This document shows positions 1 to 45,574 of a stretch of DNA of 45,574 nt, one piece after another (the stretch's first letter is position 1; every line of letters begins with the position of its first letter). This DNA is from Candidatus Micrarchaeota archaeon. Its GTDB lineage: Archaea; Micrarchaeota; Micrarchaeia; Norongarragalinales; Norongarragalinaceae. A program made the translations under genes and the position numbers. The stretch covers positions 1 through 45,574 of the forward strand of contig JBBIMI010000005.1 in NCBI GenBank assembly GCA_037444485.1. The letters are read 5' to 3'. A model generated the notes under the pieces. That model was not told the DNA's origin, ran no database searches, and was given only the letters and a program-made list of their open reading frames with translations.

Positions 1-47
1 CAGAAAAACAATCACGAAAACAATCACGAAAATAAAGGTGCATTAAA

Positions 48-209
48 ATGAGTAAGTTCTTAAGGATTCAATGCGAGTGCGGCGCCGACGCGGTTGTCTT
101 CGGCGATTCGAAGAGCGTCGTCAACTGCGCCAAGTGCGGAAACACACTCGTAGAACCAACCGGCGGCAAAGCGCGCATAAAATGCCGCATTCTAGAAGTT
201 CTTTCGTGA
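48..209 (+). CDS. rps27e: 30S ribosomal protein S27e (53 aa; missed by ORF track)
   Basis: Manual translation MSKFLRIQCECGADAVVFGDSKSVVNCAKCGNTLVEPTGGKARIKCRILEVLS; zinc ribbon plus PTGGKA; AGGTG RBS upstream; conserved position before aIF2-alpha. Confidence 0.95.
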   Translation: MSKFLRIQCECGADAVVFGDSKSVVNCAKCGNTLVEPTGGKARIKCRILEVLS

Positions 210-318
210 AAGCTTTTCTTTCTAAAGAAAAAAGAAAAAAGCGGAAAACAAACAAAAAACGAAAAAAATGAAAAATGAAAAAAAACTAAAAACAAAAAAT
301 AAAGAGTGAAAAGATTTT

Positions 319-1098
319 TTGAACAACAACCCAGAGTTGAATGAGCTCGTCGTCGCGACAGTACGCAAGGTAATGCCAGTCGGCGCGATTTGTACGCTTG
401 ACGAGTACGAAAACGCTGAAGCGTTTGTGCACGTCAGCGAAGTCACGAGCGGGTGGGTGCGCAACATTCGCGAGCACTTGAAAGAAGGGCAAAAGATAGT
501 CGCGAAAATTGTTTTCGTGGACCGCGTCAAAAACCAAATCGACTTAAGCATAAAACGCGTGAGCGAAGGCGAACGAAAGCGCAAGCTGCAAGAGTTTCAA
601 GCAGAAAAAAAAGCGTTGAAGCTGCTTGAGTTAAGCGCGAAGAAAATAGGCAAGACGCTAAACCAAGCTTGGCAAGAAGCAGGTAACGCATTGCTGCAAG
701 AATACGGCGCGCTTTTCCCCGCATTCGAAGCGCTCTCGCGAGGCGAAGAACTCAAGCCGAAACTCTCGAAAGTTTGGATAACCGCGTTAAAGGAAATCGC
801 GACACAAGAAATAAAACCAAAACGCGTTACAGTGCGCGCACTGCTGACGCTCAAAAGCTTTGCGCCTGACGGCCTGCAGAGAATCAAGGCAATGCTCGAC
901 GCGGTTTCCGCAAGCACGGCGAAAACGCGCGGCGTGCAAACGAAAGTGCTTTACGTCAGCGCGCCGAACTATTACTTCGACGTGACTGCAAGCGATTACA
1001 AAACCGCAGAGAAAACGCTTCAAAAAACGCAGGCGACCTTACAGGAAGCTGCAAGCAAGCAAGGCATCGAATTCGCGTTCGAAAAACAAAAAACTTGA
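319..1098 (+). CDS. eif2a: Translation initiation factor aIF2 subunit alpha
   Basis: S1 domain with AFVHVSEVTSGWVRNIREHLKEGQKIVAK and QIDLSIKRV; C-terminal YVSAPNY; rps27e-eif2a-nop10 synteny; TTG start. Confidence 0.95.
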   Translation: MNNNPELNELVVATVRKVMPVGAICTLDEYENAEAFVHVSEVTSGWVRNIREHLKEGQKIVAKIVFVDRVKNQIDLSIKRVSEGERKRKLQEFQAEKKALKLLELSAKKIGKTLNQAWQEAGNALLQEYGALFPAFEALSRGEELKPKLSKVWITALKEIATQEIKPKRVTVRALLTLKSFAPDGLQRIKAMLDAVSASTAKTRGVQTKVLYVSAPNYYFDVTASDYKTAEKTLQKTQATLQEAASKQGIEFAFEKQKT

Positions 1099-1153
1099 AC
1101 GAAAAAAAATAAGCGAAAAAATTAAGAAAAATTAAGAAAAGACGGTTTCCAAA

Positions 1154-1312
1154 ATGCAGTCGAAATTGCTTAAGTGCCCCTCGTGCGGCACGTACTCGCT
1201 GCGCGAACGATGCCTGAAATGCGGTGCAGCGACTCGCACAGCGCACCCCGCAAAGTACTCGCCTGCAGACAAGTGGAGCGAGTACAGGCGACGCAAGAAG
1301 TACGGGCGTTAA
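1154..1312 (+). CDS. nop10: H/ACA RNP protein Nop10 (52 aa; missed by ORF track)
   Basis: Manual translation MQSKLLKCPSCGTYSLRERCLKCGAATRTAHPAKYSPADKWSEYRRRKKYGR; CxxC-YSL-CxxC and HPAKYSP.DK motifs. Confidence 0.95.
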   Translation: MQSKLLKCPSCGTYSLRERCLKCGAATRTAHPAKYSPADKWSEYRRRKKYGR

Positions 1313-1453
1313 ACTCGAGCCAGAAACCCGGGAATAAAAACAATAAAACAGAAAACTGTGAAACGGTGAAAAATAATCTTGAAAAAAAAAGAAAAAAAGA
1401 AAAAAACAAAAAAAGAAAAAGCGAAACAAGCAATCCTAAAAGCGAGACAAGCA

Positions 1454-2287
1454 ATGCCGGAAAGCGAAAACGACGAAAACAACGAAAACAATGAAGTCTC
1501 GTTCAACGAATCAGTAACGCGCGTAAAACCCGAATTCAAGAAAAAGCATTTCAAAAACGCGTTAATGCTCGTAGGCCTGCCAGGCATAGGACTAGTCAGC
1601 AAAATGGCTGTAGACCAGTTAACACGCGTTCTCAACGCCGAAAAAATCGCTTTCATCAACTCCCCCCACTTTCCAAACCAAGTTCTAGCGCTCAAAAATG
1701 GCCGCCTCCGCGCTTTCTCAATAAAATTCTATTACAAGAAACTAAACGGAAAACACTTAGTGCTCGTACGCGGAGACCTGCAACCATTAACAGTCGAAGG
1801 ACAATACGAAGTGAGCGGCAAGATTCTCGAACTCGCGCGCAAGCTCGGCGTAACAACAGTAATAGCGATGGCCGGCTACGCAACAAACGCGAAAACAGAC
1901 AAACCCACGATTTACTACTCCGCCACAAGCGCAAAGCTGGAGAGAAAACTGCGCGCATTCGGCGCGCAAGCGCCAACACGCGTTGTTCCAATAGTCGGAA
2001 TGTCTGGCCTCATTCCAGCGCTCGCTCGCGCTTACGACATGCAAGGTGCGTGCCTGCTCGTGGAAACGCCGGGAAATATTATAGACGCGCGTGGCGCAAA
2101 AGCGTTGCTTGCATTGCTAGAAAAACTCGTGGGCAAAAAGATAGAAGCTAAAGAGTTAGACGAGTTAGCGAAGAAAGCAGAAAAAGTGTTGAGTAAAATC
2201 GAAGAGCAAGCGGTACAAGCACAAAAGCTGGGCGGCGCGCCCGCAGTCTCAGAGCCCTTAAAAAAAGAATTAACTTACATTCGCTAG
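1454..2287 (+). CDS. PAC2-family proteasome assembly chaperone
   Basis: GLPGIGLVSK, GDLQP, PIVGMSGL, CLLVETPG motifs; C-terminal YIR HbYX-like tail; usual neighbour of nop10; start moved to ATG 1454 because the upstream extension is an A-rich tract. Confidence 0.88.
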   Translation: MPESENDENNENNEVSFNESVTRVKPEFKKKHFKNALMLVGLPGIGLVSKMAVDQLTRVLNAEKIAFINSPHFPNQVLALKNGRLRAFSIKFYYKKLNGKHLVLVRGDLQPLTVEGQYEVSGKILELARKLGVTTVIAMAGYATNAKTDKPTIYYSATSAKLERKLRAFGAQAPTRVVPIVGMSGLIPALARAYDMQGACLLVETPGNIIDARGAKALLALLEKLVGKKIEAKELDELAKKAEKVLSKIEEQAVQAQKLGGAPAVSEPLKKELTYIR

Positions 2288-2454
2288 ACTCGCTAGCTTT
2301 TTTAAGGCTTTAAGGTTTTAGTTTTTATAGTTTTATGTTTTTTTGTTTTATTTTTTTGTTTTTTTTTGTTTTGTTTTTTATTTTTGTTTTGTTTTATAGT
2401 TTTCAGTTTCGACGGGTTTCAGTGTTTTCCGGGTTTTAGTTTGGTGGTTTCAGG

Positions 2455-2811
2455 TTGCTTGAAGAACTTTTCGAGTGTTTGAACAAGCACTCGTCATGCA
2501 CGATAACTTTAACGAAAAAACTTAGTTACAAGGAAGGCGTGCTCGAGTTTGAAGCACGCGTCGAAGCGAACGGCGAGAGCGGCGGAGGCGGCGAGAGCGG
2601 CGAAGGCAAGCAAAGCAAGCTCGCCGGTTTTTTCGACTCTCCTGAACAAGCAGTCGCAGAAATCGAGCGTGCGGCGCGCGCGGTGTCACGCGAAGGAAAA
2701 GGCGTTGTTGAAATCACGCCAAACTTGCTTGAAGAACTCAAGAAACTGCGCGCGAACGCGCGCTTGAAAGCCGCGCTAGCATCATCAAAAACGCGGTTAA
2801 AGCAAGATTGA
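2455..2811 (+). CDS. Hypothetical protein
   Basis: 118 aa ORF with host-like codon usage, GGTGG upstream, co-oriented within the translation-factor cluster; no family recognised. Confidence 0.55.
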   Translation: MLEELFECLNKHSSCTITLTKKLSYKEGVLEFEARVEANGESGGGGESGEGKQSKLAGFFDSPEQAVAEIERAARAVSREGKGVVEITPNLLEELKKLRANARLKAALASSKTRLKQD

Positions 2812-2845
2812 AGCAAATCGAAGCAAAAAGAGGCGAACGAATTCA

Positions 2846-3322
2846 ATGCAACAAGATTCAACGCAGCAAGATTACGAAAAGCTTTTAGAAAAAGCTTACG
2901 CAGGCATTCCTGCGCGCAAAGCCAGCGCAGCAGGCGCAGCCGGCGGCGTTGGAAGCGTTGGCGGCGTTAGTGTGGCTGGCGAGCGTTTCGAAGCGCCGGT
3001 TGCCGATGTTTTCGTGCAGGGAAACAAGACCATAATCCGCAACTACGGATTCGTTTGCGAACGCTTACGCAGAAAGCCGGAAGAACTCGCGAAGTACTTA
3101 AGCAAAGAACTCGCTGCGCCTGCAGTGATTGAAGGCGGCGGCGAACAACTCGTGCTGCAAACGAAACTCTCTGCGCGCGTCATTAACGAAAAACTGTCTT
3201 TCTACATCAAAAACGCGGTTTTGTGCGGAGAGTGCGGAAAGCCGGACACGCACGTAGAACTACTGCAAAGAGTACGCGTCCTCGTTTGTGAAGCGTGCGG
3301 CGCGCGCAAGCCAATCCACTGA
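2846..3322 (+). CDS. eif2b: Translation initiation factor aIF2 subunit beta
   Basis: YEKLLEKAY, ERFEAP, GNKTIIRN, KELAA, CGECGKPDT and CEACGA zinc ribbon; small G/A-rich insert after the N-terminal helix. Confidence 0.93.
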   Translation: MQQDSTQQDYEKLLEKAYAGIPARKASAAGAAGGVGSVGGVSVAGERFEAPVADVFVQGNKTIIRNYGFVCERLRRKPEELAKYLSKELAAPAVIEGGGEQLVLQTKLSARVINEKLSFYIKNAVLCGECGKPDTHVELLQRVRVLVCEACGARKPIH

Positions 3323-3414
3323 AAAAAAACCTAAACCATTTGTTTTAAATTAATGAGCTTGCTTTTTGTAGGAGAGTTGAATGAAGAGGTTTGAGTGTTG
3401 CAGGAGAGGTTGAG

Positions 3415-3476
3415 TGTCGTAAAAGGAATTGAATGAAGAAAAGGAATTGAATGAAGAAAAGGGATTTAATGAAGAG
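3415..3476 (+). repeat. About 3 imperfect copies of an 18 bp unit AAAAGGAATTGAATGAAG upstream of aIF1A
   Basis: Direct reading. Confidence 0.75.
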
Positions 3477-3483
3477 GAGTTGA

Positions 3484-3786
3484 GTGTTTTTGGTTGAAGA
3501 ACAACAACCTGAATTCGTGCGCGTAAGAATGCCGCATCCAGGCGAGATTTTCGGAATCGTGACGGAAATGCACGGCGGCGCGCGAATGATGGTTCAATGC
3601 GTTGACGGCAAGACGCGTTTGTGCCGCGTTCCAGGAAAAATCAAGCGAAAAATCTGGGTGAAGGTCGGCGACGTTGTTCTCGTAACTCCTTGGAGCATAG
3701 AGCCTGAAACGAAGGGCGACATTACTTACCGGTACACGCGCTTGCAGGCGGACGAACTCCGCAGGCGCGGAATACTAAAAATCTAG
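3484..3786 (+). CDS. eif1a: Translation initiation factor aIF1A
   Basis: RVRMP..GEIFGIV, CVDGKTRLCRVPGKIKRKIWVKVGDVVLV.PW, KGDITYRY; GAGGAG RBS. Confidence 0.95.
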   Translation: MFLVEEQQPEFVRVRMPHPGEIFGIVTEMHGGARMMVQCVDGKTRLCRVPGKIKRKIWVKVGDVVLVTPWSIEPETKGDITYRYTRLQADELRRRGILKI

Positions 3787-4205
3787 TGCTTAAAAATCAG
3801 GCTGAAAAGTAAAGTTACCCTATCTTTTACCATAAACATCACTTATCTCTAATCATAAACCACACTCGTCTTTCACCAGCGATTACGCCTAACGCACGCG
3901 ATTAAGAAAAGTTTCAGCGAAGCTGAAATTTGGGGCGAGTATTTTTTGAGGCGATTCCGTAAAGCAAGCAAACCTTCATAACCGTTACTCAATGCCGTTG
4001 TTCAACACATTGAGTGAAGCGAGTGAAGCGAAAGTCTGCAGGAACGTGGTTCGAGCGTTAGCGAGAAAGTTGGAAGCTGGCAGCAGTGAAAGTTTAGAAG
4101 CTGGCAGCAGTGAAAGCCAGAAGTCGGCGGCGGCGGAAGAAAGCGCAGCAATAAAACTTTACGGGAAAACTTAAAAAAACTTAAAAAACAATATTAAAAA
4201 ACTAG

Positions 4206-4464
4206 TGGGCCCGCCGGGATTTTCGTCCGCCTTTCTTTCTTTTCCAAGGTTTTTTCTTTTCCTAAAAGAAAAAAGCTTTTTTTCAAGGTTTTTTCTTTTC
4301 CTAAAAGAAAAAAGCTTTTTTTCAAGGTTTTTTCTTTTCCTAAAAGAAAAAAGCTTTTTTTCGAACCCGGGAACCTTTCGATTTCTGCCTTATTCAGCTT
4401 GGTTATCAGTCTCGTTTTCCCTCGCGGGAATCGAACGCTCTAAACCAGGCTGAGCTACGGGCCC
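4206..4464 (-). tRNA. tRNA-Ile(GAT) with three introns: 30/31 (4411-4431, 21 nt), 37/38 (4383-4403, 21 nt) and 59/60 (4220-4359, 140 nt)
   Basis: Spliced 77 nt cloverleaf GGGCCCG TA GCTC AGCCTGGTTTA GAGC G TTCGA CTGATAA TCGAA AGGTTC CCGGG TTCGAAT CCCGG CGGGCCC A; BHB central helices CGTT/AACG and TTCG/CGAA; the 37/38 motif is relaxed; CCA not encoded. Confidence 0.88.
4245..4361. repeat. 3 x 39 bp tandem hairpin repeat filling most of the tRNA-Ile T-loop intron
   Basis: Units start at 4245, 4284 and 4323; each contains the hairpin AAGGTTTTTTCTTTT-CCT-AAAAGAAAAAAGCTT followed by a T run. Confidence 0.95.
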
Positions 4465-4602
4465 ACGCTTAAAAAATTTAAAAAAATTAAAAAATTTTGT
4501 GCAGCAAAGTTTTTTAACGTATGCAAATTTTTAACACATGCAAAAAAAGTTTTTTTTGATGCACGCAAAAGTGTGTTGCAAGTGCTACAAGTGCTACAAG
4601 CG

Positions 4603-7600
4603 CTACAAGTAGTTCGCGAGACTAAACTGTTTTTTTGACTCGTCTTCAAACATTCCCGCAATTTCTTTCTCTAGCAGCATCAAGCGTTGTTTTAAGTAAA
4701 GCGGCAGCCCGTATTTTTCCGCTATTTCCTGCGAAATCTTGAGGTATTTTTCGGCGCTTGCTTTGCTGACCGTCAACAACAAGCGGCCGCCGCACTTCAA
4801 ACACTTTCCTGCAAGTGGAGCGCGTCGGTAACGCGCGTTGCAATCAACGCAACGCAACGACTGCTTCGAATACCGCCGCAGGTTCCCATACAAGTCCGGG
4901 AAAAAATGTGAAATAATGAGTCTCTCTGCAGCGTCGCTCGCATCTACAGCGCGAATCCTCGTCATCAACGCGAGTTCGTCCTCAACTTTTTCACGCATGT
5001 TTTTTAACTGGACGTACTTAGTTTGCAGTGGTCCTTCTATTCGCGCGTCGTGCGTAAAACCGATTCCCTCGAACTGCGAGGGCGTGCCGAGACGCGTTGA
5101 AACCAAGTCGAGCTTAACTTCACTCGGGTTTGCAAGCCGCTGCGTCGCTTCGTAAAACTCGAGCGGGTACTCGCTGCATGCTTCCATCGAATGCGCTTCG
5201 CGGTCGATTTCGTTTGGGTCGAGCTCTTGAATTAAAACTAACGGCGCATCCATCTGTCCGCCGCGCGACGCCGGCAGGTAATGGCGTGAAAAGTTGAGGA
5301 ACGCGTCCATTAAAAGCATTACCGCGTCCTCGTCGCCGTCGCAATTGCGTCTCGTCGCGCAGTGCAAGTAGGGGTGTGCTAGAATTCCTTGAACGTCGCT
5401 GAAGCCAATCACGCGCGCGACGATTCCAGCGCTAGTGTGTGGAGCGATTACGATAACTGCTTGCCCAACTAAATCGTGGGGAGTTCGCGCGTTGTAATAC
5501 GCTGGTAGTCCGTAGTAATAAACGAGTAAGTCGTCGACGAACTTTGAGACTCGCAACAAGTAATCGCCAGCGTTTTTCGACAACACCACATCTTGGGGAA
5601 ACAATTCGATTAACTGCTCGTCGCTATCTAGCGGCTTGCCGAGATAGTCTCTCGCGTAACCCAATCGTTTCACGTCTTCAACGCTCGCTCCAATCTCGCG
5701 GGACGTAAAGTGCGTTAAAGGAATTTCGGTTGCGTCGTGGCGAATCGTGCCGTCGCGGAACACGTTTACCTCGTGCTTGCTGCGCAGGATTCCTTTTTCA
5801 AGCGGCTCTATAGTCTTGTCGAGCGAAATCAAGCCGACCACGCCTTTGACTGTTGAAGGAGTGAAGTTAACGCGTTTGCTTGCATCCTCAAATTGTTTGA
5901 CTAAATCAACCCGCGTTTTTTCGAAGTCAACCAACTTCCCGCCGCACTTTTCGCACTTGCGGCCGTCTCCGCGCTCGCGCTGCGCGCTAACGTTGTTCAG
6001 CGTTTCAACGACGCCTACGTCGACGATGTTGACGCCGCTTTCGCCGCTAGCCGCGTTTTTGTTTTCACGAGTTTTTTTATCGCGTGGTTTTAATTTGTCG
6101 CGTGGTGTTAACGCGTGGCACGACGCGCACTCGCTTGCAACTAGCGTTTTTCCGCCGCACGCGCTGCACGCGAACGCGAAATTTTTTTTTCCGCACTCGA
6201 CGCAAGCGCGAATGCTTGCTTCAACTTCAATGAATTGTTCGTTCTTGTTTTTTTTCTTTAACTCGCGTGCAGCTCGCGCGATGTCGCGCGTCTTGCCGCC
6301 GTTCCAACCAATTGGGTAGAGGGCATGCACCGGCGGCTTCATTTCGCGTGGCTTGCTTTTCTCTGGCCTGCCCATGCTCGCGCCGATGTACGTGCCTGTC
6401 TTCGCGCGGATTTTGAAGGGCGCGATCGAGTTTATTAAGGCTAGCACGTTGTTTTCGCTTTCTGTTGCAGGCGCCGGCGTTACCGGGTTTTCTATGGTGG
6501 CTTGTTGGCTTTGCTTGAATTCGTTGATTGCTTGCAGGATTTTTTTGTTGGAGATTTTCTTGGTTTTAGCGTCGAAGAGCGCAAGCGTTTCAAGCAACGC
6601 GAGCGCGTGTTCTTTTTCGATTACTACTTCGCCTTCGCTTACTGAGTGCGGCACGCACAGCATTTCAAGGATTTCTTTCCTGTCGTCTAACGGCGCGTGC
6701 AAGCGTTTGGGTTCAAACCAATCGTATTCGAGCGTGCTTTCGCCGAGGTATTCAGCGAGACGCTTTAATTGTTCGAGCGTTAAATCACTCCAAAAAAACG
6801 TGTGCGCTGGAGCTAGAGGCACGCCGGTTTCGAGTGCGAGTTTCTTCGCTTGAGCGAAAGAGAGCGCGCGGAGTTCTTCAATTGTTTTCTTGACTTCTTT
6901 CGCTTGGAGTTCGCGTTGCATCCATTCCTCGCACCATCCGGAAGGCGCGAGCGGGTGGTTTGTTTGTTTGAAGTCGCCGTAAGTAGTAAGCAAATCGCCT
7001 AAAAACAAGATTTTTTTAACGCGTGGCTTTACTTGAAGTGCTTCATCCACCGAGTTTACTTGCATTACTTTTCCGTCTTCAAGCAATACGACTGGCGGTT
7101 CAAGCGCGCTGCAAGGCGTGATGACGCACGCTTTCCCAGGCCGTTCAGTCTTCAACTGCGTGCCGAAAGCCGGAAAATCGTCGAGCAACGTCATCGCAGC
7201 CGGGTGCGTTGCCTTCGCTTGAATTCCAGTAAAGCGCGTGCGGCCGTAACGCAAGCGAAAACCACCTGGACGCATTGGGTGCGAGAAAATTGGTCTCCCA
7301 CCAACTATCTCGTCCATGTATTTTCGCAATGGTTTTATTTCTACGCGTTGCACTTCTTGTTTGGCGACTTTAATGAGTTTCTCGAGCCAACCCCAGTCTA
7401 AACCAAGCTTGCGGGCGATTGACAGCACTTTCGCTGCTTTCAAGCAAATTCCTTCACTGATTACGAGGTACACTCCGCCGCGCACGCGGTTTGACTCAAC
7501 TCCCGGAAGGTTGCGGTGCACGCTCACTTCGTAATCTTCAGTCGGCTCGCCATCAATGCGCACCGGACAATTCGAGACAACGTGCCTTACTTCATCTTCG

Positions 7601-8277
7601 CTAGGCTGGTATTGTCCGACGCGGGTGCGCAGAGCATACAAGTTGCATTCCTCGACGTAACGCTCTACCTCGTCGCCGAGCGGCCGATAGTTTTCTAGTC
7701 CAGCGAGCTTGCGGCAGTAATCGCCGAGAAGCAACGTCACCGCTTGTCCTGTCCCGCCGGCGCCGCGAATCGGGCCCGCAAAATAAACTGCCAAGTAACG
7801 AGAACCGTCAGCGTTCTTGCGGACTCGCACTTGCGAAACGCCTTCAATGGGCGCGCTTACGACGCCTTCAGTGAAAACCGCTAGGCCAGTGCGAATCGCT
7901 TGCTCCACGCGTTTTTCAACGCTAGCGTTTTCGAAGCCGAAGCCGCCGGCCATTATTTCCTTCGCAATCGCGAAAGAAACTTCTTCCCGCTTTAGCGAAG
8001 TTGAAAGCTCGCGAATGCGTTCAGCTACTCCAACCGGGCCGACTAGTCCCTCGACGCGGGAAGCTAAATCGCTTGCGAGGAAAACCTCGACGCTCGCCTC
8101 CGCATCCATAGCCTTCGCTCTAACCGCGCTCGCGCGTTCAAGCGCGCGCTGCGTCTCAGCACGCAGCGAGTCAAAGTAAGCGCGAATTTCCGGCGAGCTC
8201 GACCGTCTCACGCTTTCGCCTCCGCTTTCGTTTTTGTTTTCGTTTTCGTCTTCAGTTTTTTCTGTTTTTTCTTTCAT
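4603..8277 (-). CDS. polC: DNA polymerase D large subunit DP2
   Basis: EGVVSAPIEG, YFAGPIRGAGGT, GGFRLRYGRTR, QLKTERPGK, MGRPEKSK, catalytic RRNCDGDED, RGGQMDAP and C-terminal Zn finger; no intein; start ATG 8277 or TTG 8286. Confidence 0.97.
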   Translation of the reverse strand: MKEKTEKTEDENENKNESGGESVRRSSSPEIRAYFDSLRAETQRALERASAVRAKAMDAEASVEVFLASDLASRVEGLVGPVGVAERIRELSTSLKREEVSFAIAKEIMAGGFGFENASVEKRVEQAIRTGLAVFTEGVVSAPIEGVSQVRVRKNADGSRYLAVYFAGPIRGAGGTGQAVTLLLGDYCRKLAGLENYRPLGDEVERYVEECNLYALRTRVGQYQPSEDEVRHVVSNCPVRIDGEPTEDYEVSVHRNLPGVESNRVRGGVYLVISEGICLKAAKVLSIARKLGLDWGWLEKLIKVAKQEVQRVEIKPLRKYMDEIVGGRPIFSHPMRPGGFRLRYGRTRFTGIQAKATHPAAMTLLDDFPAFGTQLKTERPGKACVITPCSALEPPVVLLEDGKVMQVNSVDEALQVKPRVKKILFLGDLLTTYGDFKQTNHPLAPSGWCEEWMQRELQAKEVKKTIEELRALSFAQAKKLALETGVPLAPAHTFFWSDLTLEQLKRLAEYLGESTLEYDWFEPKRLHAPLDDRKEILEMLCVPHSVSEGEVVIEKEHALALLETLALFDAKTKKISNKKILQAINEFKQSQQATIENPVTPAPATESENNVLALINSIAPFKIRAKTGTYIGASMGRPEKSKPREMKPPVHALYPIGWNGGKTRDIARAARELKKKNKNEQFIEVEASIRACVECGKKNFAFACSACGGKTLVASECASCHALTPRDKLKPRDKKTRENKNAASGESGVNIVDVGVVETLNNVSAQRERGDGRKCEKCGGKLVDFEKTRVDLVKQFEDASKRVNFTPSTVKGVVGLISLDKTIEPLEKGILRSKHEVNVFRDGTIRHDATEIPLTHFTSREIGASVEDVKRLGYARDYLGKPLDSDEQLIELFPQDVVLSKNAGDYLLRVSKFVDDLLVYYYGLPAYYNARTPHDLVGQAVIVIAPHTSAGIVARVIGFSDVQGILAHPYLHCATRRNCDGDEDAVMLLMDAFLNFSRHYLPASRGGQMDAPLVLIQELDPNEIDREAHSMEACSEYPLEFYEATQRLANPSEVKLDLVSTRLGTPSQFEGIGFTHDARIEGPLQTKYVQLKNMREKVEDELALMTRIRAVDASDAAERLIISHFFPDLYGNLRRYSKQSLRCVDCNARYRRAPLAGKCLKCGGRLLLTVSKASAEKYLKISQEIAEKYGLPLYLKQRLMLLEKEIAGMFEDESKKQFSLANYL

Positions 8278-8516
8278 TTGAATCAAAAACCGTTTCGTTT
8301 TTTTTCGTTTTTTCTCGTTAGTTTCTTTTAATCGCGGCGTTTGCCGGGGAGTGGTTCAAGCAGGGTTCGAGTTCGAGTTTCACTCGAAGTTTTCACTCGA
8401 AGTTGTTGGGTTTGCTTCGTGTTTGCTTCAGTTTGCTTTAGATTTGATTGTAGTGTTTTGAGTTGAGTGCTTGAGTTCGAGTGGTTAAGTTCGGGTGGCA
8501 TGTTGTAGTCAAGCGA

Positions 8517-10118
8517 TCAAGCGAAATTAAGTGTTTTCACTACTCCTGACTGCAAGTCGTATACTGGCAAAAGGCACGGCGTTACGACGTGCCCTTGTTT
8601 TACTTGGTACTCTGTTTTTTCCTGCCAAGTTCCAGAATTGATTATTGTCGTGCCGCGGTATTCGGCGTAACCATTCTTGTGCACGTGCCCAAAGTGCAGG
8701 ATGTCTGGCGTGTTCGAAATCACGAGCGCGTCGCGCTCTGTTGGAAGAAGCGGCTTGTCGCCGTATACTGGCGCGAGGTGCCGCCTTCGAAGCATTTCTA
8801 TTCCAATGAGTTCCGGGTGTTGATAACCGTTCGACGCGTTCAACCCTGAAACTATGGAGTCAACTGAATTGCCGTGATACATTAAAACGCGCACTCCATG
8901 CAATTCTACTTGAACTGGGTTCGGCGCGAAGTGAATGTTTTCGCGCTCGCCGAGGCTCTTCACGAGTTCAAACGGCAAGCTCGGCTGCGGCTCCGCAACG
9001 CGTACAGCATCATGGTTTCCTGGAATCACGACGACTTCAATCCATTCCGGAATCGCTTTCAGCAATTCACAGAAAATCTCGTACTGCGCGTAAATGTCTT
9101 TAGTCACCAGCTCGCGTTCTTGCGCGGGATAAACGCCGATTCCGTCCGCCAAATCGCCTGCAACGAGCAAATACTTTATTTTTCCCGCCACGATTTTTTC
9201 CTCTTCACCGCAATCGCCGTTCAAGAATTTCAATAAACGCTGAAAGTTTTCGTGAAGAAACTTTTTGTTTCCAACATGCAGGTCACTCAAAAACGCGGCG
9301 GACACTCCTTCAACGCCGTTCGTCTCGCTAGCGCTCACTAGGTTCTTCTGGCGGTATTCAACGTCAGGCCAAGAAAGCCCGCATGCTATAAACAAGCCGT
9401 TACTGTAATAACCGTCGACTGCAATCACTTCATCGTAAAGCAGTGAAGCAGCCTGCGCGCGCAAAGGCGAGTCTCTAGCAAAAAGCGTTGGCAGAATGCC
9501 TTCCTCGTCTTCGAGGTCTACGAGCAAGTGACCGTTTTTCGTCTCGCGCTTGTTGTAAACCAATCCGATGACGCGCACGTTCTTCCGCCCGCCTGCAAAC
9601 GCGTTTGCGTTTGCGACTACAGTCGCGTTCGAACGGACTTCGCTCGTTGTAAGAAACGCGTTTTCAGTAGAGCGCGAGCGCAGAATCCAGCTCAACCGCT
9701 TGAACCTGTCACGAAAAAAAGCTATGAAATCGTCGGCTTGGTTTTTGCATTTTTTTTCGACTTCAGGTTCCGGAAAACGAAGGTGCGAGTCAACGTTCTT
9801 CGCTTCAGCATCGAATTCTTTTGAGGTTTGTTCCACTACAACTTGTGTTTGAACCGCCTGCAATGCCTTCCGCTCGACGTCCAACGATTCTATTAATTCG
9901 CTTGCGAGCGCGTGCGTGACGATGAAGTTTCCCCGTTGCTTGCATAATTCGATTGCCTTGCGCGCGAGGTCAAGCGCTTCGACTTCTCCCCGTTCGGCAA
10001 GGCACGCTAGCGCTTCACTATCAATCAAAAGCTTGTGTGAGAAAATCAAGCGCTTCAAGGATTCGGTTAAGAGAGGGTCTGGACTCTCGCTGCCTGCAGT
10101 TTCATTCAAAAAACCCAC
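8517..10118 (-). CDS. polB: DNA polymerase D small subunit DP1 (proofreading exonuclease)
   Basis: OB fold plus calcineurin-like motifs SDLHVG, GDLADGIGVYP, PGNHD, YHG, HLAP and GHVH; adjacent to DP2. Confidence 0.96.
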   Translation of the reverse strand: MGFLNETAGSESPDPLLTESLKRLIFSHKLLIDSEALACLAERGEVEALDLARKAIELCKQRGNFIVTHALASELIESLDVERKALQAVQTQVVVEQTSKEFDAEAKNVDSHLRFPEPEVEKKCKNQADDFIAFFRDRFKRLSWILRSRSTENAFLTTSEVRSNATVVANANAFAGGRKNVRVIGLVYNKRETKNGHLLVDLEDEEGILPTLFARDSPLRAQAASLLYDEVIAVDGYYSNGLFIACGLSWPDVEYRQKNLVSASETNGVEGVSAAFLSDLHVGNKKFLHENFQRLLKFLNGDCGEEEKIVAGKIKYLLVAGDLADGIGVYPAQERELVTKDIYAQYEIFCELLKAIPEWIEVVVIPGNHDAVRVAEPQPSLPFELVKSLGERENIHFAPNPVQVELHGVRVLMYHGNSVDSIVSGLNASNGYQHPELIGIEMLRRRHLAPVYGDKPLLPTERDALVISNTPDILHFGHVHKNGYAEYRGTTIINSGTWQEKTEYQVKQGHVVTPCLLPVYDLQSGVVKTLNFA

Positions 10119-10296
10119 CGTTTCAAAAAACCAGCTTTATTGAAGCTAGCGACTAAATGCTTTTTGAAAAAAGTGGTTAAAAAAACTTGCGGCTGTTTAA
10201 TGGGTTCAAGCCTTCCCTCTCTTTACTTGCCTGAAACAATTTTTTTTAACGCGTTTGATTAAACTCTTTTTTGGCTTTTTTGAGGTATGTTCAACT

Positions 10297-11055
10297 TCAA
10301 GCTTGCTGGTTTTCCTGGTTTTCTGGTAGCTTGCTTGTTTCTAGTTTCCTGGTTTTCGGCTTAAACATTATCGCGATGTGATTTGCTTGGTCGAACCACT
10401 CGGAGTATTCTTTAACTAGTTTGTTGTACGCTGTGTCTTTGCGTTCCTGCGTTTTTTTCCCGCTAAGCCCAGTAAACCAACCGCCCCCAGGCGTTTTTAC
10501 CGCGTATTTCGAGACTTTAAGGCCAGCGTCTAAAGCGATTTTATTAATTTTCGGAAACTGTAAGTCGAACGCTTTTTTCGTGTACGATCCTATTTGCGGC
10601 GTGAACGCTTGAAAGTTTATCAAGGGACTATTGTCTTGAAAAACGTGGTAGAAAAACCCGCCAGGTTTCAGAAATTTGGCTATCACTTTCAACGCTTCCG
10701 GGCCTTTTTCATTCACTCCAAGAAAAGGGGGCGGCATGTGAACGTGAATCTCGTCAAACTTTTCAAGGTTTTCCTTGCCGAGAATTTCAGTCAACTGTTT
10801 CCCGAGTTTTCCCGGATCACTCAAGTCTAACGCTTTTTCTATAAAATTTTCTTTCAAGCGCCCTTGTTTTTCGCGCCCTTGTTTTTCGTACGGCTGGGGC
10901 TTGCCTTCAATCTTCGCGTCTATTCCAGTGTACTCTAAAATCTTGCCCGAATGTAAAAGTTTTGAATAGCGTTCGTAAATTGGTTTTCTTGCTACTGCTT
11001 TAGGCCCGCAGAACAAGTCAAGGATTTTGTAGGGGGACTTTCCCGTAACGACCAC
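10297..11055 (-). CDS. Hypothetical protein, possible divergent class I SAM-dependent methyltransferase
   Basis: KILDLFCG (motif I-like), FDEIHVHMPPP and LKPGGFFY; more AT-rich than its neighbours by eye. Confidence 0.5.
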   Translation of the reverse strand: MVVTGKSPYKILDLFCGPKAVARKPIYERYSKLLHSGKILEYTGIDAKIEGKPQPYEKQGREKQGRLKENFIEKALDLSDPGKLGKQLTEILGKENLEKFDEIHVHMPPPFLGVNEKGPEALKVIAKFLKPGGFFYHVFQDNSPLINFQAFTPQIGSYTKKAFDLQFPKINKIALDAGLKVSKYAVKTPGGGWFTGLSGKKTQERKDTAYNKLVKEYSEWFDQANHIAIMFKPKTRKLETSKLPENQENQQA

Positions 11056-11069
11056 TCAATCAACCGCGT

Positions 11070-11393
11070 TCAGTTTTCTTGAATTACTTCCTGCTTTAAC
11101 GCTTCCAATTCGCTCAACAAGTTCCAAACCATCGTGCGCGCGTGCGTAGGCAAGTTGATGTCGTTACTGATTTCGTCAAGCGCGTAAATCGCGCTGCTTA
11201 ACGCGGTAGGCAAGTCGCTCTTCGCTTCCTCGCCGCCCAGCTTTGCGCGCGCGTCCCCAAGTCTCGCGCGGACGTTGCGTGGCACGCTCGAGTCTTCCAC
11301 GAGGGAGTCGAGCACGGATATTATCTGCAATAGTTTTTTCTGCACGGTGTCTGTCACGAGAATCACGTCCGTCGTCAACCCAAAAATCGTCAA
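11070..11393 (-). CDS. UPF0147 family protein
   Basis: DSSVPRNVR and LDEISNDINLPTHARTMVWNLLSELE; start uncertain. Confidence 0.88.
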   Translation of the reverse strand: MTIFGLTTDVILVTDTVQKKLLQIISVLDSLVEDSSVPRNVRARLGDARAKLGGEEAKSDLPTALSSAIYALDEISNDINLPTHARTMVWNLLSELEALKQEVIQEN

Positions 11394-11889
11394 CCCAAAA
11401 AGTTACTAAAAAAGTTATTTGCATAAATTGCATAAGTTATTGTGGTTATCGTTATTTGCGGTTATTCGCATTTTACCAGCATTTTACCCGCATTTTTTGC
11501 GTTAATCCCGTTAATTGCGTTAACTGCGTTAATCAGTTCGTGAACTGGTTTAAGGTTTATTAAGTTTTAAGTTGATTAATTGTTTTTTTAACACGCGCTT
11601 GCTTTAATTTAAACGTGTTTGCTTAAATAATTTAAACGTGTTTGCTTAAATATTCTTCTATTTATTTGATTTTTTCCCCAGTTTTTAGTTTTTTAGTATT
11701 TTTTTAGTATTTTTGCGTTTAGTTTTTTGAGTTTTTTGTTCGTGATAGTGGTTTTGAAAATGTTCGTGATAGTGGTTTTGAAAAACGTGCTTGCCTGAAT
11801 TTAAATACATGCTTGCTTAAATATTTTTTTATTTAATTTTTCAGTGTTTTTCAGTTTTTGCGCGTGATAGTGGATTCGAGGCTTCGAAA

Positions 11890-13152
11890 ATGAATTTCGC
11901 TTTATTGAAAAATCTATTAGATTCCGGGGTTGAAGGCAGGGTGGTGTTGACGCGCGTTGACGTCAACGCGCCTGTCGAGAACGGCGTTGTCAGCGACTCA
12001 CCCCGCTTCACGGAATGCGCGCAGACGCTGCGCGCTCTCGCCGCTGGCGGCGCGCGCGTGGTTGTTCTCGCGCACCAAGGCAGGCCGGGAGGCGAGGATT
12101 TTCTTTCGCTCGCGCAGCATGCGGCTCTGCTTTCAAAGCGCGTGAAAAAGAAAGTCAAGTTCGCCGACGACTTGTTTAGCTCGCGCGCATTAAACGAAAT
12201 AAAAAAGCTAAAGAATGGAAAGTTGTTGTTGCTTGAAAACACGCGTTTTTATTCAGAGGAATTGCTTGAAGCGCCGCCTGAAAAGCTCGCGCAAACGCTT
12301 TTCGTGAAAACCTTGGCGAGCGCAGCGAATGCGGCGAGCGCGGGCGGCGTGGGCGCGTTCGTGAATGAAGCGTTCAGCGTTTCACACCGCGCGCAAGCGT
12401 CCATCGTCGGCTTTCCGGAATTGCTGCCTTCATTCGCTGGACTCGCGTTGGAACGCGAGGTCGGCGCGCTCGAGCGCGCGACTACGCTCGCAGAGAGGCC
12501 TGTAGTGTTCGTGTTCGGCGGGGGAAAGCCCGACGATTGCTTTAAAATATTGAAGAACTCGTTGGAAAAGGAAATCGTTGACAAAGTGCTTTTGGGTGGC
12601 GTGATTGGAGAGTTGGCGTTGCTCGCGCAAGGCAAAGACATAGGCGTGAAGCGTGCGTTCCTCGAAGAAAAAGGTTTTGCGAAAATCGTGTTAGAGTTGA
12701 AGGTGGTTCTCGAAAAGTTCGGCGCGCGCATCGAGTTGCCGCGTGACTTGGCGTTCGCTGACGCGGACGGCGTTCGCGTTGAAGTGCCTGTCGACCAGGC
12801 GAGTGGTTTGAAGGCGCGTGTGGGCGACGTCGGCAGCGTAACGGCAAACGCTTTCGCTAACGCGTTAAAGCAAGCGAAGACCGTTTACTTTAAAGGCCCG
12901 CTTGGAGAATTCGAAAAGCCGGCGTTCGAATTAGGAACTCGCGTTGTGTTGAAGGCGATCGTCGACTCTAAAGCGTTTTCTTTGGTTGGCGGAGGGCATT
13001 CGATGGCTGCAATCGAAAAATTTGGTTTCAACAAGAAAAAATTTGGGCACGCAAGCAACGCTGGCGGCGCGCTCGTCTCGTTCCTGAGCGGCGAGAAGCT
13101 GCCTGGACTCGCCGCGCTCGAGAAGGCGTTCGAACGCGGTAAACAAGGTTAA
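11890..13152 (+). CDS. pgk: Phosphoglycerate kinase (archaeal type)
   Basis: RVDVNAP, LAHQGRPG, LLENTRF, AFSVSHR, GGGHS and SNAGGA..FLSGEKLPGL. Confidence 0.95.
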   Translation: MNFALLKNLLDSGVEGRVVLTRVDVNAPVENGVVSDSPRFTECAQTLRALAAGGARVVVLAHQGRPGGEDFLSLAQHAALLSKRVKKKVKFADDLFSSRALNEIKKLKNGKLLLLENTRFYSEELLEAPPEKLAQTLFVKTLASAANAASAGGVGAFVNEAFSVSHRAQASIVGFPELLPSFAGLALEREVGALERATTLAERPVVFVFGGGKPDDCFKILKNSLEKEIVDKVLLGGVIGELALLAQGKDIGVKRAFLEEKGFAKIVLELKVVLEKFGARIELPRDLAFADADGVRVEVPVDQASGLKARVGDVGSVTANAFANALKQAKTVYFKGPLGEFEKPAFELGTRVVLKAIVDSKAFSLVGGGHSMAAIEKFGFNKKKFGHASNAGGALVSFLSGEKLPGLAALEKAFERGKQG

Positions 13153-13271
13153 ACTGGAAAAAAGCTGGAAAAGAAAGAAAAAAGAATAAAAAAGAAGGAA
13201 AAAAAATAGGGTGGATTGCGCGCTTTCGCGCGCTCCAACAAAAAACAACTTTTCATATTTTGCTTATTTTC

Positions 13272-13424
13272 TTATTTTGACGACAGGCCGCAGCTCTTTA
13301 CGTGCCTCCAAAGCTTTTTCGTCATTTCGCTCGGCGTTATCGCACTGCCGCCGAACACGTCCTTGCACGAGTGCGGGCACTTGCCGAACGAAATCGTGTA
13401 CCCGCCAAACGGTTTTCTAGCCAT
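13272..13424 (-). CDS. Small SWIB/MDM2-like protein (50 aa; missed by ORF track)
   Basis: Manual translation MARKPFGGYTISFGKCPHSCKDVFGGSAITPSEMTKKLWRHVKSCGLSSK; AGGTGA RBS; xSEMTKKLWxxVKxxGL resembles the SWIB helix. Confidence 0.7.
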   Translation of the reverse strand: MARKPFGGYTISFGKCPHSCKDVFGGSAITPSEMTKKLWRHVKSCGLSSK

Positions 13425-13663
13425 TTTTTTGTTTTCACCTTTCCCCAACCCAGAGAACTTGAGTTCCCCGAGTTAAAATCAGTGAATGCTGTTACGAAAA
13501 AAACATTTAAAAACCTATTCATAGAAGAAAACGAGGAAAAAACGTTTTTAAACAAGGAAGAAAACGAGAAAACATAGAGGAGAGAAAGCGAGAAAAAAGG
13601 GGAAGAAAAAAGGGGAAGGAAACAAGAAAAAGAGAGGAAACGAGAAAATGCTGTAATGTTGAA

Positions 13664-13819
13664 AGCCCCCGGCGAGATTTGAACTCGCGACCTTCTGTTT
13701 CCGCGCTTTCACTCTTCTCTTCCAAGTTTTTTCAATGTTTTCTTTTTTCCAAGGTTTTTTCTTTTCCCAAAAGAAAAAAGCTTTACGAGACAGACGCTCT
13801 ACCTCTGAGCTACGGAGGC
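13664..13819 (-). tRNA. tRNA-Thr(CGT) with an 84 nt intron at 37/38 (13700-13783)
   Basis: Spliced 72 nt cloverleaf GCCTCCG TA GCTC AGAGGTA GAGC G TCTGT CTCGTAA ACAGA AGGTC GCGAG TTCAAAT CTCGC CGGGGGC T; CCA not encoded. Confidence 0.92.
13720..13783. repeat. Single copy of the hairpin repeat plus its T-rich flank, inside the tRNA-Thr intron
   Basis: AAGGTTTTTTCTTTT-CCC-AAAAGAAAAAAGCTT; 13720-13758 is identical to 27452-27490. Confidence 0.93.
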
Positions 13820-13999
13820 GTTGTGTGCCGAATACAACAAAACGAATACAACAAAAACTTTTTTAGTGCTTTCGCCGCAATCTTTACAAACACTTTTTTA
13901 CAAACACTTTATATTCTTTATTTCCGCCTAATAAAAACTTTTGATTTTTTTGTGTTTTTGATTTTTGTGTTTTTGATTTTTTGGTGTGATGCTGCAAAA

Positions 14000-14869
14000 A
14001 TGGTTTTCTCTCAAGCTACTGCTCTCGTCGGGCTTATACTGAATTTCACGATTGCGATTTACGCCTTCAAGCGCGAGTGGCTTGACGCTGGTGGAACAGT
14101 AGCAGCAATCGCGGTTGGCATGCTAGTGTTTTCGTTCGGGGGTTGGACTTGGCTCGCGCTCCTAGTATTCTTTTTCGCTTCCTCGAACTTTGCAGCCCGT
14201 TGGCGTGAAAAGGAAAAGAAAGCGCCGCGCAAAGAATTCGCTAAAGGTGAAGTGCGCGACTTTTGGCAGGTTATCGCGAACGGCGGGATTCCCGTGTTGC
14301 TAGCTGTCGTTTACAACGCGTACCAATCTCCAGTAGTATTCGCATCTTTTTTGGGCGTGGTTGCGACTGTCACAGCGGACACGTGGGCGACTGAGTTAGG
14401 CATTCTCGAAAAAAAACCGCGGCTTATCACGACATTCAAGCAAGTGCGCCGCGGCACGAGTGGCGCGATTTCGCGGACAGGACTCGCGGTTTCGTTTGCA
14501 GCCGGCTTGGTAGTCGCACTCCTCGTTTACGCTCTCGACTGGATTACTGCGCTCGTTGGCGGCGCTGCGTTCGGCGTTCCAGCGCGCCAGTTCGTAGGCG
14601 GCAAGTCGCTGGTTTTACTTACTGGATTCGTGGCTGTGCTAGGCAGTCTCGCAGATAGTTTGTTTGGCGCTACTGTGCAAGGAATTTATTATTGTTTGAA
14701 GTGCAGGAAAGAAACTGAAAAACGCGTTCACTTTTGTGGCGCGAAAACGCGTTTGCGTAAAGGATTCGCGGTCATCGACAACGATTCCGTGAATTTTTTG
14801 GCGTCGATAGTAGGCGGAATCGCTGCAGCCGGGCTTTACTTTTTGTTAAGCTTCATCAACTTAATTTGA
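14000..14869 (+). CDS. DUF92/TMEM19-family membrane protein
   Basis: RDFWQVIANGG, ADTWATELG, GTSGAIS..G, DSLFGATVQ and NDSVN; start set at ATG 14000 (the ORF-track extension overlaps tRNA-Thr). Confidence 0.92.
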   Translation: MVFSQATALVGLILNFTIAIYAFKREWLDAGGTVAAIAVGMLVFSFGGWTWLALLVFFFASSNFAARWREKEKKAPRKEFAKGEVRDFWQVIANGGIPVLLAVVYNAYQSPVVFASFLGVVATVTADTWATELGILEKKPRLITTFKQVRRGTSGAISRTGLAVSFAAGLVVALLVYALDWITALVGGAAFGVPARQFVGGKSLVLLTGFVAVLGSLADSLFGATVQGIYYCLKCRKETEKRVHFCGAKTRLRKGFAVIDNDSVNFLASIVGGIAAAGLYFLLSFINLI

Positions 14870-14985
14870 CGCTTTCTTGACGCTTTACATTAACCTGCGA
14901 AAACGCTTCAACGTTTAACTGCAACGATTTTTTTTCGAAATGTTTTTCGAAATGTTTTTTAACGCTTGAAGCGTTCTCTTTACTC

Positions 14986-17900
14986 ATGGCTTTAGAAGGC
15001 GTTAAAGAAAAACTCGCTTTGGTTTACACCGCGCTTGAAGCAAAGTATTACGCTTTAATGGATTGGCTTGAAGCGAAAGGCTTGAAGGTGTACGAATTTT
15101 TCGTTAACCCAATCGAGTCCCGCGGAATCCCTTCTTTTCCAGTATTCGTCTTACTCGTGTTAATCGTTGTCTCGCTTCTCGGCTTCGCCTTCTACTCGCT
15201 TTTCTTCGCGCCTGGCGGCAAGGCGTTGGTGGTGAGTGTTGAGAGTGTTAATGGAAAAAAAGTTGATGGCGCGAGTGTTGTCATGCTTGATGGAAGCGTG
15301 AAGGTTTCTGAAAACTCTACTGTCGGCGGAAAAGCGGCTTTTGTTGGATTGCCTGCGAAGTTGCTTTCGCTTGTTGTGTCGAAATCCGGCTTCAAGAAAG
15401 CGAGAAAGGAAGTGGATTTGAGTGCTGCTGTAGAGACTGAAGTGGTAAAAATTATTCTCGCGTGCGAGTCGAGCGCGTGCGAGGAAACTTACGGTAATGC
15501 GACGAAGCCGGCTTTAGCGTTCGAGGAAAACGCGCGGCTGGTTGTGAACGTTGTTGACTCGTCGAGCGGTGAGAGCGTGAATGCGCGCGTGAGCGTTTAC
15601 GACGCTGTTTCCAACGTGCTGCTCACTGAAGTTTCGACTGTCAGCGGGGTTGCTGTCGTGAGCGACTTGGAAATCGGTTCACAGGTTTACTTGAAAGCCG
15701 AGGCTGACGGTTACTTGGCTTTCGATGGTTCGAAGAGCGTGAAGACGCTCGAGGCGGGAAGCAACGACGTTGAAATAAGAATGGTTCCGCTTGTAGAGAA
15801 AGGGTGCGCGAAGGGCTCGAGCGCGAAGTGCGTTACTGAAGACGGTTATCCTGGAAGCAAAACGTGTGGTTTGGATAACGCTTACGGCGAGTGCGTTGCA
15901 ACCCCGAATTACTGTAATCCTGGAACAAAGATTTCTTGTACTACGAGCGACGCTTGCGCTGGAATCATGACTTGCAATTCCAGTAAGTTGTATGGAGACT
16001 GCGTCAAGACTGTTCCAGCGTGCAAAAACTCTTGCACGCCTGGAGACGAGCTTGCTTGCACTACGCGTGAAGGCTTTCAAGGCGTAATGACTTGCAACTC
16101 TAACGGCTTGTATGGAGAGTGCGAGCGCATTCCAATCGACTGCACTCCAGGCTGGCAGATTTCGTGCACTGCAGGAAATGCTTGCGTTGGAAAGCAAAAG
16201 TGCGGTGACGACAAGCGTTGGGGCGCGTGCGTTCCTAACGACGCGTCATGCGTTGGCGGGAATTTTGGTTCAAGCAAAGTAATCGTTGTGAATGCTGAGG
16301 ATGGGAAACCTGTTTCAAACGCTTTCGTCAGCGTTTACGTTGTCGGTTCAAGCACGCCGTTGATTAAAGACAAGGTTACTGACAAAAACGGTTCCGTCGT
16401 CTTTAACCTTTCAACTGAAAACGCTTCCGCGTATTTTGCTGTTGCTTCAAAACAAGGTTTTTTCGAGGAACCGTCGAACGTGTTTTACCCTGGAGAAAAC
16501 GTTGAAGTAATGCTTGAAAAAAAGACTACCGAAAATTCTGCTAACTTGAGCGTGCGCGTCGTCGACGTCGATTCGAATCCGGTGCCTTACGCACTCGTCG
16601 CTTTGTTTAGGAAGAGCGTCGACCAACCAGAAATAGTTTTTCAAATCAAGAGCGTGCAAGCAGCGGACGAAACCGGGATTGCTTCATTCAACGACTTAAA
16701 GAAAGGTTCCTTGATAATCGCGAACGCGACTCTAGACGCGCAGCATGGTTCTGCTGAAAAGGTTTTAAGCGATCAGACGAACTCTCTTGACGTGCAGCTG
16801 GAACTCCCGCCAGCGTCGATAACAATTCAAGCGACGAACCTGCTGTCAGGCGCAGTCATTGAAGACGCGGAGTTCAAGGCGTTCTTCAAGGAAAGCGAGT
16901 TAAGCGCGTGCGCTTCGCCGAATTGCACTCTTTCAGTGAAAGGCCTTTACCCGATTCGCGTTGAAGCAAGCGCGCCAGGCTTTTCGCCGAAGCCCTACTC
17001 TGCTACAGTAACCTTGCACGCTAACGAAAACGCTTTCCTCAACGCGCTTCTAATTGATGACGATGACGTGAATGGAAGCATCGCAGTTCCAAGCAACCCG
17101 TTCGTAGTCGACGCTGTCACCGGATTTAACGTTACTGCCTTAAAGCCTGGACACACTTACTCCGCGCGTTTTCAACTCGTCACGCGCGAAGACGCTGAAC
17201 TCGAGCAAACTGGTTTCCATTTTTCGCTCGAGCCTCAAGGAATCGCGGCGGTAAGTGCTTTCAAGCCTTTCGCCCCGCAAACGCTTGGAGGTGTTCTCGA
17301 TGAAACGCTCGGCTGTGGTGACGCGTCTCCAGTAAATGCTTCAAGTGGTTTGAGCTTGTCGTGGCTCGACTTGACTTTCCAAGGCGCAAAGAACCTTCCA
17401 GTTGAAGTGAATTTCACTGTTTCAACAACCACTGCTCTCGATCCCGTCACGCATCAAGGCATTCTATCGCTGAAAGCAAGGAGTTTCGCAGTCAACAACA
17501 GCCAGTGGGTGCGCAATCCGTTCGATGAGAATTACTCCGTCAGTCCCGGCGAGATTCTCGAAAGCGGCTGCAACGCGAAAAGCGATTACTACAATTATCT
17601 AGTAACGAGCTTGGGGTACTCGTGCAACGAGTTGGCGTGCGTTTTCGTCAAGTTCATTCAAGCAGGACGCGAAGGCTTCGATGGTTTTGAAGCAAGCGAC
17701 TTGAAGCAAGCCGTCTTGCTGTACTTGTCTGGCTTAAAGCAGCCGCAGGCAACCCCTTCGCCGACAGCATCGCCTTCACCAGAAGGATCGCCGGAAGCGA
17801 GTCCCGAATCCTCGCCTGAAGCTTCGCCTGAAACGACGCCATCGCCGTCTCCTTCGCCGACCGCGGTGCCGACTGTGAAGACGAACGCGAGCGCGCTCGC

Positions 17901-20900
17901 ATCAAGCAACTTGACGCCCTTAATTGTTTCTTACTCTGTTGAAGTCTTCAAGCCGCTTGCCGCGTATTCCGGAATGGCTTTCCAATTCAACGAAACCGAC
18001 TTAAAGATTTTCAACGCGAGCACGCCCTTGCCTCCAGAGGGTTTCGAGTGCAAGAACGGCGCTTACTACGTTCTTCCAGACAACAAGACGAAAAGCAATT
18101 TGACTGAAGTGCCGTTCGACGCCTTCAAAAATCCGCTCGTGTTCGACTACAGCCGCCTGCGCGATTGCTACGATTACCCGCCGCTCGGCGGTCCATCAAA
18201 ACAAAAACCTTACTCTTTCAGCGGCGTTCTTTACGCGCTTCCATGGAGCGCTACAGAACACAGCGACTTTAAAACCTTTTTCGCGACAGCAGAATCGCCT
18301 GGCTCGATAACCCCTGAAAACACTGTAACTCACGAATCTTGGTTGAAGATAATCCCGGCTTTTCCGGCCGCTCCACCGCTCTCGCTCTTGACGCTATTGT
18401 TAAGCCAAACGCAGAATGGGGCGTTACGCGAAGAAACTATTGATTCAAGCGAACCATTCAACGCTACCCCAATTAACGCCAGCGAACCATTCATTCCCCT
18501 CGACAGTAACACGAGCCTGGTTTCAGCACGCTTTAACGCGGTGCTCCAGCGCAACGCGTTCGACAACGTTTTCTCGCTTGAAGTGCCGGACTGCAAGCCT
18601 TACTGCCGCGCAGCGCTGAAGGTGGTAGGAGTCGAGTACGGCGGAAAGAATTACACGCGTGCGGACGGCACCGAATTCGACACTGAAGACGGAAAGAAAA
18701 TCGCGTTGAGCGAGGATTACTCGCGCGCCGAGATTCGCGCCGGCGATTTGAGTGAAGGTGACGAGTTCAATGCGTCATTCCTGCTCGCGCCGCTTTCCAT
18801 CGAAGTAGGAGGCTTGCTGGCGTTAAGCCAAATCGTGTTAAAACACGAAGCGCGCGAAGCGAACGGCACGCAGCTCGCGCCAACGCAACGCCAACCGAAA
18901 ACCATCTTGATTCCAGGCGCGAACGTTTCAACGATAAGCTATTTTGCTCCAGGAATAGACAATTGCGGTGGAGCTATTCACGTGAATTACAATACTGCAG
19001 TTAGCTTGCTGAATTTCCAGCAAGGCTGCACCGACTTAGGATTCCGCATCACTCCAATTCTCCCAGCAGACGCGGTTTTCACTAGCGTGAATTCCACTGT
19101 CACGCTACTCGTCAAACCAATCGCTGGCGACTTGAACGCAGTAAATTGTTTTGAATCGTGCAGCGTGGACGACGCTGGAAACGTTGGCGGATGCGCGCCA
19201 GGCTTTAGCGCACTCACCAACACAGGCAGTTACGTTCTGCGTTACAACACTGAATCAGCCTCGTGTCCAGAAGACTTCAAGCTCGTCGGTACTAACAAAC
19301 TCCGCGGCGCAGAACTAACTCTCACCATCAGCGCGCCTGGAGTGCCTGAAGAATTCGCGAAAAAACTCAAGATTCACGTCGTCGCTGAAACAAAACAGGA
19401 AAGCTTGTACGTCGCACCGATTTACGTGAGCTACTCGCTGAAAAGCAAAGGCGAAAAGAAAGCGGTTTACCCGCAAGTCTGGAGCGTCGTAAACCACAAG
19501 CAAATCGGTTCGCGTAGAATAGTAGTCGCTGAACCAGGCGGAGGCGAACTAGAATTCGCTTTCGACGGGCCAGGCACCCAATTCTTTGCTTTCGCGCCAA
19601 CAGGCGGAGCAGAGGGAATAAAAGTTTACGAGATAATGCCGAGCGGTTCACGCAAGCTCGTTCTCGACTCAGAGAACGGCGAGGAAGGCGCGTTAACGCA
19701 AAGCGAGTACTTTGAAGCATTAAAGAAAGATTCAGACAAGCGCTTCGTAAACGCGGTACTGGATTGCGACGAAAACGATTCGAATTGCGTGAAGAACAAG
19801 CAACGGTTCGCTGAATACAACGCGAAAAGCAAGCAACTCTCGAACGAATTCTTGAAAATGCTTTCAGGCAACGAGCCCTTCAACAAAAACATTTTCCAGA
19901 AAATCCGAGAGAAAGCCAAGAAAATCGCGAACACGACTGTCTTCTGGCGCAGTTTTCAACAACAACTATATTGCCGCAACGCGGACGACAACGGCGTTCC
20001 ATGCGTCGGCCGAAGCACTGATCCAGCGTGCTGCAGAGGCTCTATTTACGACTGGGTTAACGTCACCACGCAAAACACGTTCGGCTTACAACAATGCGTT
20101 TTCTGCAACAATACTTGGCGCGGAAACCCGCCAGTATCATGCGAACAAGAAAGCGAGGAATACTTGCCGTGCACGAACCAACCAATAGCAGTGTTCAACT
20201 GCGACCAACGCTGCACTCCGGAAGGAATCGCGTCAGTCAACGACGGCGACTGGATTATTGTTGGAGGTTCAACAAAATACTGTGAAGCTTCAAAGTACAA
20301 GGGAATAACTTCGATAAGTGAGGCTGACGTTCAAGCATGCAAGGAAAACGCGTGTCCAATCGAGTTCGACGACTCTGAAAAACCGTTTTGTTACGCGGAC
20401 TCGAACGGCAACGGGTTCATCGACTTCAACCTAGAAGGCGATTCAATAGAGCCGGCCAGCGCAAGCGAAGGCGTTTACTCTTGCGCGAACGGAAAGAAAA
20501 TAGCGGTTTCAAAAGAATGCGTTGCGTCGTGCGACAACTGGTGCATCGGCCGCACTGAATGCGATTATGCTTGCGGCGAGGACGGCGTCAAGCCAGTTGA
20601 AACTGGTTCGCAGGAAGTGCTCGGCGAAACGCCTGCAGGCGTGAAGCTAGTGACTGTAAAGCTTGACTCAAGCGACCCCGCGTACCAAAAATACAAGCTC
20701 TTGCCGAGGAAAATGTTTTCAGAGTACGGCGACCCATCCAAGTTCCTCTACCATTATTCAATCAACTCTGTCGGCTTCAAGCAAGGGAAAGCTGTTTCAT
20801 TAAAACAAGAACTCGGCTTGAGTGAAGTGAAAGGCTGCAGTGAAACGCAAAAGTACGTTGATGAAGGTTCTTTCCTCATAACGCAGGAAAACGTTCCGGA

Positions 20901-21801
20901 CGTCGGAAGCGGTCAAGAAGAATGGCTTTCGAAAGCCGAAGTAATCACTATTCCGCGCGAAAAGTATTTGGGCGAGCAATGCTTGAAGAACGACGCTAAA
21001 TGGAATTCGGTCGCGCTCTGCGCCCCGCTTTACGTCGACAACTCTCCGCTTTACGGCGCTTGCATCAACAACCTTGCTTTGTTGGCGCCAGAACTTCTTG
21101 AAACAACTTTCTTTGAGATGATTGCAACAAGCAGCGGAAAACCCTTGTTTGTTTACCCGGTTGACTCCGGAGGCGTGATCCAAGGCGATCCTAACGACGA
21201 GCAAGTCAAGAAGAGGTTGCGCGGGTTTTTCTTGAGTGAGAGGGGATACGCTGTCGCTTTCAGGGATTCAAAGAAGGAAGGACACTGGTATTCTACGACA
21301 ACGATTACTCAAGACTTTGATTACTGGAATCCAGTCGGCAAGAAAGGACAAGCGCAACTGGTTTGGAAAACGCCTTGGTGGAAAAAATGGTTGAATTACC
21401 TCAAATACGTGGGCATTGGCGTTGCTATTGTACTAGCTTTCGCTGCATTTGTAGGCGCGGTTAGTGCTACACAGACTGCTATGCATGCTGTAAAAGCAGT
21501 CGGGAAATGGGCTCTGCCTTTACTAAAAAGTTTTGCATTGAAGGGAATACTCCTTAAAGCTGGTATAGTTGGTTTAGGATTTGTAGGCTGGGGTGTTTGG
21601 AGCGTGTTATCACGGCTTTGGTCAAGTGAAGAACCGCTTGGCGCTGGAGAACCATGCATGCCTGGAGAAGCGAGGTACGCGTTAATCGACTCTCTAGGCG
21701 ACGACGATTTCGAGAATTCAGACATCGGCGTTCGAGGCTGTCAAGGCCGTACTTGGCAGGCTTGCACTAAAAACGATTGCTCGCAAAACACTAAACACTA
21801 A
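14986..21801 (+). CDS. Giant membrane-anchored surface protein (2271 aa): carboxypeptidase-regulatory/CnaB-like beta-sandwich repeats, Cys-rich repeats, Pro/Ser linker and C-terminal hydrophobic segments
   Basis: N-terminal TM at about aa 50-75; repeated VxVVD..G..V.NA.V modules; many NxS/T sequons; many Cys. Confidence 0.85.
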   Translation: MALEGVKEKLALVYTALEAKYYALMDWLEAKGLKVYEFFVNPIESRGIPSFPVFVLLVLIVVSLLGFAFYSLFFAPGGKALVVSVESVNGKKVDGASVVMLDGSVKVSENSTVGGKAAFVGLPAKLLSLVVSKSGFKKARKEVDLSAAVETEVVKIILACESSACEETYGNATKPALAFEENARLVVNVVDSSSGESVNARVSVYDAVSNVLLTEVSTVSGVAVVSDLEIGSQVYLKAEADGYLAFDGSKSVKTLEAGSNDVEIRMVPLVEKGCAKGSSAKCVTEDGYPGSKTCGLDNAYGECVATPNYCNPGTKISCTTSDACAGIMTCNSSKLYGDCVKTVPACKNSCTPGDELACTTREGFQGVMTCNSNGLYGECERIPIDCTPGWQISCTAGNACVGKQKCGDDKRWGACVPNDASCVGGNFGSSKVIVVNAEDGKPVSNAFVSVYVVGSSTPLIKDKVTDKNGSVVFNLSTENASAYFAVASKQGFFEEPSNVFYPGENVEVMLEKKTTENSANLSVRVVDVDSNPVPYALVALFRKSVDQPEIVFQIKSVQAADETGIASFNDLKKGSLIIANATLDAQHGSAEKVLSDQTNSLDVQLELPPASITIQATNLLSGAVIEDAEFKAFFKESELSACASPNCTLSVKGLYPIRVEASAPGFSPKPYSATVTLHANENAFLNALLIDDDDVNGSIAVPSNPFVVDAVTGFNVTALKPGHTYSARFQLVTREDAELEQTGFHFSLEPQGIAAVSAFKPFAPQTLGGVLDETLGCGDASPVNASSGLSLSWLDLTFQGAKNLPVEVNFTVSTTTALDPVTHQGILSLKARSFAVNNSQWVRNPFDENYSVSPGEILESGCNAKSDYYNYLVTSLGYSCNELACVFVKFIQAGREGFDGFEASDLKQAVLLYLSGLKQPQATPSPTASPSPEGSPEASPESSPEASPETTPSPSPSPTAVPTVKTNASALASSNLTPLIVSYSVEVFKPLAAYSGMAFQFNETDLKIFNASTPLPPEGFECKNGAYYVLPDNKTKSNLTEVPFDAFKNPLVFDYSRLRDCYDYPPLGGPSKQKPYSFSGVLYALPWSATEHSDFKTFFATAESPGSITPENTVTHESWLKIIPAFPAAPPLSLLTLLLSQTQNGALREETIDSSEPFNATPINASEPFIPLDSNTSLVSARFNAVLQRNAFDNVFSLEVPDCKPYCRAALKVVGVEYGGKNYTRADGTEFDTEDGKKIALSEDYSRAEIRAGDLSEGDEFNASFLLAPLSIEVGGLLALSQIVLKHEAREANGTQLAPTQRQPKTILIPGANVSTISYFAPGIDNCGGAIHVNYNTAVSLLNFQQGCTDLGFRITPILPADAVFTSVNSTVTLLVKPIAGDLNAVNCFESCSVDDAGNVGGCAPGFSALTNTGSYVLRYNTESASCPEDFKLVGTNKLRGAELTLTISAPGVPEEFAKKLKIHVVAETKQESLYVAPIYVSYSLKSKGEKKAVYPQVWSVVNHKQIGSRRIVVAEPGGGELEFAFDGPGTQFFAFAPTGGAEGIKVYEIMPSGSRKLVLDSENGEEGALTQSEYFEALKKDSDKRFVNAVLDCDENDSNCVKNKQRFAEYNAKSKQLSNEFLKMLSGNEPFNKNIFQKIREKAKKIANTTVFWRSFQQQLYCRNADDNGVPCVGRSTDPACCRGSIYDWVNVTTQNTFGLQQCVFCNNTWRGNPPVSCEQESEEYLPCTNQPIAVFNCDQRCTPEGIASVNDGDWIIVGGSTKYCEASKYKGITSISEADVQACKENACPIEFDDSEKPFCYADSNGNGFIDFNLEGDSIEPASASEGVYSCANGKKIAVSKECVASCDNWCIGRTECDYACGEDGVKPVETGSQEVLGETPAGVKLVTVKLDSSDPAYQKYKLLPRKMFSEYGDPSKFLYHYSINSVGFKQGKAVSLKQELGLSEVKGCSETQKYVDEGSFLITQENVPDVGSGQEEWLSKAEVITIPREKYLGEQCLKNDAKWNSVALCAPLYVDNSPLYGACINNLALLAPELLETTFFEMIATSSGKPLFVYPVDSGGVIQGDPNDEQVKKRLRGFFLSERGYAVAFRDSKKEGHWYSTTTITQDFDYWNPVGKKGQAQLVWKTPWWKKWLNYLKYVGIGVAIVLAFAAFVGAVSATQTAMHAVKAVGKWALPLLKSFALKGILLKAGIVGLGFVGWGVWSVLSRLWSSEEPLGAGEPCMPGEARYALIDSLGDDDFENSDIGVRGCQGRTWQACTKNDCSQNTKH

Positions 21802-22127
21802 AACGCCGCTAAACACTAAAACGCTGAACTAAAACGCGCTTCAAAAAAACTTGGCGCTTGAAAAAACCGCATTATAAAAACCGCGTATCGCATTCAAAAA
21901 CCGCGCTCTAAAAAAGAATTTGTTGGCTTTCCCACGCCAAAAAAACGCTTGAAGCCAATTCTTGTTCTTGTTTTGTTTAACTGTTTTGTTTTTGTTCTTT
22001 TTTTGTTTTTGTTTTTTGTTTAGTTGTTTTTGTTTTTTTGTTTAACTGTTTTGCTGTTTTATTTTTGTTTTGATTTTTTTAACTGAAAACCAATGTTTTT
22101 ATTAGCGTAATTGGTTGATTTTTATTC

Positions 22128-25100
22128 GTGGGAGAAGAATACGTTGAAGGCGGGGAAGGGTTTTTCAGCGAAATAAAAAACCGTTTCCTCGACTTTATCG
22201 AATTAGTTAAAGAACGCAAGGCTCTCGCAACAGCTTTAATCGCCGTCATAGTAGTGACGGTAATCGCTTTGCTTGTTTTCGGAAAGCCTTCCTTGGTTGA
22301 CGTTCAAGTGAAAGTAATGCTCGGCAGCACGCTTGCCGAAGACGCGGTCGTACAGTTGTTCGACGCAGGCAACCAAGTTGCAAGCGCTAAAACAATTGCC
22401 GGCGTTGCTTTATTCAAGCAGGTTCCAGTAAAACTCTTGCTAGCGAAAGCAAGCAAGAAGGGAGCTGGAAGCGCACAGAAGGAAATCGATTTGACGACTG
22501 GCGCGCGCGAATTCACGCTGACTTTAAAACAAGAAATCGTTGAAGGACCGGTAAGCGTTTTAGTGATTGACTCGTTGACTAACGCACCGGTCGCTGATGC
22601 GCGCGTCGAATACGCGTTAGAACAGGAAACAGGTAAAGCGGTGACGGACTCGAACGGCACTGCAGCGCTCGCGCTTGCAGGCAGTGGTTTGATTCGCTTG
22701 CGAGTTTCGAAAAACGGTTTCAAAACCAACGTGCTGAGCGTGCTCGCGAGCAAGGAAACAATAATCGTCAAGCTAGAGCCGCTTTCTCTAGAGTTGAACG
22801 TGACGCTTGAAGACAAGGTAAGATTGCAGGAAGGCTTGACGTCCTTCGTTTCTGTAAGCGTTTCAGACGAGGAAGGCGCGCTTGTTGCTGGAGGCACTGC
22901 ACGCGTTTACGACTCTAATTCTCTTTTGTTGCTTGGACAAGCTGAAATCGTTGAAGGAACAGCAGTGATTGGAAACGTGTCGAGTGACGCAAGCGTTTTC
23001 ATCAACGTCGAATCGCCTGGATTCGCGCCTTACTATGGAGTAAACGATTCAAAGCAAGTTGGCGCCGGAGTTTTCTTTAACGTTACGCTTGCTCGGCTTG
23101 CTGTTGACGCTGCTGAAACACGCATTCGCTCTATAAGCGAGGAAGGCAACTTAATTCCATCGAAAATGCGTTTGTTAGTAAAGCCGGCGTCGGTGCTAGC
23201 AGAAAACGAGGGGCTAGGCGAATGGGTTTTGAAAACAGCGCGCGGAATAGAGTACTATGCTGCAGCGAACGCTGAAGGTTTTCTGCCTGCGCGCAGCGAC
23301 GCCTTCTATTCAGGCGACGACGTCACGATTCCAATGATTAAAGCAACTCCCGAAAACTCTGGCTCGTTGACTGTAATAGTTACTGACGAGGACGGAAACG
23401 CGTTGCCTGGCGCAAGCGTTTCGCTCACGACGCGCGACGGTTTATTCGTGTACCCGAAAACAGTTACAAGCGAAAACGGTGTGGCGGCTTTCTCGCCGCT
23501 TGCCCTTGGGGAAGAGTACGCGGTGACAGCAGAGTTTCTTGGCAACACTGCAACTGCGGCAGTCTTTCTCCAAGAAGATTCCACCATGCGCTTAGCGATA
23601 GAGTTGAACGTAGGAATTTTGAGCGTGAACGCGTTCGACACGGTGACGCGCGAGCTTGTCGCAGCAAACGCTTCAGTGTACGAAGGCAAGGTTTTAAAAG
23701 CAAAATGCGTCACTCCGTGCTCTATGCGCGTGCGTGCGGGCCGCGAGTTGAAGCTTAAAGCAAGCGCGCTTGATTACTTAAACTTTGAATCGATTTTTTT
23801 AGTTGAAGTCGGGGAAAAACATTTCTTGAACGCGAGCTTGACTAAAATAAGAGACGCAAACAAGCCGTGGGTTTCGCTTGACTCAGTCGAGAATTTCGAA
23901 GAGAATTCAGGGAACGCTTTAGAAACAAACGCCGCGTTCGCTGAAGGAAGCAGTTACAAAATCAAGTTGAGTTTCGGGGGGCCGAACGAGAGCTCCGCGC
24001 TAGGCGTTTTCTTTCGAGCAGGCAATTTAGAGAACGTCGACCTCGAGCCGGTAGGCGTTACAGAAATTCCGACCGCAAACCTGGTTTACAAGAGCACCGT
24101 TTTTCTTCCGGACGACGCGAACGAGGCAGGCGAGTGCGTTGACTTGCTTGACGACAATACGCTTCCAAGCGCGGACGGTTTGTACAAGTGGTTTGGGTTA
24201 GAGTTTTCAGGAAACTCGAACAGGCGAATAGAATTCGTTTTGAAAGTAAAACCAAACGCTGCTCGCTTCAACGTTTCGCAAACGAGTTTGCATTACAGTT
24301 CTTACGCTGTTGTTGAAAGTGGTGGCGGCAAGGTTTTCTTGCGTTCGCCTGAAGACGCGATTTTAGGAAACAGTTTCTCAAATCCAGCCAAGCAATGGTG
24401 TCACCCGACTGCATTCTCGCGCGCGTTCAACGTTTCTTTCAACGCTTCAAACGTCACGAACGTAACCGCAAACGCGAGCGCGACTCCCAACGCGACCGCG
24501 TTGCCTTCAATCTCGCCGCCGGCAAACTTGACTGAAAGCGCTAGCGTTTGGGTTGATCCCGCGACCGGGGAAGTAAAGTCTAACGTTCAAGAAATAATAA
24601 TGCAAGCAGACTCTATTGTCCCCGCAGACGCGCTTCCATTAGACTTACAGCAACAAGAAGGCTGCACTCTACTCTACCAATTCTCAGGCGAGTTCGCGAA
24701 TTGTTTTGGTTACGATGAAGCAAACAAAAAACTATGGTTTAAAGCGCAAGACTTTAACAACCCGTCATGCGCAGCGGGAGTAAAAGGAAACTCGCTCGAC
24801 TCAGCTGAAGTCACGCTCACGTTAACTACAACATGCACGCAGAAAACGCTTGAACTACCAGTCCGCGTCGAGCCGGCAGGCTTTCAATCTCTTTACGGCG
24901 CGCCTGACTCGCTCTCGCCAGGCCCAGGCAGCGCGAAACTCGTTTACGTGATAAACGAACTGCAAGCGCCGAGAATCATTGAAGTGAAAAACGGGGTTGC
25001 ACGCAACGTGAGCGTAAACGCGGGCAGCGTGGCAAGCATAGCGTGGAGTGGCCCAGGCACGCTTTCACTCTCGCACCAAGGCGAGAACGTCAAGCAGTGG

Positions 25101-26492
25101 ACTTACACTCGAAACGAGCCAGTGTTCGGCGCGCGCGGAGACCTCGGTTCACGCACTAAGTCCTGCAGCGACTTTTTGTGTTGCGCTAGCGCGTGGTGCA
25201 ACCCGACCGCGTTCCAGCAAGCTTTCACAGCGTTTAAAGTTAAAGCCGGCGAAGTAGCTAGCGCAACCGCGTTCAGGCGCGGCGAAGGCGAGCCTTGGAA
25301 TTACTTGACAGGCGGAAAAAACTTTGAGTTCGCTTCAATCGCGCAAGTCGTCGAGCCAGCGAAAGACATTCTGCAGCAGGCTGGCGCACCACAACCGAGC
25401 GTTGTACCAGAAGAATGCAAGCCCGGCAATCCGGCTGTTTACGAACTCCACGCTTCAACCCGCGACTTGAAGTCTTGGAGTTACTCGACGAAAATACTTC
25501 GGCTTGAACACAACCTGCAATCCATTCAAAACACGAGCTTGTGCAACTTCCTGCAGGGCGAAGGCGACAACGTCACGCAATCGCTGAATTCAACGCTCGC
25601 TTCAAACGAGCAAGCGAGCGACGAGCACTCCACTCCGAAAATAATCCCAAGTTTCTTCACGCCCTTATTCCCGCCGACTTTCCAGTCGCAATGCAAGTCC
25701 GCAAACGCGAAATACGTTAAAGCTCAAACGCGGACGAAAGACGCCTTCGTGCTCTGCGCGCAGACTTGTGGACATCCTTCCAATCCTTTTCTTTCAACCG
25801 CGAAAGCCGCTTACACTAAATACTTGGCTTGCTTGAACACTGAATCAGTTACCGCCGAATGCTATAAAGAACTTGAAGCTTCCCTCGCCGCCGCGGGTGG
25901 CTGTGGATGTGTTATTGAACCCCTGCAAGCTGAAGCGGCTGCAGGCGTTGCTTGCGACTCGCTTCACGGAAAATACGTTGACGTTCCAGGAGTTCTCCCG
26001 CTTCGCGTTGCACGCTCTGCTTGCTTTGCTTACTCGAATTCTTGTGTTCAGTACTGTGAGCCGCAGCCAGGATTCGTGCAAATAGTTCCCAACCCGTTCA
26101 CCAACCAGTTGTACTGCATTATTCACTTTGGTTTAACGGAATCATGCACGCCGAAAATCCCGAGCGGAAAAGAAGCGCTGCAAGCAGCGTTATGCATCGC
26201 GCCTTCAATCATGCAAAAGCTTGCAAGCGAGAAAGCGCGCATTCTCTCGTACTGGATTCAATTAATGGCCGTATACCAAGCATTGAAAAAACCGTTAGAA
26301 GAAGCTTCAAAAATCAAGCAAGTGACCAAGCAACCGTTAACGAAAGCTGAAGCCTCTTCAAAAACAGTCAAGCCCGAAGCGCAACAAATGGCGAAAATAG
26401 CGCGAGACGCAAGTCAAGACGCTACACTCAATTCTTTGAGTGACGTGTTTCCAGTTTCGAACTGTCCTCCAAACACTTCCTGCAAGCAGTAG
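22128..26492 (+). CDS. Large membrane-anchored surface protein (1454 aa), paralog of the upstream giant protein
   Basis: N-terminal TM; VTDEDGNALPGASV-type repeats; shares collinear PADA, SLYxAP, VINxxQ and A..T.F.R motifs with 14986..21801. Confidence 0.85.
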   Translation: MGEEYVEGGEGFFSEIKNRFLDFIELVKERKALATALIAVIVVTVIALLVFGKPSLVDVQVKVMLGSTLAEDAVVQLFDAGNQVASAKTIAGVALFKQVPVKLLLAKASKKGAGSAQKEIDLTTGAREFTLTLKQEIVEGPVSVLVIDSLTNAPVADARVEYALEQETGKAVTDSNGTAALALAGSGLIRLRVSKNGFKTNVLSVLASKETIIVKLEPLSLELNVTLEDKVRLQEGLTSFVSVSVSDEEGALVAGGTARVYDSNSLLLLGQAEIVEGTAVIGNVSSDASVFINVESPGFAPYYGVNDSKQVGAGVFFNVTLARLAVDAAETRIRSISEEGNLIPSKMRLLVKPASVLAENEGLGEWVLKTARGIEYYAAANAEGFLPARSDAFYSGDDVTIPMIKATPENSGSLTVIVTDEDGNALPGASVSLTTRDGLFVYPKTVTSENGVAAFSPLALGEEYAVTAEFLGNTATAAVFLQEDSTMRLAIELNVGILSVNAFDTVTRELVAANASVYEGKVLKAKCVTPCSMRVRAGRELKLKASALDYLNFESIFLVEVGEKHFLNASLTKIRDANKPWVSLDSVENFEENSGNALETNAAFAEGSSYKIKLSFGGPNESSALGVFFRAGNLENVDLEPVGVTEIPTANLVYKSTVFLPDDANEAGECVDLLDDNTLPSADGLYKWFGLEFSGNSNRRIEFVLKVKPNAARFNVSQTSLHYSSYAVVESGGGKVFLRSPEDAILGNSFSNPAKQWCHPTAFSRAFNVSFNASNVTNVTANASATPNATALPSISPPANLTESASVWVDPATGEVKSNVQEIIMQADSIVPADALPLDLQQQEGCTLLYQFSGEFANCFGYDEANKKLWFKAQDFNNPSCAAGVKGNSLDSAEVTLTLTTTCTQKTLELPVRVEPAGFQSLYGAPDSLSPGPGSAKLVYVINELQAPRIIEVKNGVARNVSVNAGSVASIAWSGPGTLSLSHQGENVKQWTYTRNEPVFGARGDLGSRTKSCSDFLCCASAWCNPTAFQQAFTAFKVKAGEVASATAFRRGEGEPWNYLTGGKNFEFASIAQVVEPAKDILQQAGAPQPSVVPEECKPGNPAVYELHASTRDLKSWSYSTKILRLEHNLQSIQNTSLCNFLQGEGDNVTQSLNSTLASNEQASDEHSTPKIIPSFFTPLFPPTFQSQCKSANAKYVKAQTRTKDAFVLCAQTCGHPSNPFLSTAKAAYTKYLACLNTESVTAECYKELEASLAAAGGCGCVIEPLQAEAAAGVACDSLHGKYVDVPGVLPLRVARSACFAYSNSCVQYCEPQPGFVQIVPNPFTNQLYCIIHFGLTESCTPKIPSGKEALQAALCIAPSIMQKLASEKARILSYWIQLMAVYQALKKPLEEASKIKQVTKQPLTKAEASSKTVKPEAQQMAKIARDASQDATLNSLSDVFPVSNCPPNTSCKQ

Positions 26493-26732
26493 GCCTCGGG
26501 AGAAAAGGCTTTTTAAACAAGGTTTCCGTAATGAATTTTGGTTTTTCGTAATAAAATTTCGGCGCTTGAATTACAGCGTTTTAACCCGCTTTAGTTTTTT
26601 TTGTTTCAAGCGCTTGAAGCAAACACAAAACAAAATACAAAAAGCTTGCACAAAACTGGAAAAGCGAAAAAAAAGCGTGAAAATTAGTTTGAAAAATAGC
26701 TTGAATTAAAGGGTTTGAGGTGATTTCAAGAA

Positions 26733-27413
26733 ATGGCTTGGGAGGTAGTGAAAGCGAAACTACTTCAAGCATTGACTAACGCTTGGGCTAGCTTCGTCAA
26801 CGCGTTCGCAGATTTAGTTATCCTCGTTGGTTTTCTAATAATCGGTTACATTGTCGGGCGCTTCATAAGCTACCTAGCAAAAAACTTTTTGAAGCGCGTC
26901 AAGTTCGAGGAATGGCTTGAAGAACGCGGGATTGCTGACGCGTTGCCTGGCTTCACGCTCACAAGCGTTTTCGATAAAGTAATCAAACTCGTTACAATCG
27001 CCGTGTTCCTTGGAATCGCGGTTGAGGCCGTCCAACTAGTGTTCGTACGCGACTTAGTAACGTGGTTTATCTGGTACGTGCCGCTGCTCTTGCAGGGACT
27101 CGCAATCTTGATTCTCGCCCTAATAGGCGGGGACTACGTGACAGACCGCATTAAAGCAAGCCACATTCCGTTCGCGCGCTTCATAGGAGTGGCTTTCGAA
27201 GTACTAGTCGTGTACACCGCGCTCGTGATTGCCCTCCCACTGATTCTACCGAATGCTGACGTGGAAATACTCAAAAACGCGTTCACGCTAATAATCACTG
27301 GCGTGGTTGTAGCGTTTTCGCTGGGATTCGCGATCGCGTTCGGACTCGGCGCGAAAGACGTCGTGCGAGACGTAGCGAAAAAGAAAGAGAAAGACTTGGA
27401 GAAACTCTTTTAA
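26733..27413 (+). CDS. Conserved TM-helix repeat membrane protein (MscS-associated/CmpX-like)
   Basis: Two internal repeats (LIIGYIVGRFI / LALIGGDYV); ends GFAIAFGLGAKD; GAGGTGA RBS. Confidence 0.75.
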   Translation: MAWEVVKAKLLQALTNAWASFVNAFADLVILVGFLIIGYIVGRFISYLAKNFLKRVKFEEWLEERGIADALPGFTLTSVFDKVIKLVTIAVFLGIAVEAVQLVFVRDLVTWFIWYVPLLLQGLAILILALIGGDYVTDRIKASHIPFARFIGVAFEVLVVYTALVIALPLILPNADVEILKNAFTLIITGVVVAFSLGFAIAFGLGAKDVVRDVAKKKEKDLEKLF

Positions 27414-27451
27414 GCCCGCTTCCCCCCAACTTTTCCTTTTTTCTTTCTTTT

Positions 27452-27595
27452 TTCCAAGTTTTTTCAATGTTTTCTTTTTTCCAAGGTTTTCTTTCTTTTC
27501 CAAGAAAGAAAAGCTTTTTTCCAAGGTTTTCTTTCTTTTCCAAGAAAGAAAAGCTTTTTTCCAAGGTTTTTTCTTTTCCTAAAAGAAAAAAGCTT
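27452..27595. repeat. Intergenic array of the same hairpin repeat (two 40 bp variant units, one tRNA-Ile-type unit and the T-rich flank) between convergent genes
   Basis: Units at 27481 and 27521 (AAGGTTTTCTTTCTT-TTCC-AAGAAAGAAAAGCTT) and at 27561 (hairpin identical to the tRNA-Ile unit). Confidence 0.95.
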
Positions 27596-28433
27596 AAGCG
27601 GCAGCGCCAGTGCTTTCAATGAAAGCTGCTGCTGCAAGGAAGAGAATCGCCCAACCAGTGAGCTTAGCAGCATCGTAAACCACGTGAAAGAATTCGAGTT
27701 TGTTTATCTTGCGCGTTACAATCGCGTGACTCAAAATGCCGCCCGCCAGCGCGCCAGTGCTGTACGCGAGCAATTCGAACACTCCATGCGGAAAAATGCC
27801 AAGCGCGCTTGCGCCCGCCAACGCGCTTCCACTTTTTTTCGCGATGCTGCCGAGAAAAACGCCTATGATGGATGCATTCCAAGTCAACACGAAAACCGCG
27901 CCAGCGCCGTACAACAACGAAAAACCTATCGCGAGCAAGAGGACTTGCAGGTTGTGCAGGAAGACGAGTTCGAACGCGTTTAAAAACTTTTCACTCAAAA
28001 AAGCGCCGGCCAAGCGTGACGAAACCGCGCGCACGTTCTCGAGCTCAGCGGTTTGAATCGCGAACAATTTCTTGCTTTCTTCGCTTGGCAACGCGTAGTA
28101 CCACGCGGTGAATGCGAGCGTCAACCCGAAGAAGAATGCTGTGAAAGAGATTATGGCGGGCGCGTGCCGCGCGAGCGTTGTAGAGCCGAGAAAGCGTTTC
28201 GCTTCGCGCGCTTCACGCTCGTCGTAATTCACTAGGTTTAGGAAGAAGGGAATTGAAGGAATTATAGTGAAAACGAGCAGCAGCAAGTCGCTTGACTCGC
28301 TCAAGTTGATGAATCGAGTTACTAGCACGGCGATTGAAGCGAACGCGGCGCTTACCGCGATTATAGTAAACGGGTTTTTCCGCGCTGCTTCAGCGCCGAC
28401 GATAGCCTCGAGAACCAAAACCGCCACTCCCAC
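27594..28433 (-). CDS. SpoIIM/DUF95-family membrane protein
   Basis: FLHNLQV, WNASIIG, PHGVFELLAY..GALAGG and AAFIE. Confidence 0.85.
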   Translation of the reverse strand: MGVAVLVLEAIVGAEAARKNPFTIIAVSAAFASIAVLVTRFINLSESSDLLLLVFTIIPSIPFFLNLVNYDEREAREAKRFLGSTTLARHAPAIISFTAFFFGLTLAFTAWYYALPSEESKKLFAIQTAELENVRAVSSRLAGAFLSEKFLNAFELVFLHNLQVLLLAIGFSLLYGAGAVFVLTWNASIIGVFLGSIAKKSGSALAGASALGIFPHGVFELLAYSTGALAGGILSHAIVTRKINKLEFFHVVYDAAKLTGWAILFLAAAAFIESTGAAA

Positions 28434-28618
28434 GATTCCCTAAAATTTTTTCAAGCCTTAAACAAGATTGTGGGAAAATGTTTTTTTAAAACCCAGCGAA
28501 CAAACCGCGAGCAACACGATGGTTTTAAAAACGCGTTTTTCTTAAACATTTCTAAGTTTTTTCAAGTTATTTCAATTCAATTAAAGCAATAAAGCAATCA
28601 AAGCGGGGTAGTGTTCGA

Positions 28619-28993
28619 ATGGCTGGAGTTAAAGCGCATGAAGCGTATCTTGAAGGCAGGTTGAAGGGATTAAACGAATTGATAGTGATTTTGAAAGACG
28701 CGGTCGAGTCGCCAGAGCCAGCTTCAGCTGAAATCGTGCGTTCGATAATAACGCATATTTCAAACGAAATGAATGAAATCATTGCAGAGTTAAGCAAACA
28801 ACACGGAGAAGAACACCCAATAGTGAAGGAAGCGGCGAAGACGATAAAAATCGTGGAAAAACAAGCGGCGAAAGCAGAGGGAACACCTTCTCAAGCGCCT
28901 GCGGCGCTAAAAAAGAGCGTAGAGACTACAGACGATTTAATGAAAAGCCTGCTTGCACTCCGCGAGAAAACCATGGCTGAAGAGGAAAAGTAA
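28619..28993 (+). CDS. Hypothetical helical protein
   Basis: 124 aa ATG-initiated ORF with GGGGT upstream; no family recognised. Confidence 0.65.
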   Translation: MAGVKAHEAYLEGRLKGLNELIVILKDAVESPEPASAEIVRSIITHISNEMNEIIAELSKQHGEEHPIVKEAAKTIKIVEKQAAKAEGTPSQAPAALKKSVETTDDLMKSLLALREKTMAEEEK

Positions 28994-29227
28994 GCGTCGA
29001 AGAAGAAAAATAGAAAAATAAAAATAGAAAAAAAGTGATTGAAGAGGAAAAGTTAAAGGAAGAGTTAAAGCCTTGAAGCGGGCTTTCTTTCCACCTTTTT
29101 TAAAGCAACGCGCTTTTTAAAGCAACGCGCTAGTTTTTATTCTTGTTCCGCCAAAAAAATTTTCGAGTAATCGCTGATTACTTTATGATTACTTTAGACG
29201 GTTAACTGACAGTTTAAGGAGGGTTGA

Positions 29228-29995
29228 ATGTTGAACGAGAACGCGAATGAAAACGCGTCAGAGTTAAAGAAAAACGAAACAGAGTTATTAGAGAAATTAT
29301 TAGAGAAAAATGAAATAGTGTATCCAGGAAGCTTTCTATGTTATTCTGAAGAATTCGAGCCTGCAGAAAACGCTTTCGAAGACGTTGACAGTCGAGTTTT
29401 CGCAACCGTAGTCGGCGTAAAACGCGAATCGAAGCCCGACAGGAGCGTTAGCGTAACGCCCGCCGCGCCTGCAAAGCGCTTGATTCGAGTAGGCGACTTG
29501 GCGTATGCGCGCGTTGAAGACTTGTACGAGAAAGTCGCATTGCTTTCAATGCAGCCTGCGAGCAAACATGTTGCCGCATTCGACAACTTTGCATACTTAC
29601 GCATTTCCGAAGTCAAACGCGGTTTTGTTGAAAGCTTTCGCGGTTACTTGGGAATAGGCGATTTCATTAAAGCCCGCGTAGTGGAAGTTAATCCTTTAGG
29701 AGTTTACTTAAGCATTGCGGACCCGTCGCTTGGCGTAATCAAAGCGTTTTGCAGCAACTGCAGGCGCGAGTTGAAGAAAACGTTGAAAGGATTGAAGGGA
29801 CTCGTTCACTGCGAGAATTGCGGCAGCGAGGAATCGCGGAAGCTGGCTCTCAAACTCGCGCCCCGCGCGCTCGGCGCGCTGCGGGAACGCGAAACGCGGG
29901 AAATACCGCGCGGGCTGCATGAACGCAGTGAGCGGTTACGCGGCGAACTCCGCGGGCGCAGAGAACAGTTGAGGCAACGCGGCGGACGCTTGTAA
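29228..29995 (+). CDS. csl4: Exosome complex component Csl4 with an Arg-rich C-terminal extension
   Basis: IVYPG, S1 domain GDFIKARV, LGVIKAFCSNC..CENCGSEESRKLA; csl4-rpoL synteny. Confidence 0.9.
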   Translation: MLNENANENASELKKNETELLEKLLEKNEIVYPGSFLCYSEEFEPAENAFEDVDSRVFATVVGVKRESKPDRSVSVTPAAPAKRLIRVGDLAYARVEDLYEKVALLSMQPASKHVAAFDNFAYLRISEVKRGFVESFRGYLGIGDFIKARVVEVNPLGVYLSIADPSLGVIKAFCSNCRRELKKTLKGLKGLVHCENCGSEESRKLALKLAPRALGALRERETREIPRGLHERSERLRGELRGRREQLRQRGGRL

Positions 29996-30004
29996 TCCGA
30001 CCGT

Positions 30005-30020
30005 CAAAAACCTTTAAATT
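30005..30020 (+). promoter_or_regulatory. Candidate BRE/TATA promoter for rpoL
   Basis: CAAAAACCTTTAAATT about 55 nt upstream of the start; GAGGTG RBS follows. Confidence 0.45.
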
Positions 30021-30074
30021 CGTTCGCTTGAAGAAAATTATTGAATCGAATTGTTTTTTTGAGGTGGTTGCGTT

Positions 30075-30335
30075 TTGAAGATTTTGGAGAGCGGGAAGAA
30101 CGAGCTCGTATTGTCGCTCGAGGGAGTGGACTTGAGCATCGCGAATCTAGTTGCAGCCAAGCTTTTGGAAAACAAGGACGTTGACTTTGCTGCCAGCGAT
30201 TATAGACACCCGCTTGAAGGCATTCCAGTACTACGCGTTCAAGGCAGCGAGTTGAAGAAAAACGTTTTGAAGGCGTTGAGTGAAGCGAGAGAGGAAATAG
30301 AGGCTGCGGAAAAAGCGTTCAAGAAAACTGGTTGA
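30075..30335 (+). CDS. rpoL: RNA polymerase subunit L (Rpo11)
   Basis: NELVLSLEG...SIANL, VDFAA..YRHPL..P.LRV; follows csl4. Confidence 0.85.
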   Translation: MKILESGKNELVLSLEGVDLSIANLVAAKLLENKDVDFAASDYRHPLEGIPVLRVQGSELKKNVLKALSEAREEIEAAEKAFKKTG

Positions 30336-30365
30336 AGGCGTTGGAGTGCGAAGGGGTGGTATCTA

Positions 30366-30509
30366 ATGTTGTTGTGGATTCTGCTTTTCTTGTTCGTCCT
30401 GCTGATTCCAGAAGTGCGTTACGCGATTTACTACTTGCTTTACTCTATGGACGTGTGGGTTTTATTCGCGTTGCTGCTCATCGCCTTATGGTGGCACTCG
30501 CAAAAATAG
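30366..30509 (+). CDS. Small hydrophobic membrane protein (47 aa; missed by ORF track)
   Basis: MLLWILLFLFVLLIPEVRYAIYYLLYSMDVWVLFALLLIALWWHSQK; ATG preceded by GGGGTGG. Confidence 0.6.
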   Translation: MLLWILLFLFVLLIPEVRYAIYYLLYSMDVWVLFALLLIALWWHSQK

Positions 30510-30781
30510 GATTATTTAGAAAACTATTAACTTAAACCTAAAAAATGTTTTAATGCGCGCTACAACGCTTTCCACACCAACAAGTTTTACAGAAATTTTT
30601 ACAGGAATTTTTTGGATTACAGAAGTTTTGCGGAATTCGCGACGGAATTCATTCGCGACGGAATTCGTTACGGACTCGTTACGGAATTCGCGGTGGAATT
30701 AGCGGCGGAATTCAACTGATTTCATTAATCATTGATTTTACTGGATTTACTGAATTCATGGAATTTCGTGGAGTTGTTTGA

Positions 30782-31663
30782 TTGAAGCAACAAGAACGAG
30801 ATGCTAAAAAATACTCTAAATTAACGACGCTCTTCCTCGCGTTGCTCGCCCTCTCGCTCGCTGGCTACGCGCTCACGCAAAACGCTTTTTTTGCAGTCGG
30901 GGTTTTCGTGTTTCTAATCGCATTGTTCGCCGCAGACTTCACGCAAGCAAAAGTCGAGCGTAAGGGTTGGAGGCAAACAGTTTATGAAATAATTACCGCA
31001 TTTGGGCTTGCGGTCGCGGCTTGGCTCGCGTTGTCGTTCGTCTTGCAGACGAGCACGCCGTTGAACGTAGTCACTTCTTGCAGTATGCTTCCGGCGCTCG
31101 AACGCGGGGATTTAATTATCCTGCAAGGCGGCGGGGTGCGCGCGCCCGAGGCGAGCGTGCCTCTCGCGCTTTCGAACGCGCGGATAGTGGAAAAGCGTCT
31201 CGACTCGCCGTTTTTAGGGAAAAGCTACCGCTTGTTTTACTCAACCGTCGTCGACTCGAGCGACGCAGTGAATTATTCTTTCACAGAGTGCATCGTGCGC
31301 GCATTGGACGGCCGCGTTGTCGCGCGCGACGCGTGCGTGGACTCTGCTTTCGTTGGTGGAACCATATTCCGACAAAATGCAAGTAACGACATCGTGGTTT
31401 ACGACGCTGTTCCCGCGAAATATGGTTTGATTATTCACCGCGTTTTCGCGCGCTTGAACGCGACGGACGGCGTTTTTTATTTGACGAAGGGCGACAACAA
31501 CGCGTTGGCAGACCAACAAGTAGGGATTTCGCTCGTGCCTGAAGACCGCGTGCGCGGCAAAGTATTGTTCCGCGTTCCCCTAATCGGCTACCTCAAGCTT
31601 TTTCTTTTCCTGCAGTTCGACGAGCCGCCTGGCTGTCGGCAGATTCTGGAAAAAGCGAGTTGA
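30782..31663 (+). CDS. Signal peptidase I (S26, archaeal Sec11-type) with extra N-terminal TMs and an internal insert
   Basis: VVTSCSMLP.LERGDLII, IIHRV, TKGDNN..D and GKV..RVPLIGY. Confidence 0.9.
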   Translation: MKQQERDAKKYSKLTTLFLALLALSLAGYALTQNAFFAVGVFVFLIALFAADFTQAKVERKGWRQTVYEIITAFGLAVAAWLALSFVLQTSTPLNVVTSCSMLPALERGDLIILQGGGVRAPEASVPLALSNARIVEKRLDSPFLGKSYRLFYSTVVDSSDAVNYSFTECIVRALDGRVVARDACVDSAFVGGTIFRQNASNDIVVYDAVPAKYGLIIHRVFARLNATDGVFYLTKGDNNALADQQVGISLVPEDRVRGKVLFRVPLIGYLKLFLFLQFDEPPGCRQILEKAS

Positions 31664-31690
31664 AACTGTTTTGAAAAAGCTTGAAAAACA

Positions 31691-31706
31691 CGAAAAGGTT
31701 TAAGTA
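31691..31706 (+). promoter_or_regulatory. Candidate BRE/TATA promoter for pcn
   Basis: CGAAAAGGTTTAAGTA upstream of PCNA. Confidence 0.5.
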
Positions 31707-31791
31707 TTCGTCTATTCCTTGAATTAACAGAAAACAAGCCTTGTTTTTAAAGTCGTGAACTTTTTATTTGAAGAGAGGGTGGAAAAATCAA

Positions 31792-32538
31792 ATGGAGTTA
31801 GTAGTCGAAGACGCAAAGTTTTTTAAATCCTGTATCGACGCGATCGTGAATCTAGTCGACGAAGGAACTTTCGAAATCTCTGGCGACGGAATGAAGCTGC
31901 GTACCATGGACCCCAGTCAAATCGCGATGATTGACTTCGTTCTTCCTAAAGACGCTTTCGCGAAGCTTGAGACGGACGGCAAGACGAGTTTGTGCGTCAA
32001 CCTCGTTGATTTGAGCAAGATACTCGCGCGCACGCGCGGCGAGGAAAGCCTTTCAATCAAGCTCGACGAACGAGAGTCTCGCCTGCTCCTCGAATTCGAA
32101 GGCGAAAGCAAGCGCCACTTTAAACTCCCACTACTAGAAACTAGTGCGTCGCTGCCGCGAGAACCGAAAATCTCTTTCGACGCGATCGCCAAGCTCAAGG
32201 GCGGAGCGTTCAAGGCAATGCTGCACGACGCTGGACTCTTAAGCAGCCACGTTATCCTGCAGGCTGACGACGAGGAATTCGTTGTTGAAGCACACGGCGA
32301 TTCAGGCGATTTACGGATTGAAACACCGAAAGGCTCGAACTCGCTTGCGGACTTAAAGGTTTCCGCGAAAGCCCGCGCGATGTTCCCATTCGAGTACCTT
32401 GACGACATCACGCGCGCGTGCCCTGAAGACGCGACGGTCGAAGTATACCTCAAAAGCGAAGCGCCTGTGAAAGCGGTTTACGAAATCGGGAAGGCTAAGC
32501 TCGCTTACTACCTCGCGCCCCGCATTGAAACACTGTAA
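31792..32538 (+). CDS. pcn: DNA sliding clamp PCNA
   Basis: LVDEGTF, MDPSQIAMIDF and C-terminal YYLAPRIE. Confidence 0.96.
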   Translation: MELVVEDAKFFKSCIDAIVNLVDEGTFEISGDGMKLRTMDPSQIAMIDFVLPKDAFAKLETDGKTSLCVNLVDLSKILARTRGEESLSIKLDERESRLLLEFEGESKRHFKLPLLETSASLPREPKISFDAIAKLKGGAFKAMLHDAGLLSSHVILQADDEEFVVEAHGDSGDLRIETPKGSNSLADLKVSAKARAMFPFEYLDDITRACPEDATVEVYLKSEAPVKAVYEIGKAKLAYYLAPRIETL

Positions 32539-32671
32539 AGCAACGTAAAGCTAAAGCAATGTTAAAGTCGACGTTTAGCAAACTTTTTCGCTTATATTAT
32601 GCAGCATGTAGCAAACGCATAGCAACTATTATAAACTACTATAATTATTTCTAAACGATTCTAAGACTCTA

Positions 32672-32941
32672 ATGTTTTTCTTTTGTTTTTTCTTTTTTTA
32701 TTTCTTTTAAATTCTTTTTTTATTTCTTTTTTTGTTTTTTCTTTTTCTTCTTTAATTTTTTTTTCTTTTTTATTTTCTTTTTTGGTGTTTTTTTGTTTTT
32801 TCTTTTTCTTCTTTAATTTTTTTTTCTTTTTTATTTTCTTTTTTGGTGTTTTTTTGTTTTTTCTTTTTCTTCTTTATTTTTTCTTCTTAAATTCTTTTTT
32901 TATTTCCAACGCCTGTTTTTGTTCCCCTTTATTTATTTTTT
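32672..32941. repeat. T-rich low-complexity tract containing a 61 bp tandem duplication, between convergent genes
   Basis: GGTG landmarks at 32784 and 32845 with identical flanks. Confidence 0.8.
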
Positions 32942-32955
32942 AGTGTTTCTCTTTT

Positions 32956-33720
32956 TTACTGCGCGGTCATTCCACCGTCGACAACCAACGCGTGGCCGGT
33001 CACGTAAGAAGCTTTTTGTGAACACAACCACAAGACTGCGCCAGCGATTTCCTCGGGCTTGCCAACCCGCGCCATTGGAATTGTTGCAGTGATTTGTTTT
33101 TCGACTTCAAGGTTTCCTCCAATAAAACGCTCAAGCATAGGCGTTCGAATCGCGCCTGGACATACGGCGTTGACGCGAACGTTCGCCTTCGCGTACTCGA
33201 GTGCTGTCGTCTTCGTTAAACCCAAGATTCCGTGCTTGCTGGCGACGTAAGCCGGCATTCCAGGAAAGCCGACTAGTCCAGCAATTGAAGACATGTTCAC
33301 GATTACGCCCCCGCCTTGCTTGACCATGACAGGAATCTCGAATTTCACGCACAGCCAAACACCCTTCAAGTTGACGTCAAGCGTCTTGTCCCAATTCTCT
33401 TCACTGCAGTCCACCGTAGAAGCGGGTTTTCCTTCGATGCCCGCATTGTTGAACGCGAAATCCAGGCGCCCGAATTTATTCACGACAGCGTCAACCATCG
33501 CCTTGACGTCTGAAGCCTTAGAAACATCGCATTTGACGAAGAAGGCAGTTCCACCTTCCTTCTCTATCAACTTCACCGTTTGACTCCCTCCCTCCTCGTT
33601 GACGTCAGCCACGCACACTCTCGCACCCTCGCGCGCGAACGCGAGCGCTGTCGCGCGCCCGATTCCCGAAGCCGCGCCAGTCACTAAAACAACCTTGCCG
33701 TCAAACTCTCTCGCCATCAC
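32956..33720 (-). CDS. Classical SDR-family oxidoreductase
   Basis: TGAASGIG, NNAG, catalytic S and YVASK, VNAVCPG, VDGG; GAGGTG RBS. Confidence 0.95.
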   Translation of the reverse strand: MMAREFDGKVVLVTGAASGIGRATALAFAREGARVCVADVNEEGGSQTVKLIEKEGGTAFFVKCDVSKASDVKAMVDAVVNKFGRLDFAFNNAGIEGKPASTVDCSEENWDKTLDVNLKGVWLCVKFEIPVMVKQGGGVIVNMSSIAGLVGFPGMPAYVASKHGILGLTKTTALEYAKANVRVNAVCPGAIRTPMLERFIGGNLEVEKQITATIPMARVGKPEEIAGAVLWLCSQKASYVTGHALVVDGGMTAQ

Positions 33721-33810
33721 AAAAACACCTCACTGAAATCGTTTAACTAATTACTCGCAATAATTACTCGCAAACAATTGTTAAACCTTTCACTCGCCGA
33801 AAATAAATTC

Positions 33811-34293
33811 TTAAATCCTAACGCGCGTAGCGTTAACCCAAGCGGCGAGAACAACGCCCGCGTCGACAAACCATAACGCCGCGTGAGCGGCATTCAACGC
33901 CCCCTCGCCGTACGCCGCGCCAATCGACAGCGTAACAAACAAGCGAAGCAAGTTGAAGATGAACAACCCGACCGCGTAAGCTGCGATTGCAGTTGTTCCG
34001 CGCTTTCGCACGAAACTCGCGCGCGGGGTTGCGTAGAAGAGCGCGAGAAAAAGAAAGATCATTACTAGGCCGCTGCAGTCTGGAATTATTTGGAAAACCG
34101 CGTTGTTTGCGAAGAGAGTCGAGCCCGCCGCGGTGGCGTTGAAGCCCGCCGCGTTCAACAGAAGCGCTTCAAGCGAGGCGATCGCGTTCGTCAAGAACGC
34201 CGGCTTGACCAAAAGCAGCAGCGCGTACGGGACGAGGAAGTAGAACGGAAAGCGGGTTAGGAAAAACTTTTGCTCGCGCGACAATTCAAACAA
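33811..34293 (-). CDS. Archaeosortase/exosortase-family protein
   Basis: Multi-TM; IIPDCSGL (catalytic Cys), NLLR (Arg) and a later His; divergent from a VPEF-containing gene. Confidence 0.85.
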   Translation of the reverse strand: MFELSREQKFFLTRFPFYFLVPYALLLLVKPAFLTNAIASLEALLLNAAGFNATAAGSTLFANNAVFQIIPDCSGLVMIFLFLALFYATPRASFVRKRGTTAIAAYAVGLFIFNLLRLFVTLSIGAAYGEGALNAAHAALWFVDAGVVLAAWVNATRVRI

Positions 34294-34346
34294 CTTTTTT
34301 CTCCTCGCAAAAACAATTAAATAACGTTCTTGACTATTAAAGTTTA

Positions 34347-35243
34347 GTGACTAGCTTGATGAAAACGCGGATTATGGTTGTGTTTGTCTTTCTCTTGCTA
34401 ATTGCTTTCCCACCCGCAGTAAAGACTCTTGATTACTATACCGTTTCCTGCCCGAATTACGTGGTTCTGTCTAGTCCAATTAATGTAACGGTTCAAAAAA
34501 CGGTCGACGGCGTTCCAACGTGCGATAATTCGCTGCAAGTTCAAGTGGTTCCGCCTTCGGCAACGCCGACTGTTTACGCTGCTTCAGCATGCAGCGGTTC
34601 CGGGCCCAACATTTTTTTAGTAGACTCCAGCCAAAACGGGCGTTACCGTTTAATTGTTTTAAGTGCCGGCGTCCAACGCGCTTCATGCGAGTTTTCCGCT
34701 GTTTACAAGCCCGGCTCTCAAGTACCTGAATTCAATTTTTTGCTTCTGTTTTTGAGCGTGTTGCTCGCAGTTCTCGTACTCGGACGCTTGCACGGAAGAC
34801 GCAGAAAAAGCCAGCTTACTATAGAATTTTTCTTCGCGCTTACGCTCTTCGCCCTCTTGCTGCCTTGGCTTTCGTACTACGCGGGTTCGACGAAGTCGAG
34901 TGCTGTTGCAGCGAACGCGTTGCTGCAGCAAGAGTTGCTTGCGCGCGATCTAGTGAAGGGAATAAATCAAGCTTGCGTAACGAACACTTCAATTACGCTG
35001 CAACTGCCGTGCGTGCGCGTGGGCGAGACGAACTTGAATTACTCGGTTTTCTCGGCCGGCAGCTTGGTTTTCGTGCGCGGCGAGTCTCCCTTCCAGCAGA
35101 CTGCTTCGAAAAACGCTTCCTGTGAACCCCAATACTTTCTATTCACGCCTGAATGCAATTCCGCGAGCGGCAACGCCGGCAGCGTCTGCATCAATGTGAG
35201 CGGCGGAAAACCCTTCGTCGCACTCAACGCGTGCCAGACTTGA
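34347..35243 (+). CDS. Secreted protein with internal PEF-CTERM signal fused to a class III signal peptide (pilin-like) domain
   Basis: N-terminal signal peptide; VPEF-TM-RRRK at aa 126-154 followed immediately by S-QLTIEF and a hydrophobic stretch; start GTG 34347 or ATG 34359. Confidence 0.8.
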   Translation: MTSLMKTRIMVVFVFLLLIAFPPAVKTLDYYTVSCPNYVVLSSPINVTVQKTVDGVPTCDNSLQVQVVPPSATPTVYAASACSGSGPNIFLVDSSQNGRYRLIVLSAGVQRASCEFSAVYKPGSQVPEFNFLLLFLSVLLAVLVLGRLHGRRRKSQLTIEFFFALTLFALLLPWLSYYAGSTKSSAVAANALLQQELLARDLVKGINQACVTNTSITLQLPCVRVGETNLNYSVFSAGSLVFVRGESPFQQTASKNASCEPQYFLFTPECNSASGNAGSVCINVSGGKPFVALNACQT

Positions 35244-35255
35244 AGCCTGATTATC

Positions 35256-35828
35256 TCACCAGGGCACTCTCTTCAAGTTGAATGCATGCGCGAGAACGTT
35301 AAAGACCCAGTGCAAGATTACGGTCAAAAGCGTCAGAAACACGAGTCCTATTACCCCCACCGCCTGAGGCAAACCACTCCAAGCGAGCCAAGCGAATAAT
35401 AACGCCGCGTAAAGAAAAGGAAGTTGATCGAGCAACAGCGACTGCGTTCCCGGCTGCATGCCCAACCTCCGTTTTACGAAGCTGCCGAACAAATCGCCTG
35501 CGATAGTGCCGAATGACAGCGCTGTTGCAATCCAGATTTTCTGCATCGCGTCGAGCTCGGGCAAGTAGAACGGCGATAACACGAAGGCGATCGCGATTCC
35601 GCTCGCGACTCCGAACGCGAAGCCCGAAAGCGCGCCGCGGATCGTCTTGCTGTTGCCGAAAACTCTTTTTCCCCAGAGGCTCTTGCCGAAGTCTATTGGC
35701 TTGCTTCCGCCGAGCACCACGGGAATCGCGTTCGCGACGTAAGCCGGGAAAATTAATATGATTAATTCGATGAAACTCGCTTCACTCACTTGAAAAATCA
35801 CTTGATTTTGTTTTTTTGTTTCACTCAC
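35256..35828 (-). CDS. carS: CDP-archaeol synthase (DUF46)
   Basis: PAYVANAIPV, PIDFGK, FGNSKTIRG, GDLFGSFVKRRLG and LLDQL. Confidence 0.92.
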   Translation of the reverse strand: MSETKKQNQVIFQVSEASFIELIILIFPAYVANAIPVVLGGSKPIDFGKSLWGKRVFGNSKTIRGALSGFAFGVASGIAIAFVLSPFYLPELDAMQKIWIATALSFGTIAGDLFGSFVKRRLGMQPGTQSLLLDQLPFLYAALLFAWLAWSGLPQAVGVIGLVFLTLLTVILHWVFNVLAHAFNLKRVPW

Positions 35829-35839
35829 CGTTTCTTGAA

Positions 35840-36715
35840 TTATCTTTCGCCGCGTTCCAGTTTTCGTCCCTTCCGCCCGCGCTGTTGTTGGGGTTGCCTT
35901 TGTTTTTGTTTTTCAGGCATTCCTCGAATCCGCGCTAAACGCTTTTCGAGGTCTTGCTTGAGTTTCAACGCAATAAAATTGCCGGTGTAGAAATCGGCTT
36001 TCGCGGCAATCGCGAGCTTCGCCGCGAGCGCGCGCGCGATTTTTCCGCGGTGCGCGGCTGGCGCGGCGTTAATCAGCGTGCTTTGAAAAATGATTCCGTG
36101 CTTGGGCGGCAGGGAACCCGAACGCAAGTGCTTGAATAAAGCGCGTTCAGCACCAATCACTTGAATAGTGCTTGCAGGCATTCCCGCGAGTTTTTCGAGC
36201 CCGCCGGCGGTCGAAACCAAGCGAGCCGCGAGAAGCGGTTCTACGAGAAGCGAAATGTTAGGCATCGCTTGCTTTGCTTTAACTTGAATGAATTCAACGA
36301 GTTCCCTCCGCGTTTTAAACAAGTCTTTTACGAGTCCAGCGATTCCGCGCACCGCGTTGGCGTCTGTTTCTTCGAAAACCGCTCCATAACTCGCATGCGC
36401 TTTTTCCATGACTTCCCTCGCTTTTTGTTCGCCTACGAGTTCGGCAAGCTTTCGTTCTTGAAAGAATTCTTTAGCACCGAACTCTGCGAAAACGTCTGCA
36501 GTGCGTTCCTCAGATAGTGCGAGTTCAGGAAAATTGATTTTCACCCACTCGCTCAAACGCTGCGACAAGAGGGACTTGATTTCGTCTAAATCGTCTATCG
36601 CGCGCACTGCGTGAATCAAACTCGCGTCTTTCCGTGCGAAAGCCTTCTGCACGCCCGCCTTCGCTTTTTCAAGCAACCGTTTTCTTTGGTGGATTGCTTC
36701 GTGCTCTCTCTTCAA
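35840..36715 (-). CDS. nop5: Box C/D RNP protein Nop5 (Nop56/58 homolog), short N-terminus
   Basis: AVRAIDDLD, MPN, PASTIQVIGAERALF, PPKHGIIF and RGKIARALAAKLAIAAKAD. Confidence 0.93.
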   Translation of the reverse strand: MKREHEAIHQRKRLLEKAKAGVQKAFARKDASLIHAVRAIDDLDEIKSLLSQRLSEWVKINFPELALSEERTADVFAEFGAKEFFQERKLAELVGEQKAREVMEKAHASYGAVFEETDANAVRGIAGLVKDLFKTRRELVEFIQVKAKQAMPNISLLVEPLLAARLVSTAGGLEKLAGMPASTIQVIGAERALFKHLRSGSLPPKHGIIFQSTLINAAPAAHRGKIARALAAKLAIAAKADFYTGNFIALKLKQDLEKRLARIRGMPEKQKQRQPQQQRGRKGRKLERGER

Positions 36716-36914
36716 TTAGATTCACTCTCCAAGATTCACTTTCCAAGATTCACTCTCTAAAATAGTTTTACTCTCTAAAATAGCAGCAATTTTTTAAGCT
36801 TCCTAAACTAAACAATTTAAGTTTGTTTATCGTCTTTATTAGCGGTTTTTAGTTAAAAAACTGTTTGCTTGAAAGAGTAATAGTAATTCTAAAGAGAGTA
36901 ATAGTGATTCTAAA

Positions 36915-38441
36915 ATGGTTGCGGAAAGCATTCAGGAAATAATAAACTTGTGCGCGAGACGCGGGCTTATTTTTCAAAACAGTGAGGCGTACGGTGTTTT
37001 CGCTGGTTTTTTCGATTACGGGCACTACGGCGCGTTGTTGAAGCGCCGCTTGGAAAACGCTTTTTGGAAGCGTTTCGTTGAAAAACGCGAGGACGTAATC
37101 GCGCTCGAAAGCGCTGTCATCAATCCCGCCAGCGTTTGGAAGGCAAGCGGCCATCTCGATTCGTTCAACGACCCGCTGGTCGAATGCGTCAAGTGCAAAA
37201 ACCGTTTTCGAGCGGACCACTTGATTGAGCAGGAATTAAAGTTAAGCGTTGACGGAGTGTCGCACGCTCGCCTACAAGAATTAATTAAAATACACAAACT
37301 AGCGTGTCCAAAGTGCAAAGGCGCTTTAAGCGAAATAAAGTCTTTCAACCTCATGTTTGAAACCCACGTGGGTGCGATTAAGGACGAGGCGAATGCGGTT
37401 TACCTCCGCCCAGAAACAGCGCAAGCAATGTTCGTAGACTTCAAAACCCTTCAACTTGCAACGCGCAAGCAACTGCCTTTCGGAATCGCGCAAGTCGGAC
37501 GCGGTTTCAGGAACGAAATCTCGCCAAGAAACTTCGTCTTCCGCGCGCGTGAATTCACGATGATGGAGATCGAGTTTTTCGTGCATCCAGAAAAGCTCGA
37601 CGAGTGCCCATTGTTCGGAAAACACTCGAATTTGAAGGCGAGTGTTTTGACAGCTGAAGCACAGGAAAAGCACGCTAAAGAAAAAGAGAAGAAACCTCTT
37701 GCCGCAGTAAAAAAAACCTTCGAGGAACTCGTTAAAGAAAAAACTATTGGCACGAAATGGCATGCTTACTGGCTCGCCGAATTCCTTTCATGGTTTTACG
37801 AACTCGGCTTGAATCCAGAACGCTTGCGCTTACGCCAGCACGTGCACGACGAGCTTTCCCACTATTCTCGCGAAACTTGGGACGTCGAGTACAACTACCC
37901 GCAATGGGGTTGGAAAGAATTAATGGGCGTGGCGAACCGCGGCGATTACGACTTGAACGCGCACGCCAAGCACAGCGGCAAAAACTTTTCCATTTTTGAG
38001 GAAGAAACCAAGAAACGCATAACGCCACACGTGATAGAACCCTCACTTGGTTCAGACCGCCTCGTCTTCACGCTCCTCGTCGACGCGTTCGAAAAGAAAA
38101 CAGAAAACGGGGAAGTAAAAAACATCCTCAAACTCTCACCCGCAGTCGCGCCAGTTCAAGCCGCAGTGTTCCCGCTCGTGAAGAAAGACGGCTTGGCCGA
38201 GAAAGCCCGCGGGGTTTTTGAAGCGTTGCGTGCTGCTGGCTTCGCGTGCGAATACGACGAGAATGGAAGCATTGGCAAGCGCTACGCGCGGAGTGACGAA
38301 GTGGGAATACCGTTTTGTGTGACAATCGATTACGACTCGCTTGAAAAAAATGATGTTACGGTGCGTTACCGTGATTCAAGCGCGCAGGAACGCGTTAAAA
38401 TCGCCGCGCTGGCCGCGTTTCTAGAAAAAAATTTTTGTTGA
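36915..38441 (+). CDS. glyS: Glycine--tRNA ligase (alpha2 type)
   Basis: WKASGH, FNLMFET, YLRPETAQ, FRNEISPR, ELSHYS, HVIEPSLG and SIGKRYAR.DEVG. Confidence 0.97.
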   Translation: MVAESIQEIINLCARRGLIFQNSEAYGVFAGFFDYGHYGALLKRRLENAFWKRFVEKREDVIALESAVINPASVWKASGHLDSFNDPLVECVKCKNRFRADHLIEQELKLSVDGVSHARLQELIKIHKLACPKCKGALSEIKSFNLMFETHVGAIKDEANAVYLRPETAQAMFVDFKTLQLATRKQLPFGIAQVGRGFRNEISPRNFVFRAREFTMMEIEFFVHPEKLDECPLFGKHSNLKASVLTAEAQEKHAKEKEKKPLAAVKKTFEELVKEKTIGTKWHAYWLAEFLSWFYELGLNPERLRLRQHVHDELSHYSRETWDVEYNYPQWGWKELMGVANRGDYDLNAHAKHSGKNFSIFEEETKKRITPHVIEPSLGSDRLVFTLLVDAFEKKTENGEVKNILKLSPAVAPVQAAVFPLVKKDGLAEKARGVFEALRAAGFACEYDENGSIGKRYARSDEVGIPFCVTIDYDSLEKNDVTVRYRDSSAQERVKIAALAAFLEKNFC

Positions 38442-38625
38442 CTGCCTTAGTTTTTTAGTTTTCTATTTTTTTACGCGCGTTCAAGCATCGCTTAAAAACA
38501 TTGTGTAAAAATATTTTCTTGTTTTGCAAGCCCTTATTCTTGCGAATGTTTTCAGCGTTTGATTTTAGGCGTGATTTTTTTCAGCGAGTTCTAGAAACAC
38601 GAATTCTAAAAACGCTTTCAGAGTT

Positions 38626-38961
38626 TCAACTGGTGGTTTGAGTTTGAGTTCGAGTTTTTTGTAGTGCTGCCTCGAATTTTTTCAAACTATCTCCGCGTTC
38701 CCCAAAGCCTTTCAAGAATTCCGCGAATTCTTTCGCTGACCGGTTTTCCATGCACTCGCTCAAGAATGCTTCAGCTTCTTCGAAGCGTTCAACATCTAGT
38801 CTAATCAAGTGTTTCACTAGCCATGTATTAAACTTGCTTGATTCTTCAATGTCGTCAAACTTGTCAAGATGTTTTTCAACGAGCTTGTTGACAAACTTAT
38901 TCCATTCGACGTCTTTACGCGTAAGCCTTCCTGTTACAAAATCTTCTGCAGGCAATTTCAA
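38626..38961 (-). CDS. Hypothetical protein
   Basis: 111 aa, AT-rich, GGAGG RBS before TTG. Confidence 0.55.
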   Translation of the reverse strand: MKLPAEDFVTGRLTRKDVEWNKFVNKLVEKHLDKFDDIEESSKFNTWLVKHLIRLDVERFEEAEAFLSECMENRSAKEFAEFLKGFGERGDSLKKFEAALQKTRTQTQTTS

Positions 38962-39321
38962 AAAACCTCCAAGCAGCCGAAAACAATCAAACCTCTAAAC
39001 AACCCCTAAAATTTTAAAATTGTTACCACCACATAGTTTATAAAGCCTTTTCTGCATATTTTCTGTAGCCAATCAAAAGTATCAACCTAAACTTAAACAA
39101 ATAAAAAAACTTAAACCAATAAAAAATTATTGATGATTAAAACAAATGGTTAAAATTAAAACAAATGGTTAAAATCAATTCATTAAAATCAATTAAAACT
39201 GGCAATCAAAATTAAAACTGGCAATCAAAATTAATAATTGTTTGTGAATTAATTGTTTGTGAATCGTTTGTGTTCATGAATTGTTTGCGTTTTGTTGCCT
39301 TTTGAAAAAAAGGGAAAAAAA

Positions 39322-40311
39322 ATGAGCGAGTATACTGTTGGACTCGCATTGGGAAGCGTTCTCGTCGTGCTCTTCGACGTTTACGCTTACTACCGTTACC
39401 GTTACAGCGAAGAGGTTCTCTCCAACGCGTTGCGCGCGCGCAAACGCGCGGAAACCGCGCGGCGTTTCGAAGAGGAACGCATTCAACGCGAGCCTGAAGC
39501 AGCGCCGGGAGTTTCCTCAATCGAATTCCAACGCGGCTTCGGGGAAGCCAGCGGCTTCACGCAACTCGAAACCATTCCTGTTTCTTTCGACGAACTCAAG
39601 CGCGCGAGCGGCATTTCCAGCGCCGAGCAAGAAAAGGAATTGTTGAAACTGCGCGACGAACTAGCATTACTGAGCGAACAACTAGCTTCCTTCAAGAAAC
39701 AAGCACGCGAGAAACCCAGCGAAGAGGAAGACACATCAAAAGCGGAAGAAGATAAACAAGTTGAACAGTTGGATGACGGATTTAACAAAAGCGAGGATTA
39801 CGGCGTTGACGATGTTTCCTTCGCGGAGCGAATGGAACAAACAAGTCAAAATCAAGCAAGTCAAGCAAATCAAGACGAACTCGCTGAAAAACGCGCGAAA
39901 GAACGGGAAGCGTTCGAAGCAGAGTTAAACGAGCGCGTACTCGCGTCAGAACCCGAAACCGAATCCGCGTCCGATGCCAGCGAACTCGGCAAACGCGAAC
40001 ACGATACTGCAGGCGGCTTGAGTGAAAGCGATTTCGTGAAAGAAGACGCTGAAGTCGTCGAACGCGTTGAAGGAGTTGAAGGTGAACGCGCCGGCTCTCA
40101 AAATTTAAGGGAAATTAAATCAGAAAACGAATCACAAGAATCAAAACCAGCTTTAAGCAGCCTAATGCAGGATTTAACCGCAGAGGAAGAACCAGAAGAG
40201 GAATTCGCGGAACCAACACTCAAACGCGTAGCGCGTGCGGCCCGCACGGGTCGCGCTGCGCGTGCTGTGAAGAGAAAAACCGTGAAGAAAACCGCGCGAA
40301 AGAAACGCTGA
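39322..40311 (+). CDS. Hypothetical membrane-anchored acidic protein with short coiled coil and basic C-terminal tail
   Basis: N-terminal TM, E-rich body, C-terminus RVARAARTGRAARAVKRKTVKKTARKKR; start moved to ATG 39322. Confidence 0.7.
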   Translation: MSEYTVGLALGSVLVVLFDVYAYYRYRYSEEVLSNALRARKRAETARRFEEERIQREPEAAPGVSSIEFQRGFGEASGFTQLETIPVSFDELKRASGISSAEQEKELLKLRDELALLSEQLASFKKQAREKPSEEEDTSKAEEDKQVEQLDDGFNKSEDYGVDDVSFAERMEQTSQNQASQANQDELAEKRAKEREAFEAELNERVLASEPETESASDASELGKREHDTAGGLSESDFVKEDAEVVERVEGVEGERAGSQNLREIKSENESQESKPALSSLMQDLTAEEEPEEEFAEPTLKRVARAARTGRAARAVKRKTVKKTARKKR

Positions 40312-40936
40312 AATCAAGAAGTCAAGAAATTAAAGGATTGCCTAATACTTCACGATTTTTTCTTTTTTCTTTTTTCTTCAAAACTTCTTTAAAAAATGCT
40401 TTCGTGTTTAAAACTACGGGCAGCGCTTCCCTCGCCCGATTGCTTTTTTTTCGAGAACCTTATTGAAACCAGCAGCCTTTTCTTTCTTAACCTGCAGGAC
40501 AAAAGAAAAACAGATGCAAATCGACAAATCGACTTGAAAAAATTTTTTTCGCTTCCTCCGAAAACTTTTCAATCAACGCTTTTCAATCAACGTCTTTATT
40601 TCCGCGTGTCGCGATTCATTTTTTAATTCTTCCAAAAATTGTTTAATTGTTTTGAGAAAATGTTGAGGAAACGCCGAAAAAAATGTTGAGAAAATGTTGA
40701 GAAAATGTCGAGAAAATGAATTGATTTTTTGTCAAGATTTCTCGTTAAACTCCTTTAACCGCCTTCCTGTAACTAACGCAACTAATCAAGCCCTTCTTAA
40801 GCAAGTCTTTTTTCCGCTTCAACCAGAGTAATGCGCTCTATTTTCTTCAGGGCGCAAACAACACCAGTTCAACACGCCTTGCTTAACACCTCTTTCAACT
40901 AGTTTTTAAAAGCAGTTTTTTTCTTTCAAAGTTTTT

Positions 40937-42415
40937 TCAAGCGACGTCTTGAACGTACTTTCTGCCTTCGCGCAGGCAGTCGAACGCGTTCTGAATCTCT
41001 TTACCCAAATACGCCCAGTGTTCCGCGCGTGAAACAAGGTTTTCTAAAACGAGTTTGTCTAAAACCTCTTTAACGCTTTTTCCTTCAATGCGTTTGCCCG
41101 TCTTGCCTGCGAGCGTCGCGTGCTCTACCACCACTTTCCCGCCTTCAAGCGAAATCAAGAAGTTTCCCCGCGGGTCTTCCTCGAACGCAACGCGTTTTGG
41201 ATAATGCTTTTCAAGAATCTCTAGCGCGGAATTCCAAGAGTTTTCGTAAATGTGCGCGGAATGCGAGATAGTCGTCAACGCGCCGAGCGCGAGGCCAGCC
41301 GCGTCCGCGAGTTCCTTCTGTAGTTTGCGTAACGCGAACGCGTTACGCGGCCAAGCGTCAAACATGTCATTCGACCTAATGTTTGCGGTCAGGAAAAGCT
41401 TGTCGCCGCGGACGCCCGCTGTTACTTGCGTGATGCACGGCGCTTGTTTTGTTGCAAGCGCGTTGTCTTCAAGCGGGTCGTACAAAACAGCGAGCACGTT
41501 TCTCAAGTCCTCCCGTTGTTTCAAGAGTTTTTTCATGCACTCTATTTGGTTGAAGCCTTTAAAGTCGCGCATGCGTTGCCCGTAAGTGTAACTCAAGCCC
41601 TCAGGCTTTTCAGGCGATAAAACCAGCGGATAATACTCTTCCAACTCGCGTTTCGAGAAATTCAGCCAAGGCGCGAAGAACACGTTTTCCGGGTCCTCGT
41701 CCGTCACAACTGCAATCAAGTTGAATACTTCCTTTTGTCTTCCGTACTTGCTTTCGTTCACGCTGCCGAAGTCCATGACAGTCTTCAAAATCTTGAGCCA
41801 CGCTTCCGCGACCGTCTTACCATCCACGCGGAAACCAGTTTCTTCCGAAGGCAATGTTTGTCCAGCTGAAGGAACGCTTTCCGGAAACAACGTTGGAACG
41901 CCGAAAGCCCGCTTTTTATTCAAGCCTTCAAGCGTTTCACTGATTTTCGTCACGTCCGCATTCGGCCGCAAGTCTATTAACTCAACGTTTTCGCGAACAG
42001 TTGAAATTGCGTTTGCTGGAATTTCCAAGTCAATCCGCGCGCCGAAGCTTTCAAAACCTTTAATAAAATTGTTTTCGTCCACGCCGAGTTCAAAAAAGTT
42101 TTTGAGTGCTGAGCCGCTCTTCGAATTGTCGAGCCCGCACAACACGATGTAGCGAATGTTTGGATTGGCGAGAATATTCCGTAGAATGTGGTTGATTCCG
42201 TAAAACGAGTAGAGGTTGCCGACAACAGCGTATTTTGAAGCGTCGAGTCCGCGCGCAACGTAATCACGGTTAGTCCAAAGCGTGCACACTCCCGCGTTCG
42301 CTTGCTTGTTGCCTACCACAAGCTGGTTTTTCTGGTAAACTGGCCAGTCACTCAAAGCATTCGAATCGCCGCTTGAAGCGTTCAAACCACTAGAAGAAAA
42401 CAAAACGACTTTCAA
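40937..42415 (-). CDS. thyA: Thymidylate synthase fused to an N-terminal MtrA-like domain and a C-terminal DUF4346-like domain
   Basis: N-term GVCTLWT and GNLYS..GINHILRNILANPNIRYIVLCG; middle YTYGQR, APC, RSND, NAF and SAHIY; C-term EDPRGNFLI and HWAYLGKE. Confidence 0.88.
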   Translation of the reverse strand: MKVVLFSSSGLNASSGDSNALSDWPVYQKNQLVVGNKQANAGVCTLWTNRDYVARGLDASKYAVVGNLYSFYGINHILRNILANPNIRYIVLCGLDNSKSGSALKNFFELGVDENNFIKGFESFGARIDLEIPANAISTVRENVELIDLRPNADVTKISETLEGLNKKRAFGVPTLFPESVPSAGQTLPSEETGFRVDGKTVAEAWLKILKTVMDFGSVNESKYGRQKEVFNLIAVVTDEDPENVFFAPWLNFSKRELEEYYPLVLSPEKPEGLSYTYGQRMRDFKGFNQIECMKKLLKQREDLRNVLAVLYDPLEDNALATKQAPCITQVTAGVRGDKLFLTANIRSNDMFDAWPRNAFALRKLQKELADAAGLALGALTTISHSAHIYENSWNSALEILEKHYPKRVAFEEDPRGNFLISLEGGKVVVEHATLAGKTGKRIEGKSVKEVLDKLVLENLVSRAEHWAYLGKEIQNAFDCLREGRKYVQDVA

Positions 42416-42481
42416 TCACCAAACGTTTTTTACCGCCTCAAGTCAAGCATTAACCCTAAAATTGATTTCAATCCAACACCT

Positions 42482-43516
42482 TTAACTCGAGTGAAAATGT
42501 TCCCTCGCGCCTTCATACTTGTGCTCGCGCAGCGTTACGCCGGCTTCACGCAGCATTCTCGCAGCATTTTCTGCAAGCGAGTACTCGGCGTTGTAAACGA
42601 CTTCAGTAATGCCGGCGTTGATTATCATTTTCGCGCAAATCAAGCAAGGCGAGAACGTAGTGTAGAGGATAGAGTCTTTGAGTGAAACGCCGTGGTAGGC
42701 GGCTTGCACTATAGCGTTTTCTTCGCCGTGAGAACAAAGGCACTCGTCGAGTTTTTCGCCGGAATTCGAGAAATTGTTGCAGCGTGGGCAGCCGCCTTCG
42801 CCGCAGTTTTTCACTCCCCGCGGCGTGCCATTGTAACCAGTTGAAATAACGCGTTTGTCGCGCACTATTACTGAAGCCACGTGCCGCTTGATGCAGTTGC
42901 TTCTCGTCGCAACAGTCCTGGCGATGTTCATAAAGTAATCGTCCCACGACGGGCGTTCGAGTTTGAACTCGCTTGAAAGCTCGGCGAGGAGGACGTCGAT
43001 GCGGTCGTAGAGAGCAGTCAAGTCGCCGTCGTTCACGAGCACTTTGTCCGCCATGCTTTCACACACGATGATGTTTTGTTTTGCTTCGTCGTTGTTCTTC
43101 AACTCGCGTTCCTCTATTTCTATGAATGCTTCAAGTGTTTTCGGGTCCGACTCGCGTTTGCGCGCTTTCATGCGCGCGAAACGCAGTTCGCGCGGCGCTT
43201 CCACGCGCACTAGAAAAAAGTTTGGGAGCTTGCGCAGTTCGTTGACTTCAGCTGGAACGCGGATAGAGTCGACCACGTAATTCCTGTCTTTAAGCATTTT
43301 AGGAATCGTTTTCGTTGCTAGGATGCCGGGCCCGAATTCGGCGCGCAGCGCGTTGCCTTTCTCTATCATTGCTTCGCGCGTGACTTCCCTTCCTTCGCCT
43401 GCAAGCTCTTCGCGAATAACGTCTGAAAGCGATTGGTAGTAAAAACCTTTTTTCTCTAAGTATTCAGCAACAGTGCCTTTGCCCGCACAGTTCCTGCCCG
43501 TCAACCCTATTATCAA
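42482..43516 (-). CDS. P-loop nucleotide kinase-like domain fused to dCMP deaminase
   Basis: IIGLTGRNCAGKGT, DSIR..EV and RFARMKAR.R; then RPSWDDYFM, STGYNGTP, HGEENA and PCLIC. Confidence 0.92.
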   Translation of the reverse strand: MIIGLTGRNCAGKGTVAEYLEKKGFYYQSLSDVIREELAGEGREVTREAMIEKGNALRAEFGPGILATKTIPKMLKDRNYVVDSIRVPAEVNELRKLPNFFLVRVEAPRELRFARMKARKRESDPKTLEAFIEIEERELKNNDEAKQNIIVCESMADKVLVNDGDLTALYDRIDVLLAELSSEFKLERPSWDDYFMNIARTVATRSNCIKRHVASVIVRDKRVISTGYNGTPRGVKNCGEGGCPRCNNFSNSGEKLDECLCSHGEENAIVQAAYHGVSLKDSILYTTFSPCLICAKMIINAGITEVVYNAEYSLAENAARMLREAGVTLREHKYEGAREHFHSS

Positions 43517-43769
43517 CTAGCGTTCACCTTAATACTCACTCGAAGCAACCCTTCACTTAAAACCACAATAATTTTTTTAATTCGATCTAATTCAATCTTG
43601 GCTTAACCTAATTTGATTTAACTTATTTTGTCTTAACCTAATTTTGTCTTTAATTCAATTGCTTCACAACTTTTAAATAATTTGCTTTTATTAAATATAG
43701 AGTTCTCGTTCTCGGAAAAATCTTGGTAATCTTGGAAAACTTTGAAATCAGTGTGGGAGGTAGTAGTTC

Positions 43770-44354
43770 GTGAACACGATAGAAAAAACTTTCGTAATGA
43801 TAAAACCTGATGGAGTGCAACGCGGGCTCGTTGGAGAGATAATCGCGCGCTTTGAACGCGCTGGCTTGAAGCTTGCCGCGCTCAAAATGGTTCGCTTGAC
43901 GAAAGCAGAAGCGGAAAAGTTTTACCCAACAGAAAGAGAATGGTTCAAGACAGTCGGCGAGAAAACGCTGAAGAACTACGCGAAGTACGGGATAGACGCA
44001 AACAAAGCGTTAGGTACAAGCGACCCAGAGAAAATCGGACTGACAGTAAAAGAATGGCTCGTCAAGTTCGTTACCAGCGCGCCAGTGGTTTGCATGGCGC
44101 TCGAAGGCAATCACGCGGTCGAGAACGCACGCAAGCTAGTTGGCGACACGCTGCCGCTCAACGCCGCGCCCGGCACGATTCGCGGCGATTACTCGCTCGA
44201 ATCAGCTGACTTCGCGAACGCGCGCAAGCAAGCTGTAGTAAACTTGATTCACGCGTCAAGCGACGCGAGCGAAGCAAAGCGCGAGCTCGCGCTCATGTTC
44301 AAGGAAAACGATTTTTGTGTTTACGCGCGCGTTGAAGACAAGCTCTTCGAGTAA
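43770..44354 (+). CDS. ndk: Nucleoside diphosphate kinase (long form)
   Basis: EKTFVMIKPDGVQRGLVGEII, PGTIRGDY and NLIHASSD; GGAGG RBS. Confidence 0.95.
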   Translation: MNTIEKTFVMIKPDGVQRGLVGEIIARFERAGLKLAALKMVRLTKAEAEKFYPTEREWFKTVGEKTLKNYAKYGIDANKALGTSDPEKIGLTVKEWLVKFVTSAPVVCMALEGNHAVENARKLVGDTLPLNAAPGTIRGDYSLESADFANARKQAVVNLIHASSDASEAKRELALMFKENDFCVYARVEDKLFE

Positions 44355-44471
44355 AACAGCAATCAAACGAGTTTTCGAGTAACAGCGAGTAAAACGGCGA
44401 ACAAAACCGCGCCTACGCGTACTCCAATACAGCAAACAGTTTTTAAACCCGCTTCAAGTTAATTGTTTACG

Positions 44472-45320
44472 ATGAAAATAAAGTGTTTCGCTGCAGTACT
44501 CGCGGTGTTTTTGGCATTCTTTTTCTCGGCGAGTGCGAGCGTCGACGCCTACGTCGCGCCAAACTTGCTTTTCTGTAAAAACCCGTTGACGCTGCGCGCT
44601 GGAAGCGTTTACGTTAATGGAGTTGCGAGCGCTGAAACTGGAATAGTGGAAGCGCAGGCGGGCGACGAGCTCGCGTTTGAATTCAGCGTGACGAACGGAA
44701 ACAGCGTCGCTTGCCAAAAGCCAGTAACTACTGTGCTCGCGTTTTACGGTTCAAGCAAAGACTATCTGAAAAACTGGTTTTCCTACTCGTTCGAAATAAA
44801 AACAAGCAAGCAGTTGAAGAGCTTGCCTGACGGCTTCATGAAAATTAAAAACCAACTGCCGCTACAATACTCTCTCCAAATCGCTCAAGGCGAAACAGTC
44901 CGCGCGAAACTCGTAGTGAAAACTCCTGCAGACGCGAAAACAACGCTCCTCGCCTTCGGCGTTGCAACCGCTTACCTCGTACCAGAAACAAGCAACGAAA
45001 CAATTTTAAACACTACTTCGACGCTTGACTTCAAGCCAATCGTTTTTTCAACAAAACCAACCACAACACCCGCGCTCGCGCCTACAGCGATGATTGCAAC
45101 TCCAACGCCGGCGCTCGAGCAAGCCATCAATCAAGTAAAACCAAGTCAACTGAATGATTGGACTCTAACCGCGTTCATCGCGTTCGCGCTTGCCGTGACA
45201 GTGTTTCTTTTTTTTGCAGCGCGCTTCCTCACGCGACCCCCTGCTTCCAACGATTCCCGCACTCTTCGCGAGCGCCACGGGGAACGCGAACGCAAGCGCG
45301 TTCAACGCGCGAAACGCTGA
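44472..45320 (+). CDS. Secreted protein with P/T-rich linker and C-terminal TM anchor
   Basis: Signal peptide ending ASA, KPTTTPALAPT linker, TM segment and Arg-rich tail. Confidence 0.75.
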   Translation: MKIKCFAAVLAVFLAFFFSASASVDAYVAPNLLFCKNPLTLRAGSVYVNGVASAETGIVEAQAGDELAFEFSVTNGNSVACQKPVTTVLAFYGSSKDYLKNWFSYSFEIKTSKQLKSLPDGFMKIKNQLPLQYSLQIAQGETVRAKLVVKTPADAKTTLLAFGVATAYLVPETSNETILNTTSTLDFKPIVFSTKPTTTPALAPTAMIATPTPALEQAINQVKPSQLNDWTLTAFIAFALAVTVFLFFAARFLTRPPASNDSRTLRERHGERERKRVQRAKR

Positions 45321-45396
45321 ACGCCGGCAGCTCTTCACAACAAACCTTCTAAACACGGTTTAAAGCAGTAACCGGAAAACTAACCGGAAACAAACC

Positions 45397-45574
45397 AAAA
45401 ACCTTAATAAGGTTAGTAGCATTATGCTACTAGTTATGAAATAAATTAAAAACCTTAATAAGGTTAGTAGCATTATGCTACTAGTTATGAAATAAATTAA
45501 AAACCTTAATAAGGTTAGTAGCATTATGCTACTAGTTATGAAATAAATTAAAAACCTTAATAAGGTTAGTAGCA
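45397..45574. repeat. Perfect 51 bp tandem repeat, about 3.5 copies, truncated by the window end
   Basis: Unit AAAAACCTTAATAAGGTTAGTAGCATTATGCTACTAGTTATGAAATAAATT at 45397, 45448, 45499 and 45550. Confidence 0.95.

Follow-up and report, generated by a model that had tools for sequence, protein, structure and literature searches.

A single-copy tRNA-Ile(GAU) gene of a Micrarchaeota genome, probably interrupted by three BHB introns with competing splice motifs and a repeat-filled T loop

The minus strand of the analyzed window (the whole 45,574-nucleotide stretch of DNA) very probably carries, from position 4464 to position 4206, a functional, single-copy Micrarchaeota (DPANN) tRNA-Ile(GAU) gene of 259 nt that is interrupted by three BHB introns. 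A tRNA-Ile(GAT) split by three introns had been proposed from the letters of the DNA alone (the sequence-only reading), and we find this proposal backed by in silico splicing, by the geometry of the BHB motifs, and by orthologues in related genomes, including the one that we refer to as G016. The minus-strand orientation of the gene was absent from the sequence-only reading. The genome under study (G000) comprises 0.96 Mb in 58 contigs and is 95% complete. For comparison, we used the 67 other genomes of the same order, individual members of which are named by G numbers.

We number the precursor from window position 4464, which is pre-tRNA position 1, and all window coordinates of the gene are given on the minus strand. 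Exon 1 (pre-tRNA 1-33, 33 nt, window 4432..4464) holds tRNA positions 1-30, i.e., the 5′ strand of the acceptor stem, the D arm, and the first four nucleotides of the anticodon stem, and it is conserved relative to the orthologues (alignment A1). It is followed by intron 1 (pre-tRNA 34-54, 21 nt, window 4411..4431) at site 30/31 and then by exon 2 (pre-tRNA 55-61, 7 nt, window 4404..4410), which supplies positions 31-37, the anticodon GAT included. Intron 2 (pre-tRNA 62-82, 21 nt, window 4383..4403) occupies the canonical 37/38 site and precedes exon 3 (pre-tRNA 83-105, 23 nt, window 4360..4382), which spans positions 38-59 and contains the 3′ strand of the anticodon stem, the variable region AGGTTC, the 5′ strand of the T stem, and the T loop TTCGAA. 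Intron 3 (pre-tRNA 106-245, 140 nt, window 4220..4359) interrupts the T loop at 59/60, and exon 4 (pre-tRNA 246-259, 14 nt, window 4206..4219) closes the gene with T60, the 3′ strands of the T stem and the acceptor stem, and the discriminator A73; CCA is not encoded. The intron lengths of 21, 21, and 140 nt agree with the earlier count of 182 intronic nucleotides out of 259. The precursor begins with a GC-rich 7-mer, TA, and a canonical D arm, and its last nucleotides are the exact complement of this 7-mer plus a final A. A T6 tract at 4196..4201 (minus strand), 4 nt past A73, is likely the transcription stop of the gene. The G+C content is 61% in the exons, compared with 26% in intron 3.

We removed the three introns in silico in all eight combinations and folded the products with ARAGORN. 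Removal of all three was the sole combination that gave an intron-free tRNA-Ile(gat), a 77-nt product in which every stem is fully paired, as expected from the earlier claim that the cloverleaf is recovered only after all three removals. When only introns 1 and 3 were removed, the call was Ile(gat) retaining an intron of 21 nt; ARAGORN also read partly spliced forms as CCC and CCA, and it found no gene in the unspliced sequence. The spliced product has a 7-bp acceptor stem, a D arm, a T arm with G53-C61 and a loop that starts with TTC, and an anticodon arm with a 5-bp stem, a 7-nt loop, U33, and a purine at position 37. The anticodon GAU, the discriminator A73, and orthology to the Ile-GAU genes of the relatives identify the isoacceptor; IleRS identity elements also exist beyond the anticodon and A73. 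The 6-nt variable region (AGGTTC) described in the sequence-only reading is indeed there, and it is also present in the orthologue of G025. A variable loop of 6 nt is unusual.

The whole precursor folds with a z-score of −3.78, and none of 200 shuffled sequences folds as well. Given this fold, the match to the orthologues, and the Rfam tRNA scores of those orthologues, the sequence argues that the three-intron tRNA-Ile(GAU) is not a chance pattern. In addition, we considered a protein-coding reading of the locus, an 82-aa frame on the plus strand (4205-4453), and rejected it, since it is the repeat translated to a low-complexity peptide.

In scoring each splice motif, we took the central helix (H) to be 4 bp long, with a 3-nt bulge at either end, and the flanking helices to be an outer (h) and an inner (h′) one. 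Intron 1 forms the clean BHB that had been claimed for site 30/31. Specifically, its H (CGTT/AACG) is paired at 4/4 positions between the bulges CGA and AGA, its h is the 2-bp AG/CT (A23-G24 with C32-U33), and its h′ is the 5-bp TTCCC-GCGA-GGGAA hairpin with a GCGA cap, which makes it a strict hBHBh′ motif. The motif at 37/38 is relaxed (CTG/CAG), again as previously read: intron 2 has an H of 3/4 and an h′ of 1 bp, and its h grows from 2 bp in the primary transcript to 5 bp after removal of intron 1, so that its assignment as a relaxed BHB is one of geometry only. With these values, and with an h of just 2 bp before excision of intron 1, the motif of intron 2 is weak. Intron 3 is an hBH, with an H of TTCG/CGAA paired at 4/4 positions, an h that consists of the whole 5-bp T stem, and an h′ of 0; in this it is like the published 59/60 introns of ARMAN-2. 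The MFE fold reproduces the T stem, the H, and the 3-nt bulge of intron 3, and in this fold the repeat arms close the intron further inward. Because A runs flank the introns, the cut sites of all three are ambiguous by sequence alone, and it is the BHB register that picks 30/31, 37/38, and 59/60. A count of strict motifs (123 observed against a shuffle mean of 5.2) is uninformative because the A/T repeat inflates the observed number.

The claim that the splice structures of introns 1 and 2 are mutually exclusive holds at the nucleotide level, where U27, U28, C32, and U33 are used by both BHBs. One side of the BHB of intron 1 is made of A23, G24, C25, G26, U27, and U28, the opposite side of C32-U33, and this BHB therefore needs the D stem to be open. 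The BHB of intron 2, which it excludes, draws on U27-A31 for the outer helix and on C32-G34 for H. From these structural models, we conclude that introns 1 and 2 would not be cuttable in one conformer. The two conformers are iso-energetic (−29.5 kcal/mol for the BHB of intron 1 and −30.2 kcal/mol for the BHB of intron 2 plus the D stem), so both BHBs should be reachable, and the BHB of intron 1 is unchanged when intron 2 is removed first. The models thus favor an order in which intron 1 precedes intron 2 without making it obligatory. The ordered splicing put forward in the sequence-only reading is plausible, since excision of intron 1 lengthens the outer helix of intron 2 from 2 to 5 bp, but the iso-energetic conformers do not force it. 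The orthologue in G016 shows the same conflict between its two BHBs, which suggests that the conflict has been tolerated over evolutionary time.

The genome encodes one splicing endonuclease, of 388 aa. With phmmer, this candidate EndA matches PDB 4fz2_A, the ARMAN-2 three-unit ε2 enzyme, at an E value of 7e-128 over residues 13-388 against 13-387. In Pfam, it matches PF01974 (two stretches) and PF02778, i.e., the catalytic and N-terminal endonuclease domains, and it conserves a Tyr-Lys pair that aligns with Y160/K161, the specificity-loop residues mutated in PMC12397907. In its length, full-length homology, domains, and ARMAN-specific loop, it is an ε2 (three-unit) endonuclease. Together with the Micrarchaeota affiliation of the G016 contig, this match is a basis for placing the genome in the Micrarchaeota. 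A multi-intron tRNA had been argued to need a broad-specificity EndA, and the full-length homologue of the ARMAN-2 ε2 enzyme supplies a candidate for this role. As far as the main texts go, ARMAN-2 EndA cuts strict 37/38 and relaxed 59/60 motifs in vitro (PMC3239211), and cleavage of both strict and relaxed motifs has been demonstrated for the ARMAN-2 enzyme alone (PMC3239211, PMC12397907); that the EndA encoded here cuts both is a prediction by analogy. RtcB is also encoded (E value of 1.7e-149).

From these components, we propose a pathway whose steps are inferred from sequence; a search of RNA runs for window positions 3600-5400 listed none that contains the locus. The 259-nt precursor would be transcribed from the A/T-rich upstream region and would end at the T6 tract after A73. 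A homodimeric three-unit ε2 endonuclease would then cut in the 3-nt bulges of each BHB, RtcB would ligate the exons, and CCA would be added post-transcriptionally. Intron 3, held by the T stem and the TTCG/CGAA helix, would be structurally independent, while introns 1 and 2, competing for U27, U28, C32, and U33, would be cut in separate conformers. Removing intron 1 first would complete the anticodon stem, which is the outer helix for intron 2, and the order from intron 1 to intron 2 would be favored for this reason.

The suspicion that standard tRNA finders may miss the gene proved justified for ARAGORN, with its intron mode on or off, and for Rfam/Infernal. RF00005 does not match the unspliced locus at the gathering threshold or at E ≤ 10, a failure that is expected because of the three introns. 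At E ≤ 10, the region 3900-4800 gives 61 weak Rfam matches, none of them to tRNA, the best being RUF1, whose 35.3 bits fall short of the threshold of 70; we read these as low-complexity chance matches. Genome-wide, between 24 (Rfam) and 32 (ARAGORN) tRNA matches were returned, nine of them intronless. The sole detectable gene for the tRNA that reads AUU and AUC is hidden from both ARAGORN and Rfam, and automated annotation would therefore list tRNA-Ile(GAU) as missing.

The orthologues place these introns in an evolutionary series. An uninterrupted anticodon arm (GAGC-RY-TCGA-CTGATA) occurs once each in 44 of the 67 relatives and is absent in the genome under study. We examined 32 of the 44 arm-bearing places (the other 12 lie outside the structure count): 8 lack introns, 11 carry one at 37/38 alone, and 2 have a T-loop intron only (99 nt in G011 and 44 nt in G025). 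A further 5 have a putative 3/4 intron and no 37/38 intron, with an acceptor 5′ strand that pairs only if the 3/4 intron is assumed, 4 combine putative 3/4 and 37/38 introns, and the last 2 are cut by contig ends. None of the resolved Ile-GAU genes of the relatives has three introns. Across the order, the orthologues thus carry zero, one, or two introns at four sites (3/4, 30/31, 37/38, and 59/60), compared with three here, and the series could be used for dating gains and losses. In alignment A1, the introns stand out as clean insertions in an otherwise conserved tRNA. At 61-67 of 77 aligned columns, the spliced product agrees with the intronless orthologues, which score 67.5-67.9 bits with the Rfam tRNA model. 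The T stem co-varies, being CCGGG/CCCGG here and GAGGG/CCCTC, CCCGG/CCGGG, and GTGCG/CGCAC in orthologues. An initial orthologue search, which asked for the Ile-type 5′ end and CTGATA within 14-44 nt, found only the gene under study among the 68 genomes because in the relatives the D stem reads GCTT instead of GCTC or introns interrupt the 5′ half.

The closest counterpart is the orthologue in G016, also a Candidatus Micrarchaeota MAG, with introns at 30/31 (46 nt) and 37/38 (25 nt) whose first and last nucleotides are identical to those of introns 1 and 2. Their BHBs score (H, h, h′) 4, 2, 3 for intron 1 and 3, 2→5, 5 for intron 2, and the product spliced in silico is called Ile(gat) by ARAGORN. 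Beyond the shared sites, boundary nucleotides, and BHB conflict, the G016 gene differs in that it is without the T-loop intron, has an intron 1 of 46 nt rather than 21 nt and a 5-bp inner helix in intron 2, and has a variable loop of 5 nt. A 19-mer that joins the end of intron 1, exon 2, and the start of intron 2 occurs in tRNA context only in these two genomes. In a metagenome scan, the same 19-mer hit four loci, one being a G016-type gene cut by a contig end and three being without tRNA context; a scan of public genome contigs returned only the G016 record. Because G016 has both, introns 1 and 2 appear to be inherited.

The check called for by the sequence-only reading, that no other Ile-GAT gene exists, came out in its favor, with none found in the 95%-complete assembly. 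The Ile-type 5′ end has a single match in the genome. A scan for a second GAT arm (YTGATR loops, a 5-bp stem, and an insert of 0 or 11-300 nt) found none in tRNA context: it gave 42 candidates with a T-loop-like motif nearby, none of which has D-arm or acceptor context. A genome-wide scan for tRNA acceptor pairs, which yielded 3337 unfiltered matches and 59 after D-arm filters, still includes chance matches and is an incomplete census, and the missing 5% of the genome could hold a second Ile-GAU gene. The tRNA-Ile(UAU) gene is separate, at C3:41892-42005, and is mislabeled Ala by ARAGORN.

Intron 3 owes its length to a repeat. Tandem Repeats Finder reports an array of 123 nt at 4240..4362 (minus strand) with a period of 39, 3.2 copies, and 98% matches, each unit of which is a T6CT4/A4GA6 hairpin. 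A 29-nt core lies in the intron at 4248-4276, 4287-4315, and 4326-4354, and at ≤2 mismatches it has 18 copies at 14 loci in the genome. Its 67 relatives yield one match, with 2 mismatches, and viral contigs yield none. The content of intron 3 thus appears young, with the 29-nt core amplified in this genome only. Nine of the 14 core loci are in introns of tRNA genes, namely, Ile-GAU, Thr-CGU, two Val, one Pro, one read as Arg-GCG, and three others, and the insertions lie in the T loop, at 37/38, and in the anticodon stem. As a result, near-identical intron sequence recurs across tRNAs of different identity and at different positions. Within the window, one example is the tRNA-Thr(CGT) gene at 13664..13819 (minus strand), whose 84-nt 37/38 intron holds one core copy (13753-13781). 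Two loci fall in the 23S rRNA region of C12, where the Rfam matches are broken by long insertions. The remaining three follow ORFs: two of them were verified to follow the stops of 281- and 136-codon frames, and the third belongs to an array whose start coincides with a TAA. The array behind the 281-codon open frame, at 27474..27593 (minus strand), starts directly after its TAA stop. In these loci, the repeat module occupies the place expected for an ORF terminator. Additional arrays, e.g., at C16:9145-9313, are built from a second, related module. Wherever the host of the 29-nt core is an RNA gene (11 loci), the module runs in the same direction as the host RNA. Since it is also found outside introns, the sharing seems to be at the level of the module, with transposition of whole introns a possibility only.

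The module raises the issue of transcription through the intron. Archaeal RNA polymerase terminates at oligo-T, and intron 3 contains three T6 tracts that resemble the presumed terminator of the gene itself; these tracts should presumably trigger premature termination. T runs of at least 5 nt are found in the introns of 12 of the 13 intron-containing tRNA genes inspected, both Val genes included. It is possible, though we consider it doubtful, that the 39-nt A/T hairpin is a mobile module, active and specific to this lineage, which spreads in sense with the transcripts of its hosts. If it were, introns would grow as the module duplicates in tandem, the 59/60 intron of Ile-GAU may have originated from the module once the G016 lineage had branched off, the genome would be a live case of archaeal tRNA intron gain, and the T6CT4 tract in each unit may attenuate or split the transcription of interrupted tRNA genes. 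T-loop introns occur in seven tRNA candidates of the genome, all seven with G57. An origin of 59/60 introns by duplication of the palindromic T-loop TTCGAA was rejected as a general rule, given that the T-loop intron of G011 pairs TTCA with TGGA, two sequences that are not duplicates.

The repeat also bears on two other accounts of the locus. It is unlikely that intron 3 is an assembly artefact, with a wrong number of units or with gene halves joined through the shared repeat, even though the public unitigs of the probable source run cover 3600-4261 and 4333-5400 and break at 4262-4332, with only short repeat contigs between them and a depth of ~250-300 in the break compared with ~24-27 in the flanks. 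Four DNA runs together yielded no joint across this break. Because the unitigs break in the repeat, the original assembly is the basis for both its copy number and the join of exon 4 to exons 1-3. The same repeat is present at 13 other loci, and the gene at C1:107901-108251 has an identical T stem and acceptor. Nevertheless, the 13-mer of the 3′ exon occurs only twice in the genome, here with A73 and at C1:107902 with G73, and every resolved Ile-GAU orthologue has A73 (a position where the later scripts required A), whereas the anticodon loop of the C1 copy was read by eye as GCG (Arg). Moreover, both unitigs have unique flanks and run from these into the repeat with the orientation that is expected, and the 123-nt array can probably be spanned by single reads. 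A different account takes the T6 tracts at face value: the gene would be a cis-adjacent split gene whose transcript ends at these tracts, with exon 4 transcribed on its own from the A/T-rich intron; the complementary repeat arms and the BHB would then bring the two RNAs together for joining in trans, as in the split tRNAs of Nanoarchaeum. Three T6CT4 tracts on the sense strand, repeat arms that can pair in several registers, and the occurrence of the same module directly after ORF stop codons, the expected place of a terminator, would fit. We regard this account as highly improbable, as no promoter is identifiable, the four exons follow one another in the same orientation within 259 nt, which is not the layout of a split, trans-spliced gene, and intron 3 forms a cis hBH with an intact T stem, a type that ARMAN-2 EndA is reported in the main text to cut in cis (PMC3239211).

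Decay of the gene and a different choice of introns have to be weighed as well. The gene might be a pseudogene overrun by the repeat, with a working Ile-GAU gene in the unassembled 5% of the genome; the three terminator-like T6 tracts in intron 3, the weak BHB of intron 2, and an assembly that is 95% complete in 58 contigs would be compatible with this. We deem it very unlikely, given that all stems of the spliced product are perfectly paired, no conserved tRNA position is lost, each of the three introns keeps its splice motif, and the search for a second GAT arm came back empty. The T runs, for their part, are shared by 12 of 13 inspected genes and thus represent a genome-wide condition rather than the mark of one dead gene. 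We find it extremely improbable that a single 42-nt intron (pre-tRNA 41-82) is excised instead of introns 1 and 2, which would give an Ile-bodied tRNA with the anticodon CCC. This excision scores as a relaxed hBH (H 3/4, h 5, h′ 0), and ARAGORN gives CCC and CCA readings of partly spliced forms, but its 5′ cut would fall within the GCGA loop that caps the strict hairpin of intron 1, tRNA-Gly(CCC) already has an intronless gene of its own at C43:1164-1234, the orthologues in 44 of the 67 relatives and in G016 all read GAT, and the genome would lose its Ile-GAU.

Among known systems, a eukaryotic isoleucine tRNA with three introns is alike in having one of them in the T arm and differs in its isoacceptor and intron positions; common descent is not implied. 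Sugahara 2008 and Fujishima 2010 are reportedly the sources of the three-intron and intron-family results for the Thermoproteales. The multi-intron tRNAs that the sequence-only reading named for this group are documented there with up to three introns per gene, alongside intron families common to different tRNAs (PMC4033280, PMC4090602). As described in those papers, the Thermoproteales share with the locus presented here BHB introns at canonical and non-canonical sites, similar introns in different tRNAs, and a link to a broad-specificity endonuclease. They belong to a different phylum, however, and their endonuclease is (αβ)2 rather than ε2; furthermore, the shared sequence here is a short hairpin module that is also found in 23S rRNA and after ORF stops. 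A further comparable system also has several introns in one gene, placed at BHB-competent sites, and some of these escape standard annotators; here, intron content is visibly common to several genes through a recently amplified module.

The nearest published system is ARMAN-2 (Candidatus Micrarchaeum acidiphilum), in which, according to the main text, 56% of the tRNA genes are interrupted, some twice, the disrupted genes including Cys(GCA) with a 59/60 hBH, Pro(GGG) at 53/54 and 59/60, and Ile(UAU) at 37/38 (Fujishima et al. 2011, PMC3239211). To the extent of that text, it matches our genome in its phylum-level lineage, its ε2 EndA, its 59/60 hBH site, its mix of strict and relaxed BHBs, and the interruption of a majority of its tRNA genes. 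It differs in that at most two introns are named per gene, compared with three here, in that the Ile-GAU isoacceptor is not among the disrupted genes named in the main text, and in that the T-loop intron of its Cys gene has 13 nt, compared with the 140-nt tandem-repeat intron described above. In the literature on Micrarchaeota tRNA introns and DPANN intron transposition, supplementary tables aside, we found nothing on repeat-filled introns, and in the main texts, we could not find a published description of a repeat-built T-loop intron combined with a genome-specific module. The repeat-filled T-loop intron shows turnover of intron content, a question left open by a 2026 Asgard census. As far as the cited texts go, multi-intron tRNA genes, 59/60 introns, ε2 EndA, and introns common to different tRNAs are already published. 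Our locus is a new, extreme case of this known type, with three introns in Ile-GAU and two competing motifs, and it extends the ARMAN-2 picture of an ε2 endonuclease that accompanies heavily interrupted tRNA genes.

The 29-nt core of the 39-nt A/T hairpin module that tandemly fills the third intron of the tRNA-Ile(GAU) gene recurs in other tRNA genes of the same genome. We found one copy (window 13753-13781) within the 84-nt 37/38 intron of a tRNA-Thr(CGT) gene (13664-13819, minus strand), which is the sole tRNA that Rfam finds in the window (55.5 bits). Three tandem repeat units lie inside the T-loop intron of a second gene (G000, the genome carrying the window, contig C1:107901-108251, minus strand), which has the acceptor and T stems of the Ile-GAU gene, but G73. 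Its anticodon loop, read by eye, gives GCG (Arg), its D stem appears poorly paired, and it carries an insertion in the anticodon region in addition to the T-loop intron, whose size we estimate by eye at ~230 nt.

The same modules also form arrays at the ends of reading frames (window 27474-27593, minus strand; G000 C29:8110-8138, C29:6675-6802 and C16:9145-9313), starting at ORF stop codons or a few bases away, and two of these were verified to lie 3' of frames of 281 and 136 codons. The ORF-end arrays look like terminator hairpins belonging to one family with the intron repeats. Two further copies of the core occur inside the 23S region (G000 C12:15359-15387 and 18397-18425). This rRNA operon (5289-9366 and 10764-13722 of L107, a stretch taken from the genomes) is heavily interrupted: its SSU match is 2959 nt long versus a model of 1478 positions, and its LSU match is broken into pieces.

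Interruption extends to five additional tRNA candidates of G000 with T-loop (59/60-type) introns (C4:21377-21527, C19:6896-7162, C8:8475-8631, C12:20610-20790 and C14:2034-2239), namely Val-CAC, Val-TAC, Ala-TGC and two others. All five have a TTCGA T loop, and none was detected by ARAGORN or Rfam. In addition, a long intron is common to a pair of tRNA genes whose acceptor stems differ (C4:28735-28936, plus strand; C21:8185-8419, minus strand). Its two copies are near-identical up to and including both termini, and each interrupts the anticodon stem on the 5' strand, following the same GGC.

Upstream of the Ile-GAU gene, short private tandem repeats of periods 9 and 17 (window 4469-4497 and 4511-4544) sit in an A/T-rich stretch, which should be the site of its promoter. 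For RtcB, the ligase proposed to join the exons, the match (C30:2925-4321, plus strand) covers positions 43-426 within a single open frame of 394 aa, and positions 1-27 and 26-90 are matched in different frames containing stops; a frameshift or an assembly error could explain this split start, or the 5' end may be interrupted.

The Ile-GAU genes of nine relatives appear to be interrupted in the acceptor stem (L085, L092, L097-L101, L103 and L104, from genomes G003, G014, G002, G045-G047, G038, G049 and G050). In these loci the acceptor 5' strand breaks after position 3, with GGG lying 31-50 nt upstream of positions 4-7, and in L092 the end of the intron can pair 4/4 with the leader plus G1 in the register of a BHB, as checked by eye. 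This arrangement implies a putative acceptor-stem intron at 3/4. Downstream of the complete tRNA gene in L100 and L104 (G038 and G050), and in L054 (G018), there is an A/T hairpin and, beyond it, the tRNA 3' end once more, comprising the last ~14 nt (T60-A73); by a count made by eye, the spacing in L104 is ~150 nt. The downstream copy resembles either an att-type duplication or a stranded cassette of intron plus 3' exon.

What the first reader, a model, noticed from the sequence alone, without database searches (positions are those of the whole stretch)
4220..27596. Dispersed REP-like hairpin repeat family that occupies tRNA introns
Seen directly: one 39-40 bp unit (AAGG-T6-C-T4-loop-A4-G-A6-GCTT) makes up most of the 140 nt T-loop intron of tRNA-Ile (3 copies) and much of the 84 nt anticodon intron of tRNA-Thr (1 copy). 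It also forms a 3-copy intergenic array at 27481-27595. These are two different tRNAs, two different intron positions and one non-tRNA site. Thr-intron 13720-13758 and intergenic 27452-27490 are identical over 39 bp. Inference: a small non-autonomous mobile or structured element that uses BHB-spliced introns as safe harbours, or excised introns that reinsert elsewhere. Either would be a route for tRNA intron growth and spread that I do not recognise as described. No transposase or target-site duplication is visible here.
Basis: partly seen in the sequence, partly recalled or inferred. Interest (0 to 1): 0.9.

Follow-up and report, generated by a model that had tools for sequence, protein, structure and literature searches.

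The report
Hairpin cassette shared by archaeal introns
A small U/A-rich hairpin sequence has multiplied through a tiny archaeon's genome. It sits at the start of introns in tRNA, ribosomal RNA and one protein gene, and also directly behind stop codons, which gives a rare live example for asking how archaeal introns spread.

Summary
The window is a whole contig of a 0.96-Mb Candidatus Micrarchaeota genome. The 33-nt U-tract/A-tract hairpin occurs at 27 loci genome-wide, four of them in the window. It is always in the sense direction of the host transcript, and its AAGC end always lies at a boundary. That boundary is the 5' splice junction of 12 tRNA introns, 5 rRNA insertions and one rtcB mRNA intron, or a point -2 to +7 nt from the stop codon of 9 protein genes. 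Removing the insertions restores a tRNA, the 16S sequence of relatives and the RtcB frame. Relatives have empty sites. The U-arm forms the intron-internal helix (h') of a bulge-helix-bulge (BHB) splice motif, and the genome encodes an epsilon2-type splicing endonuclease. Copies at different kinds of site are up to 96.6% identical over 116 nt. Related hairpins head tRNA introns in other genomes of the order. There is no reverse transcriptase, and the IS200-type transposase has unrelated hairpins. Best reading: a portable, proliferating BHB-intron cassette. This is a Micrarchaeota version of 'intron transposition', extended to rRNA, mRNA and 3'-UTR sites. There are no RNA data, and the copying mechanism is unknown.

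The parts
48..209 (+). Ribosomal protein S27e gene. Its TGA stop is directly followed by a family unit.
   Evidence: Pfam Ribosomal_S27e, E 1.2e-19, profile 3-54 of 55. Sequence.
210..238 (+). Degenerate family unit, sense to S27e, starting right after the stop codon. The same locus is seen again on the overlapping end of contig C2.
   Evidence: nhmmer E 1.2e-4. Context. C2 1-351 matches C5 351-1 at 99.1%.
4205..4464 (-). tRNA gene, most likely tRNA-Ile(GAU), with three insertions of 21, 21 and 140 nt.
   Evidence: ARAGORN calls tRNA-Ile(gat), 78 nt, after scripted removal of the three insertions. Its alternative one-intron parse gives Trp(cca). The first 29 nt lie at 4436-4464.
4220..4359 (-). 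140-nt insertion in the T-loop (position about 58/59-59/60). It is read as a relaxed BHB intron: T-loop UUCG can pair with CGAA near the 3' end of the insertion.
   Evidence: Searches give the length and show that a tRNA is restored. One search gives the fold. The strict BHB scan did not find it.
4246..4356 (-). Three identical tandem hairpin units with a 39-nt period. Hairpins lie at 4246-4278, 4285-4317 and 4324-4356. In the RNA sense they read AAGC-U6CU4-loop-A4GA6-CCUU.
13664..13819 (-). tRNA-Thr(CGU) gene with a canonical-position (37/38) intron.
   Evidence: Rfam tRNA 55.5 bits. ARAGORN Thr(cgt) i(36,84).
13700..13783 (-). 84-nt BHB intron. The hairpin unit at 13751-13783 starts at the 5' splice site. 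The 3' end carries GAAAGC (partner of the U-arm, helix h') and then GCGG (pairs with anticodon-loop UCGU).
   Evidence: Strict BHB scan gives H UCGU/GCGG, bulges AAA/AAA, h' 6 bp and an 84-nt intron. MFE fold. The gene is intronless in 3 relatives.
13720..13758 (-). 39-nt block identical to 27452-27490. It covers the tail module (GGAAAAAAGAAAACAUUGAAAAAACUUGGAA in the sense direction) plus the edge of the hairpin.
27414..27596 (-). Non-intron copy of the cassette between convergent genes. In the sense of the minus-strand gene it runs: one A-type unit, two B-type units, then a purine-rich tail. The AA of the gene's TAA stop is the AA of the first AAGC.
   Evidence: gap from stop to AAGC = -2. 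The strict BHB scan found no credible splice motif.
27483..27595 (-). The three hairpins of that array: 27483-27516 and 27523-27556 (B-type) and 27563-27595 (A-type).
27594..28433 (-). SpoIIM-family membrane protein gene, complete. The cassette abuts its stop codon.
   Evidence: Pfam SpoIIM, profile 2-159 of 163. Orthologues in 24 of 25 genomes of the family.
26733..27413 (+). Convergent neighbour: a small protein with a mechanosensitive-channel TM helix.
   Evidence: Pfam MS_channel_1st_1. The same convergent pair occurs in relatives L079 and L081, with an 80-130-nt purine-rich spacer and no hairpin.

Best explanation
The repeat is a portable cassette of bulge-helix-bulge (BHB) introns in a Candidatus Micrarchaeota genome.

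**How it works in RNA**
- In the RNA sense each copy starts with AAGC followed by a U-tract arm.
- This arm pairs either with its own A-tract arm or with a GAAA(A)GC element at the far end of the insertion.
- The resulting helix is the intron-internal helix (h') that lies next to the 5' splice-site bulge.
- A few site-specific nucleotides at the 3' end of the insertion pair with the last exon nucleotides to form the central 4-bp helix.
- The genome's epsilon2-type splicing endonuclease would then cut in the two bulges, and RtcB would join the exons.

**How it multiplies (inferred)**
- Locally, by tandem duplication of the 39-40-nt unit.
- Between loci, by copying 5'-anchored blocks of 40-140 nt into new transcribed sites.
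- I think the copying most likely happens at the DNA level, as 'intron transposition' or repair-type copy-insertion. Selection would then leave only sense-oriented copies that can be spliced out (tRNA, 16S, 23S, rtcB) or that lie just past a stop codon.

**Shown versus inferred**
- Shown: the family, its placement and orientation, empty sites in relatives, restoration of host sequences on removal, the BHB geometry at several loci, hairpin covariation, and the presence of EndA and RtcB.
- Inferred: that the insertions are spliced, that the post-stop copies are dead-end or neutral landings, and the route of copying.
For: **Family and placement**
- 27 loci, all in the sense direction of the host transcript: 12 intron loci in 11 tRNA genes, 5 rRNA insertions, rtcB intron 1 and 9 post-stop loci.
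- No copy with nhmmer E<0.01 was found in any other context.
- The AAGC end sits where host homology breaks. The BLAST blocks shared with relatives end at 23S q828, q1929 and q4966, and the hairpins start at q829, q1930 and q4966.

**Removal restores the host gene**
- 16S: the predicted 95-nt excision gives GGGGCTATGGGAG|TAGGAGCCCC. All 6 relatives that I could locate (of 11 loci) are uninterrupted there, and 2 of the 6 are identical across the junction.
- rtcB: three pieces tile Pfam RtcB at 1-24, 26-47 and 48-426. A 51-nt excision rebuilds the Tyr codon.
- tRNAs.

**Splice motif**
- A strict BHB (4-bp helix between two 3-nt bulges) has the U-arm as h' at five loci, with intron lengths that match independent expectation:
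  - rtcB: 51 nt, h' 12 bp
  - 16S: 95 nt, h' 12 bp
  - 23S q1930: 109 nt, h' 11 bp
  - tRNA-Thr: 84 nt
  - tRNA-Glu: 42 nt
.
- At random genome positions, h' of 10 bp or more occurs in 21 of 3000 cases.

**Empty sites in relatives**
- tRNA-Thr(CGU) is intronless in 3 of the 4 relatives where it was found.
- The 16S and 23S insertions are absent in G003, G010 and others.

**Recent copying between kinds of site**
- The tRNA C34 intron and the post-stop C29 copy are 96.6% identical over 116 nt, with 82 nt exact from the first A of AAGC.
- The introns of two different tRNAs (C21 and C4) are 92.2% identical over 141 nt.

**Hairpin is maintained**
- 95.8% of cells are paired.
- 10 of 14 pairs show changes on both sides.
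- 0 of 500 shuffles reach the observed values.

**Splicing machinery**
- A 388-aa EndA matches PDB 4fz2 over its full length, E 6.8e-128.
- RtcB is present.

**Same module in other genomes**
- 20 of 67 other genomes of the order match.
- I read 10 clean copies; 9 are in tRNA genes, starting at the break, and 1 is post-stop.
- The exact 30-nt arms occur in 4 of 400 other genomes of the phylum sample, with a reversed-pattern control of 0. The three copies from the distant family lie in interrupted tRNA genes, two of them clearly starting a T-loop intron.
Against: - No RNA evidence at all. Only the probable source run holds this DNA, RNA runs hold 0.10 or less of the sampled words, and nothing could be laid.
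- None of the 5 T-loop loci gave the expected junction in the strict BHB scan. They need the relaxed motif that ARMAN-2 EndA is reported to cut.
- The strict-scan background is not small: h' of 6 bp or more occurs at 488 of 3000 random positions.
- The 9 post-stop copies are not explained by an intron model. Their placement within -2 to +7 nt of a stop codon points to targeting or function.
- No enzyme for mobility was found:
  - No RVT_1 match in a 95%-complete genome.
  - No long repeated DDE-type element.
  - Unrelated IS200 hairpins.
- No clear target-site duplication.
- Site 1 of rtcB is also occupied in two relatives by introns without this module. The module can therefore enter or replace the inside of an existing intron.
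- Exact conservation of the arms in a distant family could reflect function rather than mobility.
- From general knowledge of archaeal termination at oligo-T, U6 tracts inside tRNA and rRNA genes should be costly. This is unexplained.
- The tandem copy numbers in this MAG are unverified.
Confidence: 0.55

Rival explanations
1. RNA-mediated mobility. The mobile form is the excised or cleaved intron RNA, whose 5' end is made by EndA. RtcB ligates it into other cleaved transcripts, including mRNAs cut at or near the stop codon, and the chimeric RNA is copied back into DNA.
For: - All 27 of 27 loci are in the sense direction, including non-intron loci.
- Homology between an intron copy and a post-stop copy starts exactly at AAGC, which is the predicted EndA cut. 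The 12 nt upstream are unrelated.
- The shared blocks are 5'-anchored, with variable 3' extent.
- The hosts are transcripts expected to be abundant: tRNA, rRNA, S27e, the rpoB-rpoA spacer, FtsZ and rtcB.
- EndA and RtcB ends are chemically compatible (general knowledge; circular introns are discussed in the passages).
Against: - No reverse transcriptase (RVT_1) in a 95%-complete genome.
- Each intron copy has its own exon-matching 3' tail, which a simple reinsertion does not supply.
- No such reverse reaction is documented, to my knowledge.
- The orientation bias could come from selection against the U-richer antisense strand inside operons.
Confidence: 0.15
2. MITE/REP-like DNA transposon. 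This would be a non-autonomous hairpin-ended element moved in trans by a transposase (for example the IS200/IS605 Y1 enzyme or an unsampled one). It would land widely and survive only inside spliceable positions or just past stop codons.
For: - The ends are inverted-repeat-like: AAGCTTTTCTTTC at the 5' end and GAAAG(A)AAAGC(T) near the 3' end in many copies.
- The size is 40-180 nt.
- The taxonomic distribution is patchy while the sequence is identical.
- Y1 transposase fragments occur at 4 places and a TnpB-like gene at 1.
Against: - The IS200-type ends carry GC-rich hairpins unrelated to the family.
- No Y1 gene is flanked by family units.
- There is no conserved target in the 4 nt upstream.
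- No consistent target-site duplication and no conserved 3' terminus.
- Only one orientation is seen.
- The G-U pairs in the central helices point to an RNA-level fit.
Confidence: 0.12
3. A selected RNA module rather than a selfish element. On this reading the hairpin is kept because it does a job: a fast-folding clamp that presents the splice site to EndA, and a 3'-end or intercistronic stabiliser (REP-like in function) after stop codons. Similar copies would reflect duplication plus purifying selection.
For: - Strong covariation.
- Exact conservation of the arms across distant families.
- Strict placement at the splice-site bulge and at stop codons.
- Three consecutive genes on C29 each carry one.
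- One copy sits between rpoB and rpoA.
Against: - Most introns and most genes of this genome lack it.
- Orthologous sites in relatives are simply empty.
- Copy number in arrays varies from 1 to 4 identical units, which looks like slippage and not design.
- A terminator role is unlikely, given 5 copies inside the rRNA genes.
Confidence: 0.15
4. Artefact or chance: low-complexity A/T-rich spacer sequence, replication-slippage products, or misassembly of a metagenome bin.
For: - Intergenic DNA of this genome and of its relatives is generally purine-rich low-complexity sequence.
- Contigs break at repeats.
- Tandem copy numbers could not be checked.
Against: - 0 of 100 shuffles reach the observed count.
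- The reversed-pattern controls give 0 in 401 genomes.
- The flanking tRNA halves match each other across every insertion.
- One locus is assembled twice from strain variants.
- The same module heads introns in other, independently assembled genomes.
Confidence: 0.03

Closest known systems
tRNA intron families of Thermoproteales ('large-scale intron transposition', Fujishima et al. 2010)
   Same: - Highly similar short BHB introns occur in different tRNA genes and at different positions of one genome.
- They are gained late.
- They are limited to places where a BHB can form.
- The copying mechanism is unknown.

My sources are a review passage and a preprint section reporting that 28.3% of 272 Thermoproteales introns fall in families of at least 80% identity spanning tRNA types. 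The original paper is not held.
   Different: - The phylum is different (DPANN/Micrarchaeota, with an epsilon2 EndA).
- The family also fills 16S and 23S insertions, an mRNA intron and non-intron post-stop sites.
- It has a defined modular U/A hairpin with tandem amplification.
- The module is shared across distant families.

I do not know whether the 2010 study looked outside tRNA genes.
Disrupted tRNA genes and epsilon2 splicing endonuclease of ARMAN-2 (Ca. Micrarchaeum acidiphilum)
   Same: - Same phylum.
- 56% of tRNA genes are disrupted.
- Introns occur at non-canonical sites including 59/60 in the T-loop.
- The enzyme cuts strict and relaxed BHB motifs in vitro (passages of PMC3239211).
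- The EndA of this genome matches PDB 4fz2 over its full length. I recall that entry as the ARMAN-2 enzyme.
   Different: - The ARMAN-2 introns tested there were 13 and 25 nt.
- The word 'repeat' does not occur in that paper (0 hits).
- No shared intron family and no rRNA or mRNA copies are mentioned in the passages I saw.
REP/BIME elements and their RAYT transposases in bacteria (recalled, no call)
   Same: - Imperfect palindromes of about 35 nt.
- Dispersed and clustered in arrays.
- Located just after stop codons or between cistrons.
   Different: - No RAYT-like gene is flanked by the units.
- Only a single orientation is seen.
- Most copies are inside genes as removable insertions.
- The host is an archaeon.
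Introner elements: transposon-like repeat families that create spliceosomal introns in some algae and fungi (recalled, no call)
   Same: - A repeat family whose copies are introns.
- The element brings part of the splice signal with it.
- Recent bursts occur, with near-identical copies.
   Different: - Those are spliceosomal introns in eukaryotic protein genes. Here the splicing is protein-only BHB splicing, mainly in RNA genes.
- No transposase link has been found here.
BHB intron in the cbf5 pre-mRNA of Crenarchaeota
   Same: A protein-coding gene is interrupted by a short BHB intron that is removed by the tRNA splicing enzymes. My sources are the search listing of PMC2738675 and the introduction passage of PMC5829648.
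   Different: - The gene here is rtcB, the ligase of the same pathway, and it carries two introns.
- The phylum is different.
- One of the two introns carries the repeat family.

Membership tests
Archaeal BHB (EndA/RtcB-spliced) introns | The insertion interrupts a functional RNA or gene, and its removal restores the conserved sequence. | tested here: met
   - 16S: removal of 95 nt gives the sequence of relatives.
- 23S: the blocks are contiguous in relatives.
- rtcB: the Pfam profile is tiled 1-24, 26-47 and 48-426, and the Tyr codon is rebuilt.
- tRNA-Thr and tRNA-Ile are restored.
Archaeal BHB (EndA/RtcB-spliced) introns | A bulge-helix-bulge motif (two 3-nt bulges around a 4-bp helix) at the exon-intron junctions. 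| tested here: inconclusive
   - The strict motif, with cuts that match expectation, is found at 5 of 18 intron loci (rtcB, 16S, 23S q1930, tRNA-Thr, tRNA-Glu), plus one plausible case (C21).
- None of the 5 T-loop loci meets it.
- Random background: h' of 10 bp or more at 21 of 3000 positions, h' of 6 bp or more at 488 of 3000.
- Relaxed motifs are accepted by the ARMAN-2 enzyme.
Archaeal BHB (EndA/RtcB-spliced) introns | The host encodes the splicing endonuclease and the RtcB ligase. | tested here: met
   - EndA: G000:C2:52992-53468, a 388-aa ORF with two PF01974 hits and a full-length match to 4fz2.
- rtcB lies on C30.
Archaeal BHB (EndA/RtcB-spliced) introns | Excision is seen in RNA (spliced exons, circular intron). 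| not testable with these tools
Intron-transposition families (Thermoproteales type) | Introns at least 70-80% identical occur in different tRNA types or positions of one genome. | tested here: met
   - C21 versus C4 introns: 92.2% over 141 nt.
- T-loop versus other positions: 85-94% over 90-130 nt.
- 12 loci in 11 tRNA genes.
REP elements with RAYT (HUH Y1) transposase | A Y1 transposase gene flanked by, and recognising, the same hairpins. | tested here: not met
   Four Y1_Tnp matches were found. Their element ends carry GC-rich hairpins unrelated to the family. None is flanked by family units; the nearest (C19) is 1.4 kb away, on one side only.
REP elements with RAYT (HUH Y1) transposase | Extragenic palindromes in both orientations (BIME-type arrays). 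| tested here: not met
   18 of 27 loci lie inside genes, and all 27 have one orientation relative to the transcript.
MITE (non-autonomous DNA transposon) | Terminal inverted repeats. | tested here: inconclusive
   AAGCTTTTCTTTC at the 5' end and GAAAG(A)AAAGC(T) near the 3' end are seen in many intron copies but not in all post-stop copies. The same pairing is what the splice motif needs.
MITE (non-autonomous DNA transposon) | Target-site duplication, and a related autonomous element with the same ends. | tested here: not met
   - There is no consistent direct repeat. Junction ambiguities are 2-3 nt of A or GAG.
- GCTTAA flanks the 27414-27596 copy only.
- Self-BLAST shows no long repeat other than IS200-like pieces and contig-end overlaps.
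Intrinsic transcription terminators (oligo-T after the stop codon) | Found at the ends of transcription units and not inside them. | tested here: not met
   - 5 loci lie inside the 16S and 23S genes and 12 inside tRNA genes.
- One lies between rpoB and rpoA.

The most novel reading that the evidence does not exclude
Archaeal BHB introns can move through RNA. An intron released by the splicing endonuclease, with a 5' end at AAGC, would be ligated by RtcB into other cleaved transcripts, always in sense. The targets would include rRNA, the ligase's own mRNA, and mRNAs cut at the stop codon. The result would then become fixed in DNA. This would make the splicing enzymes themselves the 'transposase' of a retro-type element in a genome without a recognisable reverse transcriptase.
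Probability: 0.15. Interest if true: 0.95.

Novelty: new variant of a known kind. Interest (0 to 1): 0.75.

Why it matters
How archaeal BHB introns arrive at new sites is an open question. A review calls the mechanism unknown, and a 2026 preprint on Asgard tRNA introns ends with 'how they arrive remains open' (abstract; section 2.5).

This genome has several features that make the question testable:
- **A young family.** Copies are up to 96.6% identical.
- **A defined 5' terminus.** Every copy starts at AAGC.
- **A recognisable splice-motif module.**
- **Copies outside introns.** These could preserve the form in which the element travels.
- **Several RNA classes are linked by one element:** tRNA, rRNA and mRNA introns.
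- **A self-referential case.** The ligase gene rtcB appears to need the splicing pathway for its own mRNA.

There is also a practical consequence. tRNA and rRNA finders miss or mis-type these genes. Default ARAGORN finds 0 tRNAs in the window, and the 16S spans 2959 nt for a 1478-nt model.

Tried and rejected
**Ideas tested and set aside**
1. **Terminator reading.** Rejected. The units lie inside the rRNA and tRNA genes and in the rpoB-rpoA spacer.
2. **REP/RAYT or IS200 link.** Y1 transposase copies exist, but their hairpins are unrelated. The TnpB-like gene was not followed further.
3. **Reverse transcriptase.** No RVT_1 match. Other polymerase families were not searched.
4. **Post-stop copies as 3'-terminal mRNA introns.**
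   - The SpoIIM-like, S27e, RpoB and FtsZ proteins are complete at their C-termini by Pfam.
   - The strict BHB scan gave only low-scoring or misplaced candidates.
5. **Target-site duplication of TTAA at overlapping convergent stop codons (27414-27596).** Two relatives with the same gene pair have an 80-130-nt purine-rich spacer and no overlapping stops. The idea is not supported.
6. **Duplication of a palindromic target as the origin of the central helix.** This fits rtcB intron 2 (GGCU on both sides) and, in part, the T-loop sites. It does not fit Thr, 16S, 23S or rtcB intron 1.
7. **Orthologue of tRNA-Ile(GAU) in relatives.** The 29-nt pattern found only other tRNA types in 3 of 25 genomes. 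No empty-site test was possible for the T-loop insertion.

8. **RNA evidence.** Only run X1, the probable source, holds the rRNA stretch (share 0.98). The six RNA runs hold 0.07-0.10 of the words, which is the level of a relative's conserved rRNA. This is no evidence either way.
9. **Read laying.** The assembly and the copy numbers are therefore unchecked.
10. **The search of earlier findings.** Closed.

**Literature**
- The Fujishima 2010 paper is not held.
- Supplements of the ARMAN and Asgard papers were not seen. They may list intron sequences that bear on novelty.
- Searches found no paper describing this hairpin family, introns in rtcB, or intron-like repeats outside introns in Micrarchaeota. 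The library lacks most subscription journals.

Full report
**What the window is.** The window is the whole of contig C5 of a 961,727-base, 58-contig genome bin. The bin is rated 95% complete and 0.2% contaminated. Close relatives of its RtcB protein come from records titled Candidatus Micrarchaeota archaeon: 10 of 17 loci returned. It is therefore a small DPANN archaeon. Default ARAGORN finds no tRNA in the window. With introns allowed it finds 32 tRNAs in the genome, many with introns of 84-218 nt. Rfam finds 27.

**The observation.**
- The 15-mer AAGGTTTTTTCTTTT, with up to 2 mismatches, occurs 11 times in the window. Shuffles give a mean of 1.72, and 0 of 100 shuffles reach 11.
- Three identical 39-nt units fill 4246-4362.
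- They lie in a 140-nt insertion (4220-4359) in the T-loop of a minus-strand tRNA. The tRNA becomes recognisable once 138-141 nt are removed.
- It reads as tRNA-Ile(GAT) when two 21-nt insertions beside the anticodon loop are removed as well. ARAGORN's own single-intron parse gives Trp(CCA).
- I favour Ile. No other Ile(GAU) was predicted, and a good Trp(CCA) exists on C1.
- tRNA-Thr(CGU) at 13664-13819 has an 84-nt intron at 37/38 that begins with the hairpin.
- 13720-13758 equals 27452-27490 over exactly 39 nt.
- The array at 27483-27595 holds two units of a second type plus one of the first. It lies between convergent, complete genes.
- A fourth, degenerate copy lies at 210-238, right after the stop of ribosomal protein S27e.

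**The family in the genome.** A regex for perfect or near-perfect hairpins finds 37 units. An nhmmer profile adds a few more. Read in the direction of the host transcript, all copies start AAGC-U-rich arm and end A-rich arm-CCUU. I count 27 loci:

| Kind of site | Loci |
|---|---|
| Intron loci in 11 tRNA genes (T-loop x5, anticodon loop, D-region, position about 26) | 12 |
| Insertions in the single rRNA operon (16S q304; 23S q829, q1930, q2571, q4966) | 5 |
| Intron in rtcB | 1 |
| Directly downstream of stop codons | 9 |

- No copy with E<0.01 lies in any other context or in antisense.
- There are two main unit types: arms U6CU4/A4GA6 and U4CU3CU2/A2GA3GA4. They differ by compensating changes.
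- In an alignment of 45 units (33 distinct) from this genome and its relatives:
  - 95.8% of cells are paired.
  - 10 of 14 pairs show changes on both sides.
  - No shuffle of 500, and no slid register, comes close.

**They are insertions, and removable ones.**
- *16S.* The gene spans 2959 nt for a 1478-position model. Relatives align in four blocks that are contiguous in their own genomes, leaving three G000-specific insertions.
- *23S.* This gene has at least nine insertions relative to G003 and others.
- *Where the hairpins start.* Those that carry the family start with it exactly where the shared block ends (q829, q1930, q4966/7; 16S q304-307). The exception is q2571, where the last aligned block ends 46 nt earlier.
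- *16S junction.* Cutting at the predicted sites removes 95 nt and gives the junction found in relatives. My regex located the region in 6 of 11 relatives' loci. All 6 are uninterrupted, and 2 are identical across the junction.
- *tRNA-Thr(CGU).* It was found in 4 of 25 family genomes. It is intronless in 3. In the fourth (G022) it carries an intron at the same place with a related hairpin.
- *rtcB.* The gene is in three pieces that tile the Pfam profile at 1-24, 26-47 and 48-426.
  - Insertion 1 is 51 nt, contains an in-frame TAA and holds a family hairpin.
  - Insertion 2 is about 35 nt and shifts the frame.
- *rtcB in relatives.* Of the 12 relatives' loci I read:
  - 6 are uninterrupted.
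  - 2 have a different short insertion at site 1.
  - 1 has a short insertion at site 2.
  - 3 have an intein nearby.

**How they would be spliced.**
- A strict scan (4-bp helix, two 3-nt bulges, an intron-internal helix of at least 4 bp starting right after the 5' bulge) finds motifs whose cuts reproduce the independently expected intron at five loci:

| Locus | Intron length | h' helix |
|---|---|---|
| rtcB intron 1 | 51 nt | 12 bp |
| 16S | 95 nt | 12 bp |
| 23S q1930 | 109 nt | 11 bp |
| tRNA-Thr | 84 nt | 6 bp |
| tRNA-Glu on C28 | 42 nt | 4 bp |

- A sixth motif (C21, 139 nt) is plausible.
- In each case the 5' strand of the intron-internal helix is the AAGC/U-arm. The 3' strand is either the unit's own A-arm (single-unit introns) or a GAAA(A)GC element near the 3' end. 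This is followed by 4 nt that pair with the exon, often through G-U pairs.
- At random positions, a helix of 10 bp or more arises in 21 of 3000 cases, and one of 6 bp or more in 488 of 3000. The weight therefore lies on the long helices and on the exact restoration of host sequence.
- The five T-loop loci do not pass the strict scan. They show T-loop UUCG opposite CGAA, CGAG, CGGA or CGGG near the 3' end. This resembles the relaxed 59/60 introns that the ARMAN-2 enzyme cuts in vitro (passages).
- The genome's EndA is a 388-aa protein that matches PDB 4fz2 end to end. From memory, that entry is the epsilon2 enzyme of ARMAN-2.
- The relatives' rtcB insertions are strict BHBs too: L011 at 27 nt and L013 at 33 nt, both restoring the frame.

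**The copies outside introns.**
- Nine loci sit -2, -2, -2, -2, 0, 0, +2, +5 and +7 nt from the last base of the stop codon of a same-strand gene (and for S27e). The spacers there are about 100-500 nt long.
- The host genes are S27e, a KH/Pno1-like protein, RpoB (the copy lies between rpoB and the 1150-codon ORF that follows), FtsZ, the SpoIIM-like gene of the window, a gene on C13, and three consecutive small genes on C29.
- The C-termini are complete by Pfam where a family matched. No credible splice motif was found.
- Two relatives with the window's convergent gene pair have a purine-rich spacer without hairpins.
- I cannot explain the tight stop-codon placement. Targeting, function (REP-like stabiliser) or an RNA-level event remain open.

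**Signs of recent copying.**
- The intron of the C34 tRNA and the post-stop copy at C29 6848 are 96.6% identical over 116 nt. They are exact for 82 nt from the first A of AAGC, while the 12 nt upstream are unrelated.
- The introns of two different tRNAs (C21 and C4) at the same structural position are 92.2% identical over 141 nt.
- A 23S insertion is 94.6% identical over 93 nt to both a T-loop intron and a post-stop copy.
- Homology is anchored at the 5' end and stops at varying distances.
- Arrays of 3-4 identical units (window 4246-4362, C1, C16) point to local slippage.

**Beyond this genome.**
- The first hairpin type, with up to 3 mismatches, is almost private. G000 has 18 forward hits, only 2 of 40 relatives have one hit each, and the controls give 0.
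- A 127-nt query from the window's array matches 20 of 67 other genomes of the order at E<=1e-4.
- Of 28 loci fetched, my regex found clean hairpins in 10. By my reading of the flanks, 9 start an interruption of a tRNA gene and 1 follows a stop codon.
- The exact 30 nt of the second type occur in 4 of 400 other genomes of a phylum-wide sample. These are G005 and 3 of 5 genomes of a family in another order. The reversed-pattern control gives 0 of 401.
- The three distant copies again lie inside interrupted tRNA genes. Two of them clearly start a T-loop intron.
- G005 has a copy in a tRNA-Leu(UAA) intron (L039). ARAGORN predicts an intronless tRNA-Leu(taa) in G000. Occupancy therefore differs between genera.

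**What could move it.**
- There is no RVT_1 match.
- Y1 (IS200-type) transposase matches occur at 4 places, mostly at contig ends, and there is one TnpB-like gene.
- The IS ends carry GC-rich hairpins unrelated to the family.
- Self-BLAST shows no other long repeat that could be an autonomous partner.

**Comparison with what is known.**
- Similar introns in different tRNAs of one genome are described for Thermoproteales as 'intron transposition', with an unknown mechanism (review passage; preprint section).
- ARMAN-2 tRNAs are known to be heavily interrupted.
- In the passages and listings I saw, BHB introns in mRNA are known for cbf5 only.
- I found nothing on this hairpin family, on rtcB introns, or on intron-like repeats at non-intron sites in Micrarchaeota. 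I could not read the 2010 paper or any supplements.

**Verdict.**
- It is best filed as a new variant of a known kind: a BHB-intron family that spreads between sites. Here it has a defined hairpin module and extends to rRNA, an mRNA and post-stop positions.
- What it is: I put about 0.85 on 'module of BHB introns'.
- How it spreads: my leaning is about 0.5 for DNA-level copy-insertion with selection, 0.15 for an RNA route, 0.12 for a transposase-driven MITE, and 0.15 for mainly functional conservation.
- Nothing here has RNA or read support. That is the main weakness.

Noticed in passing
L002 (G000:C30) about 2999-3049 and 3126-3160; relatives L007, L011, L013: rtcB, the tRNA ligase gene, is split by two short BHB-type insertions of 51 nt and about 35 nt. 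Site 1 is also occupied in two other Micrarchaeota records, and site 2 in one. The ligase mRNA would therefore need the splicing pathway that the ligase itself serves. I found no report of this.
   Followed up: partly
L009, L015, L016 (rtcB of other Micrarchaeota): An intein-like insertion (ending ...HNF.ANG..VSN) sits between DINC and CGVRLL of RtcB.
   Followed up: no
L001 (G000:C12) 8289-16722 and beyond: The single rRNA operon is heavily interrupted. The 16S has 3 insertions (95, about 77 and about 1273 nt). The 23S has at least 9 relative to G003, including ones of 722 and 912 nt. Only 5 of them carry the hairpin family. The large ones were not examined for ORFs or group I features.
   Followed up: partly
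G000:C12 about 20590-20790 (minus strand): A tRNA-Ala(UGC) lies between the 16S and the 23S. It has an anticodon-loop insertion holding a different U/A hairpin, a T-loop insertion holding a GC-rich hairpin, and another U/A hairpin right after its 3' end.
   Followed up: no
G000:C12 11535-11772: One tRNA, read by eye as Glu(CUC), carries two separate family introns, one in the D-loop and one at the anticodon loop. ARAGORN calls it Leu(aag) with a single 158-nt intron, and it mis-types several other genes (for example C12 11304-11471 as Trp).
   Followed up: partly
G000:C17 3-206, C19 8278-8950, C26 95-199, C27 81-185, C3 4252-4600, C12 1-237: An IS200-type element (Y1 transposase) is present in several copies. 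Most are at contig ends, and the C19 copy looks degraded.
   Followed up: partly
window 1-351 and G000:C2 1-351: The two contig ends are reverse complements of each other at 99.1% identity. C2 and C5 are probably neighbours, or strain variants of one locus.
   Followed up: no
L070, L072, L074 (relatives G020, G018, G006): A second copy of the tRNA 3' end lies 100-200 nt downstream of the tRNA gene. This is the pattern left by an element integrated into a tRNA gene.
   Followed up: no
window 32675-32888 and 45397-45471: Other direct repeats occur in the window (about 150 nt at 89.7%, plus exact 25-mers). They are unrelated to the hairpin family.
   Followed up: no
window 4150-4205 versus 4246-4356: T6-T7 runs follow the tRNA gene, as expected for archaeal termination. 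Yet three U6CU4 tracts lie inside the same gene's insertion. How transcription reads through them is unexplained.
   Followed up: no
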